DNA from: an uncultured archaeon
GTDB taxonomy: Archaea > Thermoproteota > Nitrososphaeria_A > Caldarchaeales > Calditenuaceae
DNA length: 64,000 bases
Reading direction: 5' to 3'
NCBI GenBank assembly: GCA_938017985.1
Contig: CALIKS010000015.1
Span: 17,017 to 81,016, forward strand
Shown here: piece after piece, positions 1 through 64,000 of the stretch
Layout of the letters: each line of letters starts with the position of its first letter
How positions within the stretch are numbered: position 1 is the first letter of the stretch
Position numbers and translations under genes: made by a program
Notes under the pieces: model-generated
What the model saw: the letters and a program-made list of their open reading frames with translations, nothing else
Database searches by the model: none
What the model was told of the DNA's origin: nothing

Positions 1-1146
1 ATCAGTTGTATGAATTATTGCGTCGCTTCCCATAGAAATAAACATCTCTCTATCAATTTTTGGATTATGTGATAGTCCTGTAACTGCTATAAACATTGTC
101 TTAAGGCCGAAGTTGTTAGCATTTTTAGCCATCATTAAGTCCTCTATAGAATTTCCAACATACACAATCCGAGAGACATCGTTCATAATGGACGCTGACT
201 TTATCAAGCTATATGGACTTGGCTTCTCGATAGATTTTGGAGCTCCTAGTCTTTCCTCATCAGCAATAAAGATAGATGCCTCGCTGTTAAAGTAATCCAT
301 AAGTCTGCCTAGGACGATTTCAGAAACAGCTCTATCACGTCCACTAACGATGCTAAGACGTCTACGACCTATTTTCGCTGAAAGCTTCTTGAGTGTCTCC
401 TCACCTATAAATATCGTCTCGTTTCTGAATAATCCCTCCCCGAACCTAAAGAATGGGCCTCTACCATAAATCTTCGAGACGATGTCTTCCCCATAGTATA
501 GGTCGGAGAAGGTTGTCTCAAGTAGGCCATCACCATAATTACCGGGCTGGCCCAATATTTGCAAAAAGAACTCATACTCAGTCAAGAATCCTCTCTCTAT
601 AGCTATTTCACGTATTGCCTTCTCAAGCATTTCAGGCGTAATGAGTTGCGATGATAGTCGACGAGCTCTATCAACCACATCTTTAAGTAAGTACTTCATA
701 TCCTTCACTACCAATGGAACATATCCACTTACTAGTAACATATCTCTCGAAATTTGCCGAAACAATGAGTCAGGACGAGTTTTACTATCTTTATCTAAAT
801 TGATTATTGATTTTCCAAATTTAGATATAACTTCGTCCGGCAAATTTACAAATAGCCAAAGTGTAAGAATATACGCAGTATTAGCATCATTATTGAATCC
901 ACCAGTGCTTCTAAGGAGCCTTATCTCCTCGGAAGTGACTGGCTGTCCAAGAAACTCTACATGAAGCATCTTAGATAATATTTCCTCAATAGTCATTAAA
1001 ATTGCCTTATCATAAGAGCCCCTAGCGTCAATTAACACTCCGTCACAATCAAATATTACTGCATCGATATTCCTGAAACTCTCCAACGCATCTCTAGCTA
1101 CGATTATCTCCTCACTCGTTCCTAGCTTTAAGTATTCTCGTCTCAA
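1..1146 (-). CDS. HAD-superfamily hydrolase with large cap domain (C-terminus runs off the window); candidate histidinol-phosphate phosphatase
   Basis: Absent from the ORF track because no stop lies inside the window. Forward triplets in phase 1-3, 4-6 ... 1144-1146 contain no TTA/CTA/TCA, so the minus frame is open for 382 codons. My translation reads L(TTG 1146)RREYLKLGTSEEIIVARDALESFRNIDAVIFDCDGVLIDARGSYDKAILMTIEEIL...RSTGGFNNDANTAYILTLW...VYVGNSIEDLMMAKNANNFGL. HAD motif I (DxDG) is at 1027-1050 and a motif IV-like GNSxxD is near 118-159. The TTG start overlaps the hisD stop; an alternative TTG is at 1086. Confidence 0.8.
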   Translation of the reverse strand, partial: MRREYLKLGTSEEIIVARDALESFRNIDAVIFDCDGVLIDARGSYDKAILMTIEEILSKMLHVEFLGQPVTSEEIRLLRSTGGFNNDANTAYILTLWLFVNLPDEVISKFGKSIINLDKDSKTRPDSLFRQISRDMLLVSGYVPLVVKDMKYLLKDVVDRARRLSSQLITPEMLEKAIREIAIERGFLTEYEFFLQILGQPGNYGDGLLETTFSDLYYGEDIVSKIYGRGPFFRFGEGLFRNETIFIGEETLKKLSAKIGRRRLSIVSGRDRAVSEIVLGRLMDYFNSEASIFIADEERLGAPKSIEKPSPYSLIKSASIMNDVSRIVYVGNSIEDLMMAKNANNFGLKTMFIAVTGLSHNPKIDREMFISMGSDAIIHTTD

Positions 1147-2453
1147 TTTTTCACCCGTGCCGCTTTTCTAAACGCTTCAAGGTGGAATGGGAGCCCCTCC
1201 GATCTTATAAGTGGCTCTACACGTCTCAGCGCATGCCTAACTGATTTTCTACCACCAGAAACGATGCTTATTAGTTTTATATAGTCTAGTACGGTTAATC
1301 CACTAAAATAAGAAGCATATCCGCCTGTTGGAAGTACATGGCTAGTACCAGAATAGTAATCGACAAAAACACTCGGCATATCTTTTCCAACCGTAATGAC
1401 GCCGACGTTCCTTATTTTCTTCAACACCTTGCCATGATTTTTAATCGAGATTACGAGATGTTCGGGAGAAATCTTGTTAACAATTCTACACACAGTATCT
1501 AAGCTGTCAGCCACGAAAACGTAGCAGTTATTTTTGAGCGATTGCTTAGAGGGACTCTCATTACTAATGGTAAATAATAATTCTTCTAACATATTAGCAA
1601 TCTTTATTCCAATCTCCTCAGAGGTAGTAATAGCAATCGTCAAACTATCTGGCCCATGTTCGGACTGAGCCGCCATATCAAACACAACACTTTCTAAATC
1701 ACTCGTCTCATCTACAATTGCTACAAGCTCTGTTGGTCCGGCTGGAAAATCAACACCAACTACTTGCTGGACGAGTTGTTTAGCAGCAGTCACATACCTG
1801 TTTCCTGGCCCTATAATCTTCTTAACCGGCTTTATTCGCTGGGTGCCATATGCTAGTGCAGCTATTGCCTGTGCTCCACCGGTCCAGAGAATTTCATCGA
1901 AGCCAGCTATGTATGCTGCAGCCATTACTTTATACATATCATCAATGTCTTTCCTGGGTGGTGTGGCTAGGACCATTCTTGAAACACCAGCCACTTTACC
2001 AGGAACGCCCGTCATGAGTATGGTGCTTAAGTATGTTGCTCCTCCACCAGGTGCATAACAACCAACACTTTCTATAGGTCTCCACGAATATCTTATCGAG
2101 TAGCCTTCACTAAATCTGATGGAACTATCAATCATTTTAAGTCTCTTAAGCTCGACTGTCCTGATGTTTTTCTTGAGCTTTTTTAGAGAAGCAATGAGTG
2201 CTGCGTTTACGTTATGTAGTGATTCTTTTAGAGTATCCTTGTTGCTGACGAGTCTCTCAGGTTCTAATTCAATTCCATCAAAATTCTTGGTGAGCCTTAT
2301 GATCGCTTCATCACCATTTTTCTTTACATCCTCAATTATTTGATTTGCTGCATCGTAGACTTCTTTGCTAATTTCAACATTTTTCCTGATATTTAGAACT
2401 ATGTTATCTATATTGTCTTCACTTGTCTTGATTAAGGTTACCATTCTTTCCAC
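1143..2453 (-). CDS. hisD: histidinol dehydrogenase
   Basis: 436-aa ORF with HisD-like segments GGAQAIAALAYGT, GPGNRYVTAAK, SEHGPDS and PEHLVIS. It overlaps the upstream hisG by 35 nt. Confidence 0.92.
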   Translation of the reverse strand: MERMVTLIKTSEDNIDNIVLNIRKNVEISKEVYDAANQIIEDVKKNGDEAIIRLTKNFDGIELEPERLVSNKDTLKESLHNVNAALIASLKKLKKNIRTVELKRLKMIDSSIRFSEGYSIRYSWRPIESVGCYAPGGGATYLSTILMTGVPGKVAGVSRMVLATPPRKDIDDMYKVMAAAYIAGFDEILWTGGAQAIAALAYGTQRIKPVKKIIGPGNRYVTAAKQLVQQVVGVDFPAGPTELVAIVDETSDLESVVFDMAAQSEHGPDSLTIAITTSEEIGIKIANMLEELLFTISNESPSKQSLKNNCYVFVADSLDTVCRIVNKISPEHLVISIKNHGKVLKKIRNVGVITVGKDMPSVFVDYYSGTSHVLPTGGYASYFSGLTVLDYIKLISIVSGGRKSVRHALRRVEPLIRSEGLPFHLEAFRKAARVKN

Positions 2454-3417
2454 CCTGAAGGATTTCCTCTAATGATAGTAGTAGTCGGGGTTCATGGGCA
2501 ACTAGTCCCTGAGCAATCCTGCGAAGCTTCGGAAGAATTCGGAAGAGCTCATCTTTCTCGATGACCGTGTTCACAGCATACCATCCCTCCATTGAAAGTT
2601 TATTTATGGTCGGTGCTTTTAGCGCTGGGAGAATCGACAATAATTCATCTAGATTTTCCTCCTTTACGTTGAGAAAGATGTGGAGCCTCTTCCTAGACTC
2701 TAAGACGCCTGTAAACATTGATAAGATATCAAGGATCTTTTCCTTCTTCCATGCATCTCGCATAGCTTCTTTATTACTTATCAGTACCGCAGTACTAGTC
2801 ATGAATTCTTCTATGATTGTCAGGTTATTCTGCTCAAGCGTCCTACCAGTCTTTGTATTGTCTACTATTGCATCAGCTTCCTCTGGAGGCTTTGCCTCAG
2901 TGGCTCCGAATGATAAGAAGACACAAACATTTGGATTCTCTCCCTTTCTGAACCAGGGCGTTATTATCATTGGCGTCTTGTCTTTAAAATATCTCTGGTA
3001 TACCTCGTTTTCCATTATTTTATGAGAAGTTATATTGAGATATTCAGTCGAGATTCTTACCGGCAGGTTCTGGCTCAATTTCTTTTCCAGTAGATCGCTC
3101 AGACTAGTGTATCCAAAAATAGTGGGTGCTGCCATGATGAGTCTTACTCTGCCATATTCGAGGTCCTTTAGGATGTTTACCTCTACATCTGTCTCTTTAA
3201 CCCAATCAAGCCCGGTGATGCCTATGTCATAGTATCCCTCCTCGACATAAATCGGGATCTCCTGCGGGCGAAGAATCTTAAGCATGATTTCTTTATCACT
3301 AATCACTGGTCTGTATGTGCGTTCCGTTCCCTTTACCTCGTAGAAAGCACGTCTCAGTAGGTCTAAGGTCTCATTCTCTAGCGATCCCTTTGGGATTGCA
3401 AACCTAAGTTTATTCAT
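2419..3417 (-). CDS. hisG: ATP phosphoribosyltransferase (long form)
   Basis: 332-aa ORF. The N-terminus MNKLRFAIPKGSLENETLDLLRRA and DIGITGLDWV are typical HisG segments. The C-terminal extension is consistent with the long, HisZ-independent form. Confidence 0.88.
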   Translation of the reverse strand: MNKLRFAIPKGSLENETLDLLRRAFYEVKGTERTYRPVISDKEIMLKILRPQEIPIYVEEGYYDIGITGLDWVKETDVEVNILKDLEYGRVRLIMAAPTIFGYTSLSDLLEKKLSQNLPVRISTEYLNITSHKIMENEVYQRYFKDKTPMIITPWFRKGENPNVCVFLSFGATEAKPPEEADAIVDNTKTGRTLEQNNLTIIEEFMTSTAVLISNKEAMRDAWKKEKILDILSMFTGVLESRKRLHIFLNVKEENLDELLSILPALKAPTINKLSMEGWYAVNTVIEKDELFRILPKLRRIAQGLVAHEPRLLLSLEEILQGGKNGNLNQDK

Positions 3418-3529
3418 GTTTTAACATCACCTCTTCATGGGTAATAATAAAGACTTTTATATCGCCTGCCTCAATGAAGCAAATTTACCTCAACCATCAG
3501 CGAGAGAATGCATAATCTAGGTAATAAAT

Positions 3530-4006
3530 CTATGTGTCTCCCTCAGAGAACAAAGAGTTGAAGTCTTCTTTCACGACCTCTAGTACGACGTGTGTTGAGC
3601 TTCTTTCCACGTAGGGCATTTTGAGGATTTTCTTTATAAAGGCACTCATCTCATGCCTATCCCTAAATCTACAGATTATTATGGAGTCGACCTCGCCTGT
3701 CACGTCGTATACTGCTACTACGTTTTTCTCAGAAGCAATTTCTCTCTGAACCTCGAGAAGTCTTCCTTCCTTGATAACGAGCTTAATGATGGCCGTTATC
3801 TCGTAGCCCAGTTCCTCATAATTGAGGATTGTCGTAAAGCCTTTGATTAGGCCGCTTTTCTGCAGCTTAGAGACTCTATATGCTACTGTAGCGACTGATA
3901 GGCCTAGCTTTTTTGCCAGTTCCCTGTAAGAGACCCTGGCGTTTCTTATCAGCTCTGAAATTATCTCGCGGTCCAATTCGTCCAGTTTCATCGACCCCTC
4001 CAACAA
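3530..4006 (-). CDS. Lrp/AsnC family transcriptional regulator
   Basis: 158 aa. It has an N-terminal HTH (LDELDREIISELIRNARVSYRELAKKLGLSVATVAYRVSKLQKSGLI) followed by a RAM/ligand domain. Confidence 0.88.
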   Translation of the reverse strand: MLEGSMKLDELDREIISELIRNARVSYRELAKKLGLSVATVAYRVSKLQKSGLIKGFTTILNYEELGYEITAIIKLVIKEGRLLEVQREIASEKNVVAVYDVTGEVDSIIICRFRDRHEMSAFIKKILKMPYVERSSTHVVLEVVKEDFNSLFSEGDT

Positions 4007-4066
4007 TTCTCACTATTATTAGGAGAAAGCTTAATACATAATTATCTCTTTTAGTAGTCTTGAAGC

Positions 4067-4549
4067 ATGTATAAGTCTAACATAGTATTGGATAAGGTCC
4101 TCAAGCTTCTGAATGACCCATCATTGAAAGGTCTGGCTACGCTTAGGCATTATCCAATGGAGCGGCAGATATACGCAAGGTTTGGCCGATGCGGCTTCGC
4201 GATCGACCTTATATTTGAAAAAGGACGTGAGAAAAAACACATATCGATACTAGTCGAGGCGATGGCTTACGCGTCTTCTAAAGGGATAAAGACTTCGTAC
4301 GAAAAGTCAAGAGGCATCATCACCTGCATAATAGCAGAGATCTCGAGAAAAGGCATCAGATACAAAGTCATAAAATCTAAATACAATAATGCTAAAGAGC
4401 TGTTTACATACGTAGAGAGGGTCAGGGCTTCTTTTTACGAGAGGTATAGAAGCCTAAAGCAAGGTATACCGCCAGGTAAGGAAGCTGTTCCAGGCGAGAT
4501 ATTCCACATTGCTGGAATACCTGACACGGAACTCTTTTTAGGCGTCTAA
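4067..4549 (+). CDS. hypothetical protein
   Basis: 160-aa ORF divergent from the Lrp gene across a 60-bp A/T-rich spacer. I recognise no motif. Confidence 0.5.
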   Translation: MYKSNIVLDKVLKLLNDPSLKGLATLRHYPMERQIYARFGRCGFAIDLIFEKGREKKHISILVEAMAYASSKGIKTSYEKSRGIITCIIAEISRKGIRYKVIKSKYNNAKELFTYVERVRASFYERYRSLKQGIPPGKEAVPGEIFHIAGIPDTELFLGV

Positions 4550-4598
4550 GAATTATTAAATTATTTTTAAATACCTCTAATAAAACCCTTCTCCGTAG

Positions 4599-5726
4599 AT
4601 GAAGCTTTACGAGTATGAGGCAGCAGAATTATTTTTGAAGAAAAATATTCCATATCCAGACTTTAAAGTGGTCTCTAATCCTGAGGAGGCGGTAACCGCA
4701 GCTGACATTATTGGGCTTCCAGTCGTACTCAAGGCGCAAGTCCTAGTCGGAGGTAGGGGAAAAGCAGGCGGCATAAGAATGGCGGAATCTCTCAGCGAGG
4801 TTAAAACCTTGGCTGAGCAGATATTGAGCATCAATATCAAGGGTGAGCGAGCCAATAAACTGATGGTGGCAAAAGCCTATAGGCCCCAAGCAGAAAAATA
4901 CGTCGCATTTATACTTGATAAGACACATGAGAGACATCTACTACTTGTTTCTAGCTCTGGAGGCATCGATATCGAGACTTCAGTCGCGTCCGGCTCAGAG
5001 ATTATCCTTAAAGTGCCTATAGACCCGCTGCTAGAGCTTCAGGATTATCACGTCAGAAGGGCAGTGAGTTTTCTCGGGCTAAAGAATGAAAACGCAAAGA
5101 CATGTAGCAAAATCATTAGAAGCCTCTATGAAATTTATAGAGAGTTAGGATGCGAATTAGTGGAGATTAATCCATTGGCAGTTATCAACGACTCAGAACT
5201 TTTAGCACTTGATGCAAAGATAGTAATTGATGATAATGCCGTCAGGAAATATGGTCTGAGTTTTGTACGGGAGGCTCTGGGACCAGAAGAAGAGGCGAGA
5301 AGACTAGGCATAAACTACGTGGAGCTTGACGGCAATATTGGAATAATTGGAAACGGAGCGGGATTAACGATGGCTACGATGGACTTAGTGAAACATTATG
5401 GTGGGAGTCCCGCTAATTTTCTGGATATAGGTGGAGGTGCGAATACAGAAACAATGTTTAACGCAGTCTCACTACTACTGAAAAGCAATAAAGTAAGAGT
5501 AATCTTAGTAAACGTGCTTGGAGGGTTAACTAAATGCGACGAAGTTGCTGCAGGAATCGTTAAGGCACTGAATATGACTAAAACGAATAAAAAAATTGTG
5601 ATTAGACTTGTTGGTAATCGGGAGGAAGAAGGAAGAAAAATACTGAGAGATAATGGGTTAGAATATTACGACTCTATGGAGGAAGCAGCAAAGAAGGCTG
5701 TAGAACTATCAATAATTAATTCATAG
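4599..5726 (+). CDS. succinyl-CoA synthetase beta-subunit-like ATP-grasp protein (no adjacent alpha subunit)
   Basis: 375 aa. MKLYEYEAAELF...VVLKAQVLVGGRGKAGGI is the classic SucC/ATP-grasp N-terminus. GIIGNGAGLTMATMD is the CoA-ligase domain motif. Confidence 0.85.
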   Translation: MKLYEYEAAELFLKKNIPYPDFKVVSNPEEAVTAADIIGLPVVLKAQVLVGGRGKAGGIRMAESLSEVKTLAEQILSINIKGERANKLMVAKAYRPQAEKYVAFILDKTHERHLLLVSSSGGIDIETSVASGSEIILKVPIDPLLELQDYHVRRAVSFLGLKNENAKTCSKIIRSLYEIYRELGCELVEINPLAVINDSELLALDAKIVIDDNAVRKYGLSFVREALGPEEEARRLGINYVELDGNIGIIGNGAGLTMATMDLVKHYGGSPANFLDIGGGANTETMFNAVSLLLKSNKVRVILVNVLGGLTKCDEVAAGIVKALNMTKTNKKIVIRLVGNREEEGRKILRDNGLEYYDSMEEAAKKAVELSIINS

Positions 5727-6011
5727 CAAGGTTATCTCAGATTCGTGTGTACTCTCTCGCCAACTAAATAATCTAGCTCTCTTTCTGCTTTCTTTCCTAA
5801 AACTTCTTAGACCAATAAGTGTCACTGGTATGCCCACAACAGCTAGGATGAGATTTAGCGCAAAGATACCATTAAACCAGCGGTCTAGCAGGTAAGCCAT
5901 GGTAGAATCTGCCAAACCTGCAGCTGTCAGTGATATGCTAATAATTGAAGGAGCTATACTGATAATTAGACCTATGAAAGAAGTGACCAGACTCTTCATC
6001 ATCTTATCCAT
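5721..6011 (-). CDS. small membrane protein, hypothetical
   Basis: 96 aa with two clearly hydrophobic helices (LVTSFIGLIISIAPSIISISLTAAGL and FALNLILAVVGIPVTLIGL) and a basic C-terminus. Confidence 0.5.
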   Translation of the reverse strand: MDKMMKSLVTSFIGLIISIAPSIISISLTAAGLADSTMAYLLDRWFNGIFALNLILAVVGIPVTLIGLRSFRKESRKRARLFSWRESTHESEITLL

Positions 6012-6158
6012 TTAGCTACACCGGAGTCAGCATTTGATTCCCAGAGATAAGGCTTTTCTACATTAATTAGTATGTGAAATATTAAAAAACTATCTAGGTA
6101 TTACCGTAAAGTAATTTCTAAGCAATAAAAACAAGGTGGATTTTAATGTTCCGAGTGT

Positions 6159-6764
6159 CTAGATTTTAGAGAATCTTTTATCAACATCGTCCCAGTTAAC
6201 TACGTTCCACCAATTATCCACGTAAGCCCCTCTGTCATTTTTGTATTGAAGATAGTATGCATGTTCCCAAACATCTATCGTAAGGAGAACTGGTAGGTCC
6301 GGCGGATGTAGCAAATTATGCTTCTCCACTTGATAAACGAATAGCAAATCTCCCTCGGGGTCATATGTCAGTACAGCCCACCCAGAAGCCTCAACATTCT
6401 TAGCCGCATCGCTAAAAACTTTTTTGAAAATTTCGAATGATCCAAAATCCTTTATAATCTGATCTGCGAGCTTTCCGCCGGGATTTCCTCCTCCTCTTCC
6501 AGGAGGGGCCATATTTGTCCAAAACACAGCGTGGAGTTTATGCCCACTAAGGTTAAAGGAAAGGTCTCTGAGGATGCTCCTAATATTTTCAGGATTCTCA
6601 CCCCTACGTGCTTTCTCCAAACGATCAATCGCTTGATTTGCTCCATTTACGTATGCCAAGTGATGTTTTGAATGATGAAGCGTCATTATTTGTTCTGATA
6701 TTATTGGCTCTAACGCATTGTATGAGTATGGTAGCGGAGGCAAATCATATTTTTTCATAAGCAA
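6159..6764 (-). CDS. sod: Fe/Mn superoxide dismutase
   Basis: 201 aa. LPPLPYSYNALEPIISEQIMTLHHSKHH and DVWEHAYYLQYKNDR are hallmark Fe/Mn-SOD motifs. Confidence 0.95.
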   Translation of the reverse strand: MLMKKYDLPPLPYSYNALEPIISEQIMTLHHSKHHLAYVNGANQAIDRLEKARRGENPENIRSILRDLSFNLSGHKLHAVFWTNMAPPGRGGGNPGGKLADQIIKDFGSFEIFKKVFSDAAKNVEASGWAVLTYDPEGDLLFVYQVEKHNLLHPPDLPVLLTIDVWEHAYYLQYKNDRGAYVDNWWNVVNWDDVDKRFSKI

Positions 6765-6822
6765 TATAATTTATTATCTCCTATTTATAACTGTTTTAAT
6801 TAAACAAAATTTAGTTGATGGA

Positions 6823-7644
6823 TTATTCGTAGAGCTCCCAATACATGTCCGTTATCTTAAACCACCTATTTAGGAATACCTTAACATTCTTGATTTCTTT
6901 TAACACTCTGTCCATTCTTTGTTCTTTAATCAATGAGTAAACTTCTTCAAGAAAAACTCTGTAGGCTCTTAATGCATAATCATTATGCAGGACTTCTCTC
7001 GAGTAAAAGCTACTCGGCTCGGAGTATGATATTGCAACCAATGATAGTGCTGTGCTGAGGCTCTTAGTTAGAGGTGCGTTATATCTCAGCTTCACTAGCG
7101 TGGAGCCGAGGGCTAATCCAACTACGTGTGTTAAAGATATAGATACACCCATTGCGAAGTCATGTTCTTCGTGCGACATGCGTATGAATTGAGTATCGCT
7201 TAGCAGATGTTTCAAAATTCTGCGCTCGAGGATGGGCCTAGATGGCTCGACATGTACAGTAATAGAGTCTCTTAAGTCTCTCTTCCCAGGACCAAATAAT
7301 GGATGGATAGAGATGCATAGAAATCCCCTATCTCTAGCCTTTACTACATCTCTCCAGATTGGTTTCTTAAACGATGATATCTCCAAAATAAACTGATCAG
7401 TATTTAGCAATTTGCTTAGTCTATAAATGACGTTTCCAGTATTATTAATAGGCGTCGAGACTAGAGCTCCATTGATGTCGGGTAGCCTAGTTAAGGACGT
7501 GAGAGCGCTTCCAAGTCCTTTCTTAGATAGTCTAAGAGCTAAACTTTTGTTAATATCGTAAAGATACAAGGTATGTCCTTTACGAGTAAAGTATTCTGCA
7601 AACCATCCCCCCATCGCTCCACAACCAATAATTAAGATCTTCAA
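6823..7644 (-). CDS. tyrA: prephenate dehydrogenase
   Basis: 273 aa with a Rossmann N-terminus (MKILIIGCGAMGGWFA), the HPLFGPG motif and EEHDFAMGVSISLTH. Confidence 0.75.
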   Translation of the reverse strand: MKILIIGCGAMGGWFAEYFTRKGHTLYLYDINKSLALRLSKKGLGSALTSLTRLPDINGALVSTPINNTGNVIYRLSKLLNTDQFILEISSFKKPIWRDVVKARDRGFLCISIHPLFGPGKRDLRDSITVHVEPSRPILERRILKHLLSDTQFIRMSHEEHDFAMGVSISLTHVVGLALGSTLVKLRYNAPLTKSLSTALSLVAISYSEPSSFYSREVLHNDYALRAYRVFLEEVYSLIKEQRMDRVLKEIKNVKVFLNRWFKITDMYWELYE

Positions 7645-7711
7645 TTCATTATTTAGCGAGAGCCGCGTGTATTAAAGTATCATTGCATTATAACCATGCT
7701 AATTTAAATGA

Positions 7712-8515
7712 CTACTTAATATAGTCAGGTATCCTCTCCTCTTTGTCAAACTCTTTCTCAAGCGACTCAACTAGTCTTTTCATATCTTCGTCTTGCTCCA
7801 TCAGTGAGTTGAGCTTTCCATCGAAGATGGATGCCTCGATGTATAGCCTATCAAGATTAATATTTACATCTATCAATTTGCATAGCTTATCGATAACGAC
7901 GGACATAACGCGTGGATTTGGATAATTGATGTAGTTAGGGACGTGTCCCCATATTGATGCTGAGTCAACTCCGAGTTCTGCAGTCTTTCTGATTATTAAG
8001 CTGTGAATACTTCCAGGCCCAGAATAGTTAGAGGGTCGAAGACCTAGACTTATTGCTTTATTGTACATTTTTTCGTTTCCTGAAAGAAATGAGACTCGTA
8101 CAGGCCTTGTATGCGGCACCCTGTCAAGCAGACCACCGATAGTGACAACTTGAACAACTTTAAACTTCTCAATCAGTTCGAATAATGCATTAATAAATTT
8201 GTCCCAACCGCTCCTCGGCTCGTAGCCTGAGATAAGAATTAAATCTTTGTTTGGACTTAATGCATAATTGATCTCAAAGCTTGGCATTGATATGCTTTTC
8301 ACAAAGCCATTCTCAATCTCTACTATTGGTCTATGATACGTCAAGTCTATATAGTCAGTCAGTTCAATTACACCAAGCAAGCTGGAATTTGTCACTTCGT
8401 TGATGTATGATAACGATAATGAAGAAACACCGCCTGCATCAGGCCAACCAGCAAGTCCAATGATAATTGCTGGCTCCTTAAGACTTGGATACTTGTAAAG
8501 GGACAAATAACTCAT
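7712..8515 (-). CDS. PAC2-family (proteasome assembly chaperone-like) protein
   Basis: 267 aa. PAIIIGLAGWPDAGGVSS and the acidic coiled C-terminus are typical of archaeal PAC2 family proteins. Confidence 0.7.
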   Translation of the reverse strand: MSYLSLYKYPSLKEPAIIIGLAGWPDAGGVSSLSLSYINEVTNSSLLGVIELTDYIDLTYHRPIVEIENGFVKSISMPSFEINYALSPNKDLILISGYEPRSGWDKFINALFELIEKFKVVQVVTIGGLLDRVPHTRPVRVSFLSGNEKMYNKAISLGLRPSNYSGPGSIHSLIIRKTAELGVDSASIWGHVPNYINYPNPRVMSVVIDKLCKLIDVNINLDRLYIEASIFDGKLNSLMEQDEDMKRLVESLEKEFDKEERIPDYIK

Positions 8516-8605
8516 ATACTAAAAACTAATTTATCATCCTTGTTAAAAAACATTGTACATACAAACGCTGAATTTTGAACTCTATCTCCCATCTTCAATA
8601 AAACC

Positions 8606-8615
8606 TAAATATTAA
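8606..8615 (+). promoter_or_regulatory. TATA-like box for tRNA-Gln
   Basis: TAAATATTAA is centred about 26 nt upstream of the tRNA 5' end at 8636. Confidence 0.45.
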
Positions 8616-8657
8616 GCAGTATTATCATGATGTGAAGCCCGGTCGTCTAGCGGTCAA

Positions 8658-8683
8658 TCCTGGCCAGAAATTAGGGGGACTAA
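8658..8683 (+). other. non-canonical tRNA intron (26 nt) at the D-loop/D-stem junction (about position 21/22)
   Basis: Removing it restores the D arm GTCTAGCGGTCAAGGAT. A BHB-like fold is present: a central 4-bp helix GGTC (8652-8655) / GACT (8678-8681, one G-U) is flanked by 3-nt bulges AAT (8656-8658) and AAG (8682-8684). Both predicted cuts fall after the second bulge nucleotide. The boundaries can slide by 1-2 nt because of the AA repeats. Confidence 0.7.
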
Positions 8684-8699
8684 GGATTCCGGGCTCTGG

Positions 8700-8717
8700 A
8701 TCCTAAAGGAAGGAGAA
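8700..8717 (+). other. canonical tRNA intron (18 nt) at position 37/38
   Basis: BHB fold: helix CTCT (8694-8697) / GGAG (8712-8715) is flanked by bulges GGA (8698-8700) and AAC (8716-8718). Cuts fall after the second bulge nucleotide on each strand. Confidence 0.75.
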
Positions 8718-8798
8718 CCCCGGAGACGGCGGTTCGAATCCGCCCCGGGCTATTAAAATATTCAATGAGCAGTCATCGCGATGATTTATGTTTAATAT

Positions 8799-10286
8799 GT
8801 GGATGTATTTACGATGCTTTGGTCATATATGGTACTGGCGAGTCCCCCGACATTTCTAGTTCTTTTATTTGCAAGTGCTCTTTCCCCAATAATCGTAATA
8901 GTCTCAAGATATTTTAGGAATAAATGGTTAGCCGGAATCTATGTCTCGATTATGTTGTTCTATACATTTGTAGCCTCTCTTCCCTACCTATTCATTGATG
9001 GTATCATTATTGTCAATCTCCTTCATGAGAGCAGTAGTTTGGCTGTTTTACAAATAGACAGGCTTAGCGGCTACATGATGCTTATAGTCATAGGAATAGG
9101 CTTAGCTTCAAGCATATATTCCTTCGGATACATACATGAGAGAAGGCCTGAATTCTACTCATTATTATTACTGCTTGTAACAGGAATGGTTGGAGTATTT
9201 TGTTCCGGCGACCTCTTAACATTCTTCGTATTCTGGGAGTTGATGAGTATTTCATCCTACATATTGGTGGCCTTCAACTACAGGGAATGGGAGGCAGTCG
9301 AGGCGTCGCTAAAATACCTCATAATGAGCTCAACAGGGTCTGCTGCAATATTGTTCGGAGCTTCACTCATCTATGGGATGACTGGCACGCTTGTAATAAG
9401 CGAAATAGCAACAATAATGACAAGTAAGGCAGCAATCAACGAGTTATGGAGCGCTGCCGCCCTAGTATTCATAATAGGAGGATTAGGAGTCAATGCCGCG
9501 ATGGTTCCTTTCCACTCATGGCTACCAGACGCTCACCCGGCGGCACCAAGCCCTATAAGCGCAATGCTATCAGGGGTCGTAATAAAGACAGGAGTATATG
9601 CAATGTATAGACTATTGACGATGGTTTATCCGCCAAACTTATATGGCTGGCAACTAGGGCTCATGATACTCTCAATTCTAACAATGACTATTGGAAACTT
9701 AATGGCAGCGCTCCAAAACGACATCAAACGATTACTAGCATTCAGCAGCATAGCAAACATCGGCTACATCGTATTTGCACTAAGCATAACCACCGAATTA
9801 GGATTAACTGGCGGATTACTACACGTCATGAATCATGCAGTATCTAAGGCCCTCCTCTTCTTGGCAGCAGGATCGTTTGTACACGTCGCAAAAACTAGAA
9901 ATCTTGAAGAAATCGCAGGGATTGGTAGGCGAATGCCGATTTCTGGTATATCTTACTCCATAGGTGCTTTTAGCCTCGCCGGGGTCCCAGGACTAAACTC
10001 CTTCGTCAGTGAGTATACAATTATTACTGCCGCCTTCTCAGCTGGGCTAAACATTTTGGCCGCAATAATGCTCATCAACGTGATATTAGGAGCCATGTAT
10101 CATCTAAGAGTTGTCCAAATAATATTCATCAAATCTACGACGAACACGTCATCTAAATGCTCTGAGTCAAGCGTTGCCATCATGGCATCACTGATAGTCC
10201 TATCAGTAATATCCATATTGATTGGCGTATATCCATCACCATTCCTAGAGACTGTAAGAAACGTCGCCTCTATTCTGGTCAAATAG
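8799..10286 (+). CDS. complex I subunit N/M / Mrp subunit D-like proton-conducting antiporter protein (stand-alone)
   Basis: 495 aa and polytopic. LLTFFVFWELMSISSYILV, VPFHSWLPDAHPAAPSPISAMLSG and NHAVSKALLFLAAG are NuoL/M/N-MnhD family signatures. GTG start. Confidence 0.85.
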   Translation: MDVFTMLWSYMVLASPPTFLVLLFASALSPIIVIVSRYFRNKWLAGIYVSIMLFYTFVASLPYLFIDGIIIVNLLHESSSLAVLQIDRLSGYMMLIVIGIGLASSIYSFGYIHERRPEFYSLLLLLVTGMVGVFCSGDLLTFFVFWELMSISSYILVAFNYREWEAVEASLKYLIMSSTGSAAILFGASLIYGMTGTLVISEIATIMTSKAAINELWSAAALVFIIGGLGVNAAMVPFHSWLPDAHPAAPSPISAMLSGVVIKTGVYAMYRLLTMVYPPNLYGWQLGLMILSILTMTIGNLMAALQNDIKRLLAFSSIANIGYIVFALSITTELGLTGGLLHVMNHAVSKALLFLAAGSFVHVAKTRNLEEIAGIGRRMPISGISYSIGAFSLAGVPGLNSFVSEYTIITAAFSAGLNILAAIMLINVILGAMYHLRVVQIIFIKSTTNTSSKCSESSVAIMASLIVLSVISILIGVYPSPFLETVRNVASILVK

Positions 10287-10357
10287 ATTCATAGAAAAAT
10301 AGGCGTTAATTAGTAGATTAAAACATTTATACTAACGATCACTAATTATTCGCTGAG

Positions 10358-10744
10358 ATGGGCAAACAAGTAATATTCAGTGAAAAAGGTCCTAGGCCAC
10401 TCGGAGCTTATTCTCAAGCCATCCGCGCCGGCGACTTCATATTCGTGGCAGGCATGGGTGGGATAGACCCATCGACAGGACAGATGGTTAAGGGTGGAAT
10501 AAGAGAACAGACAAGACGAGCGATAGAGAACATAAAAGCAGTACTAGAATCTGTGGGAGCATCCCTCAATGATGTGGTCAAAGTGACTGTCTTCTTAGCG
10601 GATCCAGAAGATTTTAACGATATGAATGAAGTTTACCGAGAGTATTTCAAAGAGAACCCTCCGGCGAGAAGCACAGTTGCGGGCAGAATTCCCGGAAAGG
10701 ACTTCCTAATCGAGATAGACGCAATAGCCTACATTGGAAAATAG
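10358..10744 (+). CDS. ridA: RidA/YjgF-family reactive enamine/imine deaminase
   Basis: 128 aa. [28 protein letters not shown]...PARSTVAG...EIDAIA is typical of RidA. Confidence 0.9.
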
Positions 10745-10811
10745 AATAAGTTTAGAGACTATATTCATTTTTTTAAATAAGTTTATACGTATGTAGTAAT
10801 AATTCATACTT

Positions 10812-11894
10812 ATGAATAAACTAGAAATTGACACACCAGCCATAATAGTTGATTTTGACGTCATGATAAGAAACATAAGAGAGATGGCTAAGCTTGCTAA
10901 AGACCGGGGCGTCAAGCTGAGAGCGCACATCAAGACGCATAAGGTCCCAGAGATCGCGAAGATACAGCTTGAAGAAGGCTCAAGAGGCATATGCGTTCAA
11001 AAAGTAGGCGAAGCAGAAGTAATGGCTAATGAAGGAATAAACGACATATTCATAACAAACGAGGTCGTAGGAGATGTAAAGATAAAGAGACTCGCAAGAC
11101 TCGCTGAGAAAAATAAATTATTTGTAGCTGTTGATCATCCAGAGAATATAAAAAGCTTATCAAGAATAATGAAGGAGAATGGCGTAGAGCTAGGAATATA
11201 CATAGACGTTGACTGCGGAATGCACCGGACCGGCGTTCCATCGACGGAGGCTCCTGAGCTTGCAGAACTCATAACCCGCAGTGAAGGGCTTTACCTAAAA
11301 GGCGTCATGGGTTATGAAGGACATGCAGGGGCACCGCTAAAAAAAGAAGAGAGACAAAAACTCACAGAAGAAGCAATGAAGACGACACTCGAGGCAGTAA
11401 ATCTAATCAAGAAAGCAGGGATAGAAGTCGAGGAAGTAAGTGTAGGTTCGACCCCAACCGTCTGGTACAGCTCCTCTTACCAAGAGGTAACAGAGATACA
11501 GCCTGGAACATACGTATTCAATGATTACTACCTAGTCGATAGAGGAGTAGTCACTATTGAGAGATGCGCACTACACGTACTAGCAACAGTCATGAGTCGA
11601 GCAGCACCTGACAGAGGAGTAATAGACGCGGGCTCCAAAGCATTCCAACTCGACATGAATAAATATCCAGTAGCTCTCGGCATGGAGGGTGTAGAAGTCG
11701 TAAAGTTTTCAGAAGAGCATGGATGGTTAAAAATAACGGGCGAAGCACAAAACAAAATAAAGCTGGGAGACAAACTAGAATTCATACCATACCACGTATG
11801 CACCTGCGTCAACCAATTCGACACAATGTACATAATAAGAAACGACAAAGTAGAACGAGAATGGCAAATAAAAGCACGCGGCAAAATGGTCTAA
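10812..11894 (+). CDS. DSD1-family PLP enzyme (D-serine dehydratase / D-threonine aldolase-like, alanine racemase N-terminal fold)
   Basis: 360 aa. LRAHIKTHKVPEIAKIQL carries the PLP lysine in the HxKTHK context. It is followed by GICVQKVGEAEVMA and the C-terminal HGWL...PYHVCTCVNQFD. Confidence 0.75.
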   Translation: MNKLEIDTPAIIVDFDVMIRNIREMAKLAKDRGVKLRAHIKTHKVPEIAKIQLEEGSRGICVQKVGEAEVMANEGINDIFITNEVVGDVKIKRLARLAEKNKLFVAVDHPENIKSLSRIMKENGVELGIYIDVDCGMHRTGVPSTEAPELAELITRSEGLYLKGVMGYEGHAGAPLKKEERQKLTEEAMKTTLEAVNLIKKAGIEVEEVSVGSTPTVWYSSSYQEVTEIQPGTYVFNDYYLVDRGVVTIERCALHVLATVMSRAAPDRGVIDAGSKAFQLDMNKYPVALGMEGVEVVKFSEEHGWLKITGEAQNKIKLGDKLEFIPYHVCTCVNQFDTMYIIRNDKVEREWQIKARGKMV

Positions 11895-11930
11895 AAAATA
11901 AAAATTTTATCTTGGTTAAATTAATAATAT

Positions 11931-12818
11931 TTATACAACTACGGTTCCTGGATCTATGATTTTTATACTAGTTATGTAGCGTTGTAACACAGCTGCAACC
12001 AGTATTGCTGGAGTAATATTTGTCATCATTGCTGCAGCAGCCATAGAAGTCTCGACCGTAATGTTTTGGAAGAATGTTGTTAAGAATGGGGTGAATGGTT
12101 GCACCTCTGCTCCGCCTGATAGTAACATCCCATATAAGAACTCATTCCAAGAATACAGAAACGTTAGGATTGAAGTAGACGCAATGGCGGGCATCGCTAA
12201 AGGAATTGCAACTTTTGTAAATGTCGAAAACCTTCCACACCCATCAATTCTCGCTGACTTCTCAAGATCTGTTGGAAGAGTTGCAAAATAACCCATCAAT
12301 ATCCATGTCATCAACGGTATCGTTATTGTGAGATGTACCAAGATTAATCCAATGTACGTTCCTCTCAGCCCAGTCATTACGTAGAATGCATAGAAAGGTA
12401 CAAGTAAGCTGACTGGAGGAATCGTCCTCGAGCCGAACAATATCGCTATTAATGCATTCTTAGCCTTAACTCTATATCTCCCTAACACATATCCAGCTGG
12501 AACTACTACAGCAGTAGTAATAATGGTCACTGGCACTCCAATGATGGCTGAGTTAATCATTCCCCTTATTAATTCTCTATATTGTCCCGCTGGTCTAAGC
12601 GGGTTTCCCATCGGGTCAACCGCGCTGTATCCAAAGATCCTCATATAATTAGCAATTGTCGGGTCGTTGGGTATTAATGGGCTTGGAATCCTGATTACAT
12701 CCTTAGGCCAGCTAATCGACACTATGAATATATAATATATCGGCCCTAAACTATAGAATGCAACTAAAATTAGGGCGAGGTAAACCAAATATTTTGATGG
12801 CCTAGCCATACCTATCAC
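11931..12818 (-). CDS. carbohydrate-type (CUT1) ABC transporter permease
   Basis: 295 aa and polytopic, with the EAA loop EKSARIDGCGRFSTFTKVAIPLAMPA. Confidence 0.88.
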   Translation of the reverse strand: MIGMARPSKYLVYLALILVAFYSLGPIYYIFIVSISWPKDVIRIPSPLIPNDPTIANYMRIFGYSAVDPMGNPLRPAGQYRELIRGMINSAIIGVPVTIITTAVVVPAGYVLGRYRVKAKNALIAILFGSRTIPPVSLLVPFYAFYVMTGLRGTYIGLILVHLTITIPLMTWILMGYFATLPTDLEKSARIDGCGRFSTFTKVAIPLAMPAIASTSILTFLYSWNEFLYGMLLSGGAEVQPFTPFLTTFFQNITVETSMAAAAMMTNITPAILVAAVLQRYITSIKIIDPGTVVV

Positions 12819-12820
12819 CC

Positions 12821-13705
12821 TTAATATTGCATCACTCTCCGCCTCTTACTTATGACTATGAAATAACTCGTGATTGCTATGATCAGGCCAACCATTAATA
12901 GCCAAGATCCAGCAGCGCCATAACCAAGGTCTAGTCCTCTAAAGAATACCTTATAGATATAGAAAGTTATTGTCTGGGAGCTAGTTCCGGGCCCTCCCCC
13001 AGTCATCACGATTATCATGTCTGCTGTTCTTGCTGACTCTATAGTCGCAATTATTCCAGTCATTATGACGGCATACCTAATGAAGGGCAACGTAACCACT
13101 CTGAATCTCGTGAAGAAGCTTGCCCCATCTATCTTAGCTTGTTTATTAAGATCTTCAGGAATAGTTTGCAGTCCTGCTAGAATGAAGAAAATCCCTAGCG
13201 GTGCAAGATGCCATGCATACATAAAGGCCAGAAGCTCAACTACGTATGGAGAGCCTAGAAAATCGATGTATCTTTCTATTAATCCAAGCCTGTAAAGAAT
13301 TGCATTTACGAATCCATAGCTTCCATTAAACAAGTATCTTCCAGCAGTAGCCGTCGCAAATTCAGAGAGAGCCCAAGGCATTATGACAATAACTCTCATA
13401 ATTGATTGTCCAGTAAATGCTCTGTTTAGGAGTAGTGCTATAGATATGCTTAGAACTAAAACCATTATCGTAGAATCTATGACAAATCTTATAGTTACCA
13501 TGGTTGCCTCAACGTAAGATTTATCACTAAATAACTTAAGATATTGAAGCCCACCGACGGGTTCAAATTTGTTTAAAAATAGGTTGATATCGTGAAAGCT
13601 AAGATATAGAGAATAAGCCATCGGATAGATGCTTAGACCAAAATTCAAAATAAATAATGGAGTTAAAAGAACTATTGCTACCTTTGTGTCTGTCCACCTA
13701 ACCAA
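12821..13705 (-). CDS. carbohydrate-type (CUT1) ABC transporter permease
   Basis: 294 aa and polytopic, with the EAA loop NKQAKIDGASFFTRFRVVTLPFI. It lies 2 nt from the next permease. Confidence 0.88.
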   Translation of the reverse strand: MVRWTDTKVAIVLLTPLFILNFGLSIYPMAYSLYLSFHDINLFLNKFEPVGGLQYLKLFSDKSYVEATMVTIRFVIDSTIMVLVLSISIALLLNRAFTGQSIMRVIVIMPWALSEFATATAGRYLFNGSYGFVNAILYRLGLIERYIDFLGSPYVVELLAFMYAWHLAPLGIFFILAGLQTIPEDLNKQAKIDGASFFTRFRVVTLPFIRYAVIMTGIIATIESARTADMIIVMTGGGPGTSSQTITFYIYKVFFRGLDLGYGAAGSWLLMVGLIIAITSYFIVISKRRRVMQY

Positions 13706-13714
13706 CTATTGTTT

Positions 13715-15271
13715 TCACCCATGATATTTCTTCCAGAGCTCATCTGCGATCTTCCGCATCTCAGACACTGCCTCACGTGGCGAAATCTCCTGTGCAAGAC
13801 ACTTAGCCATGAGGTCGGGCGCTTTAACCATCCACTCACCGTATAAGGGCGATCTCCATATCCATGGAGCTGCCATAGTCTCTAACCATTTCTCAGACCT
13901 TTCAGCCGTTTCTTTTGTCTTTGGCCCGAGTCTAGCCTCCCAGGCTCTCTGTACGTCGGGGTCTCTTAAAACTGCTGGGTAGGCCGTATGTAAGAATTCT
14001 TCTTTTGCCCATTTATATGCTGAAGTGTGTTTCCCTTCGTTGTCTTTGTAACCAAACCAGAGTATGAGTCTTGCGGACCTGTCAAAATCATGATTATTCT
14101 TTGGCCAGCAATAAAGTCCAGTGTCTATAACGCCCAGCGCTTCTTCTACTACGGGTACCAACGTGGCTTTGCCAGCTATTCTAGACTTTGCCGGGTCCAT
14201 AGTGTTCCAGTATCCATACAAACCGTTGAGCCGCCCAAATGCGTAGCTTCCCGTCCAGAACGCCTCAGTGCCCACCGTGTCTGAGGAGGCTGAGATCACT
14301 GCCCTCTCAACGAGGTCTTCATCGACAAGCTTCCTCCAGTCTGATACGGTTTCATATACTGTATCACCTGGCGCCGCATCAAAAGTAGGAGCAAAGTCTT
14401 TACCGAACATTGATTTAGTCAGGTCTGGGTCCTTCGCCCTGCCTGCCACTTCTGCTAGTAAGGACCACACTGTACCCCAGAATGCATTGAACCAGTGTGG
14501 AACAAATGGTTTTATCATGCCCTCAGGAGCTCTCTGCTTTATCTTCCTCAGCATGTCATAGAGTTCTGCATGACTTCTTGGTAATTCACCAGCCATTCCT
14601 GCCTTTTCGAGTAATTCATCATTGGCAATGAGTGCTGGTGTAGCTGAGACGAAGTATGTTAGCCCGGCTAGTCTGCCTTGCTTATCGCTGTAGGCTCGTT
14701 TAACGCTCTCAAACATTTCTGCCTTTACCCATTCTATGTGTGGTAGTTCCTCAGCTGAGTTTGTAAAGCCTAGCTCAATCCATCTAAATGCCATGAATGC
14801 GTTGCCATAAACCATGTCGAATTTCTCCCCTGCCAGGAACTTTGTCTCTACCATTCCCTGATAGTCGGGACCCGTTATTTGTTCCTGCTCTAAGTTCTCA
14901 TTATTCTGTCTCATGAATATCTCTATATTTTCTGTAATTATGTCTGGTCGATATCCCCAGTGAACCCATTTAAGCGGCACCGCTGGTTTTACCGGCTCAG
15001 GCTTCCAAGGCGGCCATGCAATAGTGGGCGTTGTTGGTGGAGTTGTTACGGTTACAGGGCCTGTAACAGTCACAGTCCTCTCGACCGTCTTCTCTACAGT
15101 CACTGTCGCGCCCGGTGCAGTTACTGTCCTCTCAACGGTCCTTACTGGAGCAGCTGCTGAACCTACTAAATAACCTCCCGCACCGGCTACAACACCTGCC
15201 ACTACTACACCGATTGCCACTTTGCCAGCAGTGGATATTGCTTTCCTACGTGAAATTTTATTCTCAACCAT
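13715..15271 (-). CDS. ABC transporter extracellular solute-binding protein (family 1) with N-terminal anchor and Thr/Val-rich linker
   Basis: 518 aa. It has an N-terminal TM/signal segment (AIGVVVAGVVAGAGGYLVG) and the repetitive linker VERTVTAPGATVTVEKTVERTVTVTGPVTVTTPPTTPT. It is first in the operon with the two permeases. Confidence 0.8.
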   Translation of the reverse strand: MVENKISRRKAISTAGKVAIGVVVAGVVAGAGGYLVGSAAAPVRTVERTVTAPGATVTVEKTVERTVTVTGPVTVTTPPTTPTIAWPPWKPEPVKPAVPLKWVHWGYRPDIITENIEIFMRQNNENLEQEQITGPDYQGMVETKFLAGEKFDMVYGNAFMAFRWIELGFTNSAEELPHIEWVKAEMFESVKRAYSDKQGRLAGLTYFVSATPALIANDELLEKAGMAGELPRSHAELYDMLRKIKQRAPEGMIKPFVPHWFNAFWGTVWSLLAEVAGRAKDPDLTKSMFGKDFAPTFDAAPGDTVYETVSDWRKLVDEDLVERAVISASSDTVGTEAFWTGSYAFGRLNGLYGYWNTMDPAKSRIAGKATLVPVVEEALGVIDTGLYCWPKNNHDFDRSARLILWFGYKDNEGKHTSAYKWAKEEFLHTAYPAVLRDPDVQRAWEARLGPKTKETAERSEKWLETMAAPWIWRSPLYGEWMVKAPDLMAKCLAQEISPREAVSEMRKIADELWKKYHG

Positions 15272-15449
15272 ATCTCTTCACTCATTAATACAACTGCCAC
15301 TTATATATATTTTTTGTTAAGTTTATTTTTAACATTAATCTTATTGTTGGAGAATATTTAGATGATGTGTAGCATTTTTATCATTATTTCTAGAACAGCT
15401 AATGTAGTGTTGATGAAGCTTTATTAAATGGCTCTAATAAATTAAGCCG

Positions 15450-16502
15450 ATGAGTTTTTCCCCTGTAATAATTGATCTGCATGAAGATATTTCGTATTAC
15501 TACGTACATGGGGCTAGTGGTTTAGAGTTTGGTTTGGAGGAATTTGACAAAGACATGCAGGGTAGGCATGGCGATATTCCGAAGTTCAGGAAGTCTAGAG
15601 TCGCTATTGTCTTTTCTTCTGTTTTCTGCTTGCTTTCTACTATATCGCCCAGAATAAGTGAGCAGCTGACAAAGGGTTACGATGAGAAGGCAATTCGAGC
15701 GTGGGTTCCAAGGGCTACTCACTCGACATCTTTAGAACATTTAAAGGTATACTATAGATTGGTCGAACTATATCCACGAGACTTATCTATAATACTTACG
15801 AGAGAAGATGTGCAGAGAGCAATTGGTTTAGAAAAGATTGGATTCTTATTGGCTCTTGAGGGCGCCTACATGTTAGAGGACGTCGATGACCTAAAGCTCT
15901 ACTATAACATGGGCATTCGGAGCCTTCAGCTCTTATGGAACTTTGACTCTAGGTATGGTGCGTCATGCATGTCTACTAAAGACTATGGATTAACAGGCGA
16001 GGGTGAAGAGCTGGTAAAAGAAGCGAATAGGCTCGGAGTAATTATTGATTTAGCACATGCGAGTAAGAACACCCACATAGATGTCTTAAATCTCTCAAGG
16101 CTTCCAGTGATAAACAGCCACTCAAATGCAAGAAGACTCAAAGACGTGCCTAGGAACCTAGATGATGAGACGCTTGAAGAGTTTAAGAAGAAGAGAGGAG
16201 TGGTCGGATTCATATTTGGAATGATAGGAGGTAACGAAGACATTAATTCGTTAGCAGACCAGGTTATGTACGTCTATCAAAACTTTGGGCCTGACGTAAT
16301 GGCTATTGGGACTGACTACTTTGGGCTCATCGATGGAAAGGCGCCAAAAGGACTTGAAGACATAACAAAGATACCAAAACTATTCGAGATATTGCTGGAC
16401 AGGGGATTAAAAGAGTCAGACATAGAAAAATTAGCATACAAAAACGCATTAAGAGTCATTGAGGAAAATGCAGCGAATTGGAAAGTTCATACGCACATTT
16501 AA
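15450..16502 (+). CDS. membrane dipeptidase (peptidase family M19)
   Basis: 350 aa. Motifs VIIDLHEDISYY, IIDLAHASKNTHIDVL, NSHSNAR and GTDYFG match the renal-dipeptidase fold. Confidence 0.82.
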   Translation: MSFSPVIIDLHEDISYYYVHGASGLEFGLEEFDKDMQGRHGDIPKFRKSRVAIVFSSVFCLLSTISPRISEQLTKGYDEKAIRAWVPRATHSTSLEHLKVYYRLVELYPRDLSIILTREDVQRAIGLEKIGFLLALEGAYMLEDVDDLKLYYNMGIRSLQLLWNFDSRYGASCMSTKDYGLTGEGEELVKEANRLGVIIDLAHASKNTHIDVLNLSRLPVINSHSNARRLKDVPRNLDDETLEEFKKKRGVVGFIFGMIGGNEDINSLADQVMYVYQNFGPDVMAIGTDYFGLIDGKAPKGLEDITKIPKLFEILLDRGLKESDIEKLAYKNALRVIEENAANWKVHTHI

Positions 16503-16505
16503 GGG

Positions 16506-17657
16506 GTGATTAAAAGTTTGGGTTTAATCGAAGAATTAGGCTTGAAACCAATTATTAACGCGGCGGGCAACTTAACCGTCATAGGAGGTACAACGCTGGA
16601 AAAGGATGTCATAGAGGCAATGATGGAGGCGTCTAAGATTTTTCTTGATATGAACGAACTACACATCAAAGCTGGACAATACATTGCCAATCTGATAGGA
16701 GTTGAAGATGCTTACATTACCTCTGGCGCAGGAGCGGGAATCGCGCTCTCGGTAGCCGCCTGCATAGTCAGGGATAGGCCTGATAGGATTGGAACATTTC
16801 CGCATGTAGATGATTTAAGACATGAAGTCATAGTCCAGAAAAAACATAGAAACCTTTACGACTACATTATAGAGATTCCCGGCGCAAAAATAGTTGAGAT
16901 TGGTAATGATGTGGAGACCACGGAGGACGATTTGCAAAATGCGATAAACGATAAGACATGCGCAGTAATGTACTTTGTATTTGAGTCTCGGGAAGGAGTG
17001 TTGCCGCTAGATAGAGTCATAGAAATTGCACATAGTCACGGATTGCCAGTAATAGTTGACGCAGCCGCAGAGGTTCCTCCTCGAGAAAATCTTAAAAAAT
17101 TCTATAATATGGGAGCGGACTTGATACTTTTCAGTGCTGGCAAAGATATAGGTGCCCCTAATGATACGGGAATAATTCTTGGCAGGAGAGAACTGATTCA
17201 GCTCTGCAGAAGGCTCGGACCACATAGTTATGAAAAAGTAGACGATAAGACAAGGATTTACTTGGGGAGACCAATGAAAACAAGTAAGGAAGACATTTTA
17301 GCAGTCGTAGCTGCTGTCAAAAAATATCTAAGCATAAACGAAGAGGAAAGAATACAAAAATGGGAAAATAAGGCTGAGTACATATTCTCAGAATTGATTA
17401 AGAAAGGCATAAAAAACATAAATAAAATTTATCCAAAAGGTTTTGGACATCCAAGGCCTGCTTGCGTACCACGAATAGAGATTACTCCACCTCCATATTC
17501 GAATGTTGATGAATTATTAAGAGATTTACGAGAGGGCGAGCCGCCTATATATGCTTATGATTTTAATGGAAAGCTTTACGTAAGTCCTCAGTGTCTCAGG
17601 GATGGTGAAGAAAAAATTGTTGCTAAGAGATTAATAGAAATCTTAAAACAAAAATGA
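16506..17657 (+). CDS. SelA/DgaE-fold PLP-dependent enzyme (D-glucosaminate-6-phosphate ammonia-lyase-like), paralog 1
   Basis: 383 aa with a GTG start 4 nt after the dipeptidase stop. Motifs are PIINAAGNLTVIGGT, ITSGAGAGIALSVAAC and the PLP-lysine context FSAGKDIGAPNDTGII. Confidence 0.75.
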   Translation: MIKSLGLIEELGLKPIINAAGNLTVIGGTTLEKDVIEAMMEASKIFLDMNELHIKAGQYIANLIGVEDAYITSGAGAGIALSVAACIVRDRPDRIGTFPHVDDLRHEVIVQKKHRNLYDYIIEIPGAKIVEIGNDVETTEDDLQNAINDKTCAVMYFVFESREGVLPLDRVIEIAHSHGLPVIVDAAAEVPPRENLKKFYNMGADLILFSAGKDIGAPNDTGIILGRRELIQLCRRLGPHSYEKVDDKTRIYLGRPMKTSKEDILAVVAAVKKYLSINEEERIQKWENKAEYIFSELIKKGIKNINKIYPKGFGHPRPACVPRIEITPPPYSNVDELLRDLREGEPPIYAYDFNGKLYVSPQCLRDGEEKIVAKRLIEILKQK

Positions 17658-17663
17658 ATAAAT

Positions 17664-18692
17664 CTATTCACTTTCTTCTTTAAAATATGGAATTATTTTT
17701 GTTTTGAAAATTCTGAGCATTCTGTTGACGTTGTCGCTGAAATCACCCCATATTACTTGGTTTACTCCTAATTTTCTGAACTTGTCTATATTCTCGATGA
17801 TGTCTGCACCAGTCTCGCTTATGCACATGCTTCTCATTATCTGTTCATCATCAATCTTTTTGGCAGCTTCTAATATCTTTCGGGGATCAGGCTCATTAAA
17901 CATCTCCTTTAAGCTCGCACCGGCTATGTATGTCTTTATTCTTTTGACTACATTTTTAGGGTCGCCTATGCCTCCACCTATCGAGACTGCCTTTTCTACG
18001 ATTGCAGGGTTTCTTCCGGCTTCTCTAGCACCTTTTTCAAAGTTTGGCAAGATAGTAGAACTATATCTCTCAATGTTAGCTACAGTCATCAGTCTATCGG
18101 CATATTTCCCAGCCATGTATGCACTCTTCTCTCCCATCGCTGAGAAATAGATCGGGATATCGGTCTTCGGCTTCAAGTATAGAAAAGCCATAGGCATCTT
18201 GAAGTATTTCCCCTCAAATTTAAAAAAGTCTTGTTCATGAAACAACTTCTTAATCAGATCTATCCCTTCTATTAGTCGTTCTATACGTTCCTCCCATTTG
18301 GGCCAAAATCCAAGGAATGGCTGCTCATTCATTGCCTCTCCGGATCCTACACCAAGCAAAAACCTTCCCGGAAACATCACGTCTATCGTAGCGCTAGCCT
18401 GAGCAATCAATGCAGGATGATACCTACCTCCAATCGGGACCGTAACTGCTACACCTCCCTTAATTGATTTTGTCCTCGATAATACAATAGGCAGTAACGA
18501 CCAAACATAAAAATTATGTCTAAAAGAGTGATGCCAAGGATAAAAATGGTCGCCAAGCCATAATGCATCAAAACCAGCTTTCTCCATCCTCACGAGATAC
18601 CTAAGAGAATATTCCTCATCGAAAAGCAATGTAAAAGAAGCATCTATTCCGATCTCAAATTTTTTTACAGCCATTTCATATTCAAAATACAA
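17664..18692 (-). CDS. LLM-class (luciferase-like) flavin/F420-dependent oxidoreductase
   Basis: 342 aa. AGFDALWLGDHFYPWHHS, GVGSGEAMNE and the TIM-barrel length resemble the F420-dependent G6PD-like subfamily. Confidence 0.78.
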   Translation of the reverse strand: MYFEYEMAVKKFEIGIDASFTLLFDEEYSLRYLVRMEKAGFDALWLGDHFYPWHHSFRHNFYVWSLLPIVLSRTKSIKGGVAVTVPIGGRYHPALIAQASATIDVMFPGRFLLGVGSGEAMNEQPFLGFWPKWEERIERLIEGIDLIKKLFHEQDFFKFEGKYFKMPMAFLYLKPKTDIPIYFSAMGEKSAYMAGKYADRLMTVANIERYSSTILPNFEKGAREAGRNPAIVEKAVSIGGGIGDPKNVVKRIKTYIAGASLKEMFNEPDPRKILEAAKKIDDEQIMRSMCISETGADIIENIDKFRKLGVNQVIWGDFSDNVNRMLRIFKTKIIPYFKEESE

Positions 18693-18732
18693 TTTAAGTA
18701 TTTAAATCTAAACTATATCCTACTCTAACCTT

Positions 18733-19578
18733 TTATAATTTGCCAAATAATTTAACTGGATTTTCATATATTATATTTTTTATTATGTTTACTGGAATTT
18801 TTGGTAGACTTGTTCTTCTAACGATTTTATTTAGTTTTAGTAGGTCGCTTATTGTTTTTTCAGGAGTACTAAAGGGAAAGTCAGTACCGAATAATAATTT
18901 ATCGGTTATGCGATACTCCATGCAGGTCATGAGCTTATGGTATAACCTAAACGGACGGGACGTTAAAGTTGAAATATCAGCCCAAACATTTGGGTGTTTC
19001 CTCACTAATACAATTGCCTCGTCTTCCCATGGATGTCCCAAATGAGCAAGAATAATTTTTAGGTCACTAAAATTAGTAGCGACGTCATCGAGGAGAGATG
19101 GATAGGCATACTTAAGAGGCGCTCTTCTAATAAAAGTAGTAGCTTGATGAATCAAGACTGGTATCTCGAGCTCTTGGGCCAATTCAAATAATTTATATGC
19201 CCTGTCAGAATTTGGGTCAAAGTTTTGATATATTGGTGATATTTTTAGCCCTTTCATATGAAGATCCTGTATACATTTTTTAAGTTCAGCAGTTGCGTCT
19301 GGCTGATTTGGATCAATACAGCAAAACCCGATTAGTTTATCGGGAAACTTATCGACATATTCAGCTACGTATTCATTAGGGACATTGATTTTGAGAAAAA
19401 GGCTCTTGAATGCTAGTACAATTGCTTTGTCAACTTTAGACATAGCTTTTTCGTGTACTTCAGGGGTTGCTTTTAGCGACTCTATACTTCCTCCCCAGAC
19501 CCTTGAGAAATCTGAAATCATTTCTTGTCCTAAGTGCTTATCGACATCCCAAACATGTGTATGACAGTCAATGAGCAT
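18733..19578 (-). CDS. amidohydrolase-2 family metal-dependent hydrolase
   Basis: 281 aa. The pattern is MLIDCHTHVWD (HxH), ILAHLGHPW and GTDFPF. Confidence 0.8.
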   Translation of the reverse strand: MLIDCHTHVWDVDKHLGQEMISDFSRVWGGSIESLKATPEVHEKAMSKVDKAIVLAFKSLFLKINVPNEYVAEYVDKFPDKLIGFCCIDPNQPDATAELKKCIQDLHMKGLKISPIYQNFDPNSDRAYKLFELAQELEIPVLIHQATTFIRRAPLKYAYPSLLDDVATNFSDLKIILAHLGHPWEDEAIVLVRKHPNVWADISTLTSRPFRLYHKLMTCMEYRITDKLLFGTDFPFSTPEKTISDLLKLNKIVRRTSLPKIPVNIIKNIIYENPVKLFGKL

Positions 19579-19684
19579 AAAATAATCATATTAGTTCACT
19601 ATTTATCAATTACCAAGTTACAAGACAATAAGCTTTGAAATTTTTAACCAACTTAATCAAAAAACTTATTTACCATAACAACTA

Positions 19685-20815
19685 ATGTACAACGAGATTG
19701 ATATGAGTATTTTACAATCTCTCGGAGTTAATAGAGTAATAAATGCTGCGGGTGCAGAAACACCATTAGGGGGTAGTGTATTGCCCCTTGAAGTAGTAGA
19801 GGCAATGCGTGAAGCCTCCTTTATTTTTTTGGATATGCATGAATTATTGCATAAAGCTGGGAAAAGAATTGCCGAATTATTAGGAGTTAAGGCTGCCTTC
19901 ATTACTTCAGGAGCTGCTGCTGGGCTAACGATCTCTGCAGCCGCATGTATCGCGGGGAAAGATGTTGCGAAGATTAAAAAGCTTCCATTGACGGACGACA
20001 TGAAAAATCAAATCATAGTACAGAGATCTCATAGGACCGTCTTTGATCATGCATATATGATGGCTGGTGCGAGATTAGTTGAGATCGGCAAACCATCAAT
20101 CTATGATAAGAAAGAGATAGAAGGCGCGATTAATGATAAGACTGCAGCAATTGCTTTTACGGTCTCTGGTAAAGGAATAGTGAAGTTAGAAGATTATTTT
20201 GATGTAGCCAGACATTATGGGGTGCCCTTGATTGTCGATGCGGCACCGGTCATTCCACCAATATCTTATCCTAGAGATCTCTGTAAAAATGCTGATTTAG
20301 TAGTCGTAAGTGGTGGCAAGGCCCTAAGGGGACCTAATGATTCTGGAATCATATGTGGCGAGCCCGAGTTAATTGAAGCATGTGCCCTTAATGCGCATCC
20401 CAACTTCGCAGTTGGAAGACCAATGAAAATAAGCAAGGAACAGATAGTAGGATTGGTCGCAGCAGTTGAGTTGTATGTAAAGAAAGACGAAAAAGCAGAA
20501 ATAGAGAAGTGGAACAACGCACTTAAAAAAATTTCAGAAATCCTTGACTCAGTACCAGGATTTGATAAGAGGATAGTTTTTCCAGACGAATTACAGAGAC
20601 CAGTGCCGAGGCTTCATATTAAGATAGGACGAGGAAAAGTATGGAAGGTCATTGAAATGTTGCAAAAAGTCGAGCCGAAGATTTTTACAGCCGATTACTT
20701 AACCATGGAATATTATCCAGATTGGTTAGTCCTTGACCCGACGACTCTACTCGAGGGCGACGACGAGATAGTGGCGAATAGATTATTAGAAATTTTAAGA
20801 ACATTGGAGACTTAA
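19685..20815 (+). CDS. SelA/DgaE-fold PLP-dependent enzyme, paralog 2
   Basis: 376 aa and colinear with 16506-17657. Shared motifs are VINAAGAETPLGGS, ITSGAAAGLTISAAAC and VSGGKALRGPNDSGII. Confidence 0.75.
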   Translation: MYNEIDMSILQSLGVNRVINAAGAETPLGGSVLPLEVVEAMREASFIFLDMHELLHKAGKRIAELLGVKAAFITSGAAAGLTISAAACIAGKDVAKIKKLPLTDDMKNQIIVQRSHRTVFDHAYMMAGARLVEIGKPSIYDKKEIEGAINDKTAAIAFTVSGKGIVKLEDYFDVARHYGVPLIVDAAPVIPPISYPRDLCKNADLVVVSGGKALRGPNDSGIICGEPELIEACALNAHPNFAVGRPMKISKEQIVGLVAAVELYVKKDEKAEIEKWNNALKKISEILDSVPGFDKRIVFPDELQRPVPRLHIKIGRGKVWKVIEMLQKVEPKIFTADYLTMEYYPDWLVLDPTTLLEGDDEIVANRLLEILRTLET

Positions 20816-20818
20816 TCA

Positions 20819-21934
20819 ATGAACGGGATTAAACTGAAGATTAGAGATATTGAAGTCATTCCTGTAAATGTTCCAATAGATTTCTATTATGCTTCATCGC
20901 TTGGTATTAGGGGACAGTCAGAATTTATAATAATTAGAATTACATCTAGTGACGGTCTCGTCGGCTATGGCGAGGCTAGCTTAGAACATAATTGGCTTGA
21001 AGGCGAGACACAAGCATCTGTGAAGGTGGCCGTCGAAAAATACATATCGAAATTTTTAGTCAACGAAGAGATTAAGAGTTTGGCTTTGACGTTGTATCAG
21101 ATAAATAAAGCAATAGCCGGCAATTTATACGCAAAGTCATCGATTGATATTGCTCTTCATGATCTTGTTTGTAAATACTTGGGAATTCCTTTATTTGATT
21201 ATTTAGGAGGCAAGATAACGGACGAAATTCCCGTAAAATTTAATATTCCAATAACAAAGACTGAGGAGGTTGTTCGTCTCTCCAAATTTGCCAAAAATAA
21301 AGGATTTAAGACTATAAAGTTAAAAGTAGGGCTGGATGAAAAATTAGACATACAAAATGTTGAAAGTATTAGGTCAGCTGTTGGAACAGATGTATTGCTA
21401 GGAGTAGATGCAAATGGTGCTTGGCGACCTAAACAAGCTGTTAAAATAATTAAAAGAATGGAGGATTTTGACCTTTTATTCGTTGAGCAACCAGTCCCAA
21501 GGTGGGATATAGATGGTTTATCCTACGTCTCAAGGAATGTAAACGTACCTATTATGGCTGACGAAAGTATTGCTACGCCAAGTGATGCAATTAATTTAGT
21601 GAAAAAAAATGCAGCAGACATGTTTAGCGTCTATATCGGCAAAGCAGGCGGAATAAACGAGGCTCGAAAAATTATAAACATCGCGGAGAGCGCAGGCATT
21701 CAATGTACATTGGGAAGCAACATTGAGTTAGGTATCGGAAATTCGGCAAAGCTGCATGTTGCAGCCTCGTCATTTAACATAACTGTAGCGCCTGATATAG
21801 CTCCATGGTTTTATACAGAAGACGTTATTAGCCCTCGCCTTGAATGTGAAGATGGGAAAATAAAAGTTCCGAAAAATGTTGGACTAGGGATTAGAGTTGA
21901 TGAAGATAAAATCGAGAAATACCGAGTTAACTAA
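20819..21934 (+). CDS. enolase-superfamily enzyme, MLE subgroup (dipeptide epimerase / N-acylamino acid racemase-like)
   Basis: 371 aa. It has the KxK motif in FKTIKLKVG, metal ligands in GVDANGAW, FVEQP and IMADES, and a second catalytic Lys in VYIGKAGG. It starts 3 nt after the upstream stop. Confidence 0.82.
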   Translation: MNGIKLKIRDIEVIPVNVPIDFYYASSLGIRGQSEFIIIRITSSDGLVGYGEASLEHNWLEGETQASVKVAVEKYISKFLVNEEIKSLALTLYQINKAIAGNLYAKSSIDIALHDLVCKYLGIPLFDYLGGKITDEIPVKFNIPITKTEEVVRLSKFAKNKGFKTIKLKVGLDEKLDIQNVESIRSAVGTDVLLGVDANGAWRPKQAVKIIKRMEDFDLLFVEQPVPRWDIDGLSYVSRNVNVPIMADESIATPSDAINLVKKNAADMFSVYIGKAGGINEARKIINIAESAGIQCTLGSNIELGIGNSAKLHVAASSFNITVAPDIAPWFYTEDVISPRLECEDGKIKVPKNVGLGIRVDEDKIEKYRVN

Positions 21935-22044
21935 TTGTTAAAGAATCTTGCGGTAAATAAATTATAGAACGAAGATATATTAACTATCTTCAAGCATTAA
22001 TTACCCTTATATATAAGATGCGGATTATTATTGGCGAGGGATAA

Positions 22045-23136
22045 ATGGTAGTAGTCAAATTGGAAAATCTCACAAAAAAATTTAGAGATTTAGTTGCGGT
22101 AGATAATGTAAGTTTAGAGATTAAGGATAAGGAATTCTTCGTCTTTCTTGGGCCTTCGGGTTCTGGTAAAAGTACGACTTTGAATATGATTGCAGGGTTA
22201 GAAGAGCCGACATCTGGCTACATATATTTTGACGGGCAAGTAGTGAATGATGTTCCGCCTGAGAAACGAGATGTAGCTATGGTTTTCCAGACATTTGCCT
22301 TGTATCCCCATCTGAATGCTTTTGACAATATTGCCTTTCCGCTTAAGGTTAGAAAATATCCAAAAAACGAAATCAGGAATAAGGTGATTCAGGTCGCCGA
22401 GATGCTCAAGATTAAACATCTTTTAAGCAAAAAACCATACGAGATGAGTGGCGGGGAGCGTCAGAGAGTGGCGCTAGCAAGGGCAATCGTGAGAGAGCCT
22501 AGGCTATTCCTACTCGATGAGCCATTATCCAACATCGACGCAAAGCTAAGAGTATACATGAGAGCAGAACTGATCCGGCTTCAGAAAGACCTAGGAATTA
22601 CGACGATTTATGTCACGCATGATCAAGTAGAGGCTATGACTATGGGTGACCGAGTAGCAATAATGAACTGGGGCAAGGTCATGCAAATTGGTTCACCGAT
22701 TGAGGTTTTCAGAAAGCCTGCTAATCTGTTTGTCGCCGGATTTATAGGGACACCTCCAATGAACTTTTTCGAATGTAGTTTAAAGACGAATGGCAAGAAC
22801 ATACTGGAATGCGGTCATTTCAATCTATCAATTGATAAAAGCATTGCAGACGTGATTAAACAAAATAGTAGTGGTGATGAGTTAGTTTTAGGCATAAGGC
22901 CAAATGAATTAAGGGTTACGAATGAAAAAATCTCGGAGGACAGCTTCCAGTCAGAGATATTTGCAGTCGAAAACCTAGGAACAGAGAGTATTGTAAACTT
23001 TAAACTAGGTGATAACATATACAAAGCAGTTGTTCCAGGAGTAATATACTATAGCTTCGGACAGAAGGTTTGGATTACTGTTAATAAGGAGGCAATACAT
23101 ATATTTGATAAAAAATCAGAAAAAGCAATAATCTAA
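22045..23136 (+). CDS. sugar-type ABC transporter ATP-binding protein (MalK/UgpC-like)
   Basis: 363 aa with Walker A GPSGSGKST, signature MSGGERQRVALARA, Walker B LFLLDEPLS, and a C-terminal regulatory/TOBE-like domain. Confidence 0.92.
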   Translation: MVVVKLENLTKKFRDLVAVDNVSLEIKDKEFFVFLGPSGSGKSTTLNMIAGLEEPTSGYIYFDGQVVNDVPPEKRDVAMVFQTFALYPHLNAFDNIAFPLKVRKYPKNEIRNKVIQVAEMLKIKHLLSKKPYEMSGGERQRVALARAIVREPRLFLLDEPLSNIDAKLRVYMRAELIRLQKDLGITTIYVTHDQVEAMTMGDRVAIMNWGKVMQIGSPIEVFRKPANLFVAGFIGTPPMNFFECSLKTNGKNILECGHFNLSIDKSIADVIKQNSSGDELVLGIRPNELRVTNEKISEDSFQSEIFAVENLGTESIVNFKLGDNIYKAVVPGVIYYSFGQKVWITVNKEAIHIFDKKSEKAII

Positions 23137-23148
23137 AGTCAAAGAATA

Positions 23149-24369
23149 TTATTGGTTCGTTTTTAACTCGTTTATTATAGTTTTAATCCATGAGAAAATT
23201 GTCTTCGGTGTCCATCCATAATTGTATAGGGCTATGCCGTCGGCTCCTCCATTGATCGCAGACTTTATACTCATTGATAGATTCTCTTTTGTATAGTTTA
23301 TAGGGTAATTTGTCCTAATTGAGGGGATGATCATGCATTTTTTATTAATCATATTCTTTAAAGACTTAACATAATTTTCTATTCGTCTGGGGTTCTCGAA
23401 ATAACATATATAATCAATAGCGTCTATGATTTTGCTAATTTTTTCGAAGTTGAAGCCCTCATTCAACCACATAGTGGCTCCAGATATGATACTTATCCTT
23501 ACTTTTTTATTAAAGGACCTTACATTTTCACGTATCTCTTGGAGCATATCTAGGCTTGTATATGATTTGAACTCGGCTAGATGTCTCATAGTCTCGTTAA
23601 ACATTAAGTATTCATATAATGAAGAGGCTACATCGCTTTCAGGAATGCCTGGGTAGAGGTCGGGAGAAACATTCATTATTTCTGATATTATTTCACGTGC
23701 TTTATTTTTAGCGGCTGAGAGGTTTATTCCGTACTCTTTAGCTTTTGCTTCACAGTGCTGACAATAACAGGTTGAGTATAGATACGAGAGTATGGGATGT
23801 ACATATACCCCGAATGTTTCATGATGATCAAAGTGTTGTAGTCCCCATGGAAAGGCTACTGATTCAAGTTGAATAAAATCGAGGTCATAACTACTTGCTA
23901 GGTTGCAGACAAGCCCTGTTATGTATCTTCTTGCATCAGGATTATTCGGACACATGAAATTTTCATCAATATTTCCGAATGGATCTTGAACAGCAACGTC
24001 AGGGTTTTGCCTTACTAGCTCATAGTTATGTAGACATACTGTCCATGAATTTACCCTTAAATCGTAACTCTTTGCATACTCAGTCGCGATTTTTAACACG
24101 TCATAGTCTATGTATTTTTGTGACCTCCTAGGCTTTAGTTTTGTATTCGTGAAGAACTCTGATAAAGGTTCAAAGTATATTACTCCCTCTTCAGCAAAGT
24201 ATACGAGTTTTTTTGGATTATGAGGGAGAATGTATCTTCCGCAATGGTAACTGGTGGCTATATTAATGTGTGATAATCCCATCTCGCTCATTGTGTTCAT
24301 AACTTTCTCAGCTCCCTCATCGATTAAATCCCATGGATGTAGATACATTGAGAAATAATCATTGTTCAT
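23149..24369 (-). CDS. hypothetical protein, possibly a TIM-barrel glycoside-hydrolase-like enzyme
   Basis: 406-aa ORF. YLHPWDLIDEGAEKV...LSHINIATSYH and alternating beta/alpha-like segments suggest a TIM barrel. This is weak recognition only. Confidence 0.45.
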   Translation of the reverse strand: MNNDYFSMYLHPWDLIDEGAEKVMNTMSEMGLSHINIATSYHCGRYILPHNPKKLVYFAEEGVIYFEPLSEFFTNTKLKPRRSQKYIDYDVLKIATEYAKSYDLRVNSWTVCLHNYELVRQNPDVAVQDPFGNIDENFMCPNNPDARRYITGLVCNLASSYDLDFIQLESVAFPWGLQHFDHHETFGVYVHPILSYLYSTCYCQHCEAKAKEYGINLSAAKNKAREIISEIMNVSPDLYPGIPESDVASSLYEYLMFNETMRHLAEFKSYTSLDMLQEIRENVRSFNKKVRISIISGATMWLNEGFNFEKISKIIDAIDYICYFENPRRIENYVKSLKNMINKKCMIIPSIRTNYPINYTKENLSMSIKSAINGGADGIALYNYGWTPKTIFSWIKTIINELKTNQ

Positions 24370-24510
24370 AATTTTTCTAGAAGATAAGCAATACTTAAGC
24401 GTGCTACCTCTAAATTAAGATATTATTATGTATGTTTGTATATAGCTCTCTATATTTTTTTGATTTGATGGGGTTGGAAAAATTTATTAATTCGGTAAGT
24501 AAGCGATTCA

Positions 24511-26541
24511 ATGATGAGTGAGAATCCATCGATCAAAGAAACTTTAGACTTTGAAGAACGAATAGTGCTTAGTGAGTGGTCCCATAGAAACTGCAGTGTC
24601 GCAGAGTATCAAAAGATGCATGGAGATAGTTTAGCAAAATTTGAGAATTTCTGGGCCAGTATTGCTAATGAGTTAGAGTGGTTTAAACCGTTCGAAAAAG
24701 TGTTAGAGCCCGGCGAGTATCCTAATGTGTATAAGTGGTTTGTTGGCGGTAGGCTCAACCTTTCTTATCTATGCCTCGACAGGCATGTAAAGACTCATAG
24801 GAAGAATAAGATTGCCATTATTTGGGAGGGAGAGCCAGCTAAAAGCAGTAATGAGCCACTAGAAGTTCGCCAAATTTCTTACTATGAATTATGGCGGCTC
24901 GTTAATAGAGTAGCTTATCTCATGAGGCATAAACTCGGGTTAAAGAAGGGTGACCGTATTGCTCTATACATGCCGATGATTCCTGAGCTTCCGGTATTGA
25001 TGTTAGCTGCTGCTCGTTTAGGTGTAATATTCACTCAAGTGTTTAGTGGATTTAGCTCGGAAGCATTATCGGCTAGAGTCAATGACCTTGGTGCTCGCTA
25101 TTTATTCACTACGGATGGATATTATCGTCGTGGTAATATAATTAGGACGAAGGACATTGCAGACAAGGCGATTAAGGACTGCCCAACAGTTGAAAAGATA
25201 GTAGTAATAAGGCGGATCGGCTTAACCGATATTAACATTGATAATAATAGAGATGTCTTTTTTGATGAATTATTAAAGGATGTTCCATACAATGTGTATG
25301 TCGAGCCTGAGCAGCTAGAGAGCACTGATGCATTATATGTAATTTATACTTCTGGGACTACTGGCAAACCTAAGGGAATTATCCGTGACACTGGTGGATA
25401 TGCTGTCATTCTAAATGCAACCATGAAATGGATATTCGATATAACGGATGAAGATATTTACTGGTGTACAGCAGACATAGGATGGGTAACTGGACACTCT
25501 TACATAGTTTTTGGACCATTAATGAGTGGCGCTACGACGCTTATTTTTGAAGGCGCGCCTGACTATCCTGAGCCAGATAGATGGTGGAGCATAATAGAGA
25601 GATACGGGGTCACTATCTTCTATACTTCGCCAACTGCGGTCAGGGCCTTCATGAGGCTTAGCCCTGATTACGTAAAGAAGCATGATTTATCAACAATTAG
25701 ACTAATTCACAGTGTTGGTGAGCCTATTAATCCATCTGCTTGGAAATGGCTTTTCGAACTTATTGGTAATAAGAGATGCCCCGTTGGAAGTACATGGTGG
25801 ATGACGGAGACAGGAGGGATATTGATATCACACACGCCAGGACTTAAGCTCGTACCTTTGAAGCCAGGTACGAATGGTCCACCTTTACCGGGTATTGAGG
25901 TTGAAGTTTTAGACGAGGAGGGCAAACCAGTTAAGAGTGGTGTTAAGGGATACCTCGTCATTAAGAAGCCTTGGCCTGGTATGCCTGGGCCTCCGACAGG
26001 CATGTGGGGCGAGCCTGAGAGGTACAACGAGGTCTACTTTTCAAGGTTTGGATACTTCTTCACCGGTGACTACGCAATAAAGGATAATGATGGATACGTA
26101 TGGGTCTTGGGCAGGTCTGATGAGGTCCTCAAAGTGGCTGGACACAGGATAGGGACTTATGAACTCGAATCAACATTAGTTGCGCATCCCTACGTCGCCG
26201 AGGCGGCAGTAGTAGGCGTCCCTGACGAGATTAAAGGCGAGGTGCCAATAGCATACGTAGTATTAAAGACCGGCGTGAATCCTGGTCCTAACATTCAGAC
26301 CGAGCTAAAGAAATGGATAAGGGAAAAAATCGGGGCGATCGCCGATCCAAAGAACATATTCGTCGTTAGTAGGCTTCCAAAGACGAGGAGTGGAAAAATT
26401 ATGAGGAGAGTAGTAAAAGCACTCGCGCTCGGAAAACCCGTCGGTGACATAACGACACTAGAAGATGAGAGCGCGGTAGAGGAGATCAAGGCTGCGTACG
26501 AGGCTCTAGCAAAGGAGCTAGAGGCTGCCAAAAAGACATAA
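24511..26541 (+). CDS. acs: acetyl-CoA synthetase (AMP-forming)
   Basis: 676 aa. YTSGTTGKPKG, WWMTETGG, TGDYA and PKTRSGKIMRR are canonical Acs/ANL motifs. Confidence 0.93.
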   Translation: MMSENPSIKETLDFEERIVLSEWSHRNCSVAEYQKMHGDSLAKFENFWASIANELEWFKPFEKVLEPGEYPNVYKWFVGGRLNLSYLCLDRHVKTHRKNKIAIIWEGEPAKSSNEPLEVRQISYYELWRLVNRVAYLMRHKLGLKKGDRIALYMPMIPELPVLMLAAARLGVIFTQVFSGFSSEALSARVNDLGARYLFTTDGYYRRGNIIRTKDIADKAIKDCPTVEKIVVIRRIGLTDINIDNNRDVFFDELLKDVPYNVYVEPEQLESTDALYVIYTSGTTGKPKGIIRDTGGYAVILNATMKWIFDITDEDIYWCTADIGWVTGHSYIVFGPLMSGATTLIFEGAPDYPEPDRWWSIIERYGVTIFYTSPTAVRAFMRLSPDYVKKHDLSTIRLIHSVGEPINPSAWKWLFELIGNKRCPVGSTWWMTETGGILISHTPGLKLVPLKPGTNGPPLPGIEVEVLDEEGKPVKSGVKGYLVIKKPWPGMPGPPTGMWGEPERYNEVYFSRFGYFFTGDYAIKDNDGYVWVLGRSDEVLKVAGHRIGTYELESTLVAHPYVAEAAVVGVPDEIKGEVPIAYVVLKTGVNPGPNIQTELKKWIREKIGAIADPKNIFVVSRLPKTRSGKIMRRVVKALALGKPVGDITTLEDESAVEEIKAAYEALAKELEAAKKT

Positions 26542-26568
26542 AAATTTTGCCTGATTTCGATTAATTTT

Positions 26569-27705
26569 TCAAAGATCTAGTGGATATTTTGTTAGCTGTA
26601 TAGGTCCATCATGAGTTATGAGGAAGTTGTTTTCGAGCCTTATTCCTCCAAGAATCTCTGGCACATAAAGTCCAGGCTCAAGAGTCACTACCATGTTTGG
26701 CTTAAGAACATTCTTAGAACTAGGGATAAAGAATGGCGGCTCTTGTCCGTCGAGTCCTACGCCGTGACCTGCATGGTGTGGAAAGAATTCGCCGTATCCA
26801 GCTTCCTTGAATGTTTTATAGATTGAGTGATATATTTCAGACCCAGTAGTTCCTGGCATAAGCATCTTCATGCCGTTCTCTAATGCTTTGAGCACAACCG
26901 AGTGAATTTTTATTTGCTTGTCATTGGGCATACCGCCGACTACGAATGTCCTACAAGTATCAGACCAGTATTCTTTGTATATTACCCATAAATCAATTAT
27001 GAAGGTCTCTCCTGCCTTTAGAACTTTTTCAGTTGGTGGGCCTCCAATGTATAATGAGCGTTCCCCAGAGACATAGTCACCTCCGGAGTATTGAAACGAG
27101 CCTACCTTTTTACATAGCTCTTGATATACTTCGCTATAGATATCTACCTCTCTCTTACCTGGAACTGTGAGCAGCTTTGCAAGTGCATATCCATGATCAT
27201 TTAATGCGCAGCTAGTCCTGATTAGTTCCAATTCGTCCTCGTCCTTAACTGTTCTCATCTCAAGTATGTCGTCTGAAATATCGGTGATTCTAAAATCATT
27301 TAGAACTTTCTTCATCGCTAGAAATAATGAGTGTGGAAGGTTCCAGGAGTCAGCTCCTATCTTCTTCGCTCCGCTTAGATAATCCTTTATGAGGGCTTCA
27401 GCCTCTTCAGCCACAAATCCAGGATAAGCAACCATTCTGCTGTCAAGCCGGTAGTTATCATAAGTTATTATTTCACCTCCGAAAGTCTTTTCTGCGAGTG
27501 TCTTTTCAGTCGTGCCGGTGAAGAGTACCGGCTCTTTTCCTTTACGATAAAATAGGTATGTAGGCAGTATGAGCCTTCCACTAAGAAAACCAGTGAAATA
27601 ATAGATCTCCTTTTTGCCAGATATTACTGCCCCATCGAGACCCTTCGACTCGATTAGCCTCTCTATTTTAGTAAACCTTGACAGTGGTCCTTTACTCCAC
27701 GGCAT
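26569..27705 (-). CDS. M24-family metallopeptidase (Xaa-Pro dipeptidase / creatinase fold)
   Basis: 378 aa. It has a pita-bread domain with FIIDLWV, HHAGHGVGLDGQEPPF, TLEPGLY and LENNFLIT. Confidence 0.82.
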   Translation of the reverse strand: MPWSKGPLSRFTKIERLIESKGLDGAVISGKKEIYYFTGFLSGRLILPTYLFYRKGKEPVLFTGTTEKTLAEKTFGGEIITYDNYRLDSRMVAYPGFVAEEAEALIKDYLSGAKKIGADSWNLPHSLFLAMKKVLNDFRITDISDDILEMRTVKDEDELELIRTSCALNDHGYALAKLLTVPGKREVDIYSEVYQELCKKVGSFQYSGGDYVSGERSLYIGGPPTEKVLKAGETFIIDLWVIYKEYWSDTCRTFVVGGMPNDKQIKIHSVVLKALENGMKMLMPGTTGSEIYHSIYKTFKEAGYGEFFPHHAGHGVGLDGQEPPFFIPSSKNVLKPNMVVTLEPGLYVPEILGGIRLENNFLITHDGPIQLTKYPLDL

Positions 27706-27741
27706 AATTATTCAGACTAGAAAATCAAGAATATATATGGA

Positions 27742-28788
27742 TTACTTCTCAACTTCACCATCTAGTTTTAACCTGCTTACTTTGTCTGGACTCACTAGAA
27801 TAAAAGCGACAAGTGTGGTCTCAACGTTGCCCCTAGGAGGAAGGGTTACATGCGTCTTTCTCTCGATCTGAGCTGGAAGCCCGCCTGGATAACTCGTACA
27901 GGGCTCCAATGCAATGTTCCATGCAGTACCGTACCATGGATAGTCAGGCGGGTTATAGTTCTGCCAGAACCACAGGTATCGGTAAATCTGTACGTCCCAT
28001 GCGAGCCCAAATCCTAAATTAATTCGTGGATTAGACAGGACGTACCATCCCTCCCTCATGTTTGAGATGAAAGAGGTCTCATCAGCTACTATGTCTCTTG
28101 ACGGAATTACGCTGAGGTCGACTGGCTTGCCTTCCTTATCGACTAAAATAGGCCATTCATAGATTCCTGGGCTCAACCTACCATATGGCTCTCCCTCTTC
28201 GACTATCACTTTTGCCGGAATTGGTATTCGGACTCTACATCCCGGCTCTAGGAATGGTTCACTGAAAGATGGATGCTGCAGCCATGAATATTCTAGTGTT
28301 TGCTTGCTTGTATTGGTTAATCGTTCTTTTATGTAAATCTTCTCCTCATCCCTCCTTAAGCTAATCCACTTGTCGAGCCTAAATGGATATCTAACTCCCT
28401 CAACCCAGAGGTGGGCAGACACCTCATCCCCGCTCTCACTTATGACCTCGCAGCTCCATGGAAGCATCGATGACTCGCCATGTATACCAAGCTCTGCTCC
28501 TCTATGATTGACGTTTCTTCCTCCGGCTGACGGAACAATATCTTGCCATCCTCCACCATAGTAGTCAAGAAAGCCGCCAGTAGTGTTGGGATTTGGAAAT
28601 GTCTCTGTCTTTGGGTTCCTCCAGCCGAGCGGTGAATGCCACATAAAATCTATATCCATCGGCTTATACCTCAGCTCTATTATGTCGCTCCCTTTATCCA
28701 ACAGTATGACAAGCCTAATTAGTGAGTTCTCAACGATTAGAGTCCTCATATCTCGATACTTCCAATCAGTAGATATTCGACAGACCAT
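27742..28788 (-). CDS. galactose-mutarotase-like (aldose 1-epimerase fold, DUF4432-like) protein
   Basis: 348 aa and beta-rich. GGGWQDIVPSAGG...HRGAELGIHGESS resembles the mutarotase-fold His/Glu region. Recognition is moderate. Confidence 0.45.
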   Translation of the reverse strand: MVCRISTDWKYRDMRTLIVENSLIRLVILLDKGSDIIELRYKPMDIDFMWHSPLGWRNPKTETFPNPNTTGGFLDYYGGGWQDIVPSAGGRNVNHRGAELGIHGESSMLPWSCEVISESGDEVSAHLWVEGVRYPFRLDKWISLRRDEEKIYIKERLTNTSKQTLEYSWLQHPSFSEPFLEPGCRVRIPIPAKVIVEEGEPYGRLSPGIYEWPILVDKEGKPVDLSVIPSRDIVADETSFISNMREGWYVLSNPRINLGFGLAWDVQIYRYLWFWQNYNPPDYPWYGTAWNIALEPCTSYPGGLPAQIERKTHVTLPPRGNVETTLVAFILVSPDKVSRLKLDGEVEK

Positions 28789-28863
28789 GCCAAAAATCTG
28801 TCCAAAAACTTATTTAAAATTTTCTGACAAAATAAAATAGTGATAACGTCCTAGATAAGTCAA

Positions 28864-28873
28864 CTATTTAAAA
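28864..28873 (+). promoter_or_regulatory. TATA-like box upstream of top6A
   Basis: CTATTTAAAA lies 15-24 nt before ATG 28888 and about 28 nt before the second in-frame ATG at 28897. This suggests a leaderless transcript. Confidence 0.4.
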
Positions 28874-28887
28874 TTCCAATCTCCATA

Positions 28888-30012
28888 ATGTATGTAATGG
28901 ACAAGACAAAAAAAGAAAAGACAGCAAGAATGGAGTTTGACTTAGCTGCAAGTAGAGAGATCGTACTGAATAAGCTTAAGCAACTCGGAGGCCGCATAGT
29001 CGAGCAGCTTAAACTTAATGAGCTACCTGAGATAAAGCTTCCGGCTCGTAGCACTTCAAACATTGTTTATGACGCAGATTTAAGACAATACGTTTTGGGA
29101 CCAAAATTAGTGACGAGGACTGCTAGAAACATCAAGCATCTAAGACCACTATCTCAACTATTATGGATGGCCCTGTTCTCAAAACAACTAGTAGAGAGGA
29201 AAAAGACATCAACTCTTAGGGATGCATTCTACAATGCAATTGGATTTGGAATCGATTTTGAAGACCAAAACGAGAGCGACAACATAGTAACTGAGCTGGA
29301 ATCCCTACTCGGAGTAATTAGAGAAGACTTCAACATATATCCTGAAGAGCGCTCAAGCGTATTCGGCCCGTTAGTTGTTCAGTACAACGTACCAGGATAT
29401 GAGGGAAGCAGATTAGATTTAACGACAATTCCAGACGGCGCCATGATTGGACCAGCAATGGCAACGGCGAAATTCATTAAATGTGAAGCCAAGCAAGTAT
29501 TCGTAGTAGAGAAAGGCGCAGTTTATCAGCGCTTCTTAGAGGAGGGTGTAAGCAAGACATTTAAGGCAATCATTGTCCACACAGCTGGGCAGGCACCCAG
29601 AGCGACGCGAAGATTCATTAGACGATTAAACAACGAATTAAAACTACCAGTATACATCTTCACTGATGCTGACCCCTGGGGCGTACACATAGCAAATGTA
29701 TTGATTTACGGGTCGGCACTGGCGGCGCATGTCAAGGAACTCACAACTCCTGATGCTTACTGGGCTGGACTATGGGCAACAGACATTTCTAAATATAAAC
29801 TCCCCGCCATGAGGCTCAATGATGAAGATACAAGAAGAATAGCGGAGCTGGAAAAAGACCCTCGTTATTCAACGGACCCATGGAAACGTGAAATATCATA
29901 CTTTAGAAAGATTCAGAGAAAAGCTGAGCTCGAGGCTCTAAGCAGGTATAGTCTAGAATACATCGTCACTAATTATCTACCTGAAAAACTAGAAGAAATA
30001 AAGAAGAGCTAG
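28888..30012 (+). CDS. top6A: DNA topoisomerase VI subunit A (Spo11 homolog)
   Basis: 374 aa. The catalytic Tyr context is STLRDAFYNA. Toprim motifs are FVVEKGAVYQRF and IFTDADPWGVHIANVLIYGS. Confidence 0.92.
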   Translation: MYVMDKTKKEKTARMEFDLAASREIVLNKLKQLGGRIVEQLKLNELPEIKLPARSTSNIVYDADLRQYVLGPKLVTRTARNIKHLRPLSQLLWMALFSKQLVERKKTSTLRDAFYNAIGFGIDFEDQNESDNIVTELESLLGVIREDFNIYPEERSSVFGPLVVQYNVPGYEGSRLDLTTIPDGAMIGPAMATAKFIKCEAKQVFVVEKGAVYQRFLEEGVSKTFKAIIVHTAGQAPRATRRFIRRLNNELKLPVYIFTDADPWGVHIANVLIYGSALAAHVKELTTPDAYWAGLWATDISKYKLPAMRLNDEDTRRIAELEKDPRYSTDPWKREISYFRKIQRKAELEALSRYSLEYIVTNYLPEKLEEIKKS

Positions 30013-30046
30013 ATTGAATGATGACTGTTTTTAATCAGCTATAAAG

Positions 30047-30799
30047 TCAGAAATGCGGATGCCTGTGGAGCCATGCGGGTGGCACCCATGGATTCTTTAG
30101 ATTATTTATCGCTATGTCTAAATGTCTCTGTCCATCTCTAAGAACAAATAAATAATGTCCTGGAAAGAGTTTCTCCACTCCTAGTCCAGATAGCTTACCA
30201 ATATTTTTGCGATACTCAGACAATTCACATCCATCCCAGTTACCTAGACCAATAGTGCCTCCGTGAAAAACAACGTCACTGGAAAAGAGGATTCTTTCAT
30301 TCCTTAAGTATACACAAACTATTCCCTGAGAATGTCCAGGAACTTGAATGAACTTAAAAACTTTATCACCCATCTTTAGTTCCTCACCATCACTCACAAC
30401 TTTGTCAGGCTTACAGTGAGTATATTTATAATCAGGGGGATAAATCGGTCCGCGAGCCATATCTAGGCCAAGCTCCTTGTCCGTACCACTACTCAGCATC
30501 TCAGCTTCCTTCGTAGGAACTATTATCTCTATCTGGAAATTTTCTTGAAAATACCTAGCACCGCAGGCATGATCTGAGTGGGAGTGCGTTACTATAAGAT
30601 ACTTTATCTTATCGATAGGTATTGCATCAGACTTAATGTTATTCACTATCTGGGCATTGTCAAGACCAACGCCGCTATCTATCAATACGTATGAACCTCC
30701 ACAATCTACAACGTATATGCAGCAATCAAGGTCATGAGAAAGTCCTCGGCCACCATCCCCAACTAAATATACATCCCTCGTTATTCTCATAGATATCAC
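30047..30799 (-). CDS. MBL-fold metallo-hydrolase
   Basis: 250 aa with the HxHxDH motif in VTHSHSDHACG and a later GHS/H pattern. Confidence 0.85.
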   Translation of the reverse strand: MISMRITRDVYLVGDGGRGLSHDLDCCIYVVDCGGSYVLIDSGVGLDNAQIVNNIKSDAIPIDKIKYLIVTHSHSDHACGARYFQENFQIEIIVPTKEAEMLSSGTDKELGLDMARGPIYPPDYKYTHCKPDKVVSDGEELKMGDKVFKFIQVPGHSQGIVCVYLRNERILFSSDVVFHGGTIGLGNWDGCELSEYRKNIGKLSGLGVEKLFPGHYLFVLRDGQRHLDIAINNLKNPWVPPAWLHRHPHF

Positions 30800-30940
30800 T
30801 TATAATCAGACACGAGATGCAGAAAAACCTTACTCAAAAATTACAGAATGCGTAGCATTATCGTTCCCTCATAATGTGTGTTTTCAGTTTAATATTTTAG
30901 AATAAAAAATTTATTAATTAGATACTAAATTTTGGTAAAC

Positions 30941-31642
30941 ATGAATGATTTGTATCAGAAGTTAAAGCTTGTCGAGAGATTAAAGAATCTCTATGTCGCG
31001 TTGGTCTCTGATACTCTCGACCTCGAATATGGCGGGCTTGACTATAACAAGTATCTGATGAGTCCTGACATTAGGCCGGCACTTCCAGAAATGAGGGTAG
31101 CAGGAATTGCGCATACATTAAAAGGCATGCCGACCACTAAGAGGGAGCCTCCACTACCGCTTGAAGAACTAAAGAAGGCGAAATGGGTCAACGCATTAGA
31201 GAGCGTTAAACCTGGACACGTAATAGTCTATGACACATGTAATTGTAGGACAGCTGCATGTTGGGGTGAGCTAATTAGTAATGCAGTAGTTGCCAGAGGA
31301 GCTGTTGGCGCAGTAGTTGATGGCTTTGTTAGGGATATTAATAGATTATTGTGGATTAAGCCCCTATTTCCCGTATTCGCCACCGGTTTTACGGCCGCAG
31401 ATAGTTACGGTAGATTTGACCTCATAGATTATAATGTTACTATTAAGTGTGGAGGCGTCATAGTTAGGCCTGGAGATTTCATTCTAGGCGATTTTGACGG
31501 AGTAATAGTTATTCCACAAGAGATAGCCGAGGACGTCATAGCTAAGGCAGAGGAACGCTCAAAAAAAGAGGATGCAGTAAGAGAAGCATTCCGGAGAGGA
31601 GAACCAATAGCAGAAGTAGTGTATAAATATGGAGTAGGATAA
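30941..31642 (+). CDS. RraA-family protein (4-hydroxy-4-methyl-2-oxoglutarate aldolase / oxaloacetate decarboxylase-like)
   Basis: ORF track start 30932 is TTG; I prefer ATG 30941. ALVSDTLD, WGELISNAVVARGAVGAVVDGFVRD and GDFDGVIVIP are RraA/HMG-aldolase family motifs. Confidence 0.78.
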   Translation: MNDLYQKLKLVERLKNLYVALVSDTLDLEYGGLDYNKYLMSPDIRPALPEMRVAGIAHTLKGMPTTKREPPLPLEELKKAKWVNALESVKPGHVIVYDTCNCRTAACWGELISNAVVARGAVGAVVDGFVRDINRLLWIKPLFPVFATGFTAADSYGRFDLIDYNVTIKCGGVIVRPGDFILGDFDGVIVIPQEIAEDVIAKAEERSKKEDAVREAFRRGEPIAEVVYKYGVG

Positions 31643-31652
31643 AAAATAGACA

Positions 31653-32120
31653 TTATTTCTGTTCTAATCTAATGATTTTCGGCCCTTCTCTTCTTATTTT
31701 TCTGCATATCTCAGCAAACTTTGACAACTCTGAAGAAGATGAGATTCTTCCGAATAAATTTGCAGCCGTCTCGTGATGCGATATATCCCTTAATCTTGTG
31801 TACCTGTCGTAAATGAATACTATTTCGTCAATTTCTGGATTGTCTCTTAGATATTTTGCGTTGCCCCAATGACTGTGCCAATATAATACATCGCCAGGAA
31901 CGACGTGATAGACCCAGTTCTCTGGCTCAAGTCTTAGCATGTTTTTCTCTGAGAGTTCTATTAATACTTCGTTTCCGGACAGCATTGCATGATACAATCT
32001 TGCCTCGAGCGGCAAGATTTTTTGAATAGCAATGCATGTTTTAGGCGCTTCTGTCTCAAGTAGATCCACGTACATCTCGAATTCTTCGTCAGGTATAATA
32101 ACCTTAATCTTACTATTCAT
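31653..32120 (-). CDS. hypothetical protein (possibly a cyclophilin-like fold, DUF3830-like)
   Basis: 155-aa ORF. The N-terminal pattern VDLLETEAPKTCIAIQKILPLEARLYHAMLSGNEV is reminiscent of DUF3830. Confidence in the fold is low. Confidence 0.45.
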   Translation of the reverse strand: MNSKIKVIIPDEEFEMYVDLLETEAPKTCIAIQKILPLEARLYHAMLSGNEVLIELSEKNMLRLEPENWVYHVVPGDVLYWHSHWGNAKYLRDNPEIDEIVFIYDRYTRLRDISHHETAANLFGRISSSSELSKFAEICRKIRREGPKIIRLEQK

Positions 32121-32167
32121 GGCAGAATTAACTCGTTAAGTTTATTTAAGCCTTTTAATTTATTTGT

Positions 32168-33043
32168 GTGTTTTCTTGTGGTTTATTGAACTTTAAATCT
32201 TATGATGTGTATCTTCAGTTTAGAAGGATGGCTATTAGGCTGATTGATGGTTCGCCGGGCCTGATTATAGATGAGGGAGGAAAGAGATATCTTGTCCTCT
32301 CAGACCTACATATCGGTTTAGAAGACGAGGTTAGCGAGATAGGAATACATCTACCATCAATGCTCTCAGTATTGCTAAGCAGTGTCAATGACTTGATTGA
32401 CAAGTATAGTCCGAGTGTTTTAGTTCTTCTCGGCGATGTGAAGCATAGAGTAGCTGGAGTAAGCTGGAGAGAAGCTAAGAAGGTGAAGGAGTTCGTCGAG
32501 ACAGTCAGGCCGAGGATAGATGAGATAATAATTGCTCCGGGAAATCATGATGTTGGTATTTATTCTTTGACGGAGGGTGCAGCCTCAGTCGTCTCGAGTA
32601 GAGGGTTCAGTATTGGTGATAAGTGGCTGCTTCATGGACATACCTGGCCTCATCCTGATGCTCTTTTAAAAAAAATGATAATTATTGGACATACGCATCC
32701 CATATTGAGAATGATTGAGGATGGTGCTTCCATAAAGCAGCGAGTCTATTTACTATTAAAAACACGTAGGTCGAGTCTATATAAAGCGTTGATGACTAGG
32801 CCTGGTTATAGTAAATTACTGGAGAATTATAATAAAAGAGGAATAATAAAACTTCTTGTGATGCCTCATTTTAACCCTGCTTCTGGTGGTGTTGACGTCA
32901 AACATCTCTTCGGAAATAAATTAGGTAGTCCATTGTTAAGAACAAATGTCTTCCCCATAAATGATGCATATGTGCTTTCACTGGGAGGAGTTATTATCAA
33001 TAGCGTAGAGGAAATCGTAGCTAAAAATAGTGAGGCGTCTTGA
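32168..33043 (+). CDS. binuclear metallophosphoesterase, PdeM/MPE-like (SbcD/Mre11-related)
   Basis: Calcineurin-fold motifs occur in order: LVLSDLHIG, LGDVKH, GNHD, HGH and GHTHP. The track start 32168 is a non-ATG codon; the in-frame ATG at 32228 (MAIRLIDG...) is an equally plausible start. Confidence 0.8.
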   Translation: MFSCGLLNFKSYDVYLQFRRMAIRLIDGSPGLIIDEGGKRYLVLSDLHIGLEDEVSEIGIHLPSMLSVLLSSVNDLIDKYSPSVLVLLGDVKHRVAGVSWREAKKVKEFVETVRPRIDEIIIAPGNHDVGIYSLTEGAASVVSSRGFSIGDKWLLHGHTWPHPDALLKKMIIIGHTHPILRMIEDGASIKQRVYLLLKTRRSSLYKALMTRPGYSKLLENYNKRGIIKLLVMPHFNPASGGVDVKHLFGNKLGSPLLRTNVFPINDAYVLSLGGVIINSVEEIVAKNSEAS

Positions 33044-33345
33044 AGATTCGCGAGTCTAGGAGTGTTGAAGAAATAGTTAGGGAGGGGCATGTAAAGAAAT
33101 ATGTGTTTAAGCCGAGTGGAAGAGTAAGGTGGATCGTTGTTGGTAGGCATAGGGACTATATCGTCTTGATAAATGTACCTTATTGTACCTGTGATGATTA
33201 TTTCTTCAGGGTTATTCATGGCTCGAAACCTACTTGTTATCACATCGAGGCTGTTAATCTAGCGATAAAGACAAACAATTATGAAACGATAGAGGAGAGT
33301 GATGAGTGGTATGACAGGCTCATGGATGAATGGACAAATTTCTAG
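33040..33345 (+). CDS. small SWIM zinc-finger protein
   Basis: 101 aa. YCTCDDYFFRVIHGSKPTCYH fits the SWIM pattern CxCx(14)CxH. The start overlaps the phosphoesterase stop by 4 nt. Confidence 0.7.
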   Translation: MKIRESRSVEEIVREGHVKKYVFKPSGRVRWIVVGRHRDYIVLINVPYCTCDDYFFRVIHGSKPTCYHIEAVNLAIKTNNYETIEESDEWYDRLMDEWTNF

Positions 33346-33415
33346 GATTAAAGATTAGGGGTGTCCCAATTAGGTTTAAGTCTTTATATGGGTCATCCAA
33401 TAAAATTATTTATAA

Positions 33416-34555
33416 ATGATCGAGAGAAGAGAAATAATTCGCGTCTTAGAGGGATACTCGCAGGATGCTCTGGCTATCTGTGTTTTGGGCAGTCATTCGG
33501 CCCTAGAGATATGTAGAGGTGCAAAGGATAAAGGTTTTAAGACGATAACTATCTGTCAGAAAGGAAGAGAGAAGACATATTCTAAGTATTATAAATTGAG
33601 GAAGAGGTTTGGGAGAGATGCTGGATGCATTGATAGGGTGATGATACTCGAAAAGTTTAGTGATATGTTGAATCAGGATGTTCAGGAAGAGCTTAGGTCA
33701 AATAATGCAATCATTATTCCTCACAGATCTCTCTGTGTATATCTTGGATATGAGCGTATTGAGAATGAGTTAAAGGTGCCGCTCTTTGGGAATAGGTATC
33801 TCTTAAAGATAGAGGAGAGGAATGTCGAGAGAAATCAATACTACCTATTGGAGAAGGCCGGTATTCCGCATCCAAGAATTATACATGACCCATCTGAGAT
33901 TGATAGACCAGTCATGGTTAAAGCTCCAGAGGCGGCGAGGGGATTTGAGAGAGCCTTCTTCATTGCTTCGTCAGAAGATGAGTATTATCGCAAAGCCGAC
34001 GAGATGGTGAGACGGGGATTAATAACTCGAGAGAGCCTCGAAAAATCAGTTATTGAAGAGCTCGTTATAGGTGCGCCATTCAATTTTAACTTCTTTTACT
34101 CCCCGCTCGACGCTGAAGTAGAGCTGCTTGGAATAGATACTAGGAGGCAGACCAATCTTGATGGCTTAATGAGGCTGCCTTCTCCAATACAGAGCGAGGT
34201 TCTTAGACATGTTGAGTCCAGAAACATAGAAGTTGGACACATTGCCTGTACTGTTAGAGAGTCTCTACTCGAGAGGGCTTTTGAGCTTGCTGAAAAATTC
34301 CATAGAATAACTCTGCATGAGTATCCTCCAGGAATCATCGGGCCCTTTGCCCTCCAAGCAATGATTGTTCCTGGCCCTCCTCACGAGGAGATTGTCGTGT
34401 ACGATGTTAGTGTGAGGGTTCCTGGCTCTCCTGGAACAAAGTATACACCTTACTGCGAGTATCTTTGGGGCGAGTCTATAAGTGTCGGTAAAAGGATAGC
34501 TATTGAAATACGTGAAGCGGTTGCTCAGGATAGACTAAGCGAACTCATTACATAA
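33416..34555 (+). CDS. purP: 5-formaminoimidazole-4-carboxamide ribonucleotide (FAICAR) synthetase
   Basis: 379 aa. The N-terminus ICVLGSHSALEICRGAKDKGFKT and the ATP-grasp C-half are typical of archaeal PurP. Confidence 0.85.
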   Translation: MIERREIIRVLEGYSQDALAICVLGSHSALEICRGAKDKGFKTITICQKGREKTYSKYYKLRKRFGRDAGCIDRVMILEKFSDMLNQDVQEELRSNNAIIIPHRSLCVYLGYERIENELKVPLFGNRYLLKIEERNVERNQYYLLEKAGIPHPRIIHDPSEIDRPVMVKAPEAARGFERAFFIASSEDEYYRKADEMVRRGLITRESLEKSVIEELVIGAPFNFNFFYSPLDAEVELLGIDTRRQTNLDGLMRLPSPIQSEVLRHVESRNIEVGHIACTVRESLLERAFELAEKFHRITLHEYPPGIIGPFALQAMIVPGPPHEEIVVYDVSVRVPGSPGTKYTPYCEYLWGESISVGKRIAIEIREAVAQDRLSELIT

Positions 34556-34643
34556 TTAGACAACGAGAGAACTACTCATAAATTGGGGACTAAACGTTTT
34601 TAATGTTTAAATCCTAAGCGATTCGTATTTCTTCGAAATTAAG

Positions 34644-34922
34644 ATGAGCGATGAGCCTGAGGTGGAGATAGATTTCATCGTTGTAGGTTTTGATGAGAAG
34701 AATAGAATTGTAGCTTCTCCTACATCTACACTCGGCTCGGTAAAGCTTACAAGTCTTAAGGATCTTGAGGCAAGGTACGAAGACTTTAACGGTAACGTCT
34801 GGACTGGAAGTATAGTCGAGGTCTCAGAAGATGCCATAATAATTGAGTTTGAGAAGTTTGGTCTTGGAGAAGGCCCACCGGGCCTCGGCCTTGGAAGCTT
34901 AATAAGGGTTACTAGAACCTAA
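34644..34922 (+). CDS. hypothetical protein
   Basis: 92-aa ORF with an acidic N-terminus. I recognise no motif. Confidence 0.45.
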   Translation: MSDEPEVEIDFIVVGFDEKNRIVASPTSTLGSVKLTSLKDLEARYEDFNGNVWTGSIVEVSEDAIIIEFEKFGLGEGPPGLGLGSLIRVTRT

Positions 34923-34967
34923 ACGTTCCTATTAATTTAACCAAGTAGTAAATATAATTGAGTTAGT

Positions 34968-36398
34968 ATGAATGATAATGGCTATAGATTAGAGAGAGAC
35001 GCTCTTGGTGAAGTGAAAGTTCCTATAGACGCTTATTATGGCGCTGAGACGAGTAGGGCCATCGAGAATTTCAGAATATCTGGAATTAGATTTCCAAGAG
35101 CCTTCATCAGGGCCCTTGCCTTGATAAAGGCTGGCGCCTCCCTCGCCAATATGAGCCTTGGACTGCTGGACAGAAAGATAGGTGAAGCAATTTACAGGGC
35201 TTCGATGGAGGTGGCTGAGGGAAAGATGGATGAGCATTTTCCAATTGATGTGATTCAGACGGGCTCAGGCACCTCGATTAACATGAATATGAATGAAGTC
35301 GTTGCGTATAGGGCCACCGAGCTGCTGGGCGGGAGGAGAGGCGACAAGTCTCTGATTCATCCAAACGACCATGTAAACATGGGCCAGTCTTCTAATGATG
35401 TGATTCCAACCGCTATAAGAGTCGCCGCGGCCGAGGAAATACATAGAAGACTTATTCCGTCACTAGAAAAATTAGTAAGTATACTTGAATCGAAGTCCGA
35501 GGAACTCGGCGAGGTTGTTAAGAGTGGTCGTACCCATTTGCGAGATGCAGTGCCCATAACTCTTGGACAAGAGTTCAGCGGATATGCCGAGATGATTAGA
35601 AAAGATTTGTCAGGCATCGTAAATGCCTCGGAAGAGCTGCTTGAATTGCCTATAGGTGGGACAGCCATAGGAACCGGGCTGAACACGCATCCGGATTTCG
35701 GAAAAAAAGTCGCTGAATACTTAGCTAACTGGACAGGACTAGGCTTCAGAGTTGCTAGAAATAGATTTGCCGCTATCGGTAGTCAGGACTCAATCCTTAG
35801 TGTAAGCGCATCGCTGAGGAGAATCGCAGTCAGTCTACTTAAGATTTGTAATGATCTTCGACTCCTATCCTCAGGCCCCAATACTGGACTTAACGAGATT
35901 GAGATCCCGCCAGCTCAGCCAGGATCTTCAATCATGCCTGGAAAGGTTAATCCGGTCATCCTTGAAGCAACTATGCTTGCGTCATGTCTAGTTATAGGCA
36001 ATGATGTGGCAATAGTGGAGGCCTCTAGAATCGGTGAGCTGGAGCTAAACCTCGGCAACCCGCTTATTGCATACTTGCTACTGCAATCAATCGATGTGTT
36101 ATCAAACGCGATTAATATTATGTGCGAGAAGACACTCTTAGGAATTAAGGCAAATTTTGAGAGATGTAAACAATACGCCGAGGCTAGCACTGCACTAATC
36201 ACTGTTGTTGCTCCCCTGATTGGTCATGACAAGGCGGCAGAGCTTCTCTCAAGAGCCTTAATGGAAAAGAGACCAATCAAGGAGCTATTGTTAGAGATGG
36301 GCTATTTAGATGAGGAACTAATCAAGAAGATTTTTGATGTACTCAAAATGACGAGAGGAGGCCTAATTGTTCGTGAAGCACTCAGGGGAGAAGGATAG
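34968..36398 (+). CDS. class II fumarase/aspartase-family lyase (fumarate hydratase or aspartate ammonia-lyase)
   Basis: 476 aa. It has the signature GSSIMPGKVNP, QTGSGTSINMNMNEV and SSNDVIPTA. The N-terminus (AYYGAETSRAIENFRISG) looks aspartase-like, but the internal motifs look FumC-like. I cannot discriminate between the two. Confidence 0.88.
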   Translation: MNDNGYRLERDALGEVKVPIDAYYGAETSRAIENFRISGIRFPRAFIRALALIKAGASLANMSLGLLDRKIGEAIYRASMEVAEGKMDEHFPIDVIQTGSGTSINMNMNEVVAYRATELLGGRRGDKSLIHPNDHVNMGQSSNDVIPTAIRVAAAEEIHRRLIPSLEKLVSILESKSEELGEVVKSGRTHLRDAVPITLGQEFSGYAEMIRKDLSGIVNASEELLELPIGGTAIGTGLNTHPDFGKKVAEYLANWTGLGFRVARNRFAAIGSQDSILSVSASLRRIAVSLLKICNDLRLLSSGPNTGLNEIEIPPAQPGSSIMPGKVNPVILEATMLASCLVIGNDVAIVEASRIGELELNLGNPLIAYLLLQSIDVLSNAINIMCEKTLLGIKANFERCKQYAEASTALITVVAPLIGHDKAAELLSRALMEKRPIKELLLEMGYLDEELIKKIFDVLKMTRGGLIVREALRGEG

Positions 36399-37599
36399 GC
36401 ATAGGTTCGACTCCTCCTAGCTCTTTTATTTTCTCAAGATACTCGAGGACTCGACTCCTAGTTTCTCTTGGGCTGGGAATCTCTGCTACGAGTTCTCCCT
36501 GCCTGATTAATAGGTTGAGGAGTGGTCTCACAGGCCCCCTGCATCTTGGACACTTATCAATAGATTTGTTTCTCGGCGTAATTGTGTCATGTAGGTTTTG
36601 ACATCTATAGACCTGTTTCGCTCCAGGTAGCTTTCCCCTCTTCGAGAATGGTCTATCATCGACTTCCACTATATCGAGTGCAAGGTCTATCGATCTTGGA
36701 AAGGCAATCGAGGTGCCGACTCCGAAGCCATCAGCAACGTCGTGAAGCTCGACGACGTCCTCCTCGTCGATGCCGCCGCTTATCAGTATCTTGACATGTC
36801 TGTATCCATTCATGTCTAGTACCCATCTCACCTCCTGCGCTATCTGTCTCATGTTTCCCCTCCTAGAGCCTGGGGTATCGAGCCTAACGCCTTGGAGATG
36901 TTCCTTAAGCGTCTCGGCGGCCATCAGTGATTCCGCTCTCTCGTCTAGAAGTGTATCGCATAGCGCTATTCTCGGGACGTCTCTGGGCATGACTTCATCG
37001 AAGGCCCTCCAAGCCTCCTTCTGGTCTCCTACTACTATTATTAATGCGTGTGGCATTGTGCCGATTGGCTTCTCGCCGAGCAGCGATGCTCCTAGGACTC
37101 CGGAGACTCCGTCGCACCCGCCTATGAATGCGGCTCTGTCGATGAATGGGGTTATTGCTGGGTGTACGCATCTTATCCCGAAGAATATCAATGACTTGTC
37201 GAGGCAGTGAAGCTTTATTCTGGCGGCCTTTGTGGCCACGCTTGTCCCATGCCTCAGAATTCCGAGGAGCGCTGACTCGAATATTCCGAATTCTAGGTAT
37301 GGCCCTTTTATCTCCATCACTGGCTCGTATATCCTGAAGATTTCTCCCTCATTCATCGAGTATACATCGATTTTTTTATCCTCGAGAAGCTTAGCTACTT
37401 CTTCGACTCCTGTCAGAACTGCCCAGGAATATCCGTCTGGAAAGCCATAAGAATGGATGTCTGCAGTGACTATTCTTTGCGTTGCTCCAATCTTGCTTAG
37501 AATTTCCCTGGTCCTCTGGAAGTAAACGTCAGTCACGTCTCCTCTAAGTATTGACTCGATTGTCGCTATGTAGAATCTCGGCCTATTCTTGGCGCTCAT
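36382..37599 (-). CDS. pncB: nicotinate phosphoribosyltransferase (archaeal type)
   Basis: 405 aa. The type II PRTase barrel pattern includes VTDVYFQRT, GTMPHALII, VRLDTPGSRRG and ISGGID. The C-terminal Cys pair CPRCRG is typical of the archaeal form. Confidence 0.8.
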   Translation of the reverse strand: MSAKNRPRFYIATIESILRGDVTDVYFQRTREILSKIGATQRIVTADIHSYGFPDGYSWAVLTGVEEVAKLLEDKKIDVYSMNEGEIFRIYEPVMEIKGPYLEFGIFESALLGILRHGTSVATKAARIKLHCLDKSLIFFGIRCVHPAITPFIDRAAFIGGCDGVSGVLGASLLGEKPIGTMPHALIIVVGDQKEAWRAFDEVMPRDVPRIALCDTLLDERAESLMAAETLKEHLQGVRLDTPGSRRGNMRQIAQEVRWVLDMNGYRHVKILISGGIDEEDVVELHDVADGFGVGTSIAFPRSIDLALDIVEVDDRPFSKRGKLPGAKQVYRCQNLHDTITPRNKSIDKCPRCRGPVRPLLNLLIRQGELVAEIPSPRETRSRVLEYLEKIKELGGVEPMPILLP

Positions 37600-37715
37600 T
37601 TTGATTCTAAAACAATAATACCAATAAAAAAGTCTTATCCCCGATTTATTCAGATGAGATTTTGAGGACTATTTTTCTGCAAGCTATATATCTGAGGGAA
37701 TAGTGAAGTTTTTAG

Positions 37716-38756
37716 ATGAGATTCAGAGAGCTTCCGATACCGCCTCATTACGACGAGAATCTAGTCGGCTCCGTCTGGAGAGTACGCTACGAAGAGAGAG
37801 CTCGAGACGCTCAGGAATGGGCCAAGAAGCATGAATTATACCCATCCTATAGCGATGACTTTAGGATATGCCTATTCTTGATAGACGTTCAGAATGCCTT
37901 CTGTATTCCTGGCTTTGAGCTATTTGTGGGTGGTAGGAGCGGCATGGGCGCAGTGGAGGATAATAAGAGGCTTGTCAGCTTTATTTATAGAAATCTCTCC
38001 AATATCTCGCAGATAGTCGCTACGCTTGACACGCATCAGGTATATCAGATATTCCACTCAGTCTTCCTAGTAGACGATCAGGGCCGGCATCCGGAACCAT
38101 ACACCTTGATTTCTGCCGATGATGTTAGGGCTGGGAAGTGGAAGATTAGTCAAGAAGCCTGCAAAATTCTTAGAATTTCACGCGAATATGCTGATAGTTT
38201 TCTTCTGCACTATGTCGAGACGCTTGAGAGGGGTGGGAAGCATATGCTTACGGTCTGGCCATACCACGTCTTGCTTGGTGGGGTCGGTCATGCACTCGTA
38301 TCGTCTGTCGAGGAGGCTATTTTCTTTCACAGCATTGCGAGGTCCAGTCAGCCTCTGTTCAGGATTAAGGGCAATAACCCACTGACTGAGCACTACTCAG
38401 CTCTTAGCCCCGAAGTCAGGACTGGGCCTAGCGGAGAAGAATTAGGCTCGCTCGACGTAGAGCTGATCAATTATCTCTCAAGCTTTGACGCTATAATTAT
38501 CGCTGGACAAGCTAAGAGTCACTGCGTCGCATGGACGGTTGAGGACCTGATGAAGAACTTATCAGACATCGACCCATCCCTGCTAGGCAAGATATACCTT
38601 CTAGATGATTGCGCCTCTCCAGTCGTCGTGCCAGGAGTCATCGATTATACCGATTTTGCAGACGAGGCGTATAGGAAGTTTGAGAAGAGTGGCATGCATA
38701 TTGTCAAATCTACGCAGAGAATCTCTGAGTGGCCTGGAATCTCGAGACAAGGCTAG
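37716..38756 (+). CDS. isochorismatase-family cysteine hydrolase, probable long-form nicotinamidase
   Basis: 346 aa. FLIDVQNAFC holds the catalytic Asp, LDTHQVYQIFH is a metal-site-like segment, and AGQAKSHCVAWT holds the nucleophile Cys. It is divergent from pncB. Confidence 0.65.
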   Translation: MRFRELPIPPHYDENLVGSVWRVRYEERARDAQEWAKKHELYPSYSDDFRICLFLIDVQNAFCIPGFELFVGGRSGMGAVEDNKRLVSFIYRNLSNISQIVATLDTHQVYQIFHSVFLVDDQGRHPEPYTLISADDVRAGKWKISQEACKILRISREYADSFLLHYVETLERGGKHMLTVWPYHVLLGGVGHALVSSVEEAIFFHSIARSSQPLFRIKGNNPLTEHYSALSPEVRTGPSGEELGSLDVELINYLSSFDAIIIAGQAKSHCVAWTVEDLMKNLSDIDPSLLGKIYLLDDCASPVVVPGVIDYTDFADEAYRKFEKSGMHIVKSTQRISEWPGISRQG

Positions 38757-38790
38757 AAAAACAATATTTGTTTATCTGCAAAAGCCTTAA

Positions 38791-39894
38791 ATGATATGTT
38801 TGACAAATGTATTCTGGATGCGTCCAATAGGTAGGGAGGCGAGCCTCTACAAAGCCATTAGTGATAATCGAATAAAATGTACAGCATGCGCGAGGTATTG
38901 CCAGTTAAAGGAGGGACAGACTGGGCTCTGCGGCGTCAGGGGCGTAATCAACGGAAAGCTCTACCTATATGTCTATGGAAGAATAATTGCCAGTCACGTA
39001 GACCCAATCGAGAAGAAGCCCGTAGTCCACTACATGCCTGGGACGAGGGTGTTCAGTATTGCGACTAATGGCTGTAACTGGCTATGTCAATACTGCCAGA
39101 ACTTCGATATTAGTCAGCGTAGAAGAGTTGAGGGAATAGAGGTCACCCCAGTAGAGGTCGTGAAGCAGACTCTCCGCTATGGCTCAGAGGGCATTGCCTA
39201 TACGTACAATGAGCCGACCATCTTTATGGAGTTTGCACACGATGTAGGAATAGAAGCTCGTAGGCATGGACTATTTAACATCTTCGTGACGAATGGCTAC
39301 TGGACACCCGAGTCGGTAAAGATGGCTTCAGAGTTCTTAGATGCCGCAACGGTTGATTTTAAGGGGAATGGCGAAGTAAACTTTGTCAGGAAATACATAG
39401 GTATTCCAGACGTAGAGCCAGTATTTCAAACACTCTTAGAGATACGTGAAAAGACGAGGATTCATATCGAAATTACTGACTTAGTCGTGCCAGAGATCGG
39501 AGATGATCTTAATGCTGCTAGGAGGCTCGCTAAATGGATTTATGATAATCTTGGGCCTGATGTACCGATACATTTCTTAAGGTTTCATCCGGACTATAAG
39601 TTAATGCATCTTTCGTGGACGCCGACCGAGACGCTTGAGGCGCATTGGAGAGTCGCAAAGGAAGAGGGCCTGAACTATGTATATCTAGGAAACGTTCCTG
39701 GACATCCATATGAAAGTACCTACTGTCCCGGATGCGGGGAAATCGTCGTTAAGAGGTATGGATTCGACATCCTGGAATGGCGGCTCATAAAAGATAACAG
39801 ATGCCCAAATTGCGGATACAGAATAGCAATCATCGGAGCACCTCCAAGGTCAATCAATAAGGATAGATTTATCCCCGTGGAATGGGAATTTTGA
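38791..39894 (+). CDS. AmmeMemoRadiSam-type radical SAM enzyme (PFL-activase-like)
   Basis: 367 aa with the CxxxCxxC cluster in GCNWLCQYCQNFDIS, an N-terminal Cys motif (CTACARYC...CGVR) and C-terminal Cys pairs (CPGCG...CPNCG). An alternative ATG is at 38818. Confidence 0.8.
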   Translation: MICLTNVFWMRPIGREASLYKAISDNRIKCTACARYCQLKEGQTGLCGVRGVINGKLYLYVYGRIIASHVDPIEKKPVVHYMPGTRVFSIATNGCNWLCQYCQNFDISQRRRVEGIEVTPVEVVKQTLRYGSEGIAYTYNEPTIFMEFAHDVGIEARRHGLFNIFVTNGYWTPESVKMASEFLDAATVDFKGNGEVNFVRKYIGIPDVEPVFQTLLEIREKTRIHIEITDLVVPEIGDDLNAARRLAKWIYDNLGPDVPIHFLRFHPDYKLMHLSWTPTETLEAHWRVAKEEGLNYVYLGNVPGHPYESTYCPGCGEIVVKRYGFDILEWRLIKDNRCPNCGYRIAIIGAPPRSINKDRFIPVEWEF

Positions 39895-39905
39895 CGAATC
39901 GACTC

Positions 39906-40307
39906 TTACAATAAGTAATGTATTTTTATATGTTCTCTGAGAAGTTCTGGATAAATGGTCACGTAGCCGCAGTGTGGGCATATAAGTAACCGGTCTTGTT
40001 GATAACCATATTTTCTTAATAATTCTTCCACAAGTAACGTATTAATTATTTTTATTACGATTCTCTCTTTATCGATTGTTATAGTATAGTTGTCTTTCAA
40101 TTCTAAATTATTCAGAGAGTCTTCTATCATCTCTATCATTTTGTTTAGTGTAAGTCTGTCTGAGGCGTGGGATAAATCAACTGCGATAGCATCTTTTTTG
40201 ATAAACGCGAATGCGTCATACTCGATTAACCTCTCAGAGAGGAGGTATGCAAAGATGTTGGATAGCTTGCTCATTCCTTCAAGCTTAATCTCAAGAACCT
40301 CTTTCAT
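39906..40307 (-). CDS. hypothetical protein with a C-terminal classical C2H2 zinc finger
   Basis: 133 aa. CPHCGYVTIYPELLREHIKIH fits Cx2Cx12Hx3H. It lies 18 nt downstream of nadM on the same strand. Confidence 0.6.
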   Translation of the reverse strand: MKEVLEIKLEGMSKLSNIFAYLLSERLIEYDAFAFIKKDAIAVDLSHASDRLTLNKMIEMIEDSLNNLELKDNYTITIDKERIVIKIINTLLVEELLRKYGYQQDRLLICPHCGYVTIYPELLREHIKIHYLL

Positions 40308-40325
40308 TTGTCCCGCCCATAGGCT

Positions 40326-40886
40326 TTATTGCGTCGCCCCCCTTGGAAGTTGTTGTACTTTCTGCTCTGACGATGCTATTTTCCTAATCCTCTCATCACC
40401 CTTTATCTGCACTATGAATTTTGCGACTTCCGGCTGGAGTAGTCGTCGCCAATCTTCATTCCTGATCATAAGGTTGCGGATATTGGTTGCGTTAAGCTCA
40501 TCCCTATTCTGTAGCTTTGGCTCGATCACTGTGATTCTCTGCTCCTCAAGCAGTAGCTTTACGAATTGGTTATTCGTGTAGACCGCGTCGAATTGTGGAA
40601 GCATTGACTTTAGCCTTGCGGCCCATAGGGAATGCTCACCGATGTCTGGGATAGGTATTATCATTATTCTCCGTAGGTCAATTCCAGCTGCTTCTAGCCC
40701 GATACGCATCATCTCTATTCTTTCACCACTCGTGAATGGGTTTTCTAAGGTGTGGCTGTACTGTGCGCTTCCAACAGCTATGATTAGTTCGTCGGTTTCC
40801 TGTAGAATCTGCTTGACTGCGTCGAGATGTCCTAGATGGAAAGGCTGGAATCTGCCTATGAAGACGGCTCTATGCCAATGGGGCAA
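40326..40886 (-). CDS. nadM: nicotinamide-nucleotide adenylyltransferase (archaeal NMNAT)
   Basis: 186 aa. RAVFIGRFQPFHLGHL has the (H/T)xGH motif and SGERIEMM follows. The size is typical of archaeal NadM. Confidence 0.9.
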   Translation of the reverse strand: MPHWHRAVFIGRFQPFHLGHLDAVKQILQETDELIIAVGSAQYSHTLENPFTSGERIEMMRIGLEAAGIDLRRIMIIPIPDIGEHSLWAARLKSMLPQFDAVYTNNQFVKLLLEEQRITVIEPKLQNRDELNATNIRNLMIRNEDWRRLLQPEVAKFIVQIKGDERIRKIASSEQKVQQLPRGATQ

Positions 40887-41062
40887 CGGCGCTCACCATT
40901 ATTGATGATGCATTAACGTACCCATTAAACCCTACTGCACTGCATATTCATGTTGTGGTAATTAACCATCTGTCCTAAAGAGTCGTGAAATAATATGTGG
41001 AAAATGTCGTTTCAAGTGGAAGTTTGCTCATTATAAATGATGTGGAGTAATGCGAATCCGCA

Positions 41063-41857
41063 ATGAGTATACATAGGCAACCTAATAATGCTCATATAGA
41101 GAAGGAGATGGCTAGTATATTGATGGGCATTAAGCGTTTAAGGCCGCCAGTACCGCTAGAAGTGGCTGACCTGACTAATCTAGCTCGACTAACCTTGAAC
41201 AGACCAGACACTCAGACATTATTCTGGATGTTTAGGCATAAAGAAGAATGGATTCTCGGAAGCCTGTTCTCAATTCCGTATTGGAGAGGCAATCTCCCGA
41301 TATTCTCCTATATCCGCCTCGTATCGAAGAATGAGGCATCTGCCTACATCGCCTACACGAATATTGGGACTGAAGAGTCATTCCTGACTAATTCCAACGA
41401 GGACCCAAAATATATATACGGAGCGATCGTGGAGGCCGCCACACCTCCAAGGTTCCTAAAAGATGCCCTTAAAAGCAAGAGTAGTAAAAAAATAATGAGG
41501 CCAATTCTTACGAGGGCCAAAGACATTAACGCTCTCGTCAGGCTTCTATTGATAATGACAGACGGAGTTGGTGCTCCTCCCATATGGACGTTTAGGCATG
41601 ATGAAGGATACGTCCTAGGTGTCTTAGCACCTTTCTATGATTATTATGAGGCAAACGCCCTCCCTGTATTCGTCTATGTAGAGTCAGAAGAGGAGCCGCG
41701 TGGCGGTTTCCTGAGATACATCACTTCAGGTGGAAGAGAGGACGTAAGCTTCACCAACTACATCACAGACATGAAGTATTTTTACGCGAGAATAATAAGC
41801 CTAATTGATGTACCTCCATGGCTAAAGCCTCGTAAAAAAGTGAACCTACATCATTGA
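41063..41857 (+). CDS. hypothetical protein built from two tandem copies of an uncharacterised ~110-aa domain
   Basis: 264 aa. Repeat 1 is LFWMFRHKEEWILGSLFSIPYWRGNLPIFSYIRL...KYIYGAIVEAATPPRFLK. Repeat 2 is PIWTFRHDEGYVLGVLAPFYDYYEANALPVFVYVES...KYFYARIISLIDVPPWLK. Confidence 0.6.
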   Translation: MSIHRQPNNAHIEKEMASILMGIKRLRPPVPLEVADLTNLARLTLNRPDTQTLFWMFRHKEEWILGSLFSIPYWRGNLPIFSYIRLVSKNEASAYIAYTNIGTEESFLTNSNEDPKYIYGAIVEAATPPRFLKDALKSKSSKKIMRPILTRAKDINALVRLLLIMTDGVGAPPIWTFRHDEGYVLGVLAPFYDYYEANALPVFVYVESEEEPRGGFLRYITSGGREDVSFTNYITDMKYFYARIISLIDVPPWLKPRKKVNLHH

Positions 41858-42000
41858 CTCTGATTCCATAACTCGCGTTTAAGCAGGTCTCTCACGGCGG
41901 TTCGCAGTATTGCTGACCTGCTTGGATAGACTCCTCTTCTGACGAGTTCGTCCATTCCCTCGATAAGTGCTTCAGGAAGCTTGACACTGATTAGCTTCAT
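41851..42000 (-). CDS. ribbon-helix-helix (CopG/Arc/MetJ-type) DNA-binding protein
   Basis: Below the ORF-track size cutoff. My translation is MKLISVKLPEALIEGMDELVRRGVYPSRSAILRTAVRDLLKRELWNQSQ (ATG at 42000-41998, TGA at 41853-41851). The beta-strand/helix/helix pattern with SRS is typical of RHH proteins. Confidence 0.65.
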   Translation of the reverse strand: MKLISVKLPEALIEGMDELVRRGVYPSRSAILRTAVRDLLKRELWNQSQ

Positions 42001-42160
42001 GTTTGAGTCGTCTAATTATTTTATTCTCCTCAGATATAAACACTAGCTAAGCTACTCGTCGAAAATTATTAAAAAATTTTTTAGTCTAGGTTAAGACACT
42101 TCAGTCAATCCATTGATTCTTCGAGTCGTAAAACTGGAAGAGTATATAAAAAGGATAATA

Positions 42161-42168
42161 TATATAAA
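42161..42168 (+). promoter_or_regulatory. TATA box for the thermosome gene
   Basis: TATATAAA is centred about 23-26 nt upstream of ATG 42187. A second copy, TATATAAAAA, is at 42143-42152. Confidence 0.5.
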
Positions 42169-42186
42169 GTATCGGTGAATTTGGGA

Positions 42187-43845
42187 ATGGCTGCAGCACC
42201 AGGTACTCAGGGAACTCCAGTCATAATTTTGAAGGAAGGAACACAGCGGACTAGAGGCCGCGAGGCGCAGTCCGCAAACATAATGGTTGCAAAGGTAATA
42301 GCTGAGACCATGAAGTCGTCTCTCGGCCCGAGGGGCATGGACAAGATGCTCGTCGACAGCTTCGGAGACATTGTGATTACTAATGATGGCGCAACGATTC
42401 TTAAGGAAATGGACGTGGAGCATCCAGTCGCAAAGATGCTTGTAGAAGTGGCCAAGGCTCAGGATGAGGAAGTGGGCGACGGCACGACCACAGCCGTTGT
42501 CGTTGCTGGCGAGCTCTTAGCAAAGGCTGAGGAACTCATAGAGAAGGAGGTTCATCCATCACTTATAATTGATGGATACAAGAAGGCCGCCTCAGAGTCA
42601 ATAAATTTCCTCGATAAGATAGGAGAGAAGGTTGATGTAAACGACAAGAACTCACTTCTACGAATTGCAAAGACATCGCTGATCAGTAAGCTTGTGTCAG
42701 AGTATGCAGACTTCTTGGCTGACTTGGCCGTAAATGCAGTATTGAAGATTGCGGAGAAGTATGATGGTAAGCTGAAGGTTGACCTCGACGACATTAAGCT
42801 TGAGAAGAAGGAGGGCGGCTCAATAATGGATACGATACTGGTTGATGGAATAGTTCTCGACAAGGAAGTTGTGCATCCAGACATGCCTAAGATTGTCAGA
42901 AATGCTAAGATTGCGCTTCTTGATGCTTCTCTCGAGATCGAGAAGACAGAATTTGACGCTAAGCTGAATATTGAGTCACCTGAACAGATGAGGGCTTTTA
43001 TGCAGCAGGAGGAAGAGATGCTTAAGCAGATGGTTGAGAAGGTAGCATCAGTAGGAGCGAACGTCGTGCTATGCCAGAAGGGAATTGATGACCTTGCACA
43101 GCACTTCCTAGCGAGAAAGGGAATAATGGCTGTTAGGAGGATAAAGAAGAGCGATATGGATAAGCTTGCGAAGGCGACTGGTGGCCGCGTCATTAGCAGA
43201 ATTGACGACATTACTCCAGCAGACTTGGGCAAGGCCGCGCTCGTCGAGGAGAGGAGGGTTGGAGAAGACAAGATGGTATTCGTCGAGGGATGTGACAATC
43301 CGAAGTCAATAACGATACTGATACGTGGAGGCACTCAGAGGATTGTCGATGAGGCTGAGAGGTCGTTAAAGGATGCGATAAATGTAGTTAAAGACGTGTT
43401 GCAGGAGCCGAAGATTGTAGCTGGTGGCGGTGCTCCAGAGATAGAGGTTGCACTCCACCTTAGAGACTATGCCAAGAGTCTGCCTGGAAAGGAGCAGCTA
43501 GCAGTCGAGAAGTTTGCCGAGGCGATTGAGATTGTGCCGATTCAGCTAGCTGAGAATGCTGGACTCGACCCCATCGAGAGCATCGTGACGCTTAGGTCAA
43601 AGCACAAGGAAGGACAGATCTGGTACGGAGTCGATGTCTTGAATAACAGGCTCTTCGACATGAAGCAGGTAAACGTCATTGACCCAGTGATTGTTAAGAA
43701 GCAGGTTATAAAGTCGGCTGTTGAGGCAGCATCAATGATTCTGAAGATCGACGATATAATTGCCGCTTCTAAGCTGTCAGAGAAGGAGGGCAGGAAGAAG
43801 GAGAGGGAGGAAGAAGCAGGCGAAGAGACTAGTAGTTTCGACTAA
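42187..43845 (+). CDS. ths: thermosome subunit (group II chaperonin)
   Basis: [36 protein letters not shown] and VAGGGAPE are hallmark motifs. ATG 42187 is preferred over the track's GTG 42175 because homologs start M-(A/x)n-P-V-(I/L)ILKEG. Confidence 0.95.
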
Positions 43846-43859
43846 CCGAAGGAAGAGCA

Positions 43860-44099
43860 TTGCAGAAGGGTTTAACTAAATATGAAGTTACGAGGATTAT
43901 TGGCAGTAGGGCTCTACAGTTATCTCTAGGTGCCTTTCCACTCGTTGAGCCTAGGCCTGAGGATACTCCCTTCACGATTGCGAAGAGAGAGCTGGAGAGT
44001 GGAGTCTTACCAATAATAATTCGGAGGAGATACCCAGACGGAACATACGAGGATATACCGCTGAAAAAATTATTAATGGAGAGCATGGTTAAGATTTAG
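43860..44099 (+). CDS. rpoK: DNA-directed RNA polymerase subunit K (Rpb6 homolog)
   Basis: 79 aa with a TTG start. LTKYEVTRIIGSRALQLSLGA is the conserved RpoK/Rpb6 core. Confidence 0.88.
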   Translation: MQKGLTKYEVTRIIGSRALQLSLGAFPLVEPRPEDTPFTIAKRELESGVLPIIIRRRYPDGTYEDIPLKKLLMESMVKI

Positions 44100-44196
44100 C
44101 GTAATATCCAAATATTATTATAATATTTTTTGTTAAGGTTCTAGAGATTTTTTTACTAATCAAGATAAATATAGGCGTCATCATAGCTATGGAAGA

Positions 44197-45294
44197 TTGT
44201 ATAGGACCGGCATAAGGGAGCTTGAAGGCTCGACCTACAGGCTCAGTAGGCAAGAATACAACAGGGTCCTATTTAACATGAGGGTCATTACTGACTCATT
44301 TATTGGTTATTTTGGTGAGGATGAGTTTGTAGAGCTGGTCGGCAACCCTGCATGCTTCTCAGCATTATGCATAGCGACAGGACTGGAAGAGTATAATGCA
44401 TACTCAATACTTTATGCATTGACTGCGCTCAAAGATGCTGTCAAGCCTGAGATGGGTGTAGGAGTAGCCGGAGGCGCATTCAAGGGACGATTCATTGTTC
44501 CGAACGAAGTTGAGAGGATAGGCGACCAGCTCGGACTGGCACCATCATCAATTGAGAGACTGATCTATTGTAGTAGGCTAGTAGCAAAGGTAGATGATGC
44601 GGCCGTGCAGGATGGTTATAGGCTCTGGCTCCATGTATTCATATTTTCACGGAACGCGGCTTGGACTGTAATCCAAATGGGCAGCAAATCAACACTCAAC
44701 AGGATTTATCACTGGTTTTCTGGTAGGGTATTGCATAGAAGCTTCGTCGATGAGCCACACACAGGATTATTCTCAGACGTGCTCAATAAGTATTCGCTTG
44801 ACTTTACACTTCATGACAACATTAATCTGCGCCAAGCTACATTAGAGACACTGGCGCTCCCGATTAACAGGATTAGAAATGTGTTTAAGAGTGTCGTTCC
44901 ACAGTCTCAGACAACTCTGAACTCGCTGCTGGGCTATCCGATAGGTGAAGAAAACCCGCTCAAGATGCCGCTAAGAATTAGCTGGAAGACGATAAACGCT
45001 ATTCATGGATTATCGTTTAGGAATTTTGAGGAATTATTATCAATCCGCGGGATAGGCAGCGAGACTCTGAGGTTTCTGGCAATCTGTGCGAATAAGCTAC
45101 TCGGGGTGAATCCATCCCTAATCGATAGGGCTGACCTATTCACTAGTTTTAAATCATCAACTATTGATGATAGGACAGAGGAACTCTTCTACGAGCTCCT
45201 AGAAGTAGTAAAGTATAGCAAGCTTAACACTGATTACGCCAAGATAATTGTATCTAGATTGTCAAGTTGGTGGAGCTCGCAGCGTCATAACTAG
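44197..45294 (+). CDS. conserved hypothetical protein (DUF763-like) with a C-terminal helix-hairpin-helix
   Basis: 365 aa with a TTG start. The N-terminus MYRTGIRELEG resembles DUF763. LLSIRGIGSETLRFLA is an HhH (GIG) motif. Confidence 0.55.
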   Translation: MYRTGIRELEGSTYRLSRQEYNRVLFNMRVITDSFIGYFGEDEFVELVGNPACFSALCIATGLEEYNAYSILYALTALKDAVKPEMGVGVAGGAFKGRFIVPNEVERIGDQLGLAPSSIERLIYCSRLVAKVDDAAVQDGYRLWLHVFIFSRNAAWTVIQMGSKSTLNRIYHWFSGRVLHRSFVDEPHTGLFSDVLNKYSLDFTLHDNINLRQATLETLALPINRIRNVFKSVVPQSQTTLNSLLGYPIGEENPLKMPLRISWKTINAIHGLSFRNFEELLSIRGIGSETLRFLAICANKLLGVNPSLIDRADLFTSFKSSTIDDRTEELFYELLEVVKYSKLNTDYAKIIVSRLSSWWSSQRHN

Positions 45295-45304
45295 TATCTC
45301 AGAA

Positions 45305-46384
45305 TCATCTTTCTCTCTTGCCTTCTATAAACTCTTCTACCATTCTTCTCGCCACATCGTCGGGGTACTGTTCAGGTGGGGATTTCATAAAGTATGCCGA
45401 GGGAGAGATAAGCGCGCCTGAGACTCCTCTATCAAGCGCTATCTTTACGCATCTTATGGCGTCGATTGCGACTCCCGCCGAGTTGGGCGAGTCCCAGACC
45501 TCGAGCTTAACTTCTACTGAGAGTGGTGCTCCACCGAAGTTTTTTCCCTCGATTCTTATGTATGCCCATTTCCTATCTTCGAGCCAGGGAACATAATCAC
45601 TCGGCCCTATGTGTATGTCATTATTACTCAACTTGTATGGTATCACTGAGGTTACTGCCGATGTCTTGGATTCTTTTTTAGATGCGAGTCTCTCCCTCTC
45701 TAGCATGTTCAGGAAGTCGGTGTTTCCGCCGAAGTTTAGCTGATATGTCCTATCAATCTTTACTCCTCTCTCGACGAAGAGTCTCGAGAGTACTCTGTGA
45801 AGTATGGTTGCTCCTAATTGGCTCTTTATGTCGTCTCCCACTATTGGCACTCCTCGCTTCTCAAAAATTGTCCTCCACCTTTCTTCACGAGCTATAAAGA
45901 CTGGTATTGCGTTAACGACGCCCACCTTCGCATCAAGAGCCTGCTCTATGTACCACTTAGTAGCTGACTCGCTACCTACGGGCAGAAAGTTGATCATTAC
46001 GTCTGTACCGGTTGATTTTAACACATCAGCGACGTCGACGGTAGGCGACGCGTCCTTGATTATTGTGTCTTTCAGGTATTTTCCAAGGCTGTCATGAGTC
46101 ATGCCCCTCATTACTTCTACTCCCAGTCGGGGCACGTCTGCAAACTTGTAGGTGCAGTTTGGAGGAGCAAAGATCGCTTCTGAAAGGTCTTTACCGACTT
46201 TTCTCTTATCGATATCGAATGCTGCCACGAATTCTATGTCTCCCACATGATAGTCTCCTAGCTTTACATGCATAAGGCCGGGGACGAACTCGTCTTCTTT
46301 CGCATCTTTATAATACTCAACTCCTTGGACGAGGGCTGATGCACAGTTCCCAACACCTACTATCGCTACCTTGACCTTTGGCAT
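45305..46384 (-). CDS. myo-inositol-1-phosphate synthase
   Basis: 359 aa. [21 protein letters not shown] matches the short MIPS/Ino1 family N-terminus, and a Rossmann fold plus NGG/DSPNSAG segments follow. Confidence 0.8.
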
Positions 46385-46417
46385 ACTATTTTATATTTAT
46401 ATACTACTAAATAACCA

Positions 46418-46792
46418 TTAACTCGACCTGATAATATCCGCAACAGTATTTAAAAATGAACCCGCATATGCGAGTTCCTTCCTGCCCTTCTCAGTGATTT
46501 GATAGTACTTACGCATAGGGCCCTCGTTGCTCTGAGTCTTCTTTTCTTCCTTGATGAGTCCTTCCTGATTTAATCTATAAAGAACCACGTAGCACGTTAT
46601 CTTATTTGGCCTAAAACCAAACCTCTCCTCAATTCTGCTTGGAAATTCGTATCCATAGAGAGGCCCCTCCGAGAGAAGCGACAAGACATATATCCAGAGC
46701 GTCTCAACAGTGAGTTTCTTTACTAGATGCCTATAAGCAACGCTCTCGGTCCTTGATAAGTAAGCTTTTAACTTTTGTTCTTTAACTACCAA
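46418..46792 (-). CDS. PadR-family transcriptional regulator
   Basis: 124 aa. The winged helix reads LWIYVLSLLSEGPLYGYEF...YVVLYRLNQEGLI...RKYYQITEKGR. Confidence 0.85.
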   Translation of the reverse strand: MVVKEQKLKAYLSRTESVAYRHLVKKLTVETLWIYVLSLLSEGPLYGYEFPSRIEERFGFRPNKITCYVVLYRLNQEGLIKEEKKTQSNEGPMRKYYQITEKGRKELAYAGSFLNTVADIIRSS

Positions 46793-46854
46793 TTTAAATG
46801 CCCAAAATATACTTAGGATTGATGCAGTATTTTTATTTTATTTTTTGCTGGTTG

Positions 46855-47181
46855 TTAAACGAAGCCTAGCAGCTCCTTTGCCTTATCTGACATGCGGTCA
46901 GGAGTCCATGGCGGGTCGAAGACCAGGTCTACCTCAACATCCTTCACAGATGGGCATTCAGATTTAATCGTCTCTTTAACCCTCTCAATTAAGAAGAAGC
47001 CTATCGGGCATCCTGGAGCGGTCAGCGTCATCTTAACGTAGACGGTGTCGTCATCTCTGATTTGAACATCATATACCAGTCCAAGGTCAACTATGTTTAC
47101 CGGTATCTCTGGGTCATAGCACTGCGTAAGCGCAGTCATGACTCCCTCCAATGTTGGTTTTTCACATCTGCCGGTACTCAT
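46855..47181 (-). CDS. DUF59/MIP18-family Fe-S cluster assembly protein
   Basis: 108 aa. CYDPEIPVNIVDLGLVYDV and LTAPGCP are typical of the family. Confidence 0.85.
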   Translation of the reverse strand: MSTGRCEKPTLEGVMTALTQCYDPEIPVNIVDLGLVYDVQIRDDDTVYVKMTLTAPGCPIGFFLIERVKETIKSECPSVKDVEVDLVFDPPWTPDRMSDKAKELLGFV

Positions 47182-47270
47182 TAGTTTTAATTATTATTTT
47201 GCTATTATTTAAGTCGTGTCCTATTAATCAGCCAAGCTATATTTACTGGAAATGAGTCTTCCAAAAAAGA

Positions 47271-48416
47271 ATGATAGAATACGCAACACTCGCATTAGCC
47301 TCATTATTAGTGATTGTTTATCTCATATTTATCGCGAGACGTATTAGAGAAGAGCGATGCCTGGTAAGACTTACTGACTCTGAGAAGTCTCATGAAGATG
47401 CGCTCATCTCAATCATAATACCTGCCAGGAACGAGGCTGAAACAATCAGTAGATGCATCGAGGGAGTACTCTCTCAGAGAGGCTTCAAGAAGGAAGTCAT
47501 CATTGTTGATGACTCGTCAGAAGACGAGACGACACTCATCGTCCTGAAGAATTATCTTAGCCGAGGAGTTAAGCTCGTAAGAGTAAGTGAAAGGAGCGAC
47601 GAATGGATAGGTAAGAGCTGGGCATGCCATGTAGGATACACAGAGACAAGTGGTGACTGGCTTCTATTCATTGATGCTGATGCTTCATTCGTGGATGAGT
47701 ACGTGGTTAGGGACACACTTACCTATGCCATCAATAATAAAATAGATGCATTATCTCTAATCCCGATGCTTGAGACGGATACTACTGCTTCTAGAATCAT
47801 GCTGCCAACGCTTACTGCACTTAAGTATGTATTGGCTCCTCCGCGTAGGAGTAATGATCCGAGGGATAAGCTCTCATTCTTCTATGGCTCATACATGCTG
47901 TTCAGAAGAAGGGTCTATGAATCGATTGGCGGGCATAGAGCCGTTAGGAAACACATACTTGAGGACAAGGCGCTGGGAGAGCTTACAAAATCAATGGGAT
48001 ACAGGGTCGCGTTGCTTGATGGGCGGAGAAGAATGAGGGCAAGATTTAACGACACGATGCATGACTACATGAACGCCCTGCTGCGACTGTTTACCGAGTA
48101 TGCGGAGTCGTCTGGCATTAAGAAGGTATGGAAATACATCATCGGCGGAATTGTGTTCTTAATTCTACCCATAGTTCTCGCAGCATATGCGCTAATTTCT
48201 CTAAACTTAGTATTATCCTTACCATTCTTCTTGATGTTTTTTGCTCAGGCTTATGAGTTGAGGAAGCTAGAGGCTCCCATTCATTATTTTCCACTCGTCG
48301 CTGTCTCCGCCATCGTTATCATCTCTATGCTTCTCGTCGTCGGCATCAGGTATGTTAGGGGAGGCGTAAAGCTCGAATGGAAGGGCCGCCAATACATATT
48401 TAAACACAAGCCGTAA
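47271..48416 (+). CDS. family 2 glycosyltransferase with C-terminal transmembrane segments
   Basis: 381 aa. Motifs are ISIIIPARNEAETISRCI, VDDSSEDET and FIDADA, with hydrophobic helices at both ends. Confidence 0.85.
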   Translation: MIEYATLALASLLVIVYLIFIARRIREERCLVRLTDSEKSHEDALISIIIPARNEAETISRCIEGVLSQRGFKKEVIIVDDSSEDETTLIVLKNYLSRGVKLVRVSERSDEWIGKSWACHVGYTETSGDWLLFIDADASFVDEYVVRDTLTYAINNKIDALSLIPMLETDTTASRIMLPTLTALKYVLAPPRRSNDPRDKLSFFYGSYMLFRRRVYESIGGHRAVRKHILEDKALGELTKSMGYRVALLDGRRRMRARFNDTMHDYMNALLRLFTEYAESSGIKKVWKYIIGGIVFLILPIVLAAYALISLNLVLSLPFFLMFFAQAYELRKLEAPIHYFPLVAVSAIVIISMLLVVGIRYVRGGVKLEWKGRQYIFKHKP

Positions 48417-48445
48417 TCAGATGCTTAAAAGACGAGTGATATGAC

Positions 48446-49183
48446 TTGGGCATCATTGATCACCTCATTTCTGCCGTATTGATATCTATTATTCCTATTC
48501 TCTATACAAGCGCTGGGTTTGCCGGTGGCTCTGCGTTCTTAGCGGTCTTACTATTATCAGGATATTCCCCCATCGAGGCGAGTTTTTATGGATTAATTTT
48601 TAACGTAGTCTCAGCCTCTGCATCTTTTATTCGTTGGCGTAGGTATCTTGAGAGAGGCCTAGTATGGTACGTAGTCGGCTCGATGCCGCTTGCCTACGTT
48701 GGCGGCCAGCTCAGAATTTCAGAGGTATGGCTGAGGCTCCTAATAACTGCATTAGTCATCACGTCTGGAACATTAATGCTGCTCACGACGGGCCCAAGCA
48801 GGCCTAAAAGTCTCTCGCCATATGTGAGAGTGATGGTCGGCATGCTTATTGGACTCGCAGCCGGCATCACTGGAATCGGTGGAGGCATCTATCTCTCTCC
48901 TTTCTTAGTCTTTTCTCGCGACGCTCTTCCAAAACAGACAGCCGCTACGACTACGTTCTTCATACTTCTAAACTCCCTCTCCGGCCTCTTTGGAAAGATT
49001 GTTGGAATGAATACTCCCTCTAACTTCAATCTGGTAATTATGCTCGTCATGCCAATGGTAGTTCTCGGAGCCTTGATAGGAAGCTTCATCGGCGCCAATA
49101 AGCTTAGGCAATCCTCAACTAGAAAATTAATGGGAACAATACTAATAATAATCGGATTTTCTATTCTTCTTGCTGGTCAATGA
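48446..49183 (+). CDS. TauE/SafE-family sulfite/anion exporter
   Basis: 245 aa and polytopic, with repeated GxGGG segments (AGITGIGGGIYLSP). TTG start. Confidence 0.78.
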   Translation: MGIIDHLISAVLISIIPILYTSAGFAGGSAFLAVLLLSGYSPIEASFYGLIFNVVSASASFIRWRRYLERGLVWYVVGSMPLAYVGGQLRISEVWLRLLITALVITSGTLMLLTTGPSRPKSLSPYVRVMVGMLIGLAAGITGIGGGIYLSPFLVFSRDALPKQTAATTTFFILLNSLSGLFGKIVGMNTPSNFNLVIMLVMPMVVLGALIGSFIGANKLRQSSTRKLMGTILIIIGFSILLAGQ

Positions 49184-49209
49184 AAAAAAGGATAAATTTT
49201 TGATGGACT

Positions 49210-50232
49210 ATGAGTAATTCAATGCGGCGCTTTAATTTGAGAATTGGTTTTACCGCATCGATGGAGGAATATCAGCCTAACTTTCTACTAGGCCTAGTGC
49301 CCGAGATAGAGAAGGCCGGATTTGACTCAGTCTGGGCCAGTGACCATTTTCATCCATGGTTCCATACAAATGCTGCGGGAGGCTTTGCATGGGTCTGGAT
49401 AGCTTCTGCGGCTGAGAGGAGCAGAAAATTATCATTCGGCACAGGCGTGACGTGTCCAACGATGAGGTACAATCCCGCCATTGTAGCGCAGGCCTTTGCG
49501 ACGCTTGACTCTATGTATCCCGGCAGGATACTCTTAGGGCTTGGTACTGGAGAGGCGATGAATGAGGTGCCTGTCGGCTGTTCATGGCCACCGTTTAAGG
49601 ATAGGGTTAAGATGCTTGAGGAAGCCATAATGATAATCAAGAAGTTGTGGAATGAGAGTTTTGTTGATTTTAAGGGAAAATATTATGTGCTCAGGAGGGC
49701 GAATCTCTATACGCGTCCATCAATGCCTATTCCGATCTATGTAGCGGCTAGCGGGCCTACTGTCGCGGAGCTTGCTGGTAGACTTGCCGATGGCTTCTTG
49801 ACGATTCCATTTGAGGATGCTCATTATCGTGATGTACTTTTTCCAGCAGTGGAGAGAGGAGCAAAAAGTGTTGGGCGCAGCTTAGAGGACATAGACATGG
49901 CTGTCGAGGTATATGTATCTTATGATGAGGATTATGACGCTGCGTTAAGGTCAGTCAAGTGTTGGGCAGCTACTCTTCTGCCCTTCATGTTCAAGTATCC
50001 CATCTATGACCCAAGAGAGATCGAGTCGTATGGTATGCTTGTTGGTGAAGAACATTTAAAGAAGGCATGGATGATAGGCACTACGCCTGAAGACCACATA
50101 AAACATATTGAACGTTACATAGGTCTGGGCTTTAGGAACATTCACGTTACGAGTTCGAGTCCTGACGAGAGAAAGACAATCGAGATGTATGGAAGACACG
50201 TTATTCCATACTTGAAATCAACGTACGGATAG
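49210..50232 (+). CDS. LLM-class F420-dependent oxidoreductase (G6PD-like subfamily)
   Basis: 340 aa. AGFDSVWASDHFHPWFH and GLGTGEAMNE are present. It is a paralog of 17664-18692. Confidence 0.78.
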   Translation: MSNSMRRFNLRIGFTASMEEYQPNFLLGLVPEIEKAGFDSVWASDHFHPWFHTNAAGGFAWVWIASAAERSRKLSFGTGVTCPTMRYNPAIVAQAFATLDSMYPGRILLGLGTGEAMNEVPVGCSWPPFKDRVKMLEEAIMIIKKLWNESFVDFKGKYYVLRRANLYTRPSMPIPIYVAASGPTVAELAGRLADGFLTIPFEDAHYRDVLFPAVERGAKSVGRSLEDIDMAVEVYVSYDEDYDAALRSVKCWAATLLPFMFKYPIYDPREIESYGMLVGEEHLKKAWMIGTTPEDHIKHIERYIGLGFRNIHVTSSSPDERKTIEMYGRHVIPYLKSTYG

Positions 50233-50277
50233 GACGGGCGGCACGTCAGTTTCTTGGCGTCTCAACATTGTTAAGCC

Positions 50278-50285
50278 TTAAATAA
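50278..50285 (+). promoter_or_regulatory. TATA-like box upstream of rps12
   Basis: TTAAATAA is centred about 28 nt upstream of ATG 50310, the geometry expected for a leaderless transcript. Confidence 0.45.
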
Positions 50286-50309
50286 TCCATCAATAACATT
50301 TTTGAAAGA

Positions 50310-50738
50310 ATGGGTAACGGAGAATACGCAGCAAGAAGCCTGATGAAAGTCAGGAAGAGGTTCAGGTGGAGCCAGCGCAAGTATAGAGTGAGGATGCTCA
50401 AGCTCAAGGAGAAGTATGACCCGCTGGAAGGAGCACCAATGGCTAGAGGCATCGTGATCGAGAAGAAAGGAATAGAGTCACGGCAGCCCAACAGCGCAGT
50501 GAGAAAATGCGTCAGGGTCCAGTTAATCAAGAATGGAAAAGTCGTGACGGCTTTTCTGCCGGGCGACGGCGCCCTTAACGTTGTCGATGAACACGACGAA
50601 GTGATAATACAGGGAATAGGAGGCACGCTCGGAAAGAGCTATGGCGACTTGCCGGGAGTCAGGTACGAGGTAAGCATGGTTAATGGTGTACCCCTAAAAC
50701 TTTTAGTCTTAGGCAAGGTGAAGAAGCCTAGACGTTAA
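50310..50738 (+). CDS. rps12: 30S ribosomal protein S12 (uS12)
   Basis: 142 aa. [41 protein letters not shown] is the conserved uS12 core. Confidence 0.95.
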
Positions 50739-50845
50739 GAATGCATCAAAATTTAAAAGCTTCAATCGTATACGTAGCGATACTTGTTATTTTCAAGCCT
50801 TAAATACTGCTAATGCCTGATTTATAAGGGGGTATATAAATAGGA

Positions 50846-51424
50846 ATGACTTCAAGCTATCCGGAGCCTAAGATTGAGATTCAAAACGTAGTGGCATCAG
50901 TCACGCTTAACCAGAGGCTAGACCTACAAGCAATACAGAATGCTTTTCCAGAGGTTGAGTATAAGCCGGCACAGTTTCCAGGCCTCGTTTTTAGGCTTGC
51001 AAAGCCAAAGACAGCTACGCTAATCTTCAGCAGCGGAAAGATGGTCTGCACTGGAGCAAAGAGTGAGGACGAAGCGATCAAGGCAGTCAAGACAGTTGTT
51101 AAGCTCTTGAAGAAGTATAACTTCTTGATTCGTGAAGAGCCAATCATAGAGATTCAGAACATAGTTGCATCGATTGATCTTAAGGGAGAGATAAACCTAG
51201 AGAACGCAGCACAGAAGTTAGAGAACGTCATGTATGAGCCTGAGCAGTTTCCAGGACTGATATACAGAATGTCTTCACCAAAAGTAGTCATTCTGATGTT
51301 TGCGAGTGGAAAACTAGTATGTACTGGAGCAAAATATGAACGCGAAGTATACGAAGCAATAAATAAACTAACAGAAGAACTCAACAAACTAGGACTAATC
51401 ACTTACAAGAAAGTCGAGGAATAA
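50846..51424 (+). CDS. tbp: TATA-box binding protein
   Basis: 192 aa with two direct repeats (IQNVVASV...FPGLVFRL...SGKMVCTGAKS and IQNIVASI...FPGLIYRM...SGKLVCTGAK). Confidence 0.96.
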   Translation: MTSSYPEPKIEIQNVVASVTLNQRLDLQAIQNAFPEVEYKPAQFPGLVFRLAKPKTATLIFSSGKMVCTGAKSEDEAIKAVKTVVKLLKKYNFLIREEPIIEIQNIVASIDLKGEINLENAAQKLENVMYEPEQFPGLIYRMSSPKVVILMFASGKLVCTGAKYEREVYEAINKLTEELNKLGLITYKKVEE

Positions 51425-51462
51425 TTCATATTGATAAGTAACTATTCGGGCTTCTTGTCTTG

Positions 51463-52560
51463 ATGTTTAAGGTAATCTGTTCAAGATGCGGAGTACCTCA
51501 AGAAGAAGATGACCATTGGAAATGTCCGAGATGCGGGTATCCATACAGAATAGTATGGGAAGAACCATTCAATCCGAAAGACATTGATTCTCACGACTAC
51601 TCATTATGGAGGTATAGAAGATTCATAGCTGTTGCGCGTCAAGGTGAACGTGTCTCAATGGGTGAGGGACTCACACCATTAATTCCGACAAGTACGCCAT
51701 ATCTTTACGCTAAGCTTGAATTCATGATGCCTACTGGCTCATACAAGGACAGAGGCTCAACAGTCCTCATCACTTCGGTTAAGCACCTAATAGATGGCAG
51801 GCGATACAGGGAGGTCTCGATCGAGTCTTCTGGAAACGCGGGCTCATCAGTGGCGGCATATGCCGCGAAGGCTGGAATAAAATGCACGGTCTATACATAC
51901 CTCTCAATAAAGGAGAGTAAGTTGAGACAGATATTGGCTTATGGTGCAGAGATAGTAAAGTTGCCTGGAGACGTCTCCGTCGTCTCAAAGGCTGCGCAGA
52001 CTGCTCCTAATAGTCTCTATGTCAGCCATGCGTGGAATCCATATTTCCAGGAGGGGACAAAGACGATTGCTTACGAGATTGCTGAGCAGAGGGGTTGGAC
52101 CGCTCCTGACTACGTCTTCGTGCCTACCTCTGCCGGCTCATTAATCCTAGGCGTAATCAATGGATTCAGACATCTGTTCAGCTCAGGGGTTATCGATAAA
52201 ATGCCCACAATAGTTGCTGTACAACCATTAGAGGTCTCACCCGTCTATCATGCATTAATGAATAAGCCCTATAAACCTCCCACCGAGCTGACAACAGTCG
52301 CAGACGCCCTGATAAGCACTAAGCCCATAAGGCTACAAGAGATGGTTGACTCGCTGAGAGAGACAAGGGGCTCAGCAGAGATTGTCGAGGACCAAGAAAT
52401 CCTAAACTCACATAAACAACTAGCAGCTGAAGGACTCTATGTCGAGCCAAGCTCAGCCACCACGCTCGCAGCATACAATAAGTGGAAAGAGCAGGGAAAG
52501 ATTAAGCATGGAGAGGACGCTGTACTCCTCCTAACTGGAAGCGGACTAAAAATCGCTTAG
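51463..52560 (+). CDS. thrC: threonine synthase (PLP fold type II) with an N-terminal zinc ribbon
   Basis: CSRCG...CPRCG forms the ribbon. PTGSYKDRG carries the PLP lysine, followed by SSGNAG. ATG 51463 is preferred to the adjacent TTG at 51460. Confidence 0.8.
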   Translation: MFKVICSRCGVPQEEDDHWKCPRCGYPYRIVWEEPFNPKDIDSHDYSLWRYRRFIAVARQGERVSMGEGLTPLIPTSTPYLYAKLEFMMPTGSYKDRGSTVLITSVKHLIDGRRYREVSIESSGNAGSSVAAYAAKAGIKCTVYTYLSIKESKLRQILAYGAEIVKLPGDVSVVSKAAQTAPNSLYVSHAWNPYFQEGTKTIAYEIAEQRGWTAPDYVFVPTSAGSLILGVINGFRHLFSSGVIDKMPTIVAVQPLEVSPVYHALMNKPYKPPTELTTVADALISTKPIRLQEMVDSLRETRGSAEIVEDQEILNSHKQLAAEGLYVEPSSATTLAAYNKWKEQGKIKHGEDAVLLLTGSGLKIA

Positions 52561-52611
52561 AAACTACTATTAATATCTGGGCATGTAATTGTAACGTTGG
52601 GTGACGGATGA

Positions 52612-53886
52612 ATGTCTGAGAAGACATCTAGGATACCGAAATTCTACCAGCTCAGCGTCGAGGAGCGGCTCAGAATAGTCTCAGAATTCTCAGGCCTCAA
52701 CAGCAATGAGCAGGAGATGCTGCTTAGGGGCGGCCTAGACCTCGCCACTGCCAACAGAATGATCGAGAACGTGATAGGGATATTCCAGATACCGCTTGGA
52801 ATAGCAGTCAACTTCCTGATTGATGGTAAAGACTACTTGGTGCCAATGGTTATTGAGGAGCCGTCAGTCGTCGCGGCCGCTTCCAACGCGGCGAGATGGG
52901 CGAGAGAGGGAGGTGGAATAGAGACCTGGTCGTCTGAACAAGTAATGATTGGTCAGATACAACTTGTAGGCGTAAATAACCCATACGCAGCAATATTCGA
53001 GATAATCAAGAGGAAAGAAGAGCTAATCAAGATAGCGAACGAGAAGGACCCAGTACTAGTAAATCTAGGCGGCGGTGCAAGAGACATCGAAGCGAGGGTA
53101 ATCCAGACAATCGCTGGCCCAATGATTATTACTCATCTCTACGTAGATGTACGCGACGCCATGGGTGCCAACGCGGTGAACACGATGGCTGAGGCAGTTG
53201 CTCCACACTTGGCATCGATTACTGGCGGCAGGTTCAGGCTGCGAATAATCTCCAACCTCGCTGACAGGAGATTGGTCAGGGCTAAGACGAGGATTCTTCC
53301 CTCCTCCATCGGCGGCAAGGAGGTGGCTGAGGGAATCTATGAGGCCTATGCCTTCGCGCTCGCCGACCCATACAGGGCCGCCACTCATAACAAGGGAATC
53401 ATGAATGGCATAGACGCAGTCGCATTAGCTACTGGTAACGACTGGAGAGCCATCGAGGCTGGAGCACATGCATACGCGGCTAGGAATGGAAGATACGAGC
53501 CGCTCACAAGATGGGAGCTCACGGAGAACGGTGAATTGATAGGCACGCTGGAGATGCCCCTCGCGGTCGGAATAGTTGGAGGAGCCACGAGGACGAATCC
53601 GCTCGCAAGATTGTCGCTGAAGATTCTCGGAGTAAAGTCTGCCTCTGAGCTTGCGAGGGTGATGGCTGCGGTGGGACTTGTACAGAACCTGGCTGCTCTA
53701 AGGGCGCTGGCAGCCGAGGGTATACAGGCGGGACATATGTCGCTCCACGCTAAGAATATCGCAGTGATGGCCGGAGCTGTCGGAGAGGAGATCGACATCG
53801 TCGCTGAGCAGATGATTAGGGAGAGAATGATACGCGTAGACAGGGCGCAGCAGATACTGAGCCAGCTGAGAAGCGGCAAGGCATAA
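52612..53886 (+). CDS. hmgA: hydroxymethylglutaryl-CoA reductase, class II type
   Basis: 424 aa. ANRMIENVIGIFQIPLGIAVNFLIDGKDYLVPMVIEEPSVVAAAS is near-colinear with the Pseudomonas mevalonii class II enzyme as I recall it. DAMGANAVN is also present. Confidence 0.88.
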   Translation: MSEKTSRIPKFYQLSVEERLRIVSEFSGLNSNEQEMLLRGGLDLATANRMIENVIGIFQIPLGIAVNFLIDGKDYLVPMVIEEPSVVAAASNAARWAREGGGIETWSSEQVMIGQIQLVGVNNPYAAIFEIIKRKEELIKIANEKDPVLVNLGGGARDIEARVIQTIAGPMIITHLYVDVRDAMGANAVNTMAEAVAPHLASITGGRFRLRIISNLADRRLVRAKTRILPSSIGGKEVAEGIYEAYAFALADPYRAATHNKGIMNGIDAVALATGNDWRAIEAGAHAYAARNGRYEPLTRWELTENGELIGTLEMPLAVGIVGGATRTNPLARLSLKILGVKSASELARVMAAVGLVQNLAALRALAAEGIQAGHMSLHAKNIAVMAGAVGEEIDIVAEQMIRERMIRVDRAQQILSQLRSGKA

Positions 53887-53956
53887 TCTCAAAAGAACTC
53901 ATGCTTGTAGAGTAGAAATCCTTAAGTAGGATAATTAATTATTCTTCTATCTTGAT

Positions 53957-54496
53957 ATGACTAGCCGTGGCAAGGTCTGGATAGCGCGTGACTTTTTGAA
54001 GTGCAGTGGCTGTAGACTCTGCGAGATTGTCTGCTCACTTCATCACGAGGGGAGAATTTGGCCTGAGGCGTCTAGGGTCAGGGTCTTCATGCTTATTCCC
54101 GGCGTCGAGTATCCACATCTCTGCGCACAGTGCCATGACCATCCATGCATGGATGCCTGCCCGACAGGAGCGATATCCGTGAATGACGAGACCGGCGCCA
54201 TAAATGTTAATAGAGATATGTGTACTGGCTGTGCGTCCTGTGTTGATGCTTGTCCAGGAAGGATTCCGCATCTTCATCCAACGCTTAACTATGCCTTGAT
54301 CTGCGACCTATGCGGCGGGGACCCAGAGTGCGCAAAGATATGCAGCGAGGGTGGATGGAATGCTTTGAGGATTGTTCCACATACTGATGACCCGCTGGAG
54401 CTATATGCCTATAGGCTCTATGCGAGGAAGCCTGAGGACGCTACTAAGGGGCTGGTCGCTCAGCTATACGGCGAGGCGGGTGAGGAGATGCTATGA
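53957..54496 (+). CDS. 4Fe-4S dicluster ferredoxin-like subunit (partner of the AOR-family enzyme)
   Basis: 179 aa with four Cys clusters (CSGCRLCEIVC, CAQCHDHPCMDACP, CTGCASCVDACP, CDLCGGDPECAKIC). The stop overlaps the AOR start by 4 nt. Confidence 0.85.
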   Translation: MTSRGKVWIARDFLKCSGCRLCEIVCSLHHEGRIWPEASRVRVFMLIPGVEYPHLCAQCHDHPCMDACPTGAISVNDETGAINVNRDMCTGCASCVDACPGRIPHLHPTLNYALICDLCGGDPECAKICSEGGWNALRIVPHTDDPLELYAYRLYARKPEDATKGLVAQLYGEAGEEML

Positions 54497-56361
54497 GTGG
54501 CAGGGGCTATGCGGGCAAGTTCGCAGAGATAGACCTCTCGACTGGCAGTATCAAGGAGACAAGATTCCCGGAGGAGGTCTTAAGAAGATACGTCGGCGGC
54601 AGGGGGCTCGGCGTAAAGATCCTCTGGGACAGGCTTGGTGCCAAGTGGGACGAGATTGATCCACTGGGCCCGGAGAACATCCTGCTCTTCTTGACTGGGC
54701 CGCTGACTGGATTCTTCCCGGGTGGAAGGATATGCATTACTGGCAAGTCTCCGCAGAGCAACGGCGTTGTGGGCAGCACGATTGCGGGTGAGTTTCCAGC
54801 CGAGCTGAAGTGCGCTGGCTGGGATGGATTAATAATTACTGGAGAGTCTGAGAAGCCCTGCTACATATTCGTGAAGGACTCGGAGATAGATATAAGGGAC
54901 GCGAGTCATGTGTGGGGAAGCAGAGCGAAGAAGACCTACCTCACACTCGTCAAGGAGGTTAGAGACGAGCTCAACGCGAAGAATCCATTATACGGCGAGT
55001 GGAAGGAGCCCGCCATCTACATGATTGGGACAGCAGGCGAGAAGAAGGTGAGGACCGCCGGCGTGGTCGGCAAGTGGGCCCACGGAGCCGGGTACGGAGG
55101 ATATGGAGCAGTCATGGGCTCTAAGAAGCTGAAGGCGGTCTTGGTTAAGGGCACCGGGCCGCTCCCACCTGTTGCTGACCATGAGAAAACGATGCAGCTC
55201 ATCAAAAAGGTCTGGAGAATTAATTTCCAGCACGACTTGAATAGGAGATGGGGTACGGGCTATGCCGGATACAACGTTGGCGCCCAGTACAGCTCCGAGC
55301 CGGTCAGGAACTGGCAGGAGGAGTGGCACGACGAGAGGAGCTTCGGAGTAGACGAGTTTGAGCGGAGGGTCTGGGTAAAGAGGTACTGGGGAGACTTTAA
55401 CTGCCCAACCACCTGCCTGAAGCTAGCAGTCGTCAGGACTGGTAAGTACAAGAACAGCATCGCTGACAATCCTGACTATGAGCTGCAGGCCTACGAGGGA
55501 ACGAACCTGGGAATCTTCACTCCTGAGGAGAATGTCTATCTAGTCAGCGTGATCGAGGAGTGGGGATTCTGCGGGATACAGGTGGGAAACACGATGGGGT
55601 TCGCGGCGGAGCTATACCAGAGAGGAATACTCACGAAGGAAGAGCTGGGAGGAATTGAGCTGAAGTGGGGAGACGCGGATGCCTTCGCGAGACTCGCAGA
55701 GATGATTGCGAAGAGGGAGGGCATAGGAGACATACTTGCAGAGGGCACGTTCCGCGCCGCGCTTAAGCTTGGAGAGATGAAGGGATTAGACTTATTAAAG
55801 TATGCGGTTCAGAGCAAGGGCATAGGGATTGGCGCCCACGGAATTAGGAGTGGTCTTGACTATCCAATGGGCATATCTTATGCTTGCTCAGTGCAGGGCG
55901 GGGACCATACCTCGGTAGCGCTGATTCCAATAACTAGAACTGTGAGCGACCACAGCATGATGATGTCTGACTCCGGAGTATACTGCCTCTTCAATGAACT
56001 CTACTTAAAGAAAGAAGAAATCATAGAGTTCTTCAACGCAGTGACTGGATTCGGATATACAGTCGATGAGTGGTACTACGACATAGCGATGAGAATCGTG
56101 GAGATTCAGAGAGCGATGCTCCTATTAGGCGGGCCGGACGTCAAGTGGAGGATAGATGAGAACCCAGCCAGGTTCTATGAGCCTCTGCCATCAGGCCCGA
56201 AGAAGGGACAAGCTCCAACGAGAGAAGAGATTGAGAAGATGAAGCAGGAGTACTACAAGATCGTGGGCTGGGACGAGAGAGGCATCCCGAAGTCCGAGAC
56301 GCTTAAAAAGCTCGGGCTAGAAGACGTGGATAAAGTCCTAAGAGAGAAGCTCGAGCTCTAA
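54493..56361 (+). CDS. aor: aldehyde:ferredoxin oxidoreductase-family tungstopterin enzyme
   Basis: 622 aa. It has the AOR N-terminal domain YAGKFAEIDLSTGSIKE...YVGGRGLG, and the size and C-terminal domains are typical of the family. Confidence 0.9.
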   Translation: MSGRGYAGKFAEIDLSTGSIKETRFPEEVLRRYVGGRGLGVKILWDRLGAKWDEIDPLGPENILLFLTGPLTGFFPGGRICITGKSPQSNGVVGSTIAGEFPAELKCAGWDGLIITGESEKPCYIFVKDSEIDIRDASHVWGSRAKKTYLTLVKEVRDELNAKNPLYGEWKEPAIYMIGTAGEKKVRTAGVVGKWAHGAGYGGYGAVMGSKKLKAVLVKGTGPLPPVADHEKTMQLIKKVWRINFQHDLNRRWGTGYAGYNVGAQYSSEPVRNWQEEWHDERSFGVDEFERRVWVKRYWGDFNCPTTCLKLAVVRTGKYKNSIADNPDYELQAYEGTNLGIFTPEENVYLVSVIEEWGFCGIQVGNTMGFAAELYQRGILTKEELGGIELKWGDADAFARLAEMIAKREGIGDILAEGTFRAALKLGEMKGLDLLKYAVQSKGIGIGAHGIRSGLDYPMGISYACSVQGGDHTSVALIPITRTVSDHSMMMSDSGVYCLFNELYLKKEEIIEFFNAVTGFGYTVDEWYYDIAMRIVEIQRAMLLLGGPDVKWRIDENPARFYEPLPSGPKKGQAPTREEIEKMKQEYYKIVGWDERGIPKSETLKKLGLEDVDKVLREKLEL

Positions 56362-56376
56362 ACAATCATTTTTTTT

Positions 56377-58323
56377 CTATACTATTCTTTCTCCAGTATT
56401 TTTTAAAGCGATGTATCCATCAAGTCTTCCTATCGCCTCTCTGAAAATTTCTGATGATAAGATGTTGAGGAGTCTCTGAATGGATGGCTTTGAGACTCTG
56501 TCGATACGGACGGCGAAGTCGTATATCTCGGTCGAGACCGGTATGAAGTCTAGGCCGTATAGCTTTGCGGCGTATTCTATTCCGACTCCGCAGTCAGCTC
56601 TTCCATCCCTCACTGCGATTGCGACAGCGTTATGCGTCCCGACCTGATAGTTGTATCCCTTGATGGTCTTCTCTGGATAATCGACTCCCAGTTCTTTGAG
56701 CTTCATGTCTAGTAGTTGTCTCGCACCTGAGCCCCTAACCCTATTCACTATTCTGAGACCCCTCTCGACGACGTCTCTCAGGCTTTTTATTCCGAGTGGA
56801 TTTCCCTTCCCAACTATGAGTCCTATCCGTCTGCCGTATCCCCTGTAGAGGGCGACAACTCCCTCGAGCCCCAGCTCGCTGACCATGTGGACATTGTATT
56901 CTCCAGTCTCTGGATTGAGTAGATGCGTACCAGCCATGTCTGCCTCGCCTCTCTTCAATGCCTTCCAACCGGCCAGGCTTCCGACATTGATTATCCTAAC
57001 ATTTCTTATACTGGCTAGCTCCAGCAGGGCGTCGACTGCTAAGCAGTGACTACCAATGATGTTTAGCTCAGTAAATCTATACCTCTGAGAGAAAAGATTG
57101 ACGACTACTTCTTCGTCCTCATCTATGAATTGTTTCTCCTCTCCTACTTCGACGAAGCCGTCTGAAATTGCGAGCGCGGTCGTCGAGCCTGAGCCCACAA
57201 GTATGGGATAGGCTGCGAGGCCATTAGTTGTCTCGATGAGCTGGACGGGTACGTATTCCGTCTTTCCCCCGCCTGCCTCAAGCCTGAATGGAAACCTGGC
57301 CGAGACCCTTAGGCCTCCCTCAACAATCCTTGCCCCGCTCATCTTCAATATAAGTGGGCGGACAAGCACGTTGAAGATTATCATGGCTGAGAGTGGAAAT
57401 CCAGGCAGTCCCAAGAGCAGTCGATTGCCATGCGAGAGGCCTATGACCGTCGGCTTGCCTGGCCTGATGTTCAGTCCATGAACTAGGACTCTTCCAAGAT
57501 TGCTGAAGACTCTGTAGATAACGTCGCCATAGCCTGCAGACGTGCTTCCAGAAGTAATTATCAAGTCATGAGTATTCAGGACGCTCTGCAATGCATGAGT
57601 AATCTCCTCGGGCTCATCGGGCAGTATTCCGTAGAACCTCGCATCGGCTCCACACTCATTAGCAAGAGCGGCCAGCGTTGGGCCATTCACGTCGATTATT
57701 TTTCCCGGAGCCAGCTCTTCCTTACTCATTACGAGCTCGTCTCCGACAGAGAAGACCGCTACCCTAGGCATGCGATACACTTTAACCATACTTATTCCCG
57801 TACCCCTGAGTGCGGCAATCTCCTTAGCCATTATCACGTCTCCCCTCCTAAGCACTACGTCTCCCCTCGCCGCGTCGGAGCCAGCTGCAGAGACGTTCTC
57901 ACCTGGAGACACATGCCTGTATATCAAGACCTCTCCATCGGACTCCTTAGTGTACTCGACCATTACGACAGCGTCAGCGCCGCGGGGAATCATTGCGCCC
58001 GTGGAGATCTTGACGGTCTCGCCCCGACTAATCATCACTTCTGGCAGTGTGCCTATCCTCACTTCTCCGATTACTCTCAGCTTGACTGGACTTAGCTCAG
58101 AGGCTTCGTATACGTCAGAAGAGTTTACTGCGTATCCATCCACTGTGCTCCTGTCAAATGGAGGCGAGTCGACCATTGCAGATATGTTCTCTGCAAGCAC
58201 TCTCCCAGCAGCCTTTGTTACCTCCAGCTCTTCCACGTCGAGCGACCTAAATCCTCCCAGCGCCTCCTCTATCATTCTAAGGGCTTCCTCCACGCTTACG
58301 AGTCTGTGAAAGACGTATGCCAA
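56377..58323 (-). CDS. moeA: MoeA-type molybdopterin molybdo/tungsto-transferase fused to a C-terminal periplasmic-binding-protein-like domain
   Basis: 648 aa. The N-terminal ~410 aa are MoeA-like (SPPFDRSTVDGYAV, ITSGSTSAG, RPGKPT). The C-terminal ~230 aa resemble a type 2 PBP/oxyanion-binding fold (NIIGSHCLAVD...GEADMAGTHL). Confidence 0.82.
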   Translation of the reverse strand: MAYVFHRLVSVEEALRMIEEALGGFRSLDVEELEVTKAAGRVLAENISAMVDSPPFDRSTVDGYAVNSSDVYEASELSPVKLRVIGEVRIGTLPEVMISRGETVKISTGAMIPRGADAVVMVEYTKESDGEVLIYRHVSPGENVSAAGSDAARGDVVLRRGDVIMAKEIAALRGTGISMVKVYRMPRVAVFSVGDELVMSKEELAPGKIIDVNGPTLAALANECGADARFYGILPDEPEEITHALQSVLNTHDLIITSGSTSAGYGDVIYRVFSNLGRVLVHGLNIRPGKPTVIGLSHGNRLLLGLPGFPLSAMIIFNVLVRPLILKMSGARIVEGGLRVSARFPFRLEAGGGKTEYVPVQLIETTNGLAAYPILVGSGSTTALAISDGFVEVGEEKQFIDEDEEVVVNLFSQRYRFTELNIIGSHCLAVDALLELASIRNVRIINVGSLAGWKALKRGEADMAGTHLLNPETGEYNVHMVSELGLEGVVALYRGYGRRIGLIVGKGNPLGIKSLRDVVERGLRIVNRVRGSGARQLLDMKLKELGVDYPEKTIKGYNYQVGTHNAVAIAVRDGRADCGVGIEYAAKLYGLDFIPVSTEIYDFAVRIDRVSKPSIQRLLNILSSEIFREAIGRLDGYIALKNTGERIV

Positions 58324-58325
58324 GC

Positions 58326-59594
58326 TTAGTCCCCCTCTAGTGGCTGTGTAATCTCAACCTCGACGACCTCTCCCTCGTCATGCCCCTCCAGCATCTCTGG
58401 AATTTCCAGTATTCCGTTCCCACCCGTGAGTGTCGAGAGTAGTCCTGACCCTGTCAGCATCATGGGCTCAACTATGTAGGACTCTCCCTCTCGCCTGACT
58501 CTGACCCTTACGAAGGCCCTTATCCCCTGCGGCTTCGCGACGCGTCTCGTCAGTCTTCCCCTAATTCTTGGAGGCGGGGGCATGCGTGTCCCAGTCATCA
58601 TCGAGATGCACGGCTCGACGAGCGTCTTGTAGCCTATGTATGCGGAGACTGGGAAGCCTGAGAGCATGAATATTGGCTTTCCCCCGATTATTCCTACTCC
58701 TGTCGGCTTCGCCGGCCTTATCCTCAGTCCATGAATGATTATTCCAGGCTCTCCTAGGCTGCTCACCACGTCTGGCACGTTGTCTGTCTCGCCAATGCTT
58801 GTTCCTCCGGTTATTATCACCATGTCTGCCCGGCTTAGGCCTTTCATTATCTGGCTCCTCAGCTCCTCGGTGCTGTCTGGAGATATTCCCAGGTCTATGG
58901 GCTCTGCCCCGCTCGTCTCTAGCAGTGCCTTTAGCATCGGCCTGTTTGTGTCTATCACTTCTCCGACGTTCTTCTTCATTCCATGCATTACTAGCTCGTT
59001 GCCGGTCGAGATTATCGCGGCTCTCGGTCTCCTCAGCACCTTGACGCTCGTGATGTTCTGTCCGGCCAGCGCAGCGATGTGCCACGGCATTATTCTCGTC
59101 TGCTTCTTGGCTATGATGCTGCCTGCGGGGTAGTCCTCACCCATCCTAGACACGTTCTGGTAAGGTGTGACCTGCCTAGTCACCTCCACCTTGCTGTTGG
59201 TCTGTCTTGCGTGTTCAGCCATGACTACGGCTGTCGCTTCGTCGGGCAACGGTGCGCCGGTCATTATCTCCGCCGTCTCTCCTCTCCTGATTCTTGGCAG
59301 CTGGTCCGGCCTCGCTCCGGCCATTATTTTTCCGACTAGTCTGAGCGTGACTGGGTTGTTGGGTGTGGCTCCGAAGGTGTCTTCGGCGATTACTGCGTAG
59401 CCGTCTACTGCGCTTCTGTTGAGGTCTGGTATGCTTATCGTTGCGGTTATGTCTTCTGCGAGTATTCTTCCATGCGACTCCTCCAGGCTGACTATCTCTG
59501 TCTCGGTTATTCTGTGTGTCATGTATCTCCTGAGTTTCTCCAGCGCCTCGCTGAGCGGTGTGAGTTCCTCGAAGCCAATCATCTTCCTCCTCAT
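58326..59594 (-). CDS. moeA: MoeA molybdopterin molybdo/tungsto-transferase
   Basis: 422 aa with PDLNRSAVDGYAV, ITGGTSIGETD and RPAKPT. It lies 2 nt upstream of the fused paralog. Confidence 0.88.
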   Translation of the reverse strand: MRRKMIGFEELTPLSEALEKLRRYMTHRITETEIVSLEESHGRILAEDITATISIPDLNRSAVDGYAVIAEDTFGATPNNPVTLRLVGKIMAGARPDQLPRIRRGETAEIMTGAPLPDEATAVVMAEHARQTNSKVEVTRQVTPYQNVSRMGEDYPAGSIIAKKQTRIMPWHIAALAGQNITSVKVLRRPRAAIISTGNELVMHGMKKNVGEVIDTNRPMLKALLETSGAEPIDLGISPDSTEELRSQIMKGLSRADMVIITGGTSIGETDNVPDVVSSLGEPGIIIHGLRIRPAKPTGVGIIGGKPIFMLSGFPVSAYIGYKTLVEPCISMMTGTRMPPPPRIRGRLTRRVAKPQGIRAFVRVRVRREGESYIVEPMMLTGSGLLSTLTGGNGILEIPEMLEGHDEGEVVEVEITQPLEGD

Positions 59595-59650
59595 TTATCT
59601 CCTCAATATCCCTAGCTCGGGGAGTAATAATTGTCTTATCATTGATAACA

Positions 59651-59658
59651 TTTTTATT
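59651..59658 (+). promoter_or_regulatory. TATA-like box for tRNA-Gly(UCC)
   Basis: TTTTTATT is centred about 28 nt upstream of the tRNA 5' end at 59683. Confidence 0.4.
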
Positions 59659-59682
59659 CTGAGTTGTCTAGGAATGGTTTTG

Positions 59683-59757
59683 GCGGCCGTGGTCTAGTCT
59701 GGACTAGGACGTGGGCTTTCCGAGCCCAATACCCGGGTTCAAATCCCGGCGGCCGCA
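59683..59757 (+). tRNA. tRNA-Gly(UCC)
   Basis: Hand fold. Acceptor GCGGCCG pairs with CGGCCGC. D arm is GTCT-AGTCTGGACTA-GGAC. Anticodon arm is TGGGC-TT TCC GA-GCCCA. T arm is CCGGG-TTCAAAT-CCCGG. Discriminator is A. There is no intron and no encoded CCA. Confidence 0.92.
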
Positions 59758-59759
59758 GT

Positions 59760-60551
59760 CTATTGTTTTTTACTTGCGATAAATATGCATGCCTCTGCTC
59801 CGCTGGCTATGCATGTCTGCTCCTCGACTTCCCATTCTCCTCCCATTATCTCTGAGATGTAGCCTGCTAGGTATCCTCGCATGAGTTGTGATGCTGGCTC
59901 ATGTATCTTGTCCTTGATTAGTTGGCACTCGACGAGTCCCTTTATCTTGAGTTTGAGGGTGTCTTTCTCCGGCTGTTCTATCTCGACGCTGTGGCACCAG
60001 CCGAGCGTTGTGAGTGGAATAACTTCGAGCGGTTTTGTCGTCCCCATCTCTGGGAAGACCTTCTTGATGTATTGTGCCTGGGACATGCCCATCGGCTGGC
60101 CCAGATGGTAGAGGAATGCTTCTGCCGCTGATTTTCCGAGTTTTTCATAGAGACTTTCTAGTAGTCCCTTGAACTCGGTGTCTGTGACCACCATTGCCCT
60201 AGACTCGTATATCCCTAACTCGTTGTAGAATGGCGCGATTGATGTATGGATTGGCAACTGTCTATGCATCAATAGTCTTCTTACTCCCTTCTTCTTCTCG
60301 ATGAGTTTTACGAGGTTGTCAACCTCCTCGTCGGTGTATCCATCGATATCGATGAAGACTATTAGGTGGAATGGCTGCTCGACATTCATCGCTATGTTCG
60401 AGATGATTCCAACGATGTTTAGCCCAGCCGCGGAGATGACCTCGAGTGCTGAGATAAGCGAGCCGGGCTTATTCTCAAGCTCGAGAAAGAGGCTCCTAAG
60501 CCCCTTCTCAGGAATCGACGCAATAAAGGGCAAAATAAACTTCTGAACCAT
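59760..60551 (-). CDS. ACT-domain plus V4R-domain protein (predicted small-molecule sensor)
   Basis: 263 aa. The N-terminal ACT-like segment is LFLELENKPGSLISALEVISAAGLNIVGI. The C-terminal V4R signature is GYLAGYISEIMG...EEQTCIASGAEACIFI. Confidence 0.65.
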   Translation of the reverse strand: MVQKFILPFIASIPEKGLRSLFLELENKPGSLISALEVISAAGLNIVGIISNIAMNVEQPFHLIVFIDIDGYTDEEVDNLVKLIEKKKGVRRLLMHRQLPIHTSIAPFYNELGIYESRAMVVTDTEFKGLLESLYEKLGKSAAEAFLYHLGQPMGMSQAQYIKKVFPEMGTTKPLEVIPLTTLGWCHSVEIEQPEKDTLKLKIKGLVECQLIKDKIHEPASQLMRGYLAGYISEIMGGEWEVEEQTCIASGAEACIFIASKKQ

Positions 60552-60705
60552 GCCTAAATATGATTAATGAGTCTAATAAGCATTGATTTTCTAAAAAAAT
60601 AAAAAAAGTTATGCTTCCAAATTATTAATGCTGTTTTGATTATAATTGATGTCTAAAGAGGCTCAGAAGATTTAGGGTAATTAGTTGGGACGTTGTTTTA
60701 TATCC

Positions 60706-61788
60706 GTGCGTGTCCGAGTGGCGGGGATTGACCCAGGCACGAGGAGCTTCGACGTTCTCGGACTAGAGGATGGAGAGGTCTTTCTCGACGAGTCGATTCC
60801 ATCGACAGAGATAGCAAGGAACCCTGGCTGTCTCGCGAAATTGCTAATGGATGCGGGACCGCTTGACTTGGTCGTCGGCCCCTCTGGCTACGGATTACCT
60901 ATGAAGCACATATCAGAGATAGGTGAGGAGGAAATTTTTCAGATGGTGCTTTTCAAGCCGGGCGACCCTGATATCCCAGTCCTGACCGGTCTCTCAAAGG
61001 CAGTAAAGCTCCTAAAAGATGCAGGCCTCAACATTATTTTTATCCCAGGCATCATCCATCTGCCTACAGTGCCTGAATACAGGAAGATAAACGCGATAGA
61101 CATGGGAACTGCGGATAAGCTATGCTGCGCGGTCCTCGCGATTCATGACTACTCCGAGAGGCATGGAGTGCCTTTTGACAAAGTATCAATAATTCTGCTT
61201 GAGATAGGCTTCGGATACAACGCAGGCATAGCAATCGAGAATGGAAGGATAGTTGATGGCATCGGGGGGACGAGGGCAGGCCCAGGCTTCCTGACCTCTG
61301 GTGCACTTGACGGAGAGGTCGCCTACATGCTTGAGCGCATCAGCAAGACGACTCTCTTCACAGGAGGTGTCAGGACAATCGTTGGAGACGAGAGTCTCAC
61401 GCCAGAAGACTTCCCAAAGAGAGCTAGGACAGAGCCGAGGGCTAGACTTGCATGGGAAGCATTCATGGAGGGACTCGAGAAGACGGCGAGAGCGCTGCAG
61501 GCGTCTGTCAAGAAGCCAGAAGCAATCATAATATCTGGAAGACTCAGTAATATCCCAGAGATCTATCAAGAACTGAGCAGCAGGCTCTCAGAGATAGCTA
61601 GGGTTGAGAAGATAGTCGGGCTCCAGGCGAGGGCAAAAGCAGCGGCACAGGGAGCAGCCCTCATCGCGGATGGACTAGCGGGCGGAAGGACAAGAGGACT
61701 AGTAGAGCACATGAAGATAAAGGAGGCTGCGGGAACAGTGCTCGACCACGTATACATCGGCGCCCTAAACAAAAAATACCGAGTGTGA
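60706..61788 (+). CDS. DUF1464-family protein (ASKHA / actin-like ATPase fold)
   Basis: VAGIDPGTRSFDVLGLEDGEV is an ASKHA phosphate-1-like N-terminus typical of DUF1464. I prefer GTG 60706 (MRVRVAGIDPGT) to the track's TTG at 60685. Confidence 0.65.
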   Translation: MRVRVAGIDPGTRSFDVLGLEDGEVFLDESIPSTEIARNPGCLAKLLMDAGPLDLVVGPSGYGLPMKHISEIGEEEIFQMVLFKPGDPDIPVLTGLSKAVKLLKDAGLNIIFIPGIIHLPTVPEYRKINAIDMGTADKLCCAVLAIHDYSERHGVPFDKVSIILLEIGFGYNAGIAIENGRIVDGIGGTRAGPGFLTSGALDGEVAYMLERISKTTLFTGGVRTIVGDESLTPEDFPKRARTEPRARLAWEAFMEGLEKTARALQASVKKPEAIIISGRLSNIPEIYQELSSRLSEIARVEKIVGLQARAKAAAQGAALIADGLAGGRTRGLVEHMKIKEAAGTVLDHVYIGALNKKYRV

Positions 61789-61862
61789 GGAAGTTTTAGA
61801 TAATTAAAAACTTATAAGCATCAGCCAAAGGCAATAATACGTAAAGACTCTGGTGAATAATT

Positions 61863-62204
61863 TTGAGTAAAAAATACTTCAGGAGGGACGAAATCGTGGG
61901 TAAAGACATAATATCCGACGCCGCCATAAGGCTCGGCAAGGTAAAGGACATCGGATATGATCCCGAAGGAAAAATCGTCCTGATATATGATAAGCTAGAT
62001 GAGGGCGGAGAAGAAGCAATCCCATCCTCCCATATAATCGCATTCGGAGACGTAGTCCTCGTCAAGTCAACAACAATAGAAAAGACAACAGCGCCAACTC
62101 AGACCGCCTCTCCTTCAGTAAAGATTTGTCCCAAGTGTGGAAGGGCAAACGCTCCCGACCTGATTTACTGTACTGGATGCGGCTCGAGGCTGGAGGCGCA
62201 GTAG
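61863..62204 (+). CDS. PRC-barrel domain protein with a C-terminal zinc ribbon
   Basis: 113 aa with a TTG start. The PRC-barrel core is IVGKDIISDAAIRLGKVKDIGYDPEGKIVLI. The ribbon is CPKCGRANAPDLIYCTGCG (Cx2Cx10Cx2C). Confidence 0.7.
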   Translation: MSKKYFRRDEIVGKDIISDAAIRLGKVKDIGYDPEGKIVLIYDKLDEGGEEAIPSSHIIAFGDVVLVKSTTIEKTTAPTQTASPSVKICPKCGRANAPDLIYCTGCGSRLEAQ

Positions 62205-62206
62205 AG

Positions 62207-62965
62207 ATGAAGCTCGAAGATAATCTAAGAGACGCCTACAACTATACGGCTAAGCTATTTAAGGACATTGGAAGACTCGCCATCCTAATCGTCTTAAACA
62301 TAATACCCATAGTCAACTTCATAGTTTCTGGATACTTCGCAAGAGTAATCAAAGAGTCGCCGAGAAGCGACGCTCCACCACCCATCGAGAAGTATGGAGA
62401 ACTCTGGGTAGAAGGAGCAAAAATCTTCATCGTCACACTAGTCTACATGATAGTGCCGATAGTCCTATTATCGGTAGGGATGGCCTCGGCTATAGTGGCT
62501 GGCATGTTTTTTCCCATGGCCGGGCTCGGCGTCTTAGGCAGCATACTGGTAGTCATAGGACTAATCCTGATATTCTTCATAATGATAATAGCACTAATGG
62601 CGATAGTCCACATGGTCAAGACTGGAAGACTTGGAGCCGCGTTTGATTTTAACAAGATATTATCAAAAATCAGAGCCATAGGCTGGGCAAACTACATAAT
62701 CTGGATAATCGTAATATTCATCATTGGACTAATACTGGCCGGACTCTCATTCATACCCTACATTGGATGGCTCATATCCCTAATATTATCCCCGGTCTTC
62801 ATGGTCTTCATCGGCAGGTCAGCCTCTAACATTTATGAATCATCCGTGACTACCTCTATAGCCCCATCCGTAGCAACCCCAGTAGCCCTATTCTGCGGCT
62901 ACTGCGGAAACCCACTCAGACCAGAAGACAAATTCTGCGGCAAATGTGGAAGACCAGTAAAATGA
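62207..62965 (+). CDS. DUF4013-like polytopic membrane protein with a C-terminal zinc ribbon
   Basis: ATG 62207 lies 2 nt after the upstream stop and is preferred over the in-frame TTG at 62126. It has several TM helices and the ribbon CGYCGNPLRPEDKFCGKCG (Cx2Cx10Cx2C). Confidence 0.65.
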   Translation: MKLEDNLRDAYNYTAKLFKDIGRLAILIVLNIIPIVNFIVSGYFARVIKESPRSDAPPPIEKYGELWVEGAKIFIVTLVYMIVPIVLLSVGMASAIVAGMFFPMAGLGVLGSILVVIGLILIFFIMIIALMAIVHMVKTGRLGAAFDFNKILSKIRAIGWANYIIWIIVIFIIGLILAGLSFIPYIGWLISLILSPVFMVFIGRSASNIYESSVTTSIAPSVATPVALFCGYCGNPLRPEDKFCGKCGRPVK

Positions 62966-63050
62966 AACACTAATCACTACAAATAAATTTTTTATGAAGA
63001 ATAAGAGTAGCTCCGAAAAATATTAAAGATATCTAAAACTAAGCGTATCC

Positions 63051-63281
63051 ATGGCTAGGATAATCATACATACCGCCAAGAGACCATACAGATACACGAC
63101 ACAGAAGGGCGAAGACGTATGGATATGCATGTGCGGACTAAGCGACACATATCCAATATGCAGTGGAAAACACAAAATATGCGCTGCAGAAAAAGAAGAA
63201 ATACTAGCATACGACCAAGACGCAAATAAAATAGAAATAAATCTACCAGCAGAGATACTACAAAAAATCCGACGAGTATAA
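63051..63281 (+). CDS. CDGSH-type iron-sulfur domain protein (mitoNEET-like)
   Basis: 76 aa. CMCGLSDTYPICSGKH fits CxCxxSxxxPxC(D/S)GxH. Confidence 0.7.
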   Translation: MARIIIHTAKRPYRYTTQKGEDVWICMCGLSDTYPICSGKHKICAAEKEEILAYDQDANKIEINLPAEILQKIRRV

Positions 63282-63449
63282 ACCACATAAATAATTAATT
63301 ATTTAATCAAGCCACACAATATAATTACAACATCTCTCCATATACTAGAACGAGGAACAATGAAGAGAAAAGCAGCCCCTACCGAGAAACATAAAGACGA
63401 GAAAAAGACTGTTAAGCAAAAATTGAGAAAATCACGACTGCTTAACAAC

Positions 63450-63523
63450 TGCGGCCGCCGGGATTTGAACCCGGGACCCCCAGCGTGGCAGGCTGGTGTC
63501 CTACCAGACTAGACTACGGCCGC
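63450..63523 (-). tRNA. tRNA-Gly(GCC)
   Basis: The reverse complement folds as follows. Acceptor GCGGCCG pairs with CGGCCGC. D arm is GTCT-AGTCTGGTA-GGAC. Anticodon arm is CCAGC-CT GCC AC-GCTGG. Variable loop is GGGTC. T arm is CCGGG-TTCAAAT-CCCGG. Discriminator is A. Confidence 0.92.
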
Positions 63524-63569
63524 ACACAGATACACAATAAAGAAGAAATTAAAAACCTTAACCCAACAA

Positions 63570-64000
63570 TCAAGCCAGCCTCGCCTGACCCCTAATAAAG
63601 GGAACAAGCCTACTCCTCGACAAGTACCTCCCCAGCGGAATACTAAGCCTAGGCCCAACATACCCCAACGCCTCATCAAGAGAACCAAACCTACGAAAAC
63701 CAGACTCCAAAGCAACCCTCGTCAACTCCCTAAACCTCCAAACACCAAGAGGAACCCAGCCACGACCCACCTCAAAAAACACAACCGCACCCGCCTGCTC
63801 GCCACGAGAGACAAGATACCTCAAGACAGACAGTCTAACGGCATAGTACGCACCGCCCGTATTCTCGGCATACCTACTCCTACCCCAAAAATACTCAGAA
63901 TCAACATAAGGAGAATCAGACAAGAACCGAACCCAACCCTCAAGCAGCTCAAACATCCACGGAAAAGGAACCAAGACAACAAAGACAGAATTAAACAAGG
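63570..64000 (-). CDS. Nre-family (COG1602-like) putative DNA repair protein, C-terminal part (N-terminus beyond the window)
   Basis: The minus frame is open from the stop at 63570 to the window edge. TGGAYYAVRLSVLRYLVSRGEQAGAVVFFEVGRGWVPLGVWRFRE resembles the conserved Nre C-domain as I remember it. The family assignment is uncertain. Confidence 0.45.
   Translation of the reverse strand, partial: LFNSVFVVLVPFPWMFELLEGWVRFLSDSPYVDSEYFWGRSRYAENTGGAYYAVRLSVLRYLVSRGEQAGAVVFFEVGRGWVPLGVWRFRELTRVALESGFRRFGSLDEALGYVGPRLSIPLGRYLSRSRLVPFIRGQARLA

Follow-up and report, generated by a model that had tools for sequence, protein, structure and literature searches.

In bacteria, GlcNAc1A is converted to KDG by the D-aminoacylase OngB, the fold-type III PLP enzyme OngC and the essential RidA protein OngD, and OngC deaminates D-Ser and D-Thr as well (PMC9537276). 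Haloarchaeal chitinase clusters combine a CUT1 ABC system with a deacetylase, a sugar dehydrogenase, a DgaE homologue, an enolase-superfamily enzyme and a RidA-family protein, and a 2025 paper predicted for them a route from GlcNAc through GlcN and glucosaminate to the DgaE homologue (PMC12343721). The window, that is, the whole 64-kb stretch of archaeal DNA analysed in this study, carries enzyme families that parallel those of the haloarchaeal clusters (PMC12343721). It also has a set matching the bacterial Ong core of a RidA protein, a fold-type III D-amino-acid deaminase and a deacylase (PMC9537276). RidA, the DSD1-like enzyme and the M19 amidohydrolase of the window are the counterparts of OngD, OngC and, in predicted function, OngB. 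Thus, the initial annotation, which recognised no described pathway here, overlooked the parallels to the GlcNAc1A (Ong) core (PMC9537276) and to the haloarchaeal prediction (PMC12343721). Judging from the sequences, I put the probability at roughly 0.55 that the locus serves to import and oxidatively degrade an N-acylated amino sugar, a mono- or disaccharide that probably resembles GlcNAc, GalNAc or chitobiose. Among the example substrates offered earlier, an amino-sugar acid fits best.

Gene content and layout

All 13 genes listed in the initial annotation are present at the positions and with the folds given there, and have significant family matches in Pfam and NCBIfam (Table 1). Two start codons are to be moved. 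DgaE-like 2 probably starts at 19703 (370 residues), since a database protein with 100% identity, P0001, has 370 residues, and LLM probably starts at 18674 (336 residues), since its exact match P0307 has 336.

Table 1. Features of the locus with family evidence and predicted roles.
Feature	Position	Strand	Evidence	Predicted role
RidA-family enamine/imine deaminase	10358..10744	+	PF01042 4e-38; TIGR00004 135.6 bits (cut-off 106)	
DSD1/D-Thr-aldolase clade fold-type III PLP enzyme	10812..11894	+	Ala_racemase_N + D-ser_dehydrat	predicted beta-hydroxy-D-amino-acid (amino-sugar acid) dehydratase/ammonia-lyase
CUT1 ABC permease, MalG/GlcU-like	11931..12818	-	BPD_transp_1; best NCBIfam match GlcU	
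CUT1 ABC permease, UgpA/MalF-like	12821..13705	-	BPD_transp_1; best NCBIfam match UgpA	
Membrane-anchored substrate-binding protein of importer	13715..15271	-	operon position; weak MsmE match	
M19 metallo-amidohydrolase	15450..16502	+	PF01244 4.6e-77	predicted N-acyl-D-amino-acid-type deacylase
DgaE/SelA-fold PLP enzyme 1 (DgaE-like 1)	16506..17657	+	TIGR01437 221 bits, below cut-off (385); PDB matches 8t7j, 7lc0	predicted ammonia-lyase for non-phosphorylated amino-sugar acid
Luciferase-like (F420-G6PDH/Adf-type) oxidoreductase (LLM)	17664..18674	-	PF00296 9e-48; TIGR03557 178 bits, below cut-off (210)	predicted amino-sugar C1 dehydrogenase
Amidohydro_2 metal hydrolase	18733..19578	-	PF04909 2e-40	predicted sugar lactonase
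DgaE/SelA-fold PLP enzyme 2 (DgaE-like 2)	19703..20815	+	TIGR01437 215 bits, below cut-off (385)	
MLE-subgroup enolase-superfamily enzyme	20819..21934	+	MR_MLE_N/C; MR_MLE_C 7e-58	predicted 2-epimerase or beta-dehydratase for N-acyl amino(-sugar) acid
MalK/UgpC-type ABC ATPase of importer	22045..23136	+	ABC_tran, OB_MalK, TOBE_2; UgpC model 416 bits	
Unk406, GHL10-like (beta/alpha)8 protein, cytoplasmic	23149..24369	-	weak PF02638 match; AF2 model	predicted glycosidase for amino-sugar disaccharide; alternatively lactonase
Acetyl-CoA synthetase, divergent from Unk406	24511..26541	+	TIGR02188 876 bits, above cut-off	possible sink for released acetate; membership uncertain

The genes form six transcription units in both orientations. 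RidA is followed by DSD1, M19 by DgaE-like 1 after a 3-nt gap, Amidohydro_2 by LLM, and DgaE-like 2 by the enolase (again a 3-nt gap) and MalK, while the binding protein stands first in its operon, before the two permeases. This layout couples the enzymes in the manner expected from the proposed pathway. An operator or promoter motif common to the six units was looked for and none was found, and the annotatable ORFs of the window yielded no chitinase, KDG kinase or KDG aldolase.

The locus had been called an island. Its composition gives no support for this, as the GC content is 0.38-0.44 both within the cluster and in its surroundings. Rather, the locus is variable and not demonstrably mobile, since in a relative (L094) a reduced cluster occupies the same syntenic position. 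L094 keeps DgaE-like 1 and lacks M19, Amidohydro_2, DgaE-like 2 and the enolase; its ABC system is another one (42-48% identity), and a thermosome gene lies within the cluster. In another locus (L001), IS elements lie between the cluster genes.

Is this a single pathway? Two or three independent modules with unrelated substrates (RidA-DSD1; ABC/M19/DgaE-like 1/LLM/Unk406; Amidohydro_2/DgaE-like 2/enolase) might have been joined by local rearrangement. The six units without a common promoter motif, the gene content of L094 and the IS elements of L001 would fit such a history, and so would the DgaE-like homologues at 40% identity, which have no fixed partners. I regard it as unlikely, because subsets of the same families recur without synteny to the window (L150, L153/L165, L160, L174-L176 and the L103 clade). 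These subsets overlap. LLM is found with M19, DSD1, Amidohydro_2, D-aminoacylase or Unk406, and Unk406 in turn with DgaE-like enzymes, RidA, or Amidohydro_2 plus the enolase. Such overlap is as expected of a mosaic but functionally connected pathway.

Co-occurrence in other genomes

The families show mosaic co-conservation across the comparative loci. The functional link between the genes, proposed earlier, held up in this gene-neighbourhood check, and the grouping exceeds chance, since the subsets recur together across unrelated lineages. Three separate contexts connect LLM with a deacylase, in some cases also with a deaminase. In distant archaea, M19-LLM-DSD1 cassettes lie beside a CofD-family gene (50-53%, 53% and 69-70% identity, respectively, the last being DSD1 orthologues). 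In a second clade, at least 10 loci pair LLM with a D-aminoacylase and have a divergent Unk406 alongside. Finally, L174 has M19-Amidohydro_2-LLM together with the same ABC system; the M19 gene lies beside LLM in L174, L175 and L176 alike. In the relatives, Amidohydro_2 is always upstream of LLM. L001-L003, L093 and L095 share a conserved Amidohydro_2/DgaE-like 2/enolase block. In L160, genes for an enolase and a GFO dehydrogenase lie downstream of an Amidohydro_2 homologue with 42% identity.

Distant Unk406 homologues sit in amino-sugar-type operons. The L150 operon contains a CUT1 ABC system, GH4, kinases of the BadF/BadG ATPase family (Pfam), RidA, a DgaE-like enzyme and a D-aminoacylase. 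A third clade has RidA-Unk406-SDR-OngC-like-OngB-like operons (L153, L162, L165 and L172). In L165, the triad shares 43%, 53% and 58% identity with the deaminase, D-aminoacylase and RidA of a Burkholderia operon. Downstream of that operon, within a glycosaminoglycan locus, lie genes for KDGal kinase and aldolase; the RidA of the window is 50% identical to that of the Burkholderia operon.

Predicted sugar uptake and oxidation

The binding protein has a hydrophobic N-terminal anchor followed by a Thr/Val-rich linker. It has no Pfam match and weakly matches MsmE (4rk9, 2.6e-4), while the 42%-identical protein of L094 matches SBP_bac_1. The MalK gene adjoins Unk406 in all close relatives.

LLM carries the DHFxPW and GSGE motifs, and among PDB structures it matches the F420 alcohol dehydrogenase 1rhc best (1e-62). 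Amidohydro_2 has the HxH...H...D metal motifs. The two share an operon and resemble a sugar dehydrogenase/lactonase pair, a point missed in the initial annotation. The solved LLM structure closest to it, 1rhc, is that of a secondary-alcohol dehydrogenase, and LLM might instead oxidise a secondary alcohol in a non-sugar amino compound that is N-acylated or glycated (such as an opine, Amadori product or aminocyclitol conjugate), with the PLP enzymes acting on the freed beta-hydroxy amino acid. The L103-clade neighbours (GFO/MocA oxidoreductases, xylose-isomerase-like TIM barrels, DAP_DH-like dehydrogenases and an aminotransferase) do resemble inosamine or rhizopine-type loci. However, these neighbour types are missing in the window, an FAD amine oxidase, a fructosamine kinase and a deglycase were not found, the fold neighbours of Unk406 are hexosamine- and galactoside-active enzymes, and the strongest analogies are to the Ong and Dga amino-sugar acid routes. 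This alternative is very improbable.

Predicted deacylation and elimination, and the enolase

M19 contains the stretches DLHED, LEG, DLAHAS and NSHSNA, which I take to correspond to the metal ligands of renal dipeptidase. Members of the M19 family are known as dipeptidases and not as sugar-acid deacetylases. DgaE-like 1 and 2 are 39% identical to each other. In DgaE-like 1, the PLP lysine is conserved, as is the arginine aligned with the 'GRK' stretch of DGL, and FES replaces the HH of DGL in the alignment. DGL orthology was ruled out for both enzymes, which lack the strictly conserved His162-His163 of DGL; this too had been missed in the initial annotation. In bacterial DgaE-like loci, an amidohydrolase is the commonest neighbour (21/74), and CUT1 binding proteins occur in 12/74.

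The best PDB matches of the DSD1-like enzyme are 6qkb and 4v15. The closest solved structures are aldolases, and identity to OngC-like deaminases is only 23-28%. Nevertheless, where aldolases carry His-x-Asp, its metal site is the dehydratase-type His-x-Cys (YHVCTC) common to the dehydratase 3wqc and OngC-like deaminases. That RidA serves PLP eliminases, as had been suggested, is supported, with OngD of the Ong pathway as the comparison.

Among PDB entries, the enolase matches YkfB best (1jpm, 1.6e-60). The signature set reported earlier (KxK, DANGAW, EQP, MADES and KAGG) is visible in the alignment, and the catalytic KxK and K as well as the metal ligands are conserved. However, the dipeptide-epimerase DxD is missing: D321-x-D323 of YkfB, which binds the ammonium group of the dipeptide N-terminus, aligns with APDIAP. 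A canonical dipeptide epimerase was therefore rejected.

These enzymes bear on the salvage of D-amino acids or peptides, which is close to the earlier muropeptide idea. An imported peptide or muropeptide would be trimmed by M19, which prefers L-Xaa-D-Xaa, the enolase would epimerise dipeptides, and DSD1 and the DgaE-like enzymes would dehydrate D-Ser and D-Thr with RidA, leaving LLM, Amidohydro_2 and Unk406 to side reactions. M19 is a dipeptidase family, YkfB is an L-Ala-D/L-Glu epimerase, OngC-type and DSD-type enzymes deaminate D-Ser and D-Thr, and Cwp19, the nearest fold to Unk406, acts on peptidoglycan. Moreover, DgaE-like genes at about 40% identity have heterogeneous contexts, some clearly peptide-related (Dpp/Opp-type ABC systems, MlrC, D-aminoacylases), which counts against the amino-sugar reading. 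On the other hand, the transporter is of the CUT1 sugar type rather than Dpp/Opp, the enolase lacks DxD, and the D-Ala and D-Glu of peptidoglycan have no beta-leaving group for the PLP eliminases. Peptide salvage also leaves unexplained the conserved Amidohydro_2-LLM operon, the LLM/D-aminoacylase/Unk406 and Unk406/SDR/AKR pairings, and the sugar-type neighbours of distant homologues (GH4, BadF/BadG-family kinases, GFO, a DHDPS-family aldolase, and KDGal kinase with aldolase). The peptide-processing reading is thus weakened, and I consider it distinctly unlikely.

Unk406 and the adjoining acetyl-CoA synthetase

Unk406 had been described as a probable TIM barrel of 406 residues. The AF2 model agrees, giving a (beta/alpha)8 barrel with a mean pLDDT of 93.4, whose nearest folds by Foldseek are Cwp19, the PgaB C-terminal domain and GH42. 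In the model it is a glycoside-hydrolase-like TIM barrel; the likeness to glycoside hydrolases had escaped notice. The end of beta-7, where enzymes of clan GH-A usually carry their nucleophile, has a conserved arginine and no glutamate in sequence and model, so glycosidase chemistry is not assured. The family is uncharacterised and comprises about 800 clusters (801/1757/3677 representatives). An oxidoreductase is the immediate neighbour in 25/60 Unk406 loci, and amidohydrolases account for 28/221 nearby ORFs versus 3/171 distant ones. The acetyl-CoA synthetase gene is syntenic in close relatives only, and thus its link to the pathway is weak.

Proposed pathway

Folds, motifs, gene arrangement and co-occurrence across genomes are observations; from them I infer every substrate and every step of the following route for an N-acylated amino sugar. 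The CUT1-type importer (binding protein, two permeases and MalK) would bring the sugar in, and Unk406 may cleave a disaccharide or, alternatively, act on the oxidised sugar. The F420-type LLM would oxidise C1 to give a lactone, which the co-transcribed Amidohydro_2 would open to an N-acyl-hexosaminic acid. Chemically, this is an N-acyl-beta-hydroxy-D-alpha-amino acid. The enolase may epimerise or dehydrate it, and M19 would remove the acyl group; acetate may pass to the adjacent acetyl-CoA synthetase. One of the three PLP enzymes (DgaE-like 1, DgaE-like 2 or DSD1-like) would then eliminate the 3-OH, and RidA would hydrolyse the enamine/imine to 2-keto-3-deoxy-hexonate and NH3, for an Entner-Doudoroff-type branch. 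This most likely route to a keto-deoxy sugar acid would be a new form of one that has been demonstrated in bacteria and, for archaea, has until now been a prediction only.

Gene content and transcription units

The initial annotation had listed RidA, a fold-type III PLP enzyme (here DSD1), a CUT1-type ABC importer, an M19 enzyme, two SelA-fold PLP paralogues (DgaE1 and DgaE2), a luciferase-like oxidoreductase (LLM), an Amidohydro_2 enzyme, an enolase-superfamily enzyme (MLE) and a probable TIM-barrel protein of 406 aa (Unk406). An ORF listing and profile searches recovered every one of these genes, and their spacing and orientation define six transcription units. The starts of DgaE2 and LLM were moved to the positions tabulated, since proteins of these lengths match exactly in the database. 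Among named relatives, 'Nitrososphaerota archaeon' MAGs come closest. That the host is an archaeon is also seen from the TopoVI-A, thermosome and PAC2 genes of the window.

Is the region a genomic island? A composition-based island was ruled out, since the cluster shows no GC deviation. Because the GC content is unremarkable and a relative (L094) has the cluster in reduced form at the corresponding syntenic position, the region is a variable locus, not a demonstrable island. Elsewhere in the window, a stretch covering degradative-type HMG-CoA reductase and aldehyde:ferredoxin-oxidoreductase-like genes reaches a GC fraction of 0.51-0.55, whereas the first half of the window has about 0.40.

No shared operator motif was found in the promoter regions of the cluster; the five regions have only a generic AT-rich 8-mer in common, across three of them. 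By eye, the 8-mer CTAATGTA was seen in two divergent promoter regions, within ACAGCTAATGTAG and ACAACTAATGTAC, and its occurrence next to DgaE2 overlaps the rejected upstream ATG of that gene. It was rejected as an operator and as evidence of co-regulation, being too weak.

Coordinates of features in the window and in selected comparison loci
Feature	Coordinates	Strand	Remarks
RidA	10358-10744	+	unit 1
DSD1 (Ala_racemase_N/D-ser_dehydrat)	10812-11894	+	unit 1; 67 nt after RidA
Binding protein, permease, permease		-	unit 2
Divergent promoter region	15272-15449		contains CTAATGTA
M19, DgaE1		+	unit 3; 3-nt gap
Amidohydro_2, LLM	LLM 17664-18674 (start 18674)	-	unit 4; 40-nt gap
Divergent promoter region	19579-19702		contains CTAATGTA
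DgaE2, MLE, MalK	DgaE2 start 19703	+	unit 5; 3-nt gap, then 110 nt
Unk406		-	unit 6; divergent from acetyl-CoA synthetase
DUF4432	27742-28788		downstream of cluster
RraA-like	30932-31642	+	6.5 kb downstream of cluster
Second LLM	49210-50232	+	outside cluster
High-GC stretch	52000-60000
Window ORFs	59760-60551, 62126-62965		compared by tblastn
L094 reduced cluster	12472-20881		syntenic
L001 transposase genes	5615-6502, 12578-13039		IS240/DDE
L174 RraA-like	3733-4431		between permeases and M19
L175 cassette	5753-9107		M19-LLM-DSD1
L176 cassette	5689-9103		M19-LLM-DSD1
L173 (NZ_CP009155.1)	177167-192423		Burkholderia pseudomallei plasmid

Candidate functions of the encoded proteins

The nearest solved structures of DSD1 are D-3-hydroxyaspartate aldolase (1.5e-62) and D-threonine aldolase (2.9e-56). 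Since its metal-site motif is the His-x-Cys of D-threo-3-hydroxyaspartate dehydratase and not the His-x-Asp of the aldolases, DSD1 is more likely to be a dehydratase or ammonia-lyase than an aldolase.

DgaE1 and DgaE2 are 39% identical to each other. They score 181 and 192 bits against an equivalog cut-off of 600, and 221 and 215 bits with TIGR01437 (cut-off 385). In an alignment to 7lc0, the Salmonella ammonia-lyase for D-glucosaminate-6-phosphate (DGL), the PLP-binding Lys and the Arg of the DGL 'GRK' stretch are kept. In contrast, His162-His163, described as strictly conserved in DGL, are replaced in the paralogues; the 'SHH' of DGL is 'FES' in paralogue 1, and the consensus of 31 DgaE-like homologues has no conserved HH. 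Judging from these residues, the paralogues are not DGL orthologues, and a 6-phosphate substrate is probably not theirs. A literature search on PDB 8T7J, the best structural relative of DgaE1, found nothing.

The MLE enzyme aligns with the dipeptide (L-Ala-D/L-Glu) epimerase YkfB at KLKVG, DANGAW, EQP, MADES and KAGG, covering the KxK and second Lys bases and the D/E/D metal ligands. However, the 'RFDFDAP' of YkfB corresponds to 'VAPDIAP', which has a single, out-of-register Asp in place of the DxD. This DxD (D321/D323), after the eighth strand, binds the N-terminal ammonium group of the YkfB substrate. The MLE subgroup (KxK plus K) is not known to include any acid-sugar dehydratase.

The importer has two clear MalF/MalG-type permeases and an equally clear MalK-type ATPase with an OB/TOBE domain, as expected for CUT1. 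The binding protein has an archaeal-type N-terminal anchor and a Thr/Val-rich linker; it matches no Pfam family and MsmE only weakly, while its 42%-identical homologue in L094 matches SBP_bac_1. The M19 enzyme scores 259.7 bits (Pfam gathering cut-off, 26) and contains DLHED, LEG, DLAHAS and NSHSNA, putative counterparts of the binuclear-metal ligands of renal dipeptidase. Both M19 and Amidohydro_2 have stretches that would fit an intact metal site.

A peptide or D-amino-acid salvage system, which would suit the M19 enzyme and the similarity to YkfB, is quite improbable, as it clashes with the sugar-type transporter, with the missing DxD and with the associations of LLM, the putative lactonase and Unk406.

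LLM resembles F420-dependent alcohol and glucose-6-phosphate dehydrogenases. Its best structural match is the F420-dependent Adf enzyme 1rhc (1e-62), it carries the motifs DHFxPW and GSGE, and it scores 178.5 bits with TIGR03557, below the curated cut-off of 210.4; a CofD-family gene adjoins LLM homologues. The second LLM of the window, of the F420-G6PDH family, exceeds that cut-off (249 vs 210 bits), which is consistent with the use of F420 by the organism.

Unk406 is predicted to form a (beta/alpha)8 barrel (mean pLDDT, 93.4). It scores 24.4 bits with PF02638 (GHL10), where the gathering cut-off is 27.9. In Foldseek, the GHL10 protein Cwp19 (E = 7e-13) and the C-terminal domain of PgaB (6.5e-12) were matched with a TM of about 0.6 and about 10% identity; GH42 galactosidases are also among the nearest structures, and the PgaB domain has been solved with GlcN and GlcNAc. 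E168, at the end of beta-4, is conserved, while the end of beta-7 has a conserved Arg and no Glu, on which ground the classic retaining mechanism of clan GH-A was rejected. The family had seemed very rare (37 matches in a word-indexed search), but an exhaustive profile search of 1.84 billion entries overturned this: it gave a series of 801, 1757 and 3677 representatives, the first at E<=1e-30 and the last at E<=1e-3. Thus, the family is mid-sized. No characterised member was found in it.

Conservation of the gene neighbourhood

The initial annotation had proposed to check whether the neighbourhood is conserved. With the DgaE-like enzymes as the anchor, it is not. The profile scan gave 80 loci with 37-46% identity, almost all from Chloroflexota or Bathyarchaeia, and LLM, Amidohydro_2 and Unk406 are absent from all 80; the commonest neighbours are amidohydrolases (21/74) and CUT1 binding proteins (12/74). 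A conserved neighbourhood of the DgaE family was thereby ruled out as the organising principle. With Unk406 or LLM as the anchor, conservation was found.

Around Unk406 relatives with about 70% identity, the cluster is kept with variation and is complete in L095. The reduced version in L094 lacks M19, Amidohydro_2, DgaE2 and MLE; its CUT1 binding protein and permeases differ (42-48% identity), and its ABC genes are separated from DSD1 by the gene of a thermosome subunit. Such a gene content suggests two separable modules. A 554-aa ORF of L094 was considered as a D-aminoacylase and rejected, as it is the thermosome subunit. In L001, an 86%-identical relative, transposase genes interrupt the cluster, and an Amidohydro_1 (381 aa)-RidA pair takes the place of the RidA-DSD1 end.

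In the clade of about 40% identity, Unk406 always has an LLM (50-53% identical) at its side, together with a D-aminoacylase of OngB type; a hydrolase with a creatininase fold, xylose-isomerase-like TIM barrels and GFO oxidoreductases are encoded nearby. The clade of about 25% identity has operons in the order RidA, Unk406, SDR, fold-type III PLP enzyme (425 aa) and D-aminoacylase (490 aa). A single long operon in L150 joins a CUT1 ABC system, Unk406, GH4, two BadF/BadG-family ATPases, RidA, a DgaE-like enzyme, a D-aminoacylase, an SDR and a GFO enzyme; the Pfam family of these ATPases includes GlcNAc kinases. L160 has Unk406 with three Amidohydro_2 proteins (one 42% identical to that of the window), an MLE-type enolase (31%), GFO, M20 and DHDPS-family proteins, and its Amidohydro_2, enolase and GFO dehydrogenase genes lie in a row. 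A marine clade has bare Unk406-AKR pairs. Deep-ocean homologues with 22-30% identity (L119, L147, L149, L152, L154, L164 and L167-L169) have an aldo/keto reductase as the only partner. As raw counts that ignore kinship, an oxidoreductase is the immediate neighbour of Unk406 in 25 of 60 loci, and amidohydrolases make up 28/221 ORFs near Unk406 and 3/171 farther off.

Two other archaeal MAGs (L175 and L176) have a compact M19-LLM-DSD1 cassette, whose proteins are 50-52%, 53% and 69-70% identical to those of the window; the His-x-Cys of DSD1 is kept. The cassette, which could be a minimal version of the pathway, adjoins CofD-family, nitroreductase-fold, NTP_transf_3 and Rieske/cytochrome b genes, the first three of which are possible F420 biosynthesis genes. 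L174 has M19-Amidohydro_2-LLM and DgaE2 together with the ABC system known from the window.

A mosaic of unrelated modules would also agree with the six transcription units and with the varying gene content. Since the co-occurrences overlap in unrelated lineages, such a mosaic is unlikely.

Comparison with known pathways

The initial annotation was borne out in assuming functional linkage, and an amino-sugar acid is the best of its substrate examples. Its statement that no described pathway is comparable did not hold, since Ong- and Dga-type amino-sugar acid catabolism is comparable (PMC9537276, PMC12343721). In Pseudoalteromonas prydzensis, oxidised chitin products are used by way of GlcNAc1A, GlcN1A and KDG: the D-aminoacylase OngB deacetylates GlcNAc1A, and OngC, a fold-type III PLP enzyme that also acts on D-Ser and D-Thr, deaminates the product to KDG; OngD, a RidA protein, is indispensable in vivo (PMC9537276).

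The cluster likewise has RidA beside a fold-type III PLP enzyme, predicted to be a deaminase of D-amino-acid type, so that the OngC/OngD adjacency recurs at the family level. DSD1 shares His-x-Cys with OngC-like proteins at 23-28% identity, a family-level match and not orthology. Further likenesses are a metal-dependent amidohydrolase predicted to release the amine, a candidate glycosidase, the predicted handling of an aldonic amino sugar as an N-acyl-D-amino acid, and the predicted product, a 2-keto-3-deoxy-hexonate. There are also clear differences. The cluster lacks an OngB-type Amidohydro_3 D-aminoacylase (about 490 aa), although OngB-like proteins occur in related Unk406/LLM loci; its only deacylase candidates are M19, which would fill this place, and Amidohydro_2. 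A GHL10-like protein stands in for the GH20 enzyme OngA; neither the latter nor KdgK, an SSS transporter or TonB receptors were found among the 16 genes scanned (10358-28788). The window has its own putative dehydrogenase/lactonase pair and would not depend on LPMO-made aldonic acids. Finally, it adds two DgaE-fold PLP enzymes and the MLE enolase, and the host is archaeal.

The triad of PLP enzyme, D-aminoacylase and RidA seems to be a module of general use for N-acetyl-hexosaminic acids, since that of L165 matches an operon with KDGal-type genes on a Burkholderia plasmid (L173) at 43%, 53% and 58% identity. There, the OngC-like deaminase, D-aminoacylase and RidA genes are followed by 2-dehydro-3-deoxygalactonokinase and KDPGal aldolase, among GH88, PL8, KduI/KduD and carbohydrate ABC genes. 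This suggests an N-acetylgalactosaminic-acid branch in glycosaminoglycan use, of which no description was found in the literature examined.

The likeness to the DGL system lies in the two SelA/DgaE-fold proteins and in the predicted beta-elimination on a D-configured amino-sugar acid. In contrast to that system, the cluster has no sigma-54 activator, and the mannose-type PTS and the KDPG aldolase DgaF are absent from the cluster and its annotated flanks; the substrate of the window enzymes is probably not phosphorylated.

Chitinase clusters of Natrarchaeobius have a DasA-like CUT1 importer, a deacetylase, glycosidases, a glucose dehydrogenase, a DgaE homologue, an enolase-superfamily enzyme and a RutC/RidA-family protein, for which the authors predicted, from genomes and without experiments, a route from GlcNAc through GlcN and glucosaminate to KDPG (PMC12343721). 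The oxidative logic and the archaeal combination of CUT1, DgaE, enolase and RidA are the same. However, the natronoarchaea have a CE14 deacetylase, GH3/GH20 enzymes and an MDR-type glucose dehydrogenase beside GH18 chitinases (PMC12343721), whereas the window has M19, the GHL10-like Unk406, an F420-type LLM with Amidohydro_2 and, in addition, a putative fold-type III deaminase; no chitinase was seen among its annotated ORFs. The window set would be a functional parallel made up of partly different families. The RutC-family gene of the haloarchaeal clusters is labelled as a transcriptional repressor in the legend of Figure 5 (PMC12343721); by analogy with OngD, it would be more natural to read it as a RidA-type enamine/imine deaminase that serves the DgaE homologue.

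Oxidative, non-phosphorylative sugar pathways such as the L-fucose and L-galactose routes use a trio of dehydrogenase, Amidohydro_2 lactonase and enolase-superfamily dehydratase. The Amidohydro_2-LLM operon and the adjacent enolase-superfamily gene of the window resemble this trio, as does the row of Amidohydro_2, enolase and GFO genes in L160, although the dehydrogenase of the window would be an LLM and not an SDR, GFO or AKR, its enolase is of the MLE subgroup, and the putative PLP eliminases and RidA suggest that the substrate bears an amino group. A literature search on N-acetylhexosamine dehydrogenase and N-acetylglucosaminate pathways found nothing relevant.

A predicted pathway

The locus is a predicted variant of Ong/Dga-type amino-sugar acid catabolism. 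I give this pathway class a probability of about 0.55, all steps being predictions, and each single step deserves less confidence than the class. The CUT1 system would bring in an N-acyl amino sugar or disaccharide, which Unk406 would cleave. LLM would oxidise C1, probably with F420, Amidohydro_2 would open the lactone, and M19 would deacylate the acid. DgaE1, DgaE2 or DSD1, each perhaps for a different stereoisomer, would then carry out a PLP-dependent elimination, and RidA-assisted hydrolysis would yield a 2-keto-3-deoxy-hexonate and ammonia. The MLE enzyme might epimerise the N-acyl acid at C2 or dehydrate it, and the neighbouring acetyl-CoA synthetase could activate the acetate. What would set the variant apart is that oxidation by LLM and Amidohydro_2 comes first, that M19 serves as the deacylase, that there are three candidate deaminases, and that a partner protein comes from an uncharacterised GH-like family. 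An opine, Amadori or aminocyclitol substrate is very improbable.

How would the keto-deoxy product be used? The two window ORFs tabulated, which are unannotated, were compared with plasmids by tblastn in search of a KDG aldolase or kinase and gave no match. An RraA-like gene lies downstream of the cluster, and L174 has one inside the cluster. The RraA-like family includes 4-hydroxy-2-oxoacid aldolases, and this protein might be the aldolase for the product. DUF4432 genes, 31-33% identical to that of the window, occur near DgaE-like genes in Dehalococcoidia (L021-L023, L026 and L028), with an AKR and a low-identity enolase. Because of this recurrence and the mutarotase-like fold of DUF4432, the downstream gene may be functionally linked to the cluster, not merely syntenic.

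The cluster might even encode three undescribed activities, although this is quite improbable. LLM may be an F420-dependent dehydrogenase acting on C1 of an N-acyl amino sugar. The family of Unk406 (about 800 clusters at 50% identity) may represent a new glycosidase or lactonase for (oxidised) amino sugars with a habitual dehydrogenase partner. Beside the PLP branch, there may be PLP-independent deamination, in which the MLE enolase dehydrates an N-acyl-hexosaminate to an N-acyl-dehydroamino acid, M19 (historically 'dehydropeptidase I') hydrolyses this, and RidA acts on the resulting enamine. In a related, likewise improbable reading, the substrate would be an oxidised muramic-acid derivative, from which the PLP enzymes would eliminate D-lactate as the leaving group at the beta position, in place of the MurQ etherase.

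Implications

Chitin, cell walls, glycoproteins and exopolysaccharides are the sources of amino sugars, and their use by archaea beyond Thermococcales and haloarchaea is poorly known. The value of the locus lies in concrete, cheap targets for enzymology, and current understanding is not overturned. With three enzymes, the M19-LLM-DSD1 cassette of other archaeal MAGs could be reconstituted in vitro as a minimal system. If the prediction is true, a mid-sized uncharacterised TIM-barrel family and archaeal DgaE-fold PLP enzymes would gain their first functions, an M19 'dipeptidase' would act outside peptide metabolism, and an F420-type LLM would act in sugar oxidation. The locus would then supply a full and testable set of enzymes for oxidative catabolism that does without an extracellular LPMO and leads straight into metabolism of the Entner-Doudoroff type, as is typical of many archaea.

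Follow-up and report, generated by a model that had tools for sequence, protein, structure and literature searches.

Two divergent DgaE/Cap15-branch PLP enzymes in an archaeal gene island and their possible part in amino-aldonate degradation

In a 64,000-nucleotide stretch of DNA from an uncultured archaeon of the Calditenuaceae (hereafter the window, meaning the whole stretch analysed) a gene island carries two divergent paralogs, Dga1 and Dga2, of the DgaE/Cap15 branch of fold-type-I PLP enzymes. They are tentatively interpreted as cytoplasmic PLP-dependent alpha,beta-eliminating ammonia-lyases of unphosphorylated D-configured beta-hydroxy-alpha-amino acids; by analogy with characterised relatives the most likely substrates would be 2-amino-2-deoxy-aldonates, for example D-glucosaminate.

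Organization of the gene island

The island includes the following genes.

10358-10744, plus strand: RidA, Rid-family enamine/imine deaminase (TIGR00004, 136 bits, above cut-off)
10812-11894, plus strand: fold-type-III PLP enzyme of the OngC family (PMC9537276), next to RidA
11931-15271, minus strand: CUT1-type sugar ABC importer comprising two permeases, at 11931-12818 and 12821-13705, and at 13715-15271 a binding protein of 518 aa
15450-16502, plus strand: M19 "membrane dipeptidase" family hydrolase of the amidohydrolase superfamily (PF01244, 260 bits)
16506-17657, plus strand: Dga1, 383 aa, DgaE/Cap15-branch fold-type-I PLP enzyme of a broad archaeal clade
17664-18692, minus strand: LLM (luciferase-like) oxidoreductase of the F420 glucose-6-phosphate-dehydrogenase/alcohol-dehydrogenase group (PF00296; TIGR03557, 178 bits; best PDB match 1rhc, F420-dependent alcohol dehydrogenase, 216 bits), convergent with Dga1
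18733-19578, minus strand: Amidohydro_2 metal hydrolase (PF04909), missing from one congener
19685-20815, plus strand: Dga2, 376-aa paralog of Dga1, placed in a rare clade marked by the insertion LTMxYYPDW
20819-21934, plus strand: enolase-superfamily enzyme of the MLE subgroup
22045-23136, plus strand: MalK/UgpC/GlcV-type ABC ATPase belonging to the importer, with the enzyme genes between it and the permeases
23149-24369, minus strand: 406-aa protein with a weak sub-threshold match to GHL10 (glycosyl-hydrolase-like), syntenic in the genus

The tight gene spacing described in an earlier sequence-only reading was confirmed: the enolase-superfamily gene (ATG at 20819) follows Dga2 (TAA end 20815) after 3 nt as stated, while the M19 stop, placed there 4 nt before the first paralog, is separated from it by 3 nt (TAA end 16502, GTG 16506). 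The LLM oxidoreductase and the amidohydrolase indeed lie between the paralogs on the other strand. In public gene calls Dga2 starts at its second ATG (19703), giving 370 aa. The importer permeases are best matched by GlcU/GlcT, UgpA/E, and MalG, the binding protein matches the carbohydrate-binding MsmE weakly, and a PDB sequence search with the 406-aa protein returned no match. The host of the island is a hot-spring archaeon.

The paralog pair and its relation to DgaE

Dga1 and Dga2 align over their full length with 39% identity and 60% positives (BLASTP, E 1e-80; Dga1 residues 5-381, Dga2 residues 7-372), in agreement with the colinearity proposed earlier, and the shared blocks reported by eye are present in both: IINAAGNLTVIGGT, YITSGAGAG, IVDAAA, and SAGKDIGAPNDTGII in Dga1 and VINAAGAETPLGGS, FITSGAAAG, IVDAAP, and SGGKALRGPNDSGII in Dga2. 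The PLP lysine, in (S/G)GK, is K213 in Dga1 (codon 17142-17144) and K212 in Dga2 (codon 20318-20320); it matches the PLP lysine position of Salmonella DgaE, Cap15, and Aquifex SelA in the alignments, and all 64 aligned family members have it. A third member, 83% identical to Dga1, is located on contig C72 within a colinear copy of the island.

Membership in the SelA/DgaE fold was also borne out, as the DgaE family profile TIGR01437 aligns with the two paralogs end to end (221 and 215 bits) and their AlphaFold models (pLDDT 94 and 91) resemble Cap15 and Salmonella DgaE with TM 0.80-0.90. DgaE, whose substrate is D-glucosaminate-6-P (PMC9529869), has the same fold and length as the paralogs, 28-31% identity in full-length alignment, and TM 0.80-0.85, and its PLP lysine and Arg301 are kept; the reaction type is probably also the same, namely beta-elimination of a D-configured 2-amino-3-hydroxy acid. 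However, the paralogs fall short of the 600-bit cut-off, with 181 and 192 bits, and throughout both clades other residues take the place of the DgaE pair His162/His163 and of Arg332 and Arg346, two of its three phosphate-binding arginines; each clade has its own conserved pocket signatures. Their setting also differs, being without PTS and DgaF aldolase and consisting of ABC import with M19, LLM, and Amidohydro_2 proteins in an archaeal host.

The missing histidines and the two missing phosphate-binding arginines point to an unphosphorylated substrate, and from the pocket sequence free amino-sugar acids are a better guess than phosphorylated ones, both of which had been suggested for assay. 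The loss of these motifs fits ABC rather than PTS import.

Proposed amino-aldonate route

Our preferred reading, to which we give somewhat less than an even chance, has an N-acyl amino-aldonate broken down along an Ong-like route, in which Dga1/Dga2 would deaminate an unphosphorylated amino-sugar acid with RidA; its substrates, step order, cofactor, and product are inferred. The sugar-type ABC importer would take up an amino sugar, perhaps N-acylated, or a glycoside of it, which the LLM oxidoreductase would oxidise at C1, probably with F420; the Amidohydro_2 enzyme, a putative lactonase, would then open the lactone, a step dispensable when hot. The M19 hydrolase, as a predicted deacylase of N-acyl-D-amino acids, would strip the N-acyl group by handling the N-acyl amino-aldonate in the same way. 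An external aldimine would then be formed on K213 of Dga1, the beta-hydroxyl eliminated, and the enamine released and converted, aided by RidA, to 2-keto-3-deoxy-aldonate and ammonia. Dga2 and its enolase-superfamily partner would provide an accessory parallel branch, widening the route to take in a stereoisomer or a related acid. The partner has retained the KxK motif, the second Lys, and the metal ligands D/E/D, and since it takes the proton alpha to the carboxylate it could epimerise C2.

The Ong pathway of Pseudoalteromonas prydzensis acts on oxidised chitin with the OngB deacetylase, the OngC PLP deaminase, the OngD RidA, and KdgK (PMC9537276). The window has a counterpart for each Ong-pathway role, including the OngC-family enzyme beside RidA, and the route proposed here follows its logic of deacylating an N-acyl amino-aldonate and then deaminating it with RidA and without phosphorylation. 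In contrast, the Ong deaminase is of fold-type III and not DgaE-like, its deacetylase is a D-aminoacylase rather than M19, its acid is produced by an extracellular LPMO whereas an intracellular LLM oxidoreductase is the candidate oxidant here, and KdgK is absent from the island. In chitinase clusters of the haloarchaeal Natrarchaeobius a DgaE homolog is accompanied by genes for a sugar dehydrogenase, for an enolase-type dehydratase, and for a RutC/RidA protein, and a GlcNAc to GlcN to glucosaminate to KDPG route is predicted (PMC12343721), a likeness that counts for the amino-aldonate reading; this route is a prediction only, presumes that an unknown kinase phosphorylates glucosaminate, and involves an NAD(P) glucose dehydrogenase, a CE14 deacetylase, and a single lyase copy (PMC12343721).

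The sugar type of the importer also counts in favour of the amino-aldonate route, as do the neighbours of family members elsewhere, counted within 4 kb at 16 loci of the phylum and within 1.5 kb at some 55 metagenome loci. The commonest at the former are Amidohydro_1/3 proteins (7 loci), Gfo/Idh/MocA (6), the enolase superfamily (4), RidA (3), AOR (2), and PfkB (2), the Amidohydro_1/3 proteins being PRK09237 "amidohydrolase/deacetylase" and directly adjacent in 6; at the latter they are Amidohydro_1/3 (13), RidA (8), and Gfo/Idh/MocA (7). Deacetylase-type amidohydrolases, RidA, and Gfo/Idh/MocA oxidoreductases recur over about 70 loci. The proximity of LLM and enolase-superfamily paralogs at three loci of the genome is a further point in favour.

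Several observations count against this route. The island contains no KDG kinase and no aldolase, and the sole DHDPS-family protein of the genome is below the DapA and archaeal KD(P)G-aldolase cut-offs; the lactonase role of the Amidohydro_2 protein is suggested by family membership only. M19 genes are missing next to family members outside this genus. The search of the assembly, which is 83% complete, yielded neither CofD nor CofH, an objection softened by the presence of CofD in four of four relatives. In the congener G327 the binding protein and permeases are 42-46% identical to those of the window, while the enzymes are 75-92% identical, so the importer may not be tied to the enzymes.

Alternative readings: peptide salvage or other PLP chemistry

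The main competing explanation, unlikely in our estimate but to be taken seriously, is the salvage of D-amino-acid-containing peptides, in which the enolase-superfamily enzyme would epimerise a dipeptide, the M19 enzyme would free D-Ser, D-Thr, or another beta-hydroxy D-amino acid from the C-terminus, and Dga1/Dga2 with the fold-type-III enzyme would turn it into a 2-oxo acid by dehydration and deamination, RidA clearing the enamine. Its supporting points that also count against the amino-aldonate route are the dipeptidase character of the M19 family (PDB relatives GliJ, Sco3058, and renal dipeptidase), the best PDB match of the enolase-superfamily protein (B. subtilis L-Ala-D/L-Glu epimerase, 208 bits), and one metagenome relative whose neighbours are genes for S66 LD-carboxypeptidase, M20, Opp, and M19. 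An M24 Xaa-Pro-type peptidase near the island is in line with it, and OngC deaminates D-Ser and D-Thr too (PMC9537276), so a specificity for amino-aldonates and one for D-hydroxy-amino acids need not be mutually exclusive. However, the importer is not of the Opp/Dpp type, no role is left for the LLM oxidoreductase or the Amidohydro_2 protein, and the recurrent neighbours over the about 70 loci include no peptidases. Nor does the enolase-superfamily protein keep the DxD motif of dipeptide epimerases, which binds the dipeptide N-terminus; P and I stand at these positions.

It is improbable that one or both proteins perform other PLP chemistry on a beta-hydroxy-alpha-amino acid, such as Cap15-like O2-dependent oxidative decarboxylation, retro-aldol cleavage, or transamination, perhaps for a specialised metabolite. 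Both paralogs are below family cut-offs and their nearest solved structure (TM 0.85-0.90, 31-32% identity) is Cap15 (PDB 8t7j), which serves capuramycin biosynthesis as an O2- and PLP-dependent monooxygenase-decarboxylase. Yet Cap15, like DgaE, falls outside both paralog clades in the tree, the island has no biosynthetic genes, its importer and hydrolases make a catabolic setting, and RidA, a handler of elimination enamines, recurs beside the family. Cap15 belongs to an antibiotic gene cluster and keeps all three arginines that bind phosphate in DgaE. The Cap15 substrate, 5'-C-glycyluridine, is a sugar-borne beta-hydroxy-alpha-amino acid as is that of DgaE, which supports the amino-aldonate reading.

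Phylogeny and distribution of the two copies

Dga1 and Dga2 each fall into their own clade with 100% SH-aLRT support, that of Dga1 covering several archaeal lineages, which makes the split ancient. Old duplication and separate acquisition, the two origins considered in the sequence-only reading, remain level, since sisterhood of the clades is undecided by the AU test (p 0.52).

Dga2 and the enolase-superfamily gene form an accessory two-gene module: both are absent from contig C72 and from G327, which has Dga1 only, while the congener G345 has the module and a Dga1 without residues 119-254, including the PLP-lysine region. Between the parallel branches and consecutive steps envisaged beforehand, this distribution favours parallel or replaceable branches. 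The variation also fits a functional redundancy of the copies, in which a mobile Dga2-enolase cassette would have entered an island already in place and one copy would be on the way to loss, and a MITE-like element at the module's site in C72 and IS fragments adjoining the module in L017 agree with that. Nevertheless, we consider redundancy a long shot, as both copies in the window are intact, they are only 39% identical with clade-specific pocket signatures, and in another genome of the phylum two diverged copies, 52% identical to each other, have likewise been retained within a single cluster.

Relation to selenocysteine synthases

A selenocysteine synthase or other tRNA-dependent SelA-type function, already doubted in the sequence-only reading, is refuted within the limits of the 83% complete genome, where the search found no tRNA-Sec or SepSecS and SelD and SelB matches below cut-off only, and by weak matches to TIGR00474 (52 and 41 bits, where the cut-off is 268), TM of about 0.6 and about 20% identity to SelA (PDB 3w1h), and an alignment that begins at SelA residue 68, the N-terminal tRNA-binding domain being missing from the paralogs. 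What is common with SelA is the core fold and the PLP-lysine motif, with Pfam SelA scores of 30-32 bits, and public records often call the relatives "L-seryl-tRNA(Ser) seleniumtransferase".

Two DgaE-Family Paralogs and Their Surroundings

The two colinear ORFs with common motif blocks that the sequence-only reading had paired are both present in the window, contain every one of the quoted blocks, and align end to end with 39% identity (E 1e-80). The source MAG belongs to Nitrososphaerota (1.63 Mb, 83% complete; the window corresponds to C15, 17017-81016), and the central part of the island contains the following genes.

15450-16502 (+), M19 gene
16506-17657 (+), Dga1, predicted DgaE-family PLP enzyme, 383 aa
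17664-18692 (-), LLM gene
18733-19578 (-), Amidohydro_2 gene
19685-20815 (+), Dga2, predicted DgaE-family PLP enzyme, 376 aa (370 aa if the ATG at 19703 is used)
20819-21934 (+), enolase-superfamily gene

The spacing is 3 nt from the M19 stop to the GTG start of Dga1, and likewise 3 nt from the Dga2 stop to the ATG of the enolase-superfamily gene. The opposite strand between the paralogs carries the LLM and Amidohydro_2 genes, as had been read from the sequence. The region 15272-24510 is more AT-rich (GC about 0.38-0.40 versus 0.44 for the contig average), a composition compatible with an acquired or accessory origin of the block.

Both proteins match the TIGR01437 model (DgaE family, selA_rel) over positions 3-362 of 363, with 221 bits (E 2.5e-65) for Dga1 and 215 bits (E 1.4e-63) for Dga2, full-length matches that nevertheless lie under the cut-off of 385 bits. 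The DgaE equivalog model NF047797 gave 181.4 and 192.1 bits, respectively, and its curated cut-off of 600 was not reached. By sequence the nearest solved structures for both paralogs are Salmonella DgaE (7lc0) and 8t7j; the latter is Cap15, which uses O2 and PLP to act as a monooxygenase-decarboxylase on 5'-C-glycyluridine, a beta-hydroxy-alpha-amino acid. Structure comparison, which had been suggested from the sequence, was made with confident AlphaFold models (pLDDT 93.8 for Dga1 and 91.4 for Dga2), and these superpose more closely on Cap15 (TM 0.85-0.90) and DgaE (TM 0.80-0.85) than on SelA (TM about 0.6). The full-length model match together with the shared fold places Dga1 and Dga2, as predicted members, in the DgaE/Cap15 structural branch. 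A literature search for 8T7J, TIGR01437, PRK09237 or EF_0837 found no match.

The opinion that the paralogs are unlikely to be true selenocysteine synthases was strengthened. The SelA model TIGR00474 reached only 52.1 bits (Dga1) and 40.8 bits (Dga2) against a cut-off of 267.9, and because the alignment to Aquifex SelA begins only at SelA residue 68 (lengths of 383 and 376 aa versus 452), the tRNA-binding N-terminus is absent from both proteins. In the 83%-complete genome no tRNA-Sec was found among 36 tRNAs (aragorn), SepSecS had no match, and the best scores for SelD (58.8 bits, cut-off 125) and SelB (155 bits, cut-off 242) belong to sub-threshold paralogs. SelA identity was rejected on the grounds of the model scores, the missing N-terminus, and the absence of tRNA-Sec and of above-threshold SepSecS, SelD, and SelB matches in this incomplete genome. 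In public records hundreds of archaeal and bacterial relatives are labelled "selenocysteine synthase" or generic aminotransferase.

Active Site

The lysine of the (S/G)GK block, previously presumed to bind PLP, is conserved: the Schiff-base lysine of the S-x-G-K motif is K213 in Dga1 and K212 in Dga2 and does not vary across our 64-sequence set or in alignments A2 and A3. In DgaE (DGL) the His162/His163 pair is strictly conserved, His163 being the C3 proton donor, and the substrate phosphate is bound at Arg301, Arg332, and Arg346 (Phillips et al., PMC9529869). In contrast, the His162-His163 columns are gaps in Dga1 and Dga2, and neither position is filled in any member of the two clades; the flanking stretch is FESREG in Dga1 and VSGKG in Dga2. 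From the phosphate cluster Arg301 alone is kept, while Arg332 is replaced by Tyr (Dga1) or Ala (Dga2) and Arg346 by Gln (Dga1) or Thr (Dga2), whereas Cap15 retains the equivalents of all three arginines. The Dga1 clade possesses the signature PR(V/I)E...Y...NPQCL, and the Dga2 clade is characterized by VPRLH...(A/L)D with an inserted LTMxYYPDW...IDPTTL. In DgaE numbering, Dga1 has Glu303, Tyr332, and Gln346, and Dga2 has His303, Asp333, and Thr346 together with the insertion. The simplest reading of these alignments is that Dga1 and Dga2 represent two subfamilies with different unphosphorylated substrates.

Importer and Partner Enzymes

Upstream lie a RidA gene (10358-10744), which scored above cut-off, and with it a fold-type-III PLP gene (10812-11894) with Ala_racemase_N and D-ser_dehydrat domains. 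The ABC importer is a CUT1-type sugar system, with permeases nearest to GlcU/GlcT, UgpA/E, and MalG, an ATPase nearest to UgpC/MalK/GlcV, and a binding protein of weak MsmE likeness. In one congener (G327, L054:11778-15034) identity to window 11931-15271 is only 42-46% for the binding protein and permeases, and for MalK and the enzymes on either side the values are 75-92%; in this genome the importer cassette has apparently been replaced by another. An extra 555-aa ORF follows the cassette there. A GHL10-like protein had no sequence match in PDB.

The nearest relative of the LLM protein is F420-dependent alcohol dehydrogenase 1rhc (216 bits); the protein also resembles F420 glucose-6-phosphate dehydrogenases. 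The cofD and cofH genes were not found in the 83%-complete genome, which encodes at least 6 LLM paralogs; since CofD was above cut-off in 4/4 relatives, this gap is probably due to assembly incompleteness, and the missing CofD/CofH was dropped as evidence against an F420 enzyme. The enolase-superfamily protein belongs to the MLE subgroup and is closest to the L-Ala-D/L-Glu epimerase YkfB, with retained KxK, second Lys, and D/E/D metal ligands (IKLKVG, IGKAGG, VDAN, VEQP, and MADES aligned to YkfB). In the dipeptide epimerases a DxD motif after strand 8 (Asp321/Asp323 in YkfB) presumably binds the dipeptide ammonium group; in a gap-free alignment the RFDFDAP of YkfB corresponds to VAPDIAP, with Pro at the place of Asp321 and Ile at that of Asp323, and the DxD motif is absent.

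The DgaE operon, with its mannose-type PTS (DgaABCD) and KDGP aldolase (DgaF), is not matched here, where the importer is an ABC system: no PTS or aldolase was found among the annotated genes of window 8.8-28.8 kb, and the island contains neither KDG kinase nor aldolase. The only DHDPS-family protein of the genome is neither a clear DapA nor a clear archaeal KD(P)G aldolase.

Gain and Loss of the Dga2-Enolase Module

The second paralog is variably present among close relatives. The congener G327 (L004/L054) contains M19-Dga1-LLM-MalK without Amidohydro_2, Dga2, and the enolase-superfamily gene. Another congener, G345 (L005/L062), possesses the full gene set with intact Dga2, and its Dga1 ortholog (L062:12498-13328, -) is a 276-aa in-frame internal-deletion remnant, in which a 34-residue stretch takes the place of residues 119-254 and the PLP lysine is thereby lost. 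In the same assembly as the window the whole 13.7-kb contig C72 is a colinear second island copy of window 11931-23136 with 80-88% DNA identity; it may have arisen by segmental duplication and then diverged, or it may stem from a related population binned together with this one. It encodes the permeases, binding protein, M19, Dga1 (83% aa identity), LLM, Amidohydro_2, and MalK and has no Dga2 or enolase-superfamily gene. At the site of these two genes, between Amidohydro_2 and MalK, C72 carries a 461-bp non-coding insert (C72:11834-12294) that looks like a MITE: its ends form 12-bp inverted repeats, AGCGTGTCTAAA / TTTAGACACGCT, and the direct repeat GTCTAGAATAGATATTA lies inside it. In a metagenome relative IS fragments directly follow the Dga2-enolase pair.

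Because of this variable presence in G327, G345, and C72, Dga2 and the enolase-superfamily gene make up a two-gene accessory module. None of the relatives examined is without an intact family member, and parallel or replaceable branches fit the data better than two obligatory consecutive steps; of the two arrangements offered by the sequence-only reading, the gene content of these relatives thus favours the former. That Dga1 and Dga2 are simply redundant is improbable. A Dga2 relative with 51% identity has no enolase neighbour, so the coupling is lineage-specific and not clade-wide. An independent case of two DgaE-like copies in the phylum is found in a genome of another family (G105, L051:7630-12213 on G105:C2), where two divergently oriented paralogs, 52% identical, lie on either side of genes for an MBL-fold hydrolase and a PRK09237-type (deacetylase-type) amidohydrolase. 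The paired copies, with a module that close relatives have gained and lost, make the family a natural test case for substrate specialisation.

Evolution of the Pair

The family is present in 21/401 sampled genomes of the phylum. The Dga1 clade is broad (27 sampled rows, 100% SH-aLRT), and its members, including Nitrososphaerota, "Thaumarchaeota," and Caldivirga records, are 45-80% identical. The Dga2 clade is rare, with 11 sequences of more than 50% identity in a collection of 5.8 billion proteins. In the tree neither clade includes DgaE or Cap15. The split between the clades is ancient; duplication and separate acquisition, both considered earlier, are indistinguishable from these data. In a quick tree Dga2 came out next to a group other than the Dga1 clade; however, the AU test did not reject a tree joining both clades (p 0.52), and their non-sister placement was not upheld.

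A Candidate Amino-Sugar Route and Its Alternatives

Within 4 kb of the family members at 16 other loci in the phylum the recurrent neighbours are Amidohydro_1/3 (7), Gfo/Idh/MocA (6), enolase superfamily (4), RidA (3), AOR (2), and PfkB (2). These Amidohydro_1/3 genes exceed the cut-off of the PRK09237 "amidohydrolase/deacetylase" model, and at 6 loci they are immediate neighbours of the family member. About 55 metagenome loci gave a similar set within 1.5 kb: Amidohydro_1/3 (13), RidA (8), and Gfo/Idh/MocA (7). One context was peptide-flavoured, and no M19 gene was found beside family members outside this genus.

By analogy, the recurrent triad of an oxidoreductase, an amidohydrolase-superfamily deacylase, and a lyase with RidA appears to match the Ong pathway for oxidised chitin, which is experimentally established in bacteria and includes the D-aminoacylase-type deacetylase OngB, the fold-type-III PLP deaminase OngC, RidA OngD, and KdgK (PMC9537276). 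The island has the RidA counterpart, above cut-off; the Ong deaminase belongs to the same superfamily as window gene 10812-11894, a possible counterpart. The D-aminoacylase is absent from the island and M19 is found instead, and no PfkB kinase is present there, PfkB genes being located elsewhere in the genome. The same role has been predicted for a DgaE homolog that haloarchaea encode in chitinase clusters (PMC12343721).

From the recurrent triad, the Ong match, and the haloarchaeal prediction we infer every step of a candidate route, which as a whole we hold tentatively, at somewhat less than even confidence. The sugar-type ABC system would import an amino sugar or its glycoside, the LLM enzyme would oxidise C1, and Amidohydro_2 may open the lactone, a presumably dispensable step, which fits the absence of this gene in G327. 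The N-acyl group would be removed by M19: in bacteria, M19 enzymes favour substrates whose C-terminal residue has the D-configuration, and the deacylase role fits, as an N-acyl amino-aldonate presents such a residue. Dga1 would then perform beta-elimination, with RidA clearing the enamine, while Dga2 and the enolase-superfamily enzyme, abstracting the proton alpha to the carboxylate, could serve a parallel branch for a stereoisomer. The weak points of the amino-sugar route are the M19 usage confined to this genus, the importer apparently swapped in G327, the lack of a KDG kinase or aldolase in the island, and the ambiguous DHDPS-family gene.

In its boldest form, which is speculative and rather unlikely, heterotrophic hot-spring Nitrososphaerota would possess a phosphorylation-independent, F420-linked oxidative amino-sugar pathway, in which an LLM dehydrogenase forms the amino-aldonolactone intracellularly, a recruited M19 "dipeptidase" deacylates the N-acyl amino-aldonate, and two anciently diverged DgaE-family lyases, one of them paired with an enolase-superfamily C2 epimerase, convert different stereoisomers to 2-keto-3-deoxy acids, as a non-orthologous archaeal counterpart of bacterial Ong and Dga. 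It is comparably unlikely that the island serves D-amino-acid peptides, a reading that accounts for M19 and the epimerase-like gene but leaves the sugar importer, LLM, and Amidohydro_2 unexplained. Some other PLP chemistry has a small chance. To our knowledge, functions are known for only two members of the DgaE/Cap15 branch.

For the amino-sugar route, the lost phosphate and His motifs together with the recurrent deacylase, RidA, and sugar-type oxidoreductase suggest a testable function, namely, deamination of free amino-sugar acids. If so, it would be a candidate for the step still missing from archaeal use of amino sugars of chitin or glycan origin where the classical kinase-deaminase route is not followed. 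Bacteria provide precedents for the family, for the reaction type, and for the logic of the pathway, and we know of no characterized archaeal member and of none from either clade. No description of the combination of this family with M19, an F420-type LLM, and an MLE-type enolase partner was found in the searched literature.

Related LLM and Enolase-Superfamily Loci

At three separate loci of the genome an LLM paralog has an enolase-superfamily paralog within a few kb; the former are 33-37% identical and the latter 26-28%.

C31, 2.5-7.8 kb
C16, 1.6-6.8 kb
Window, 17664-21934

This arrangement hints at repeated modules of a dehydrogenase and an acid-sugar enzyme.
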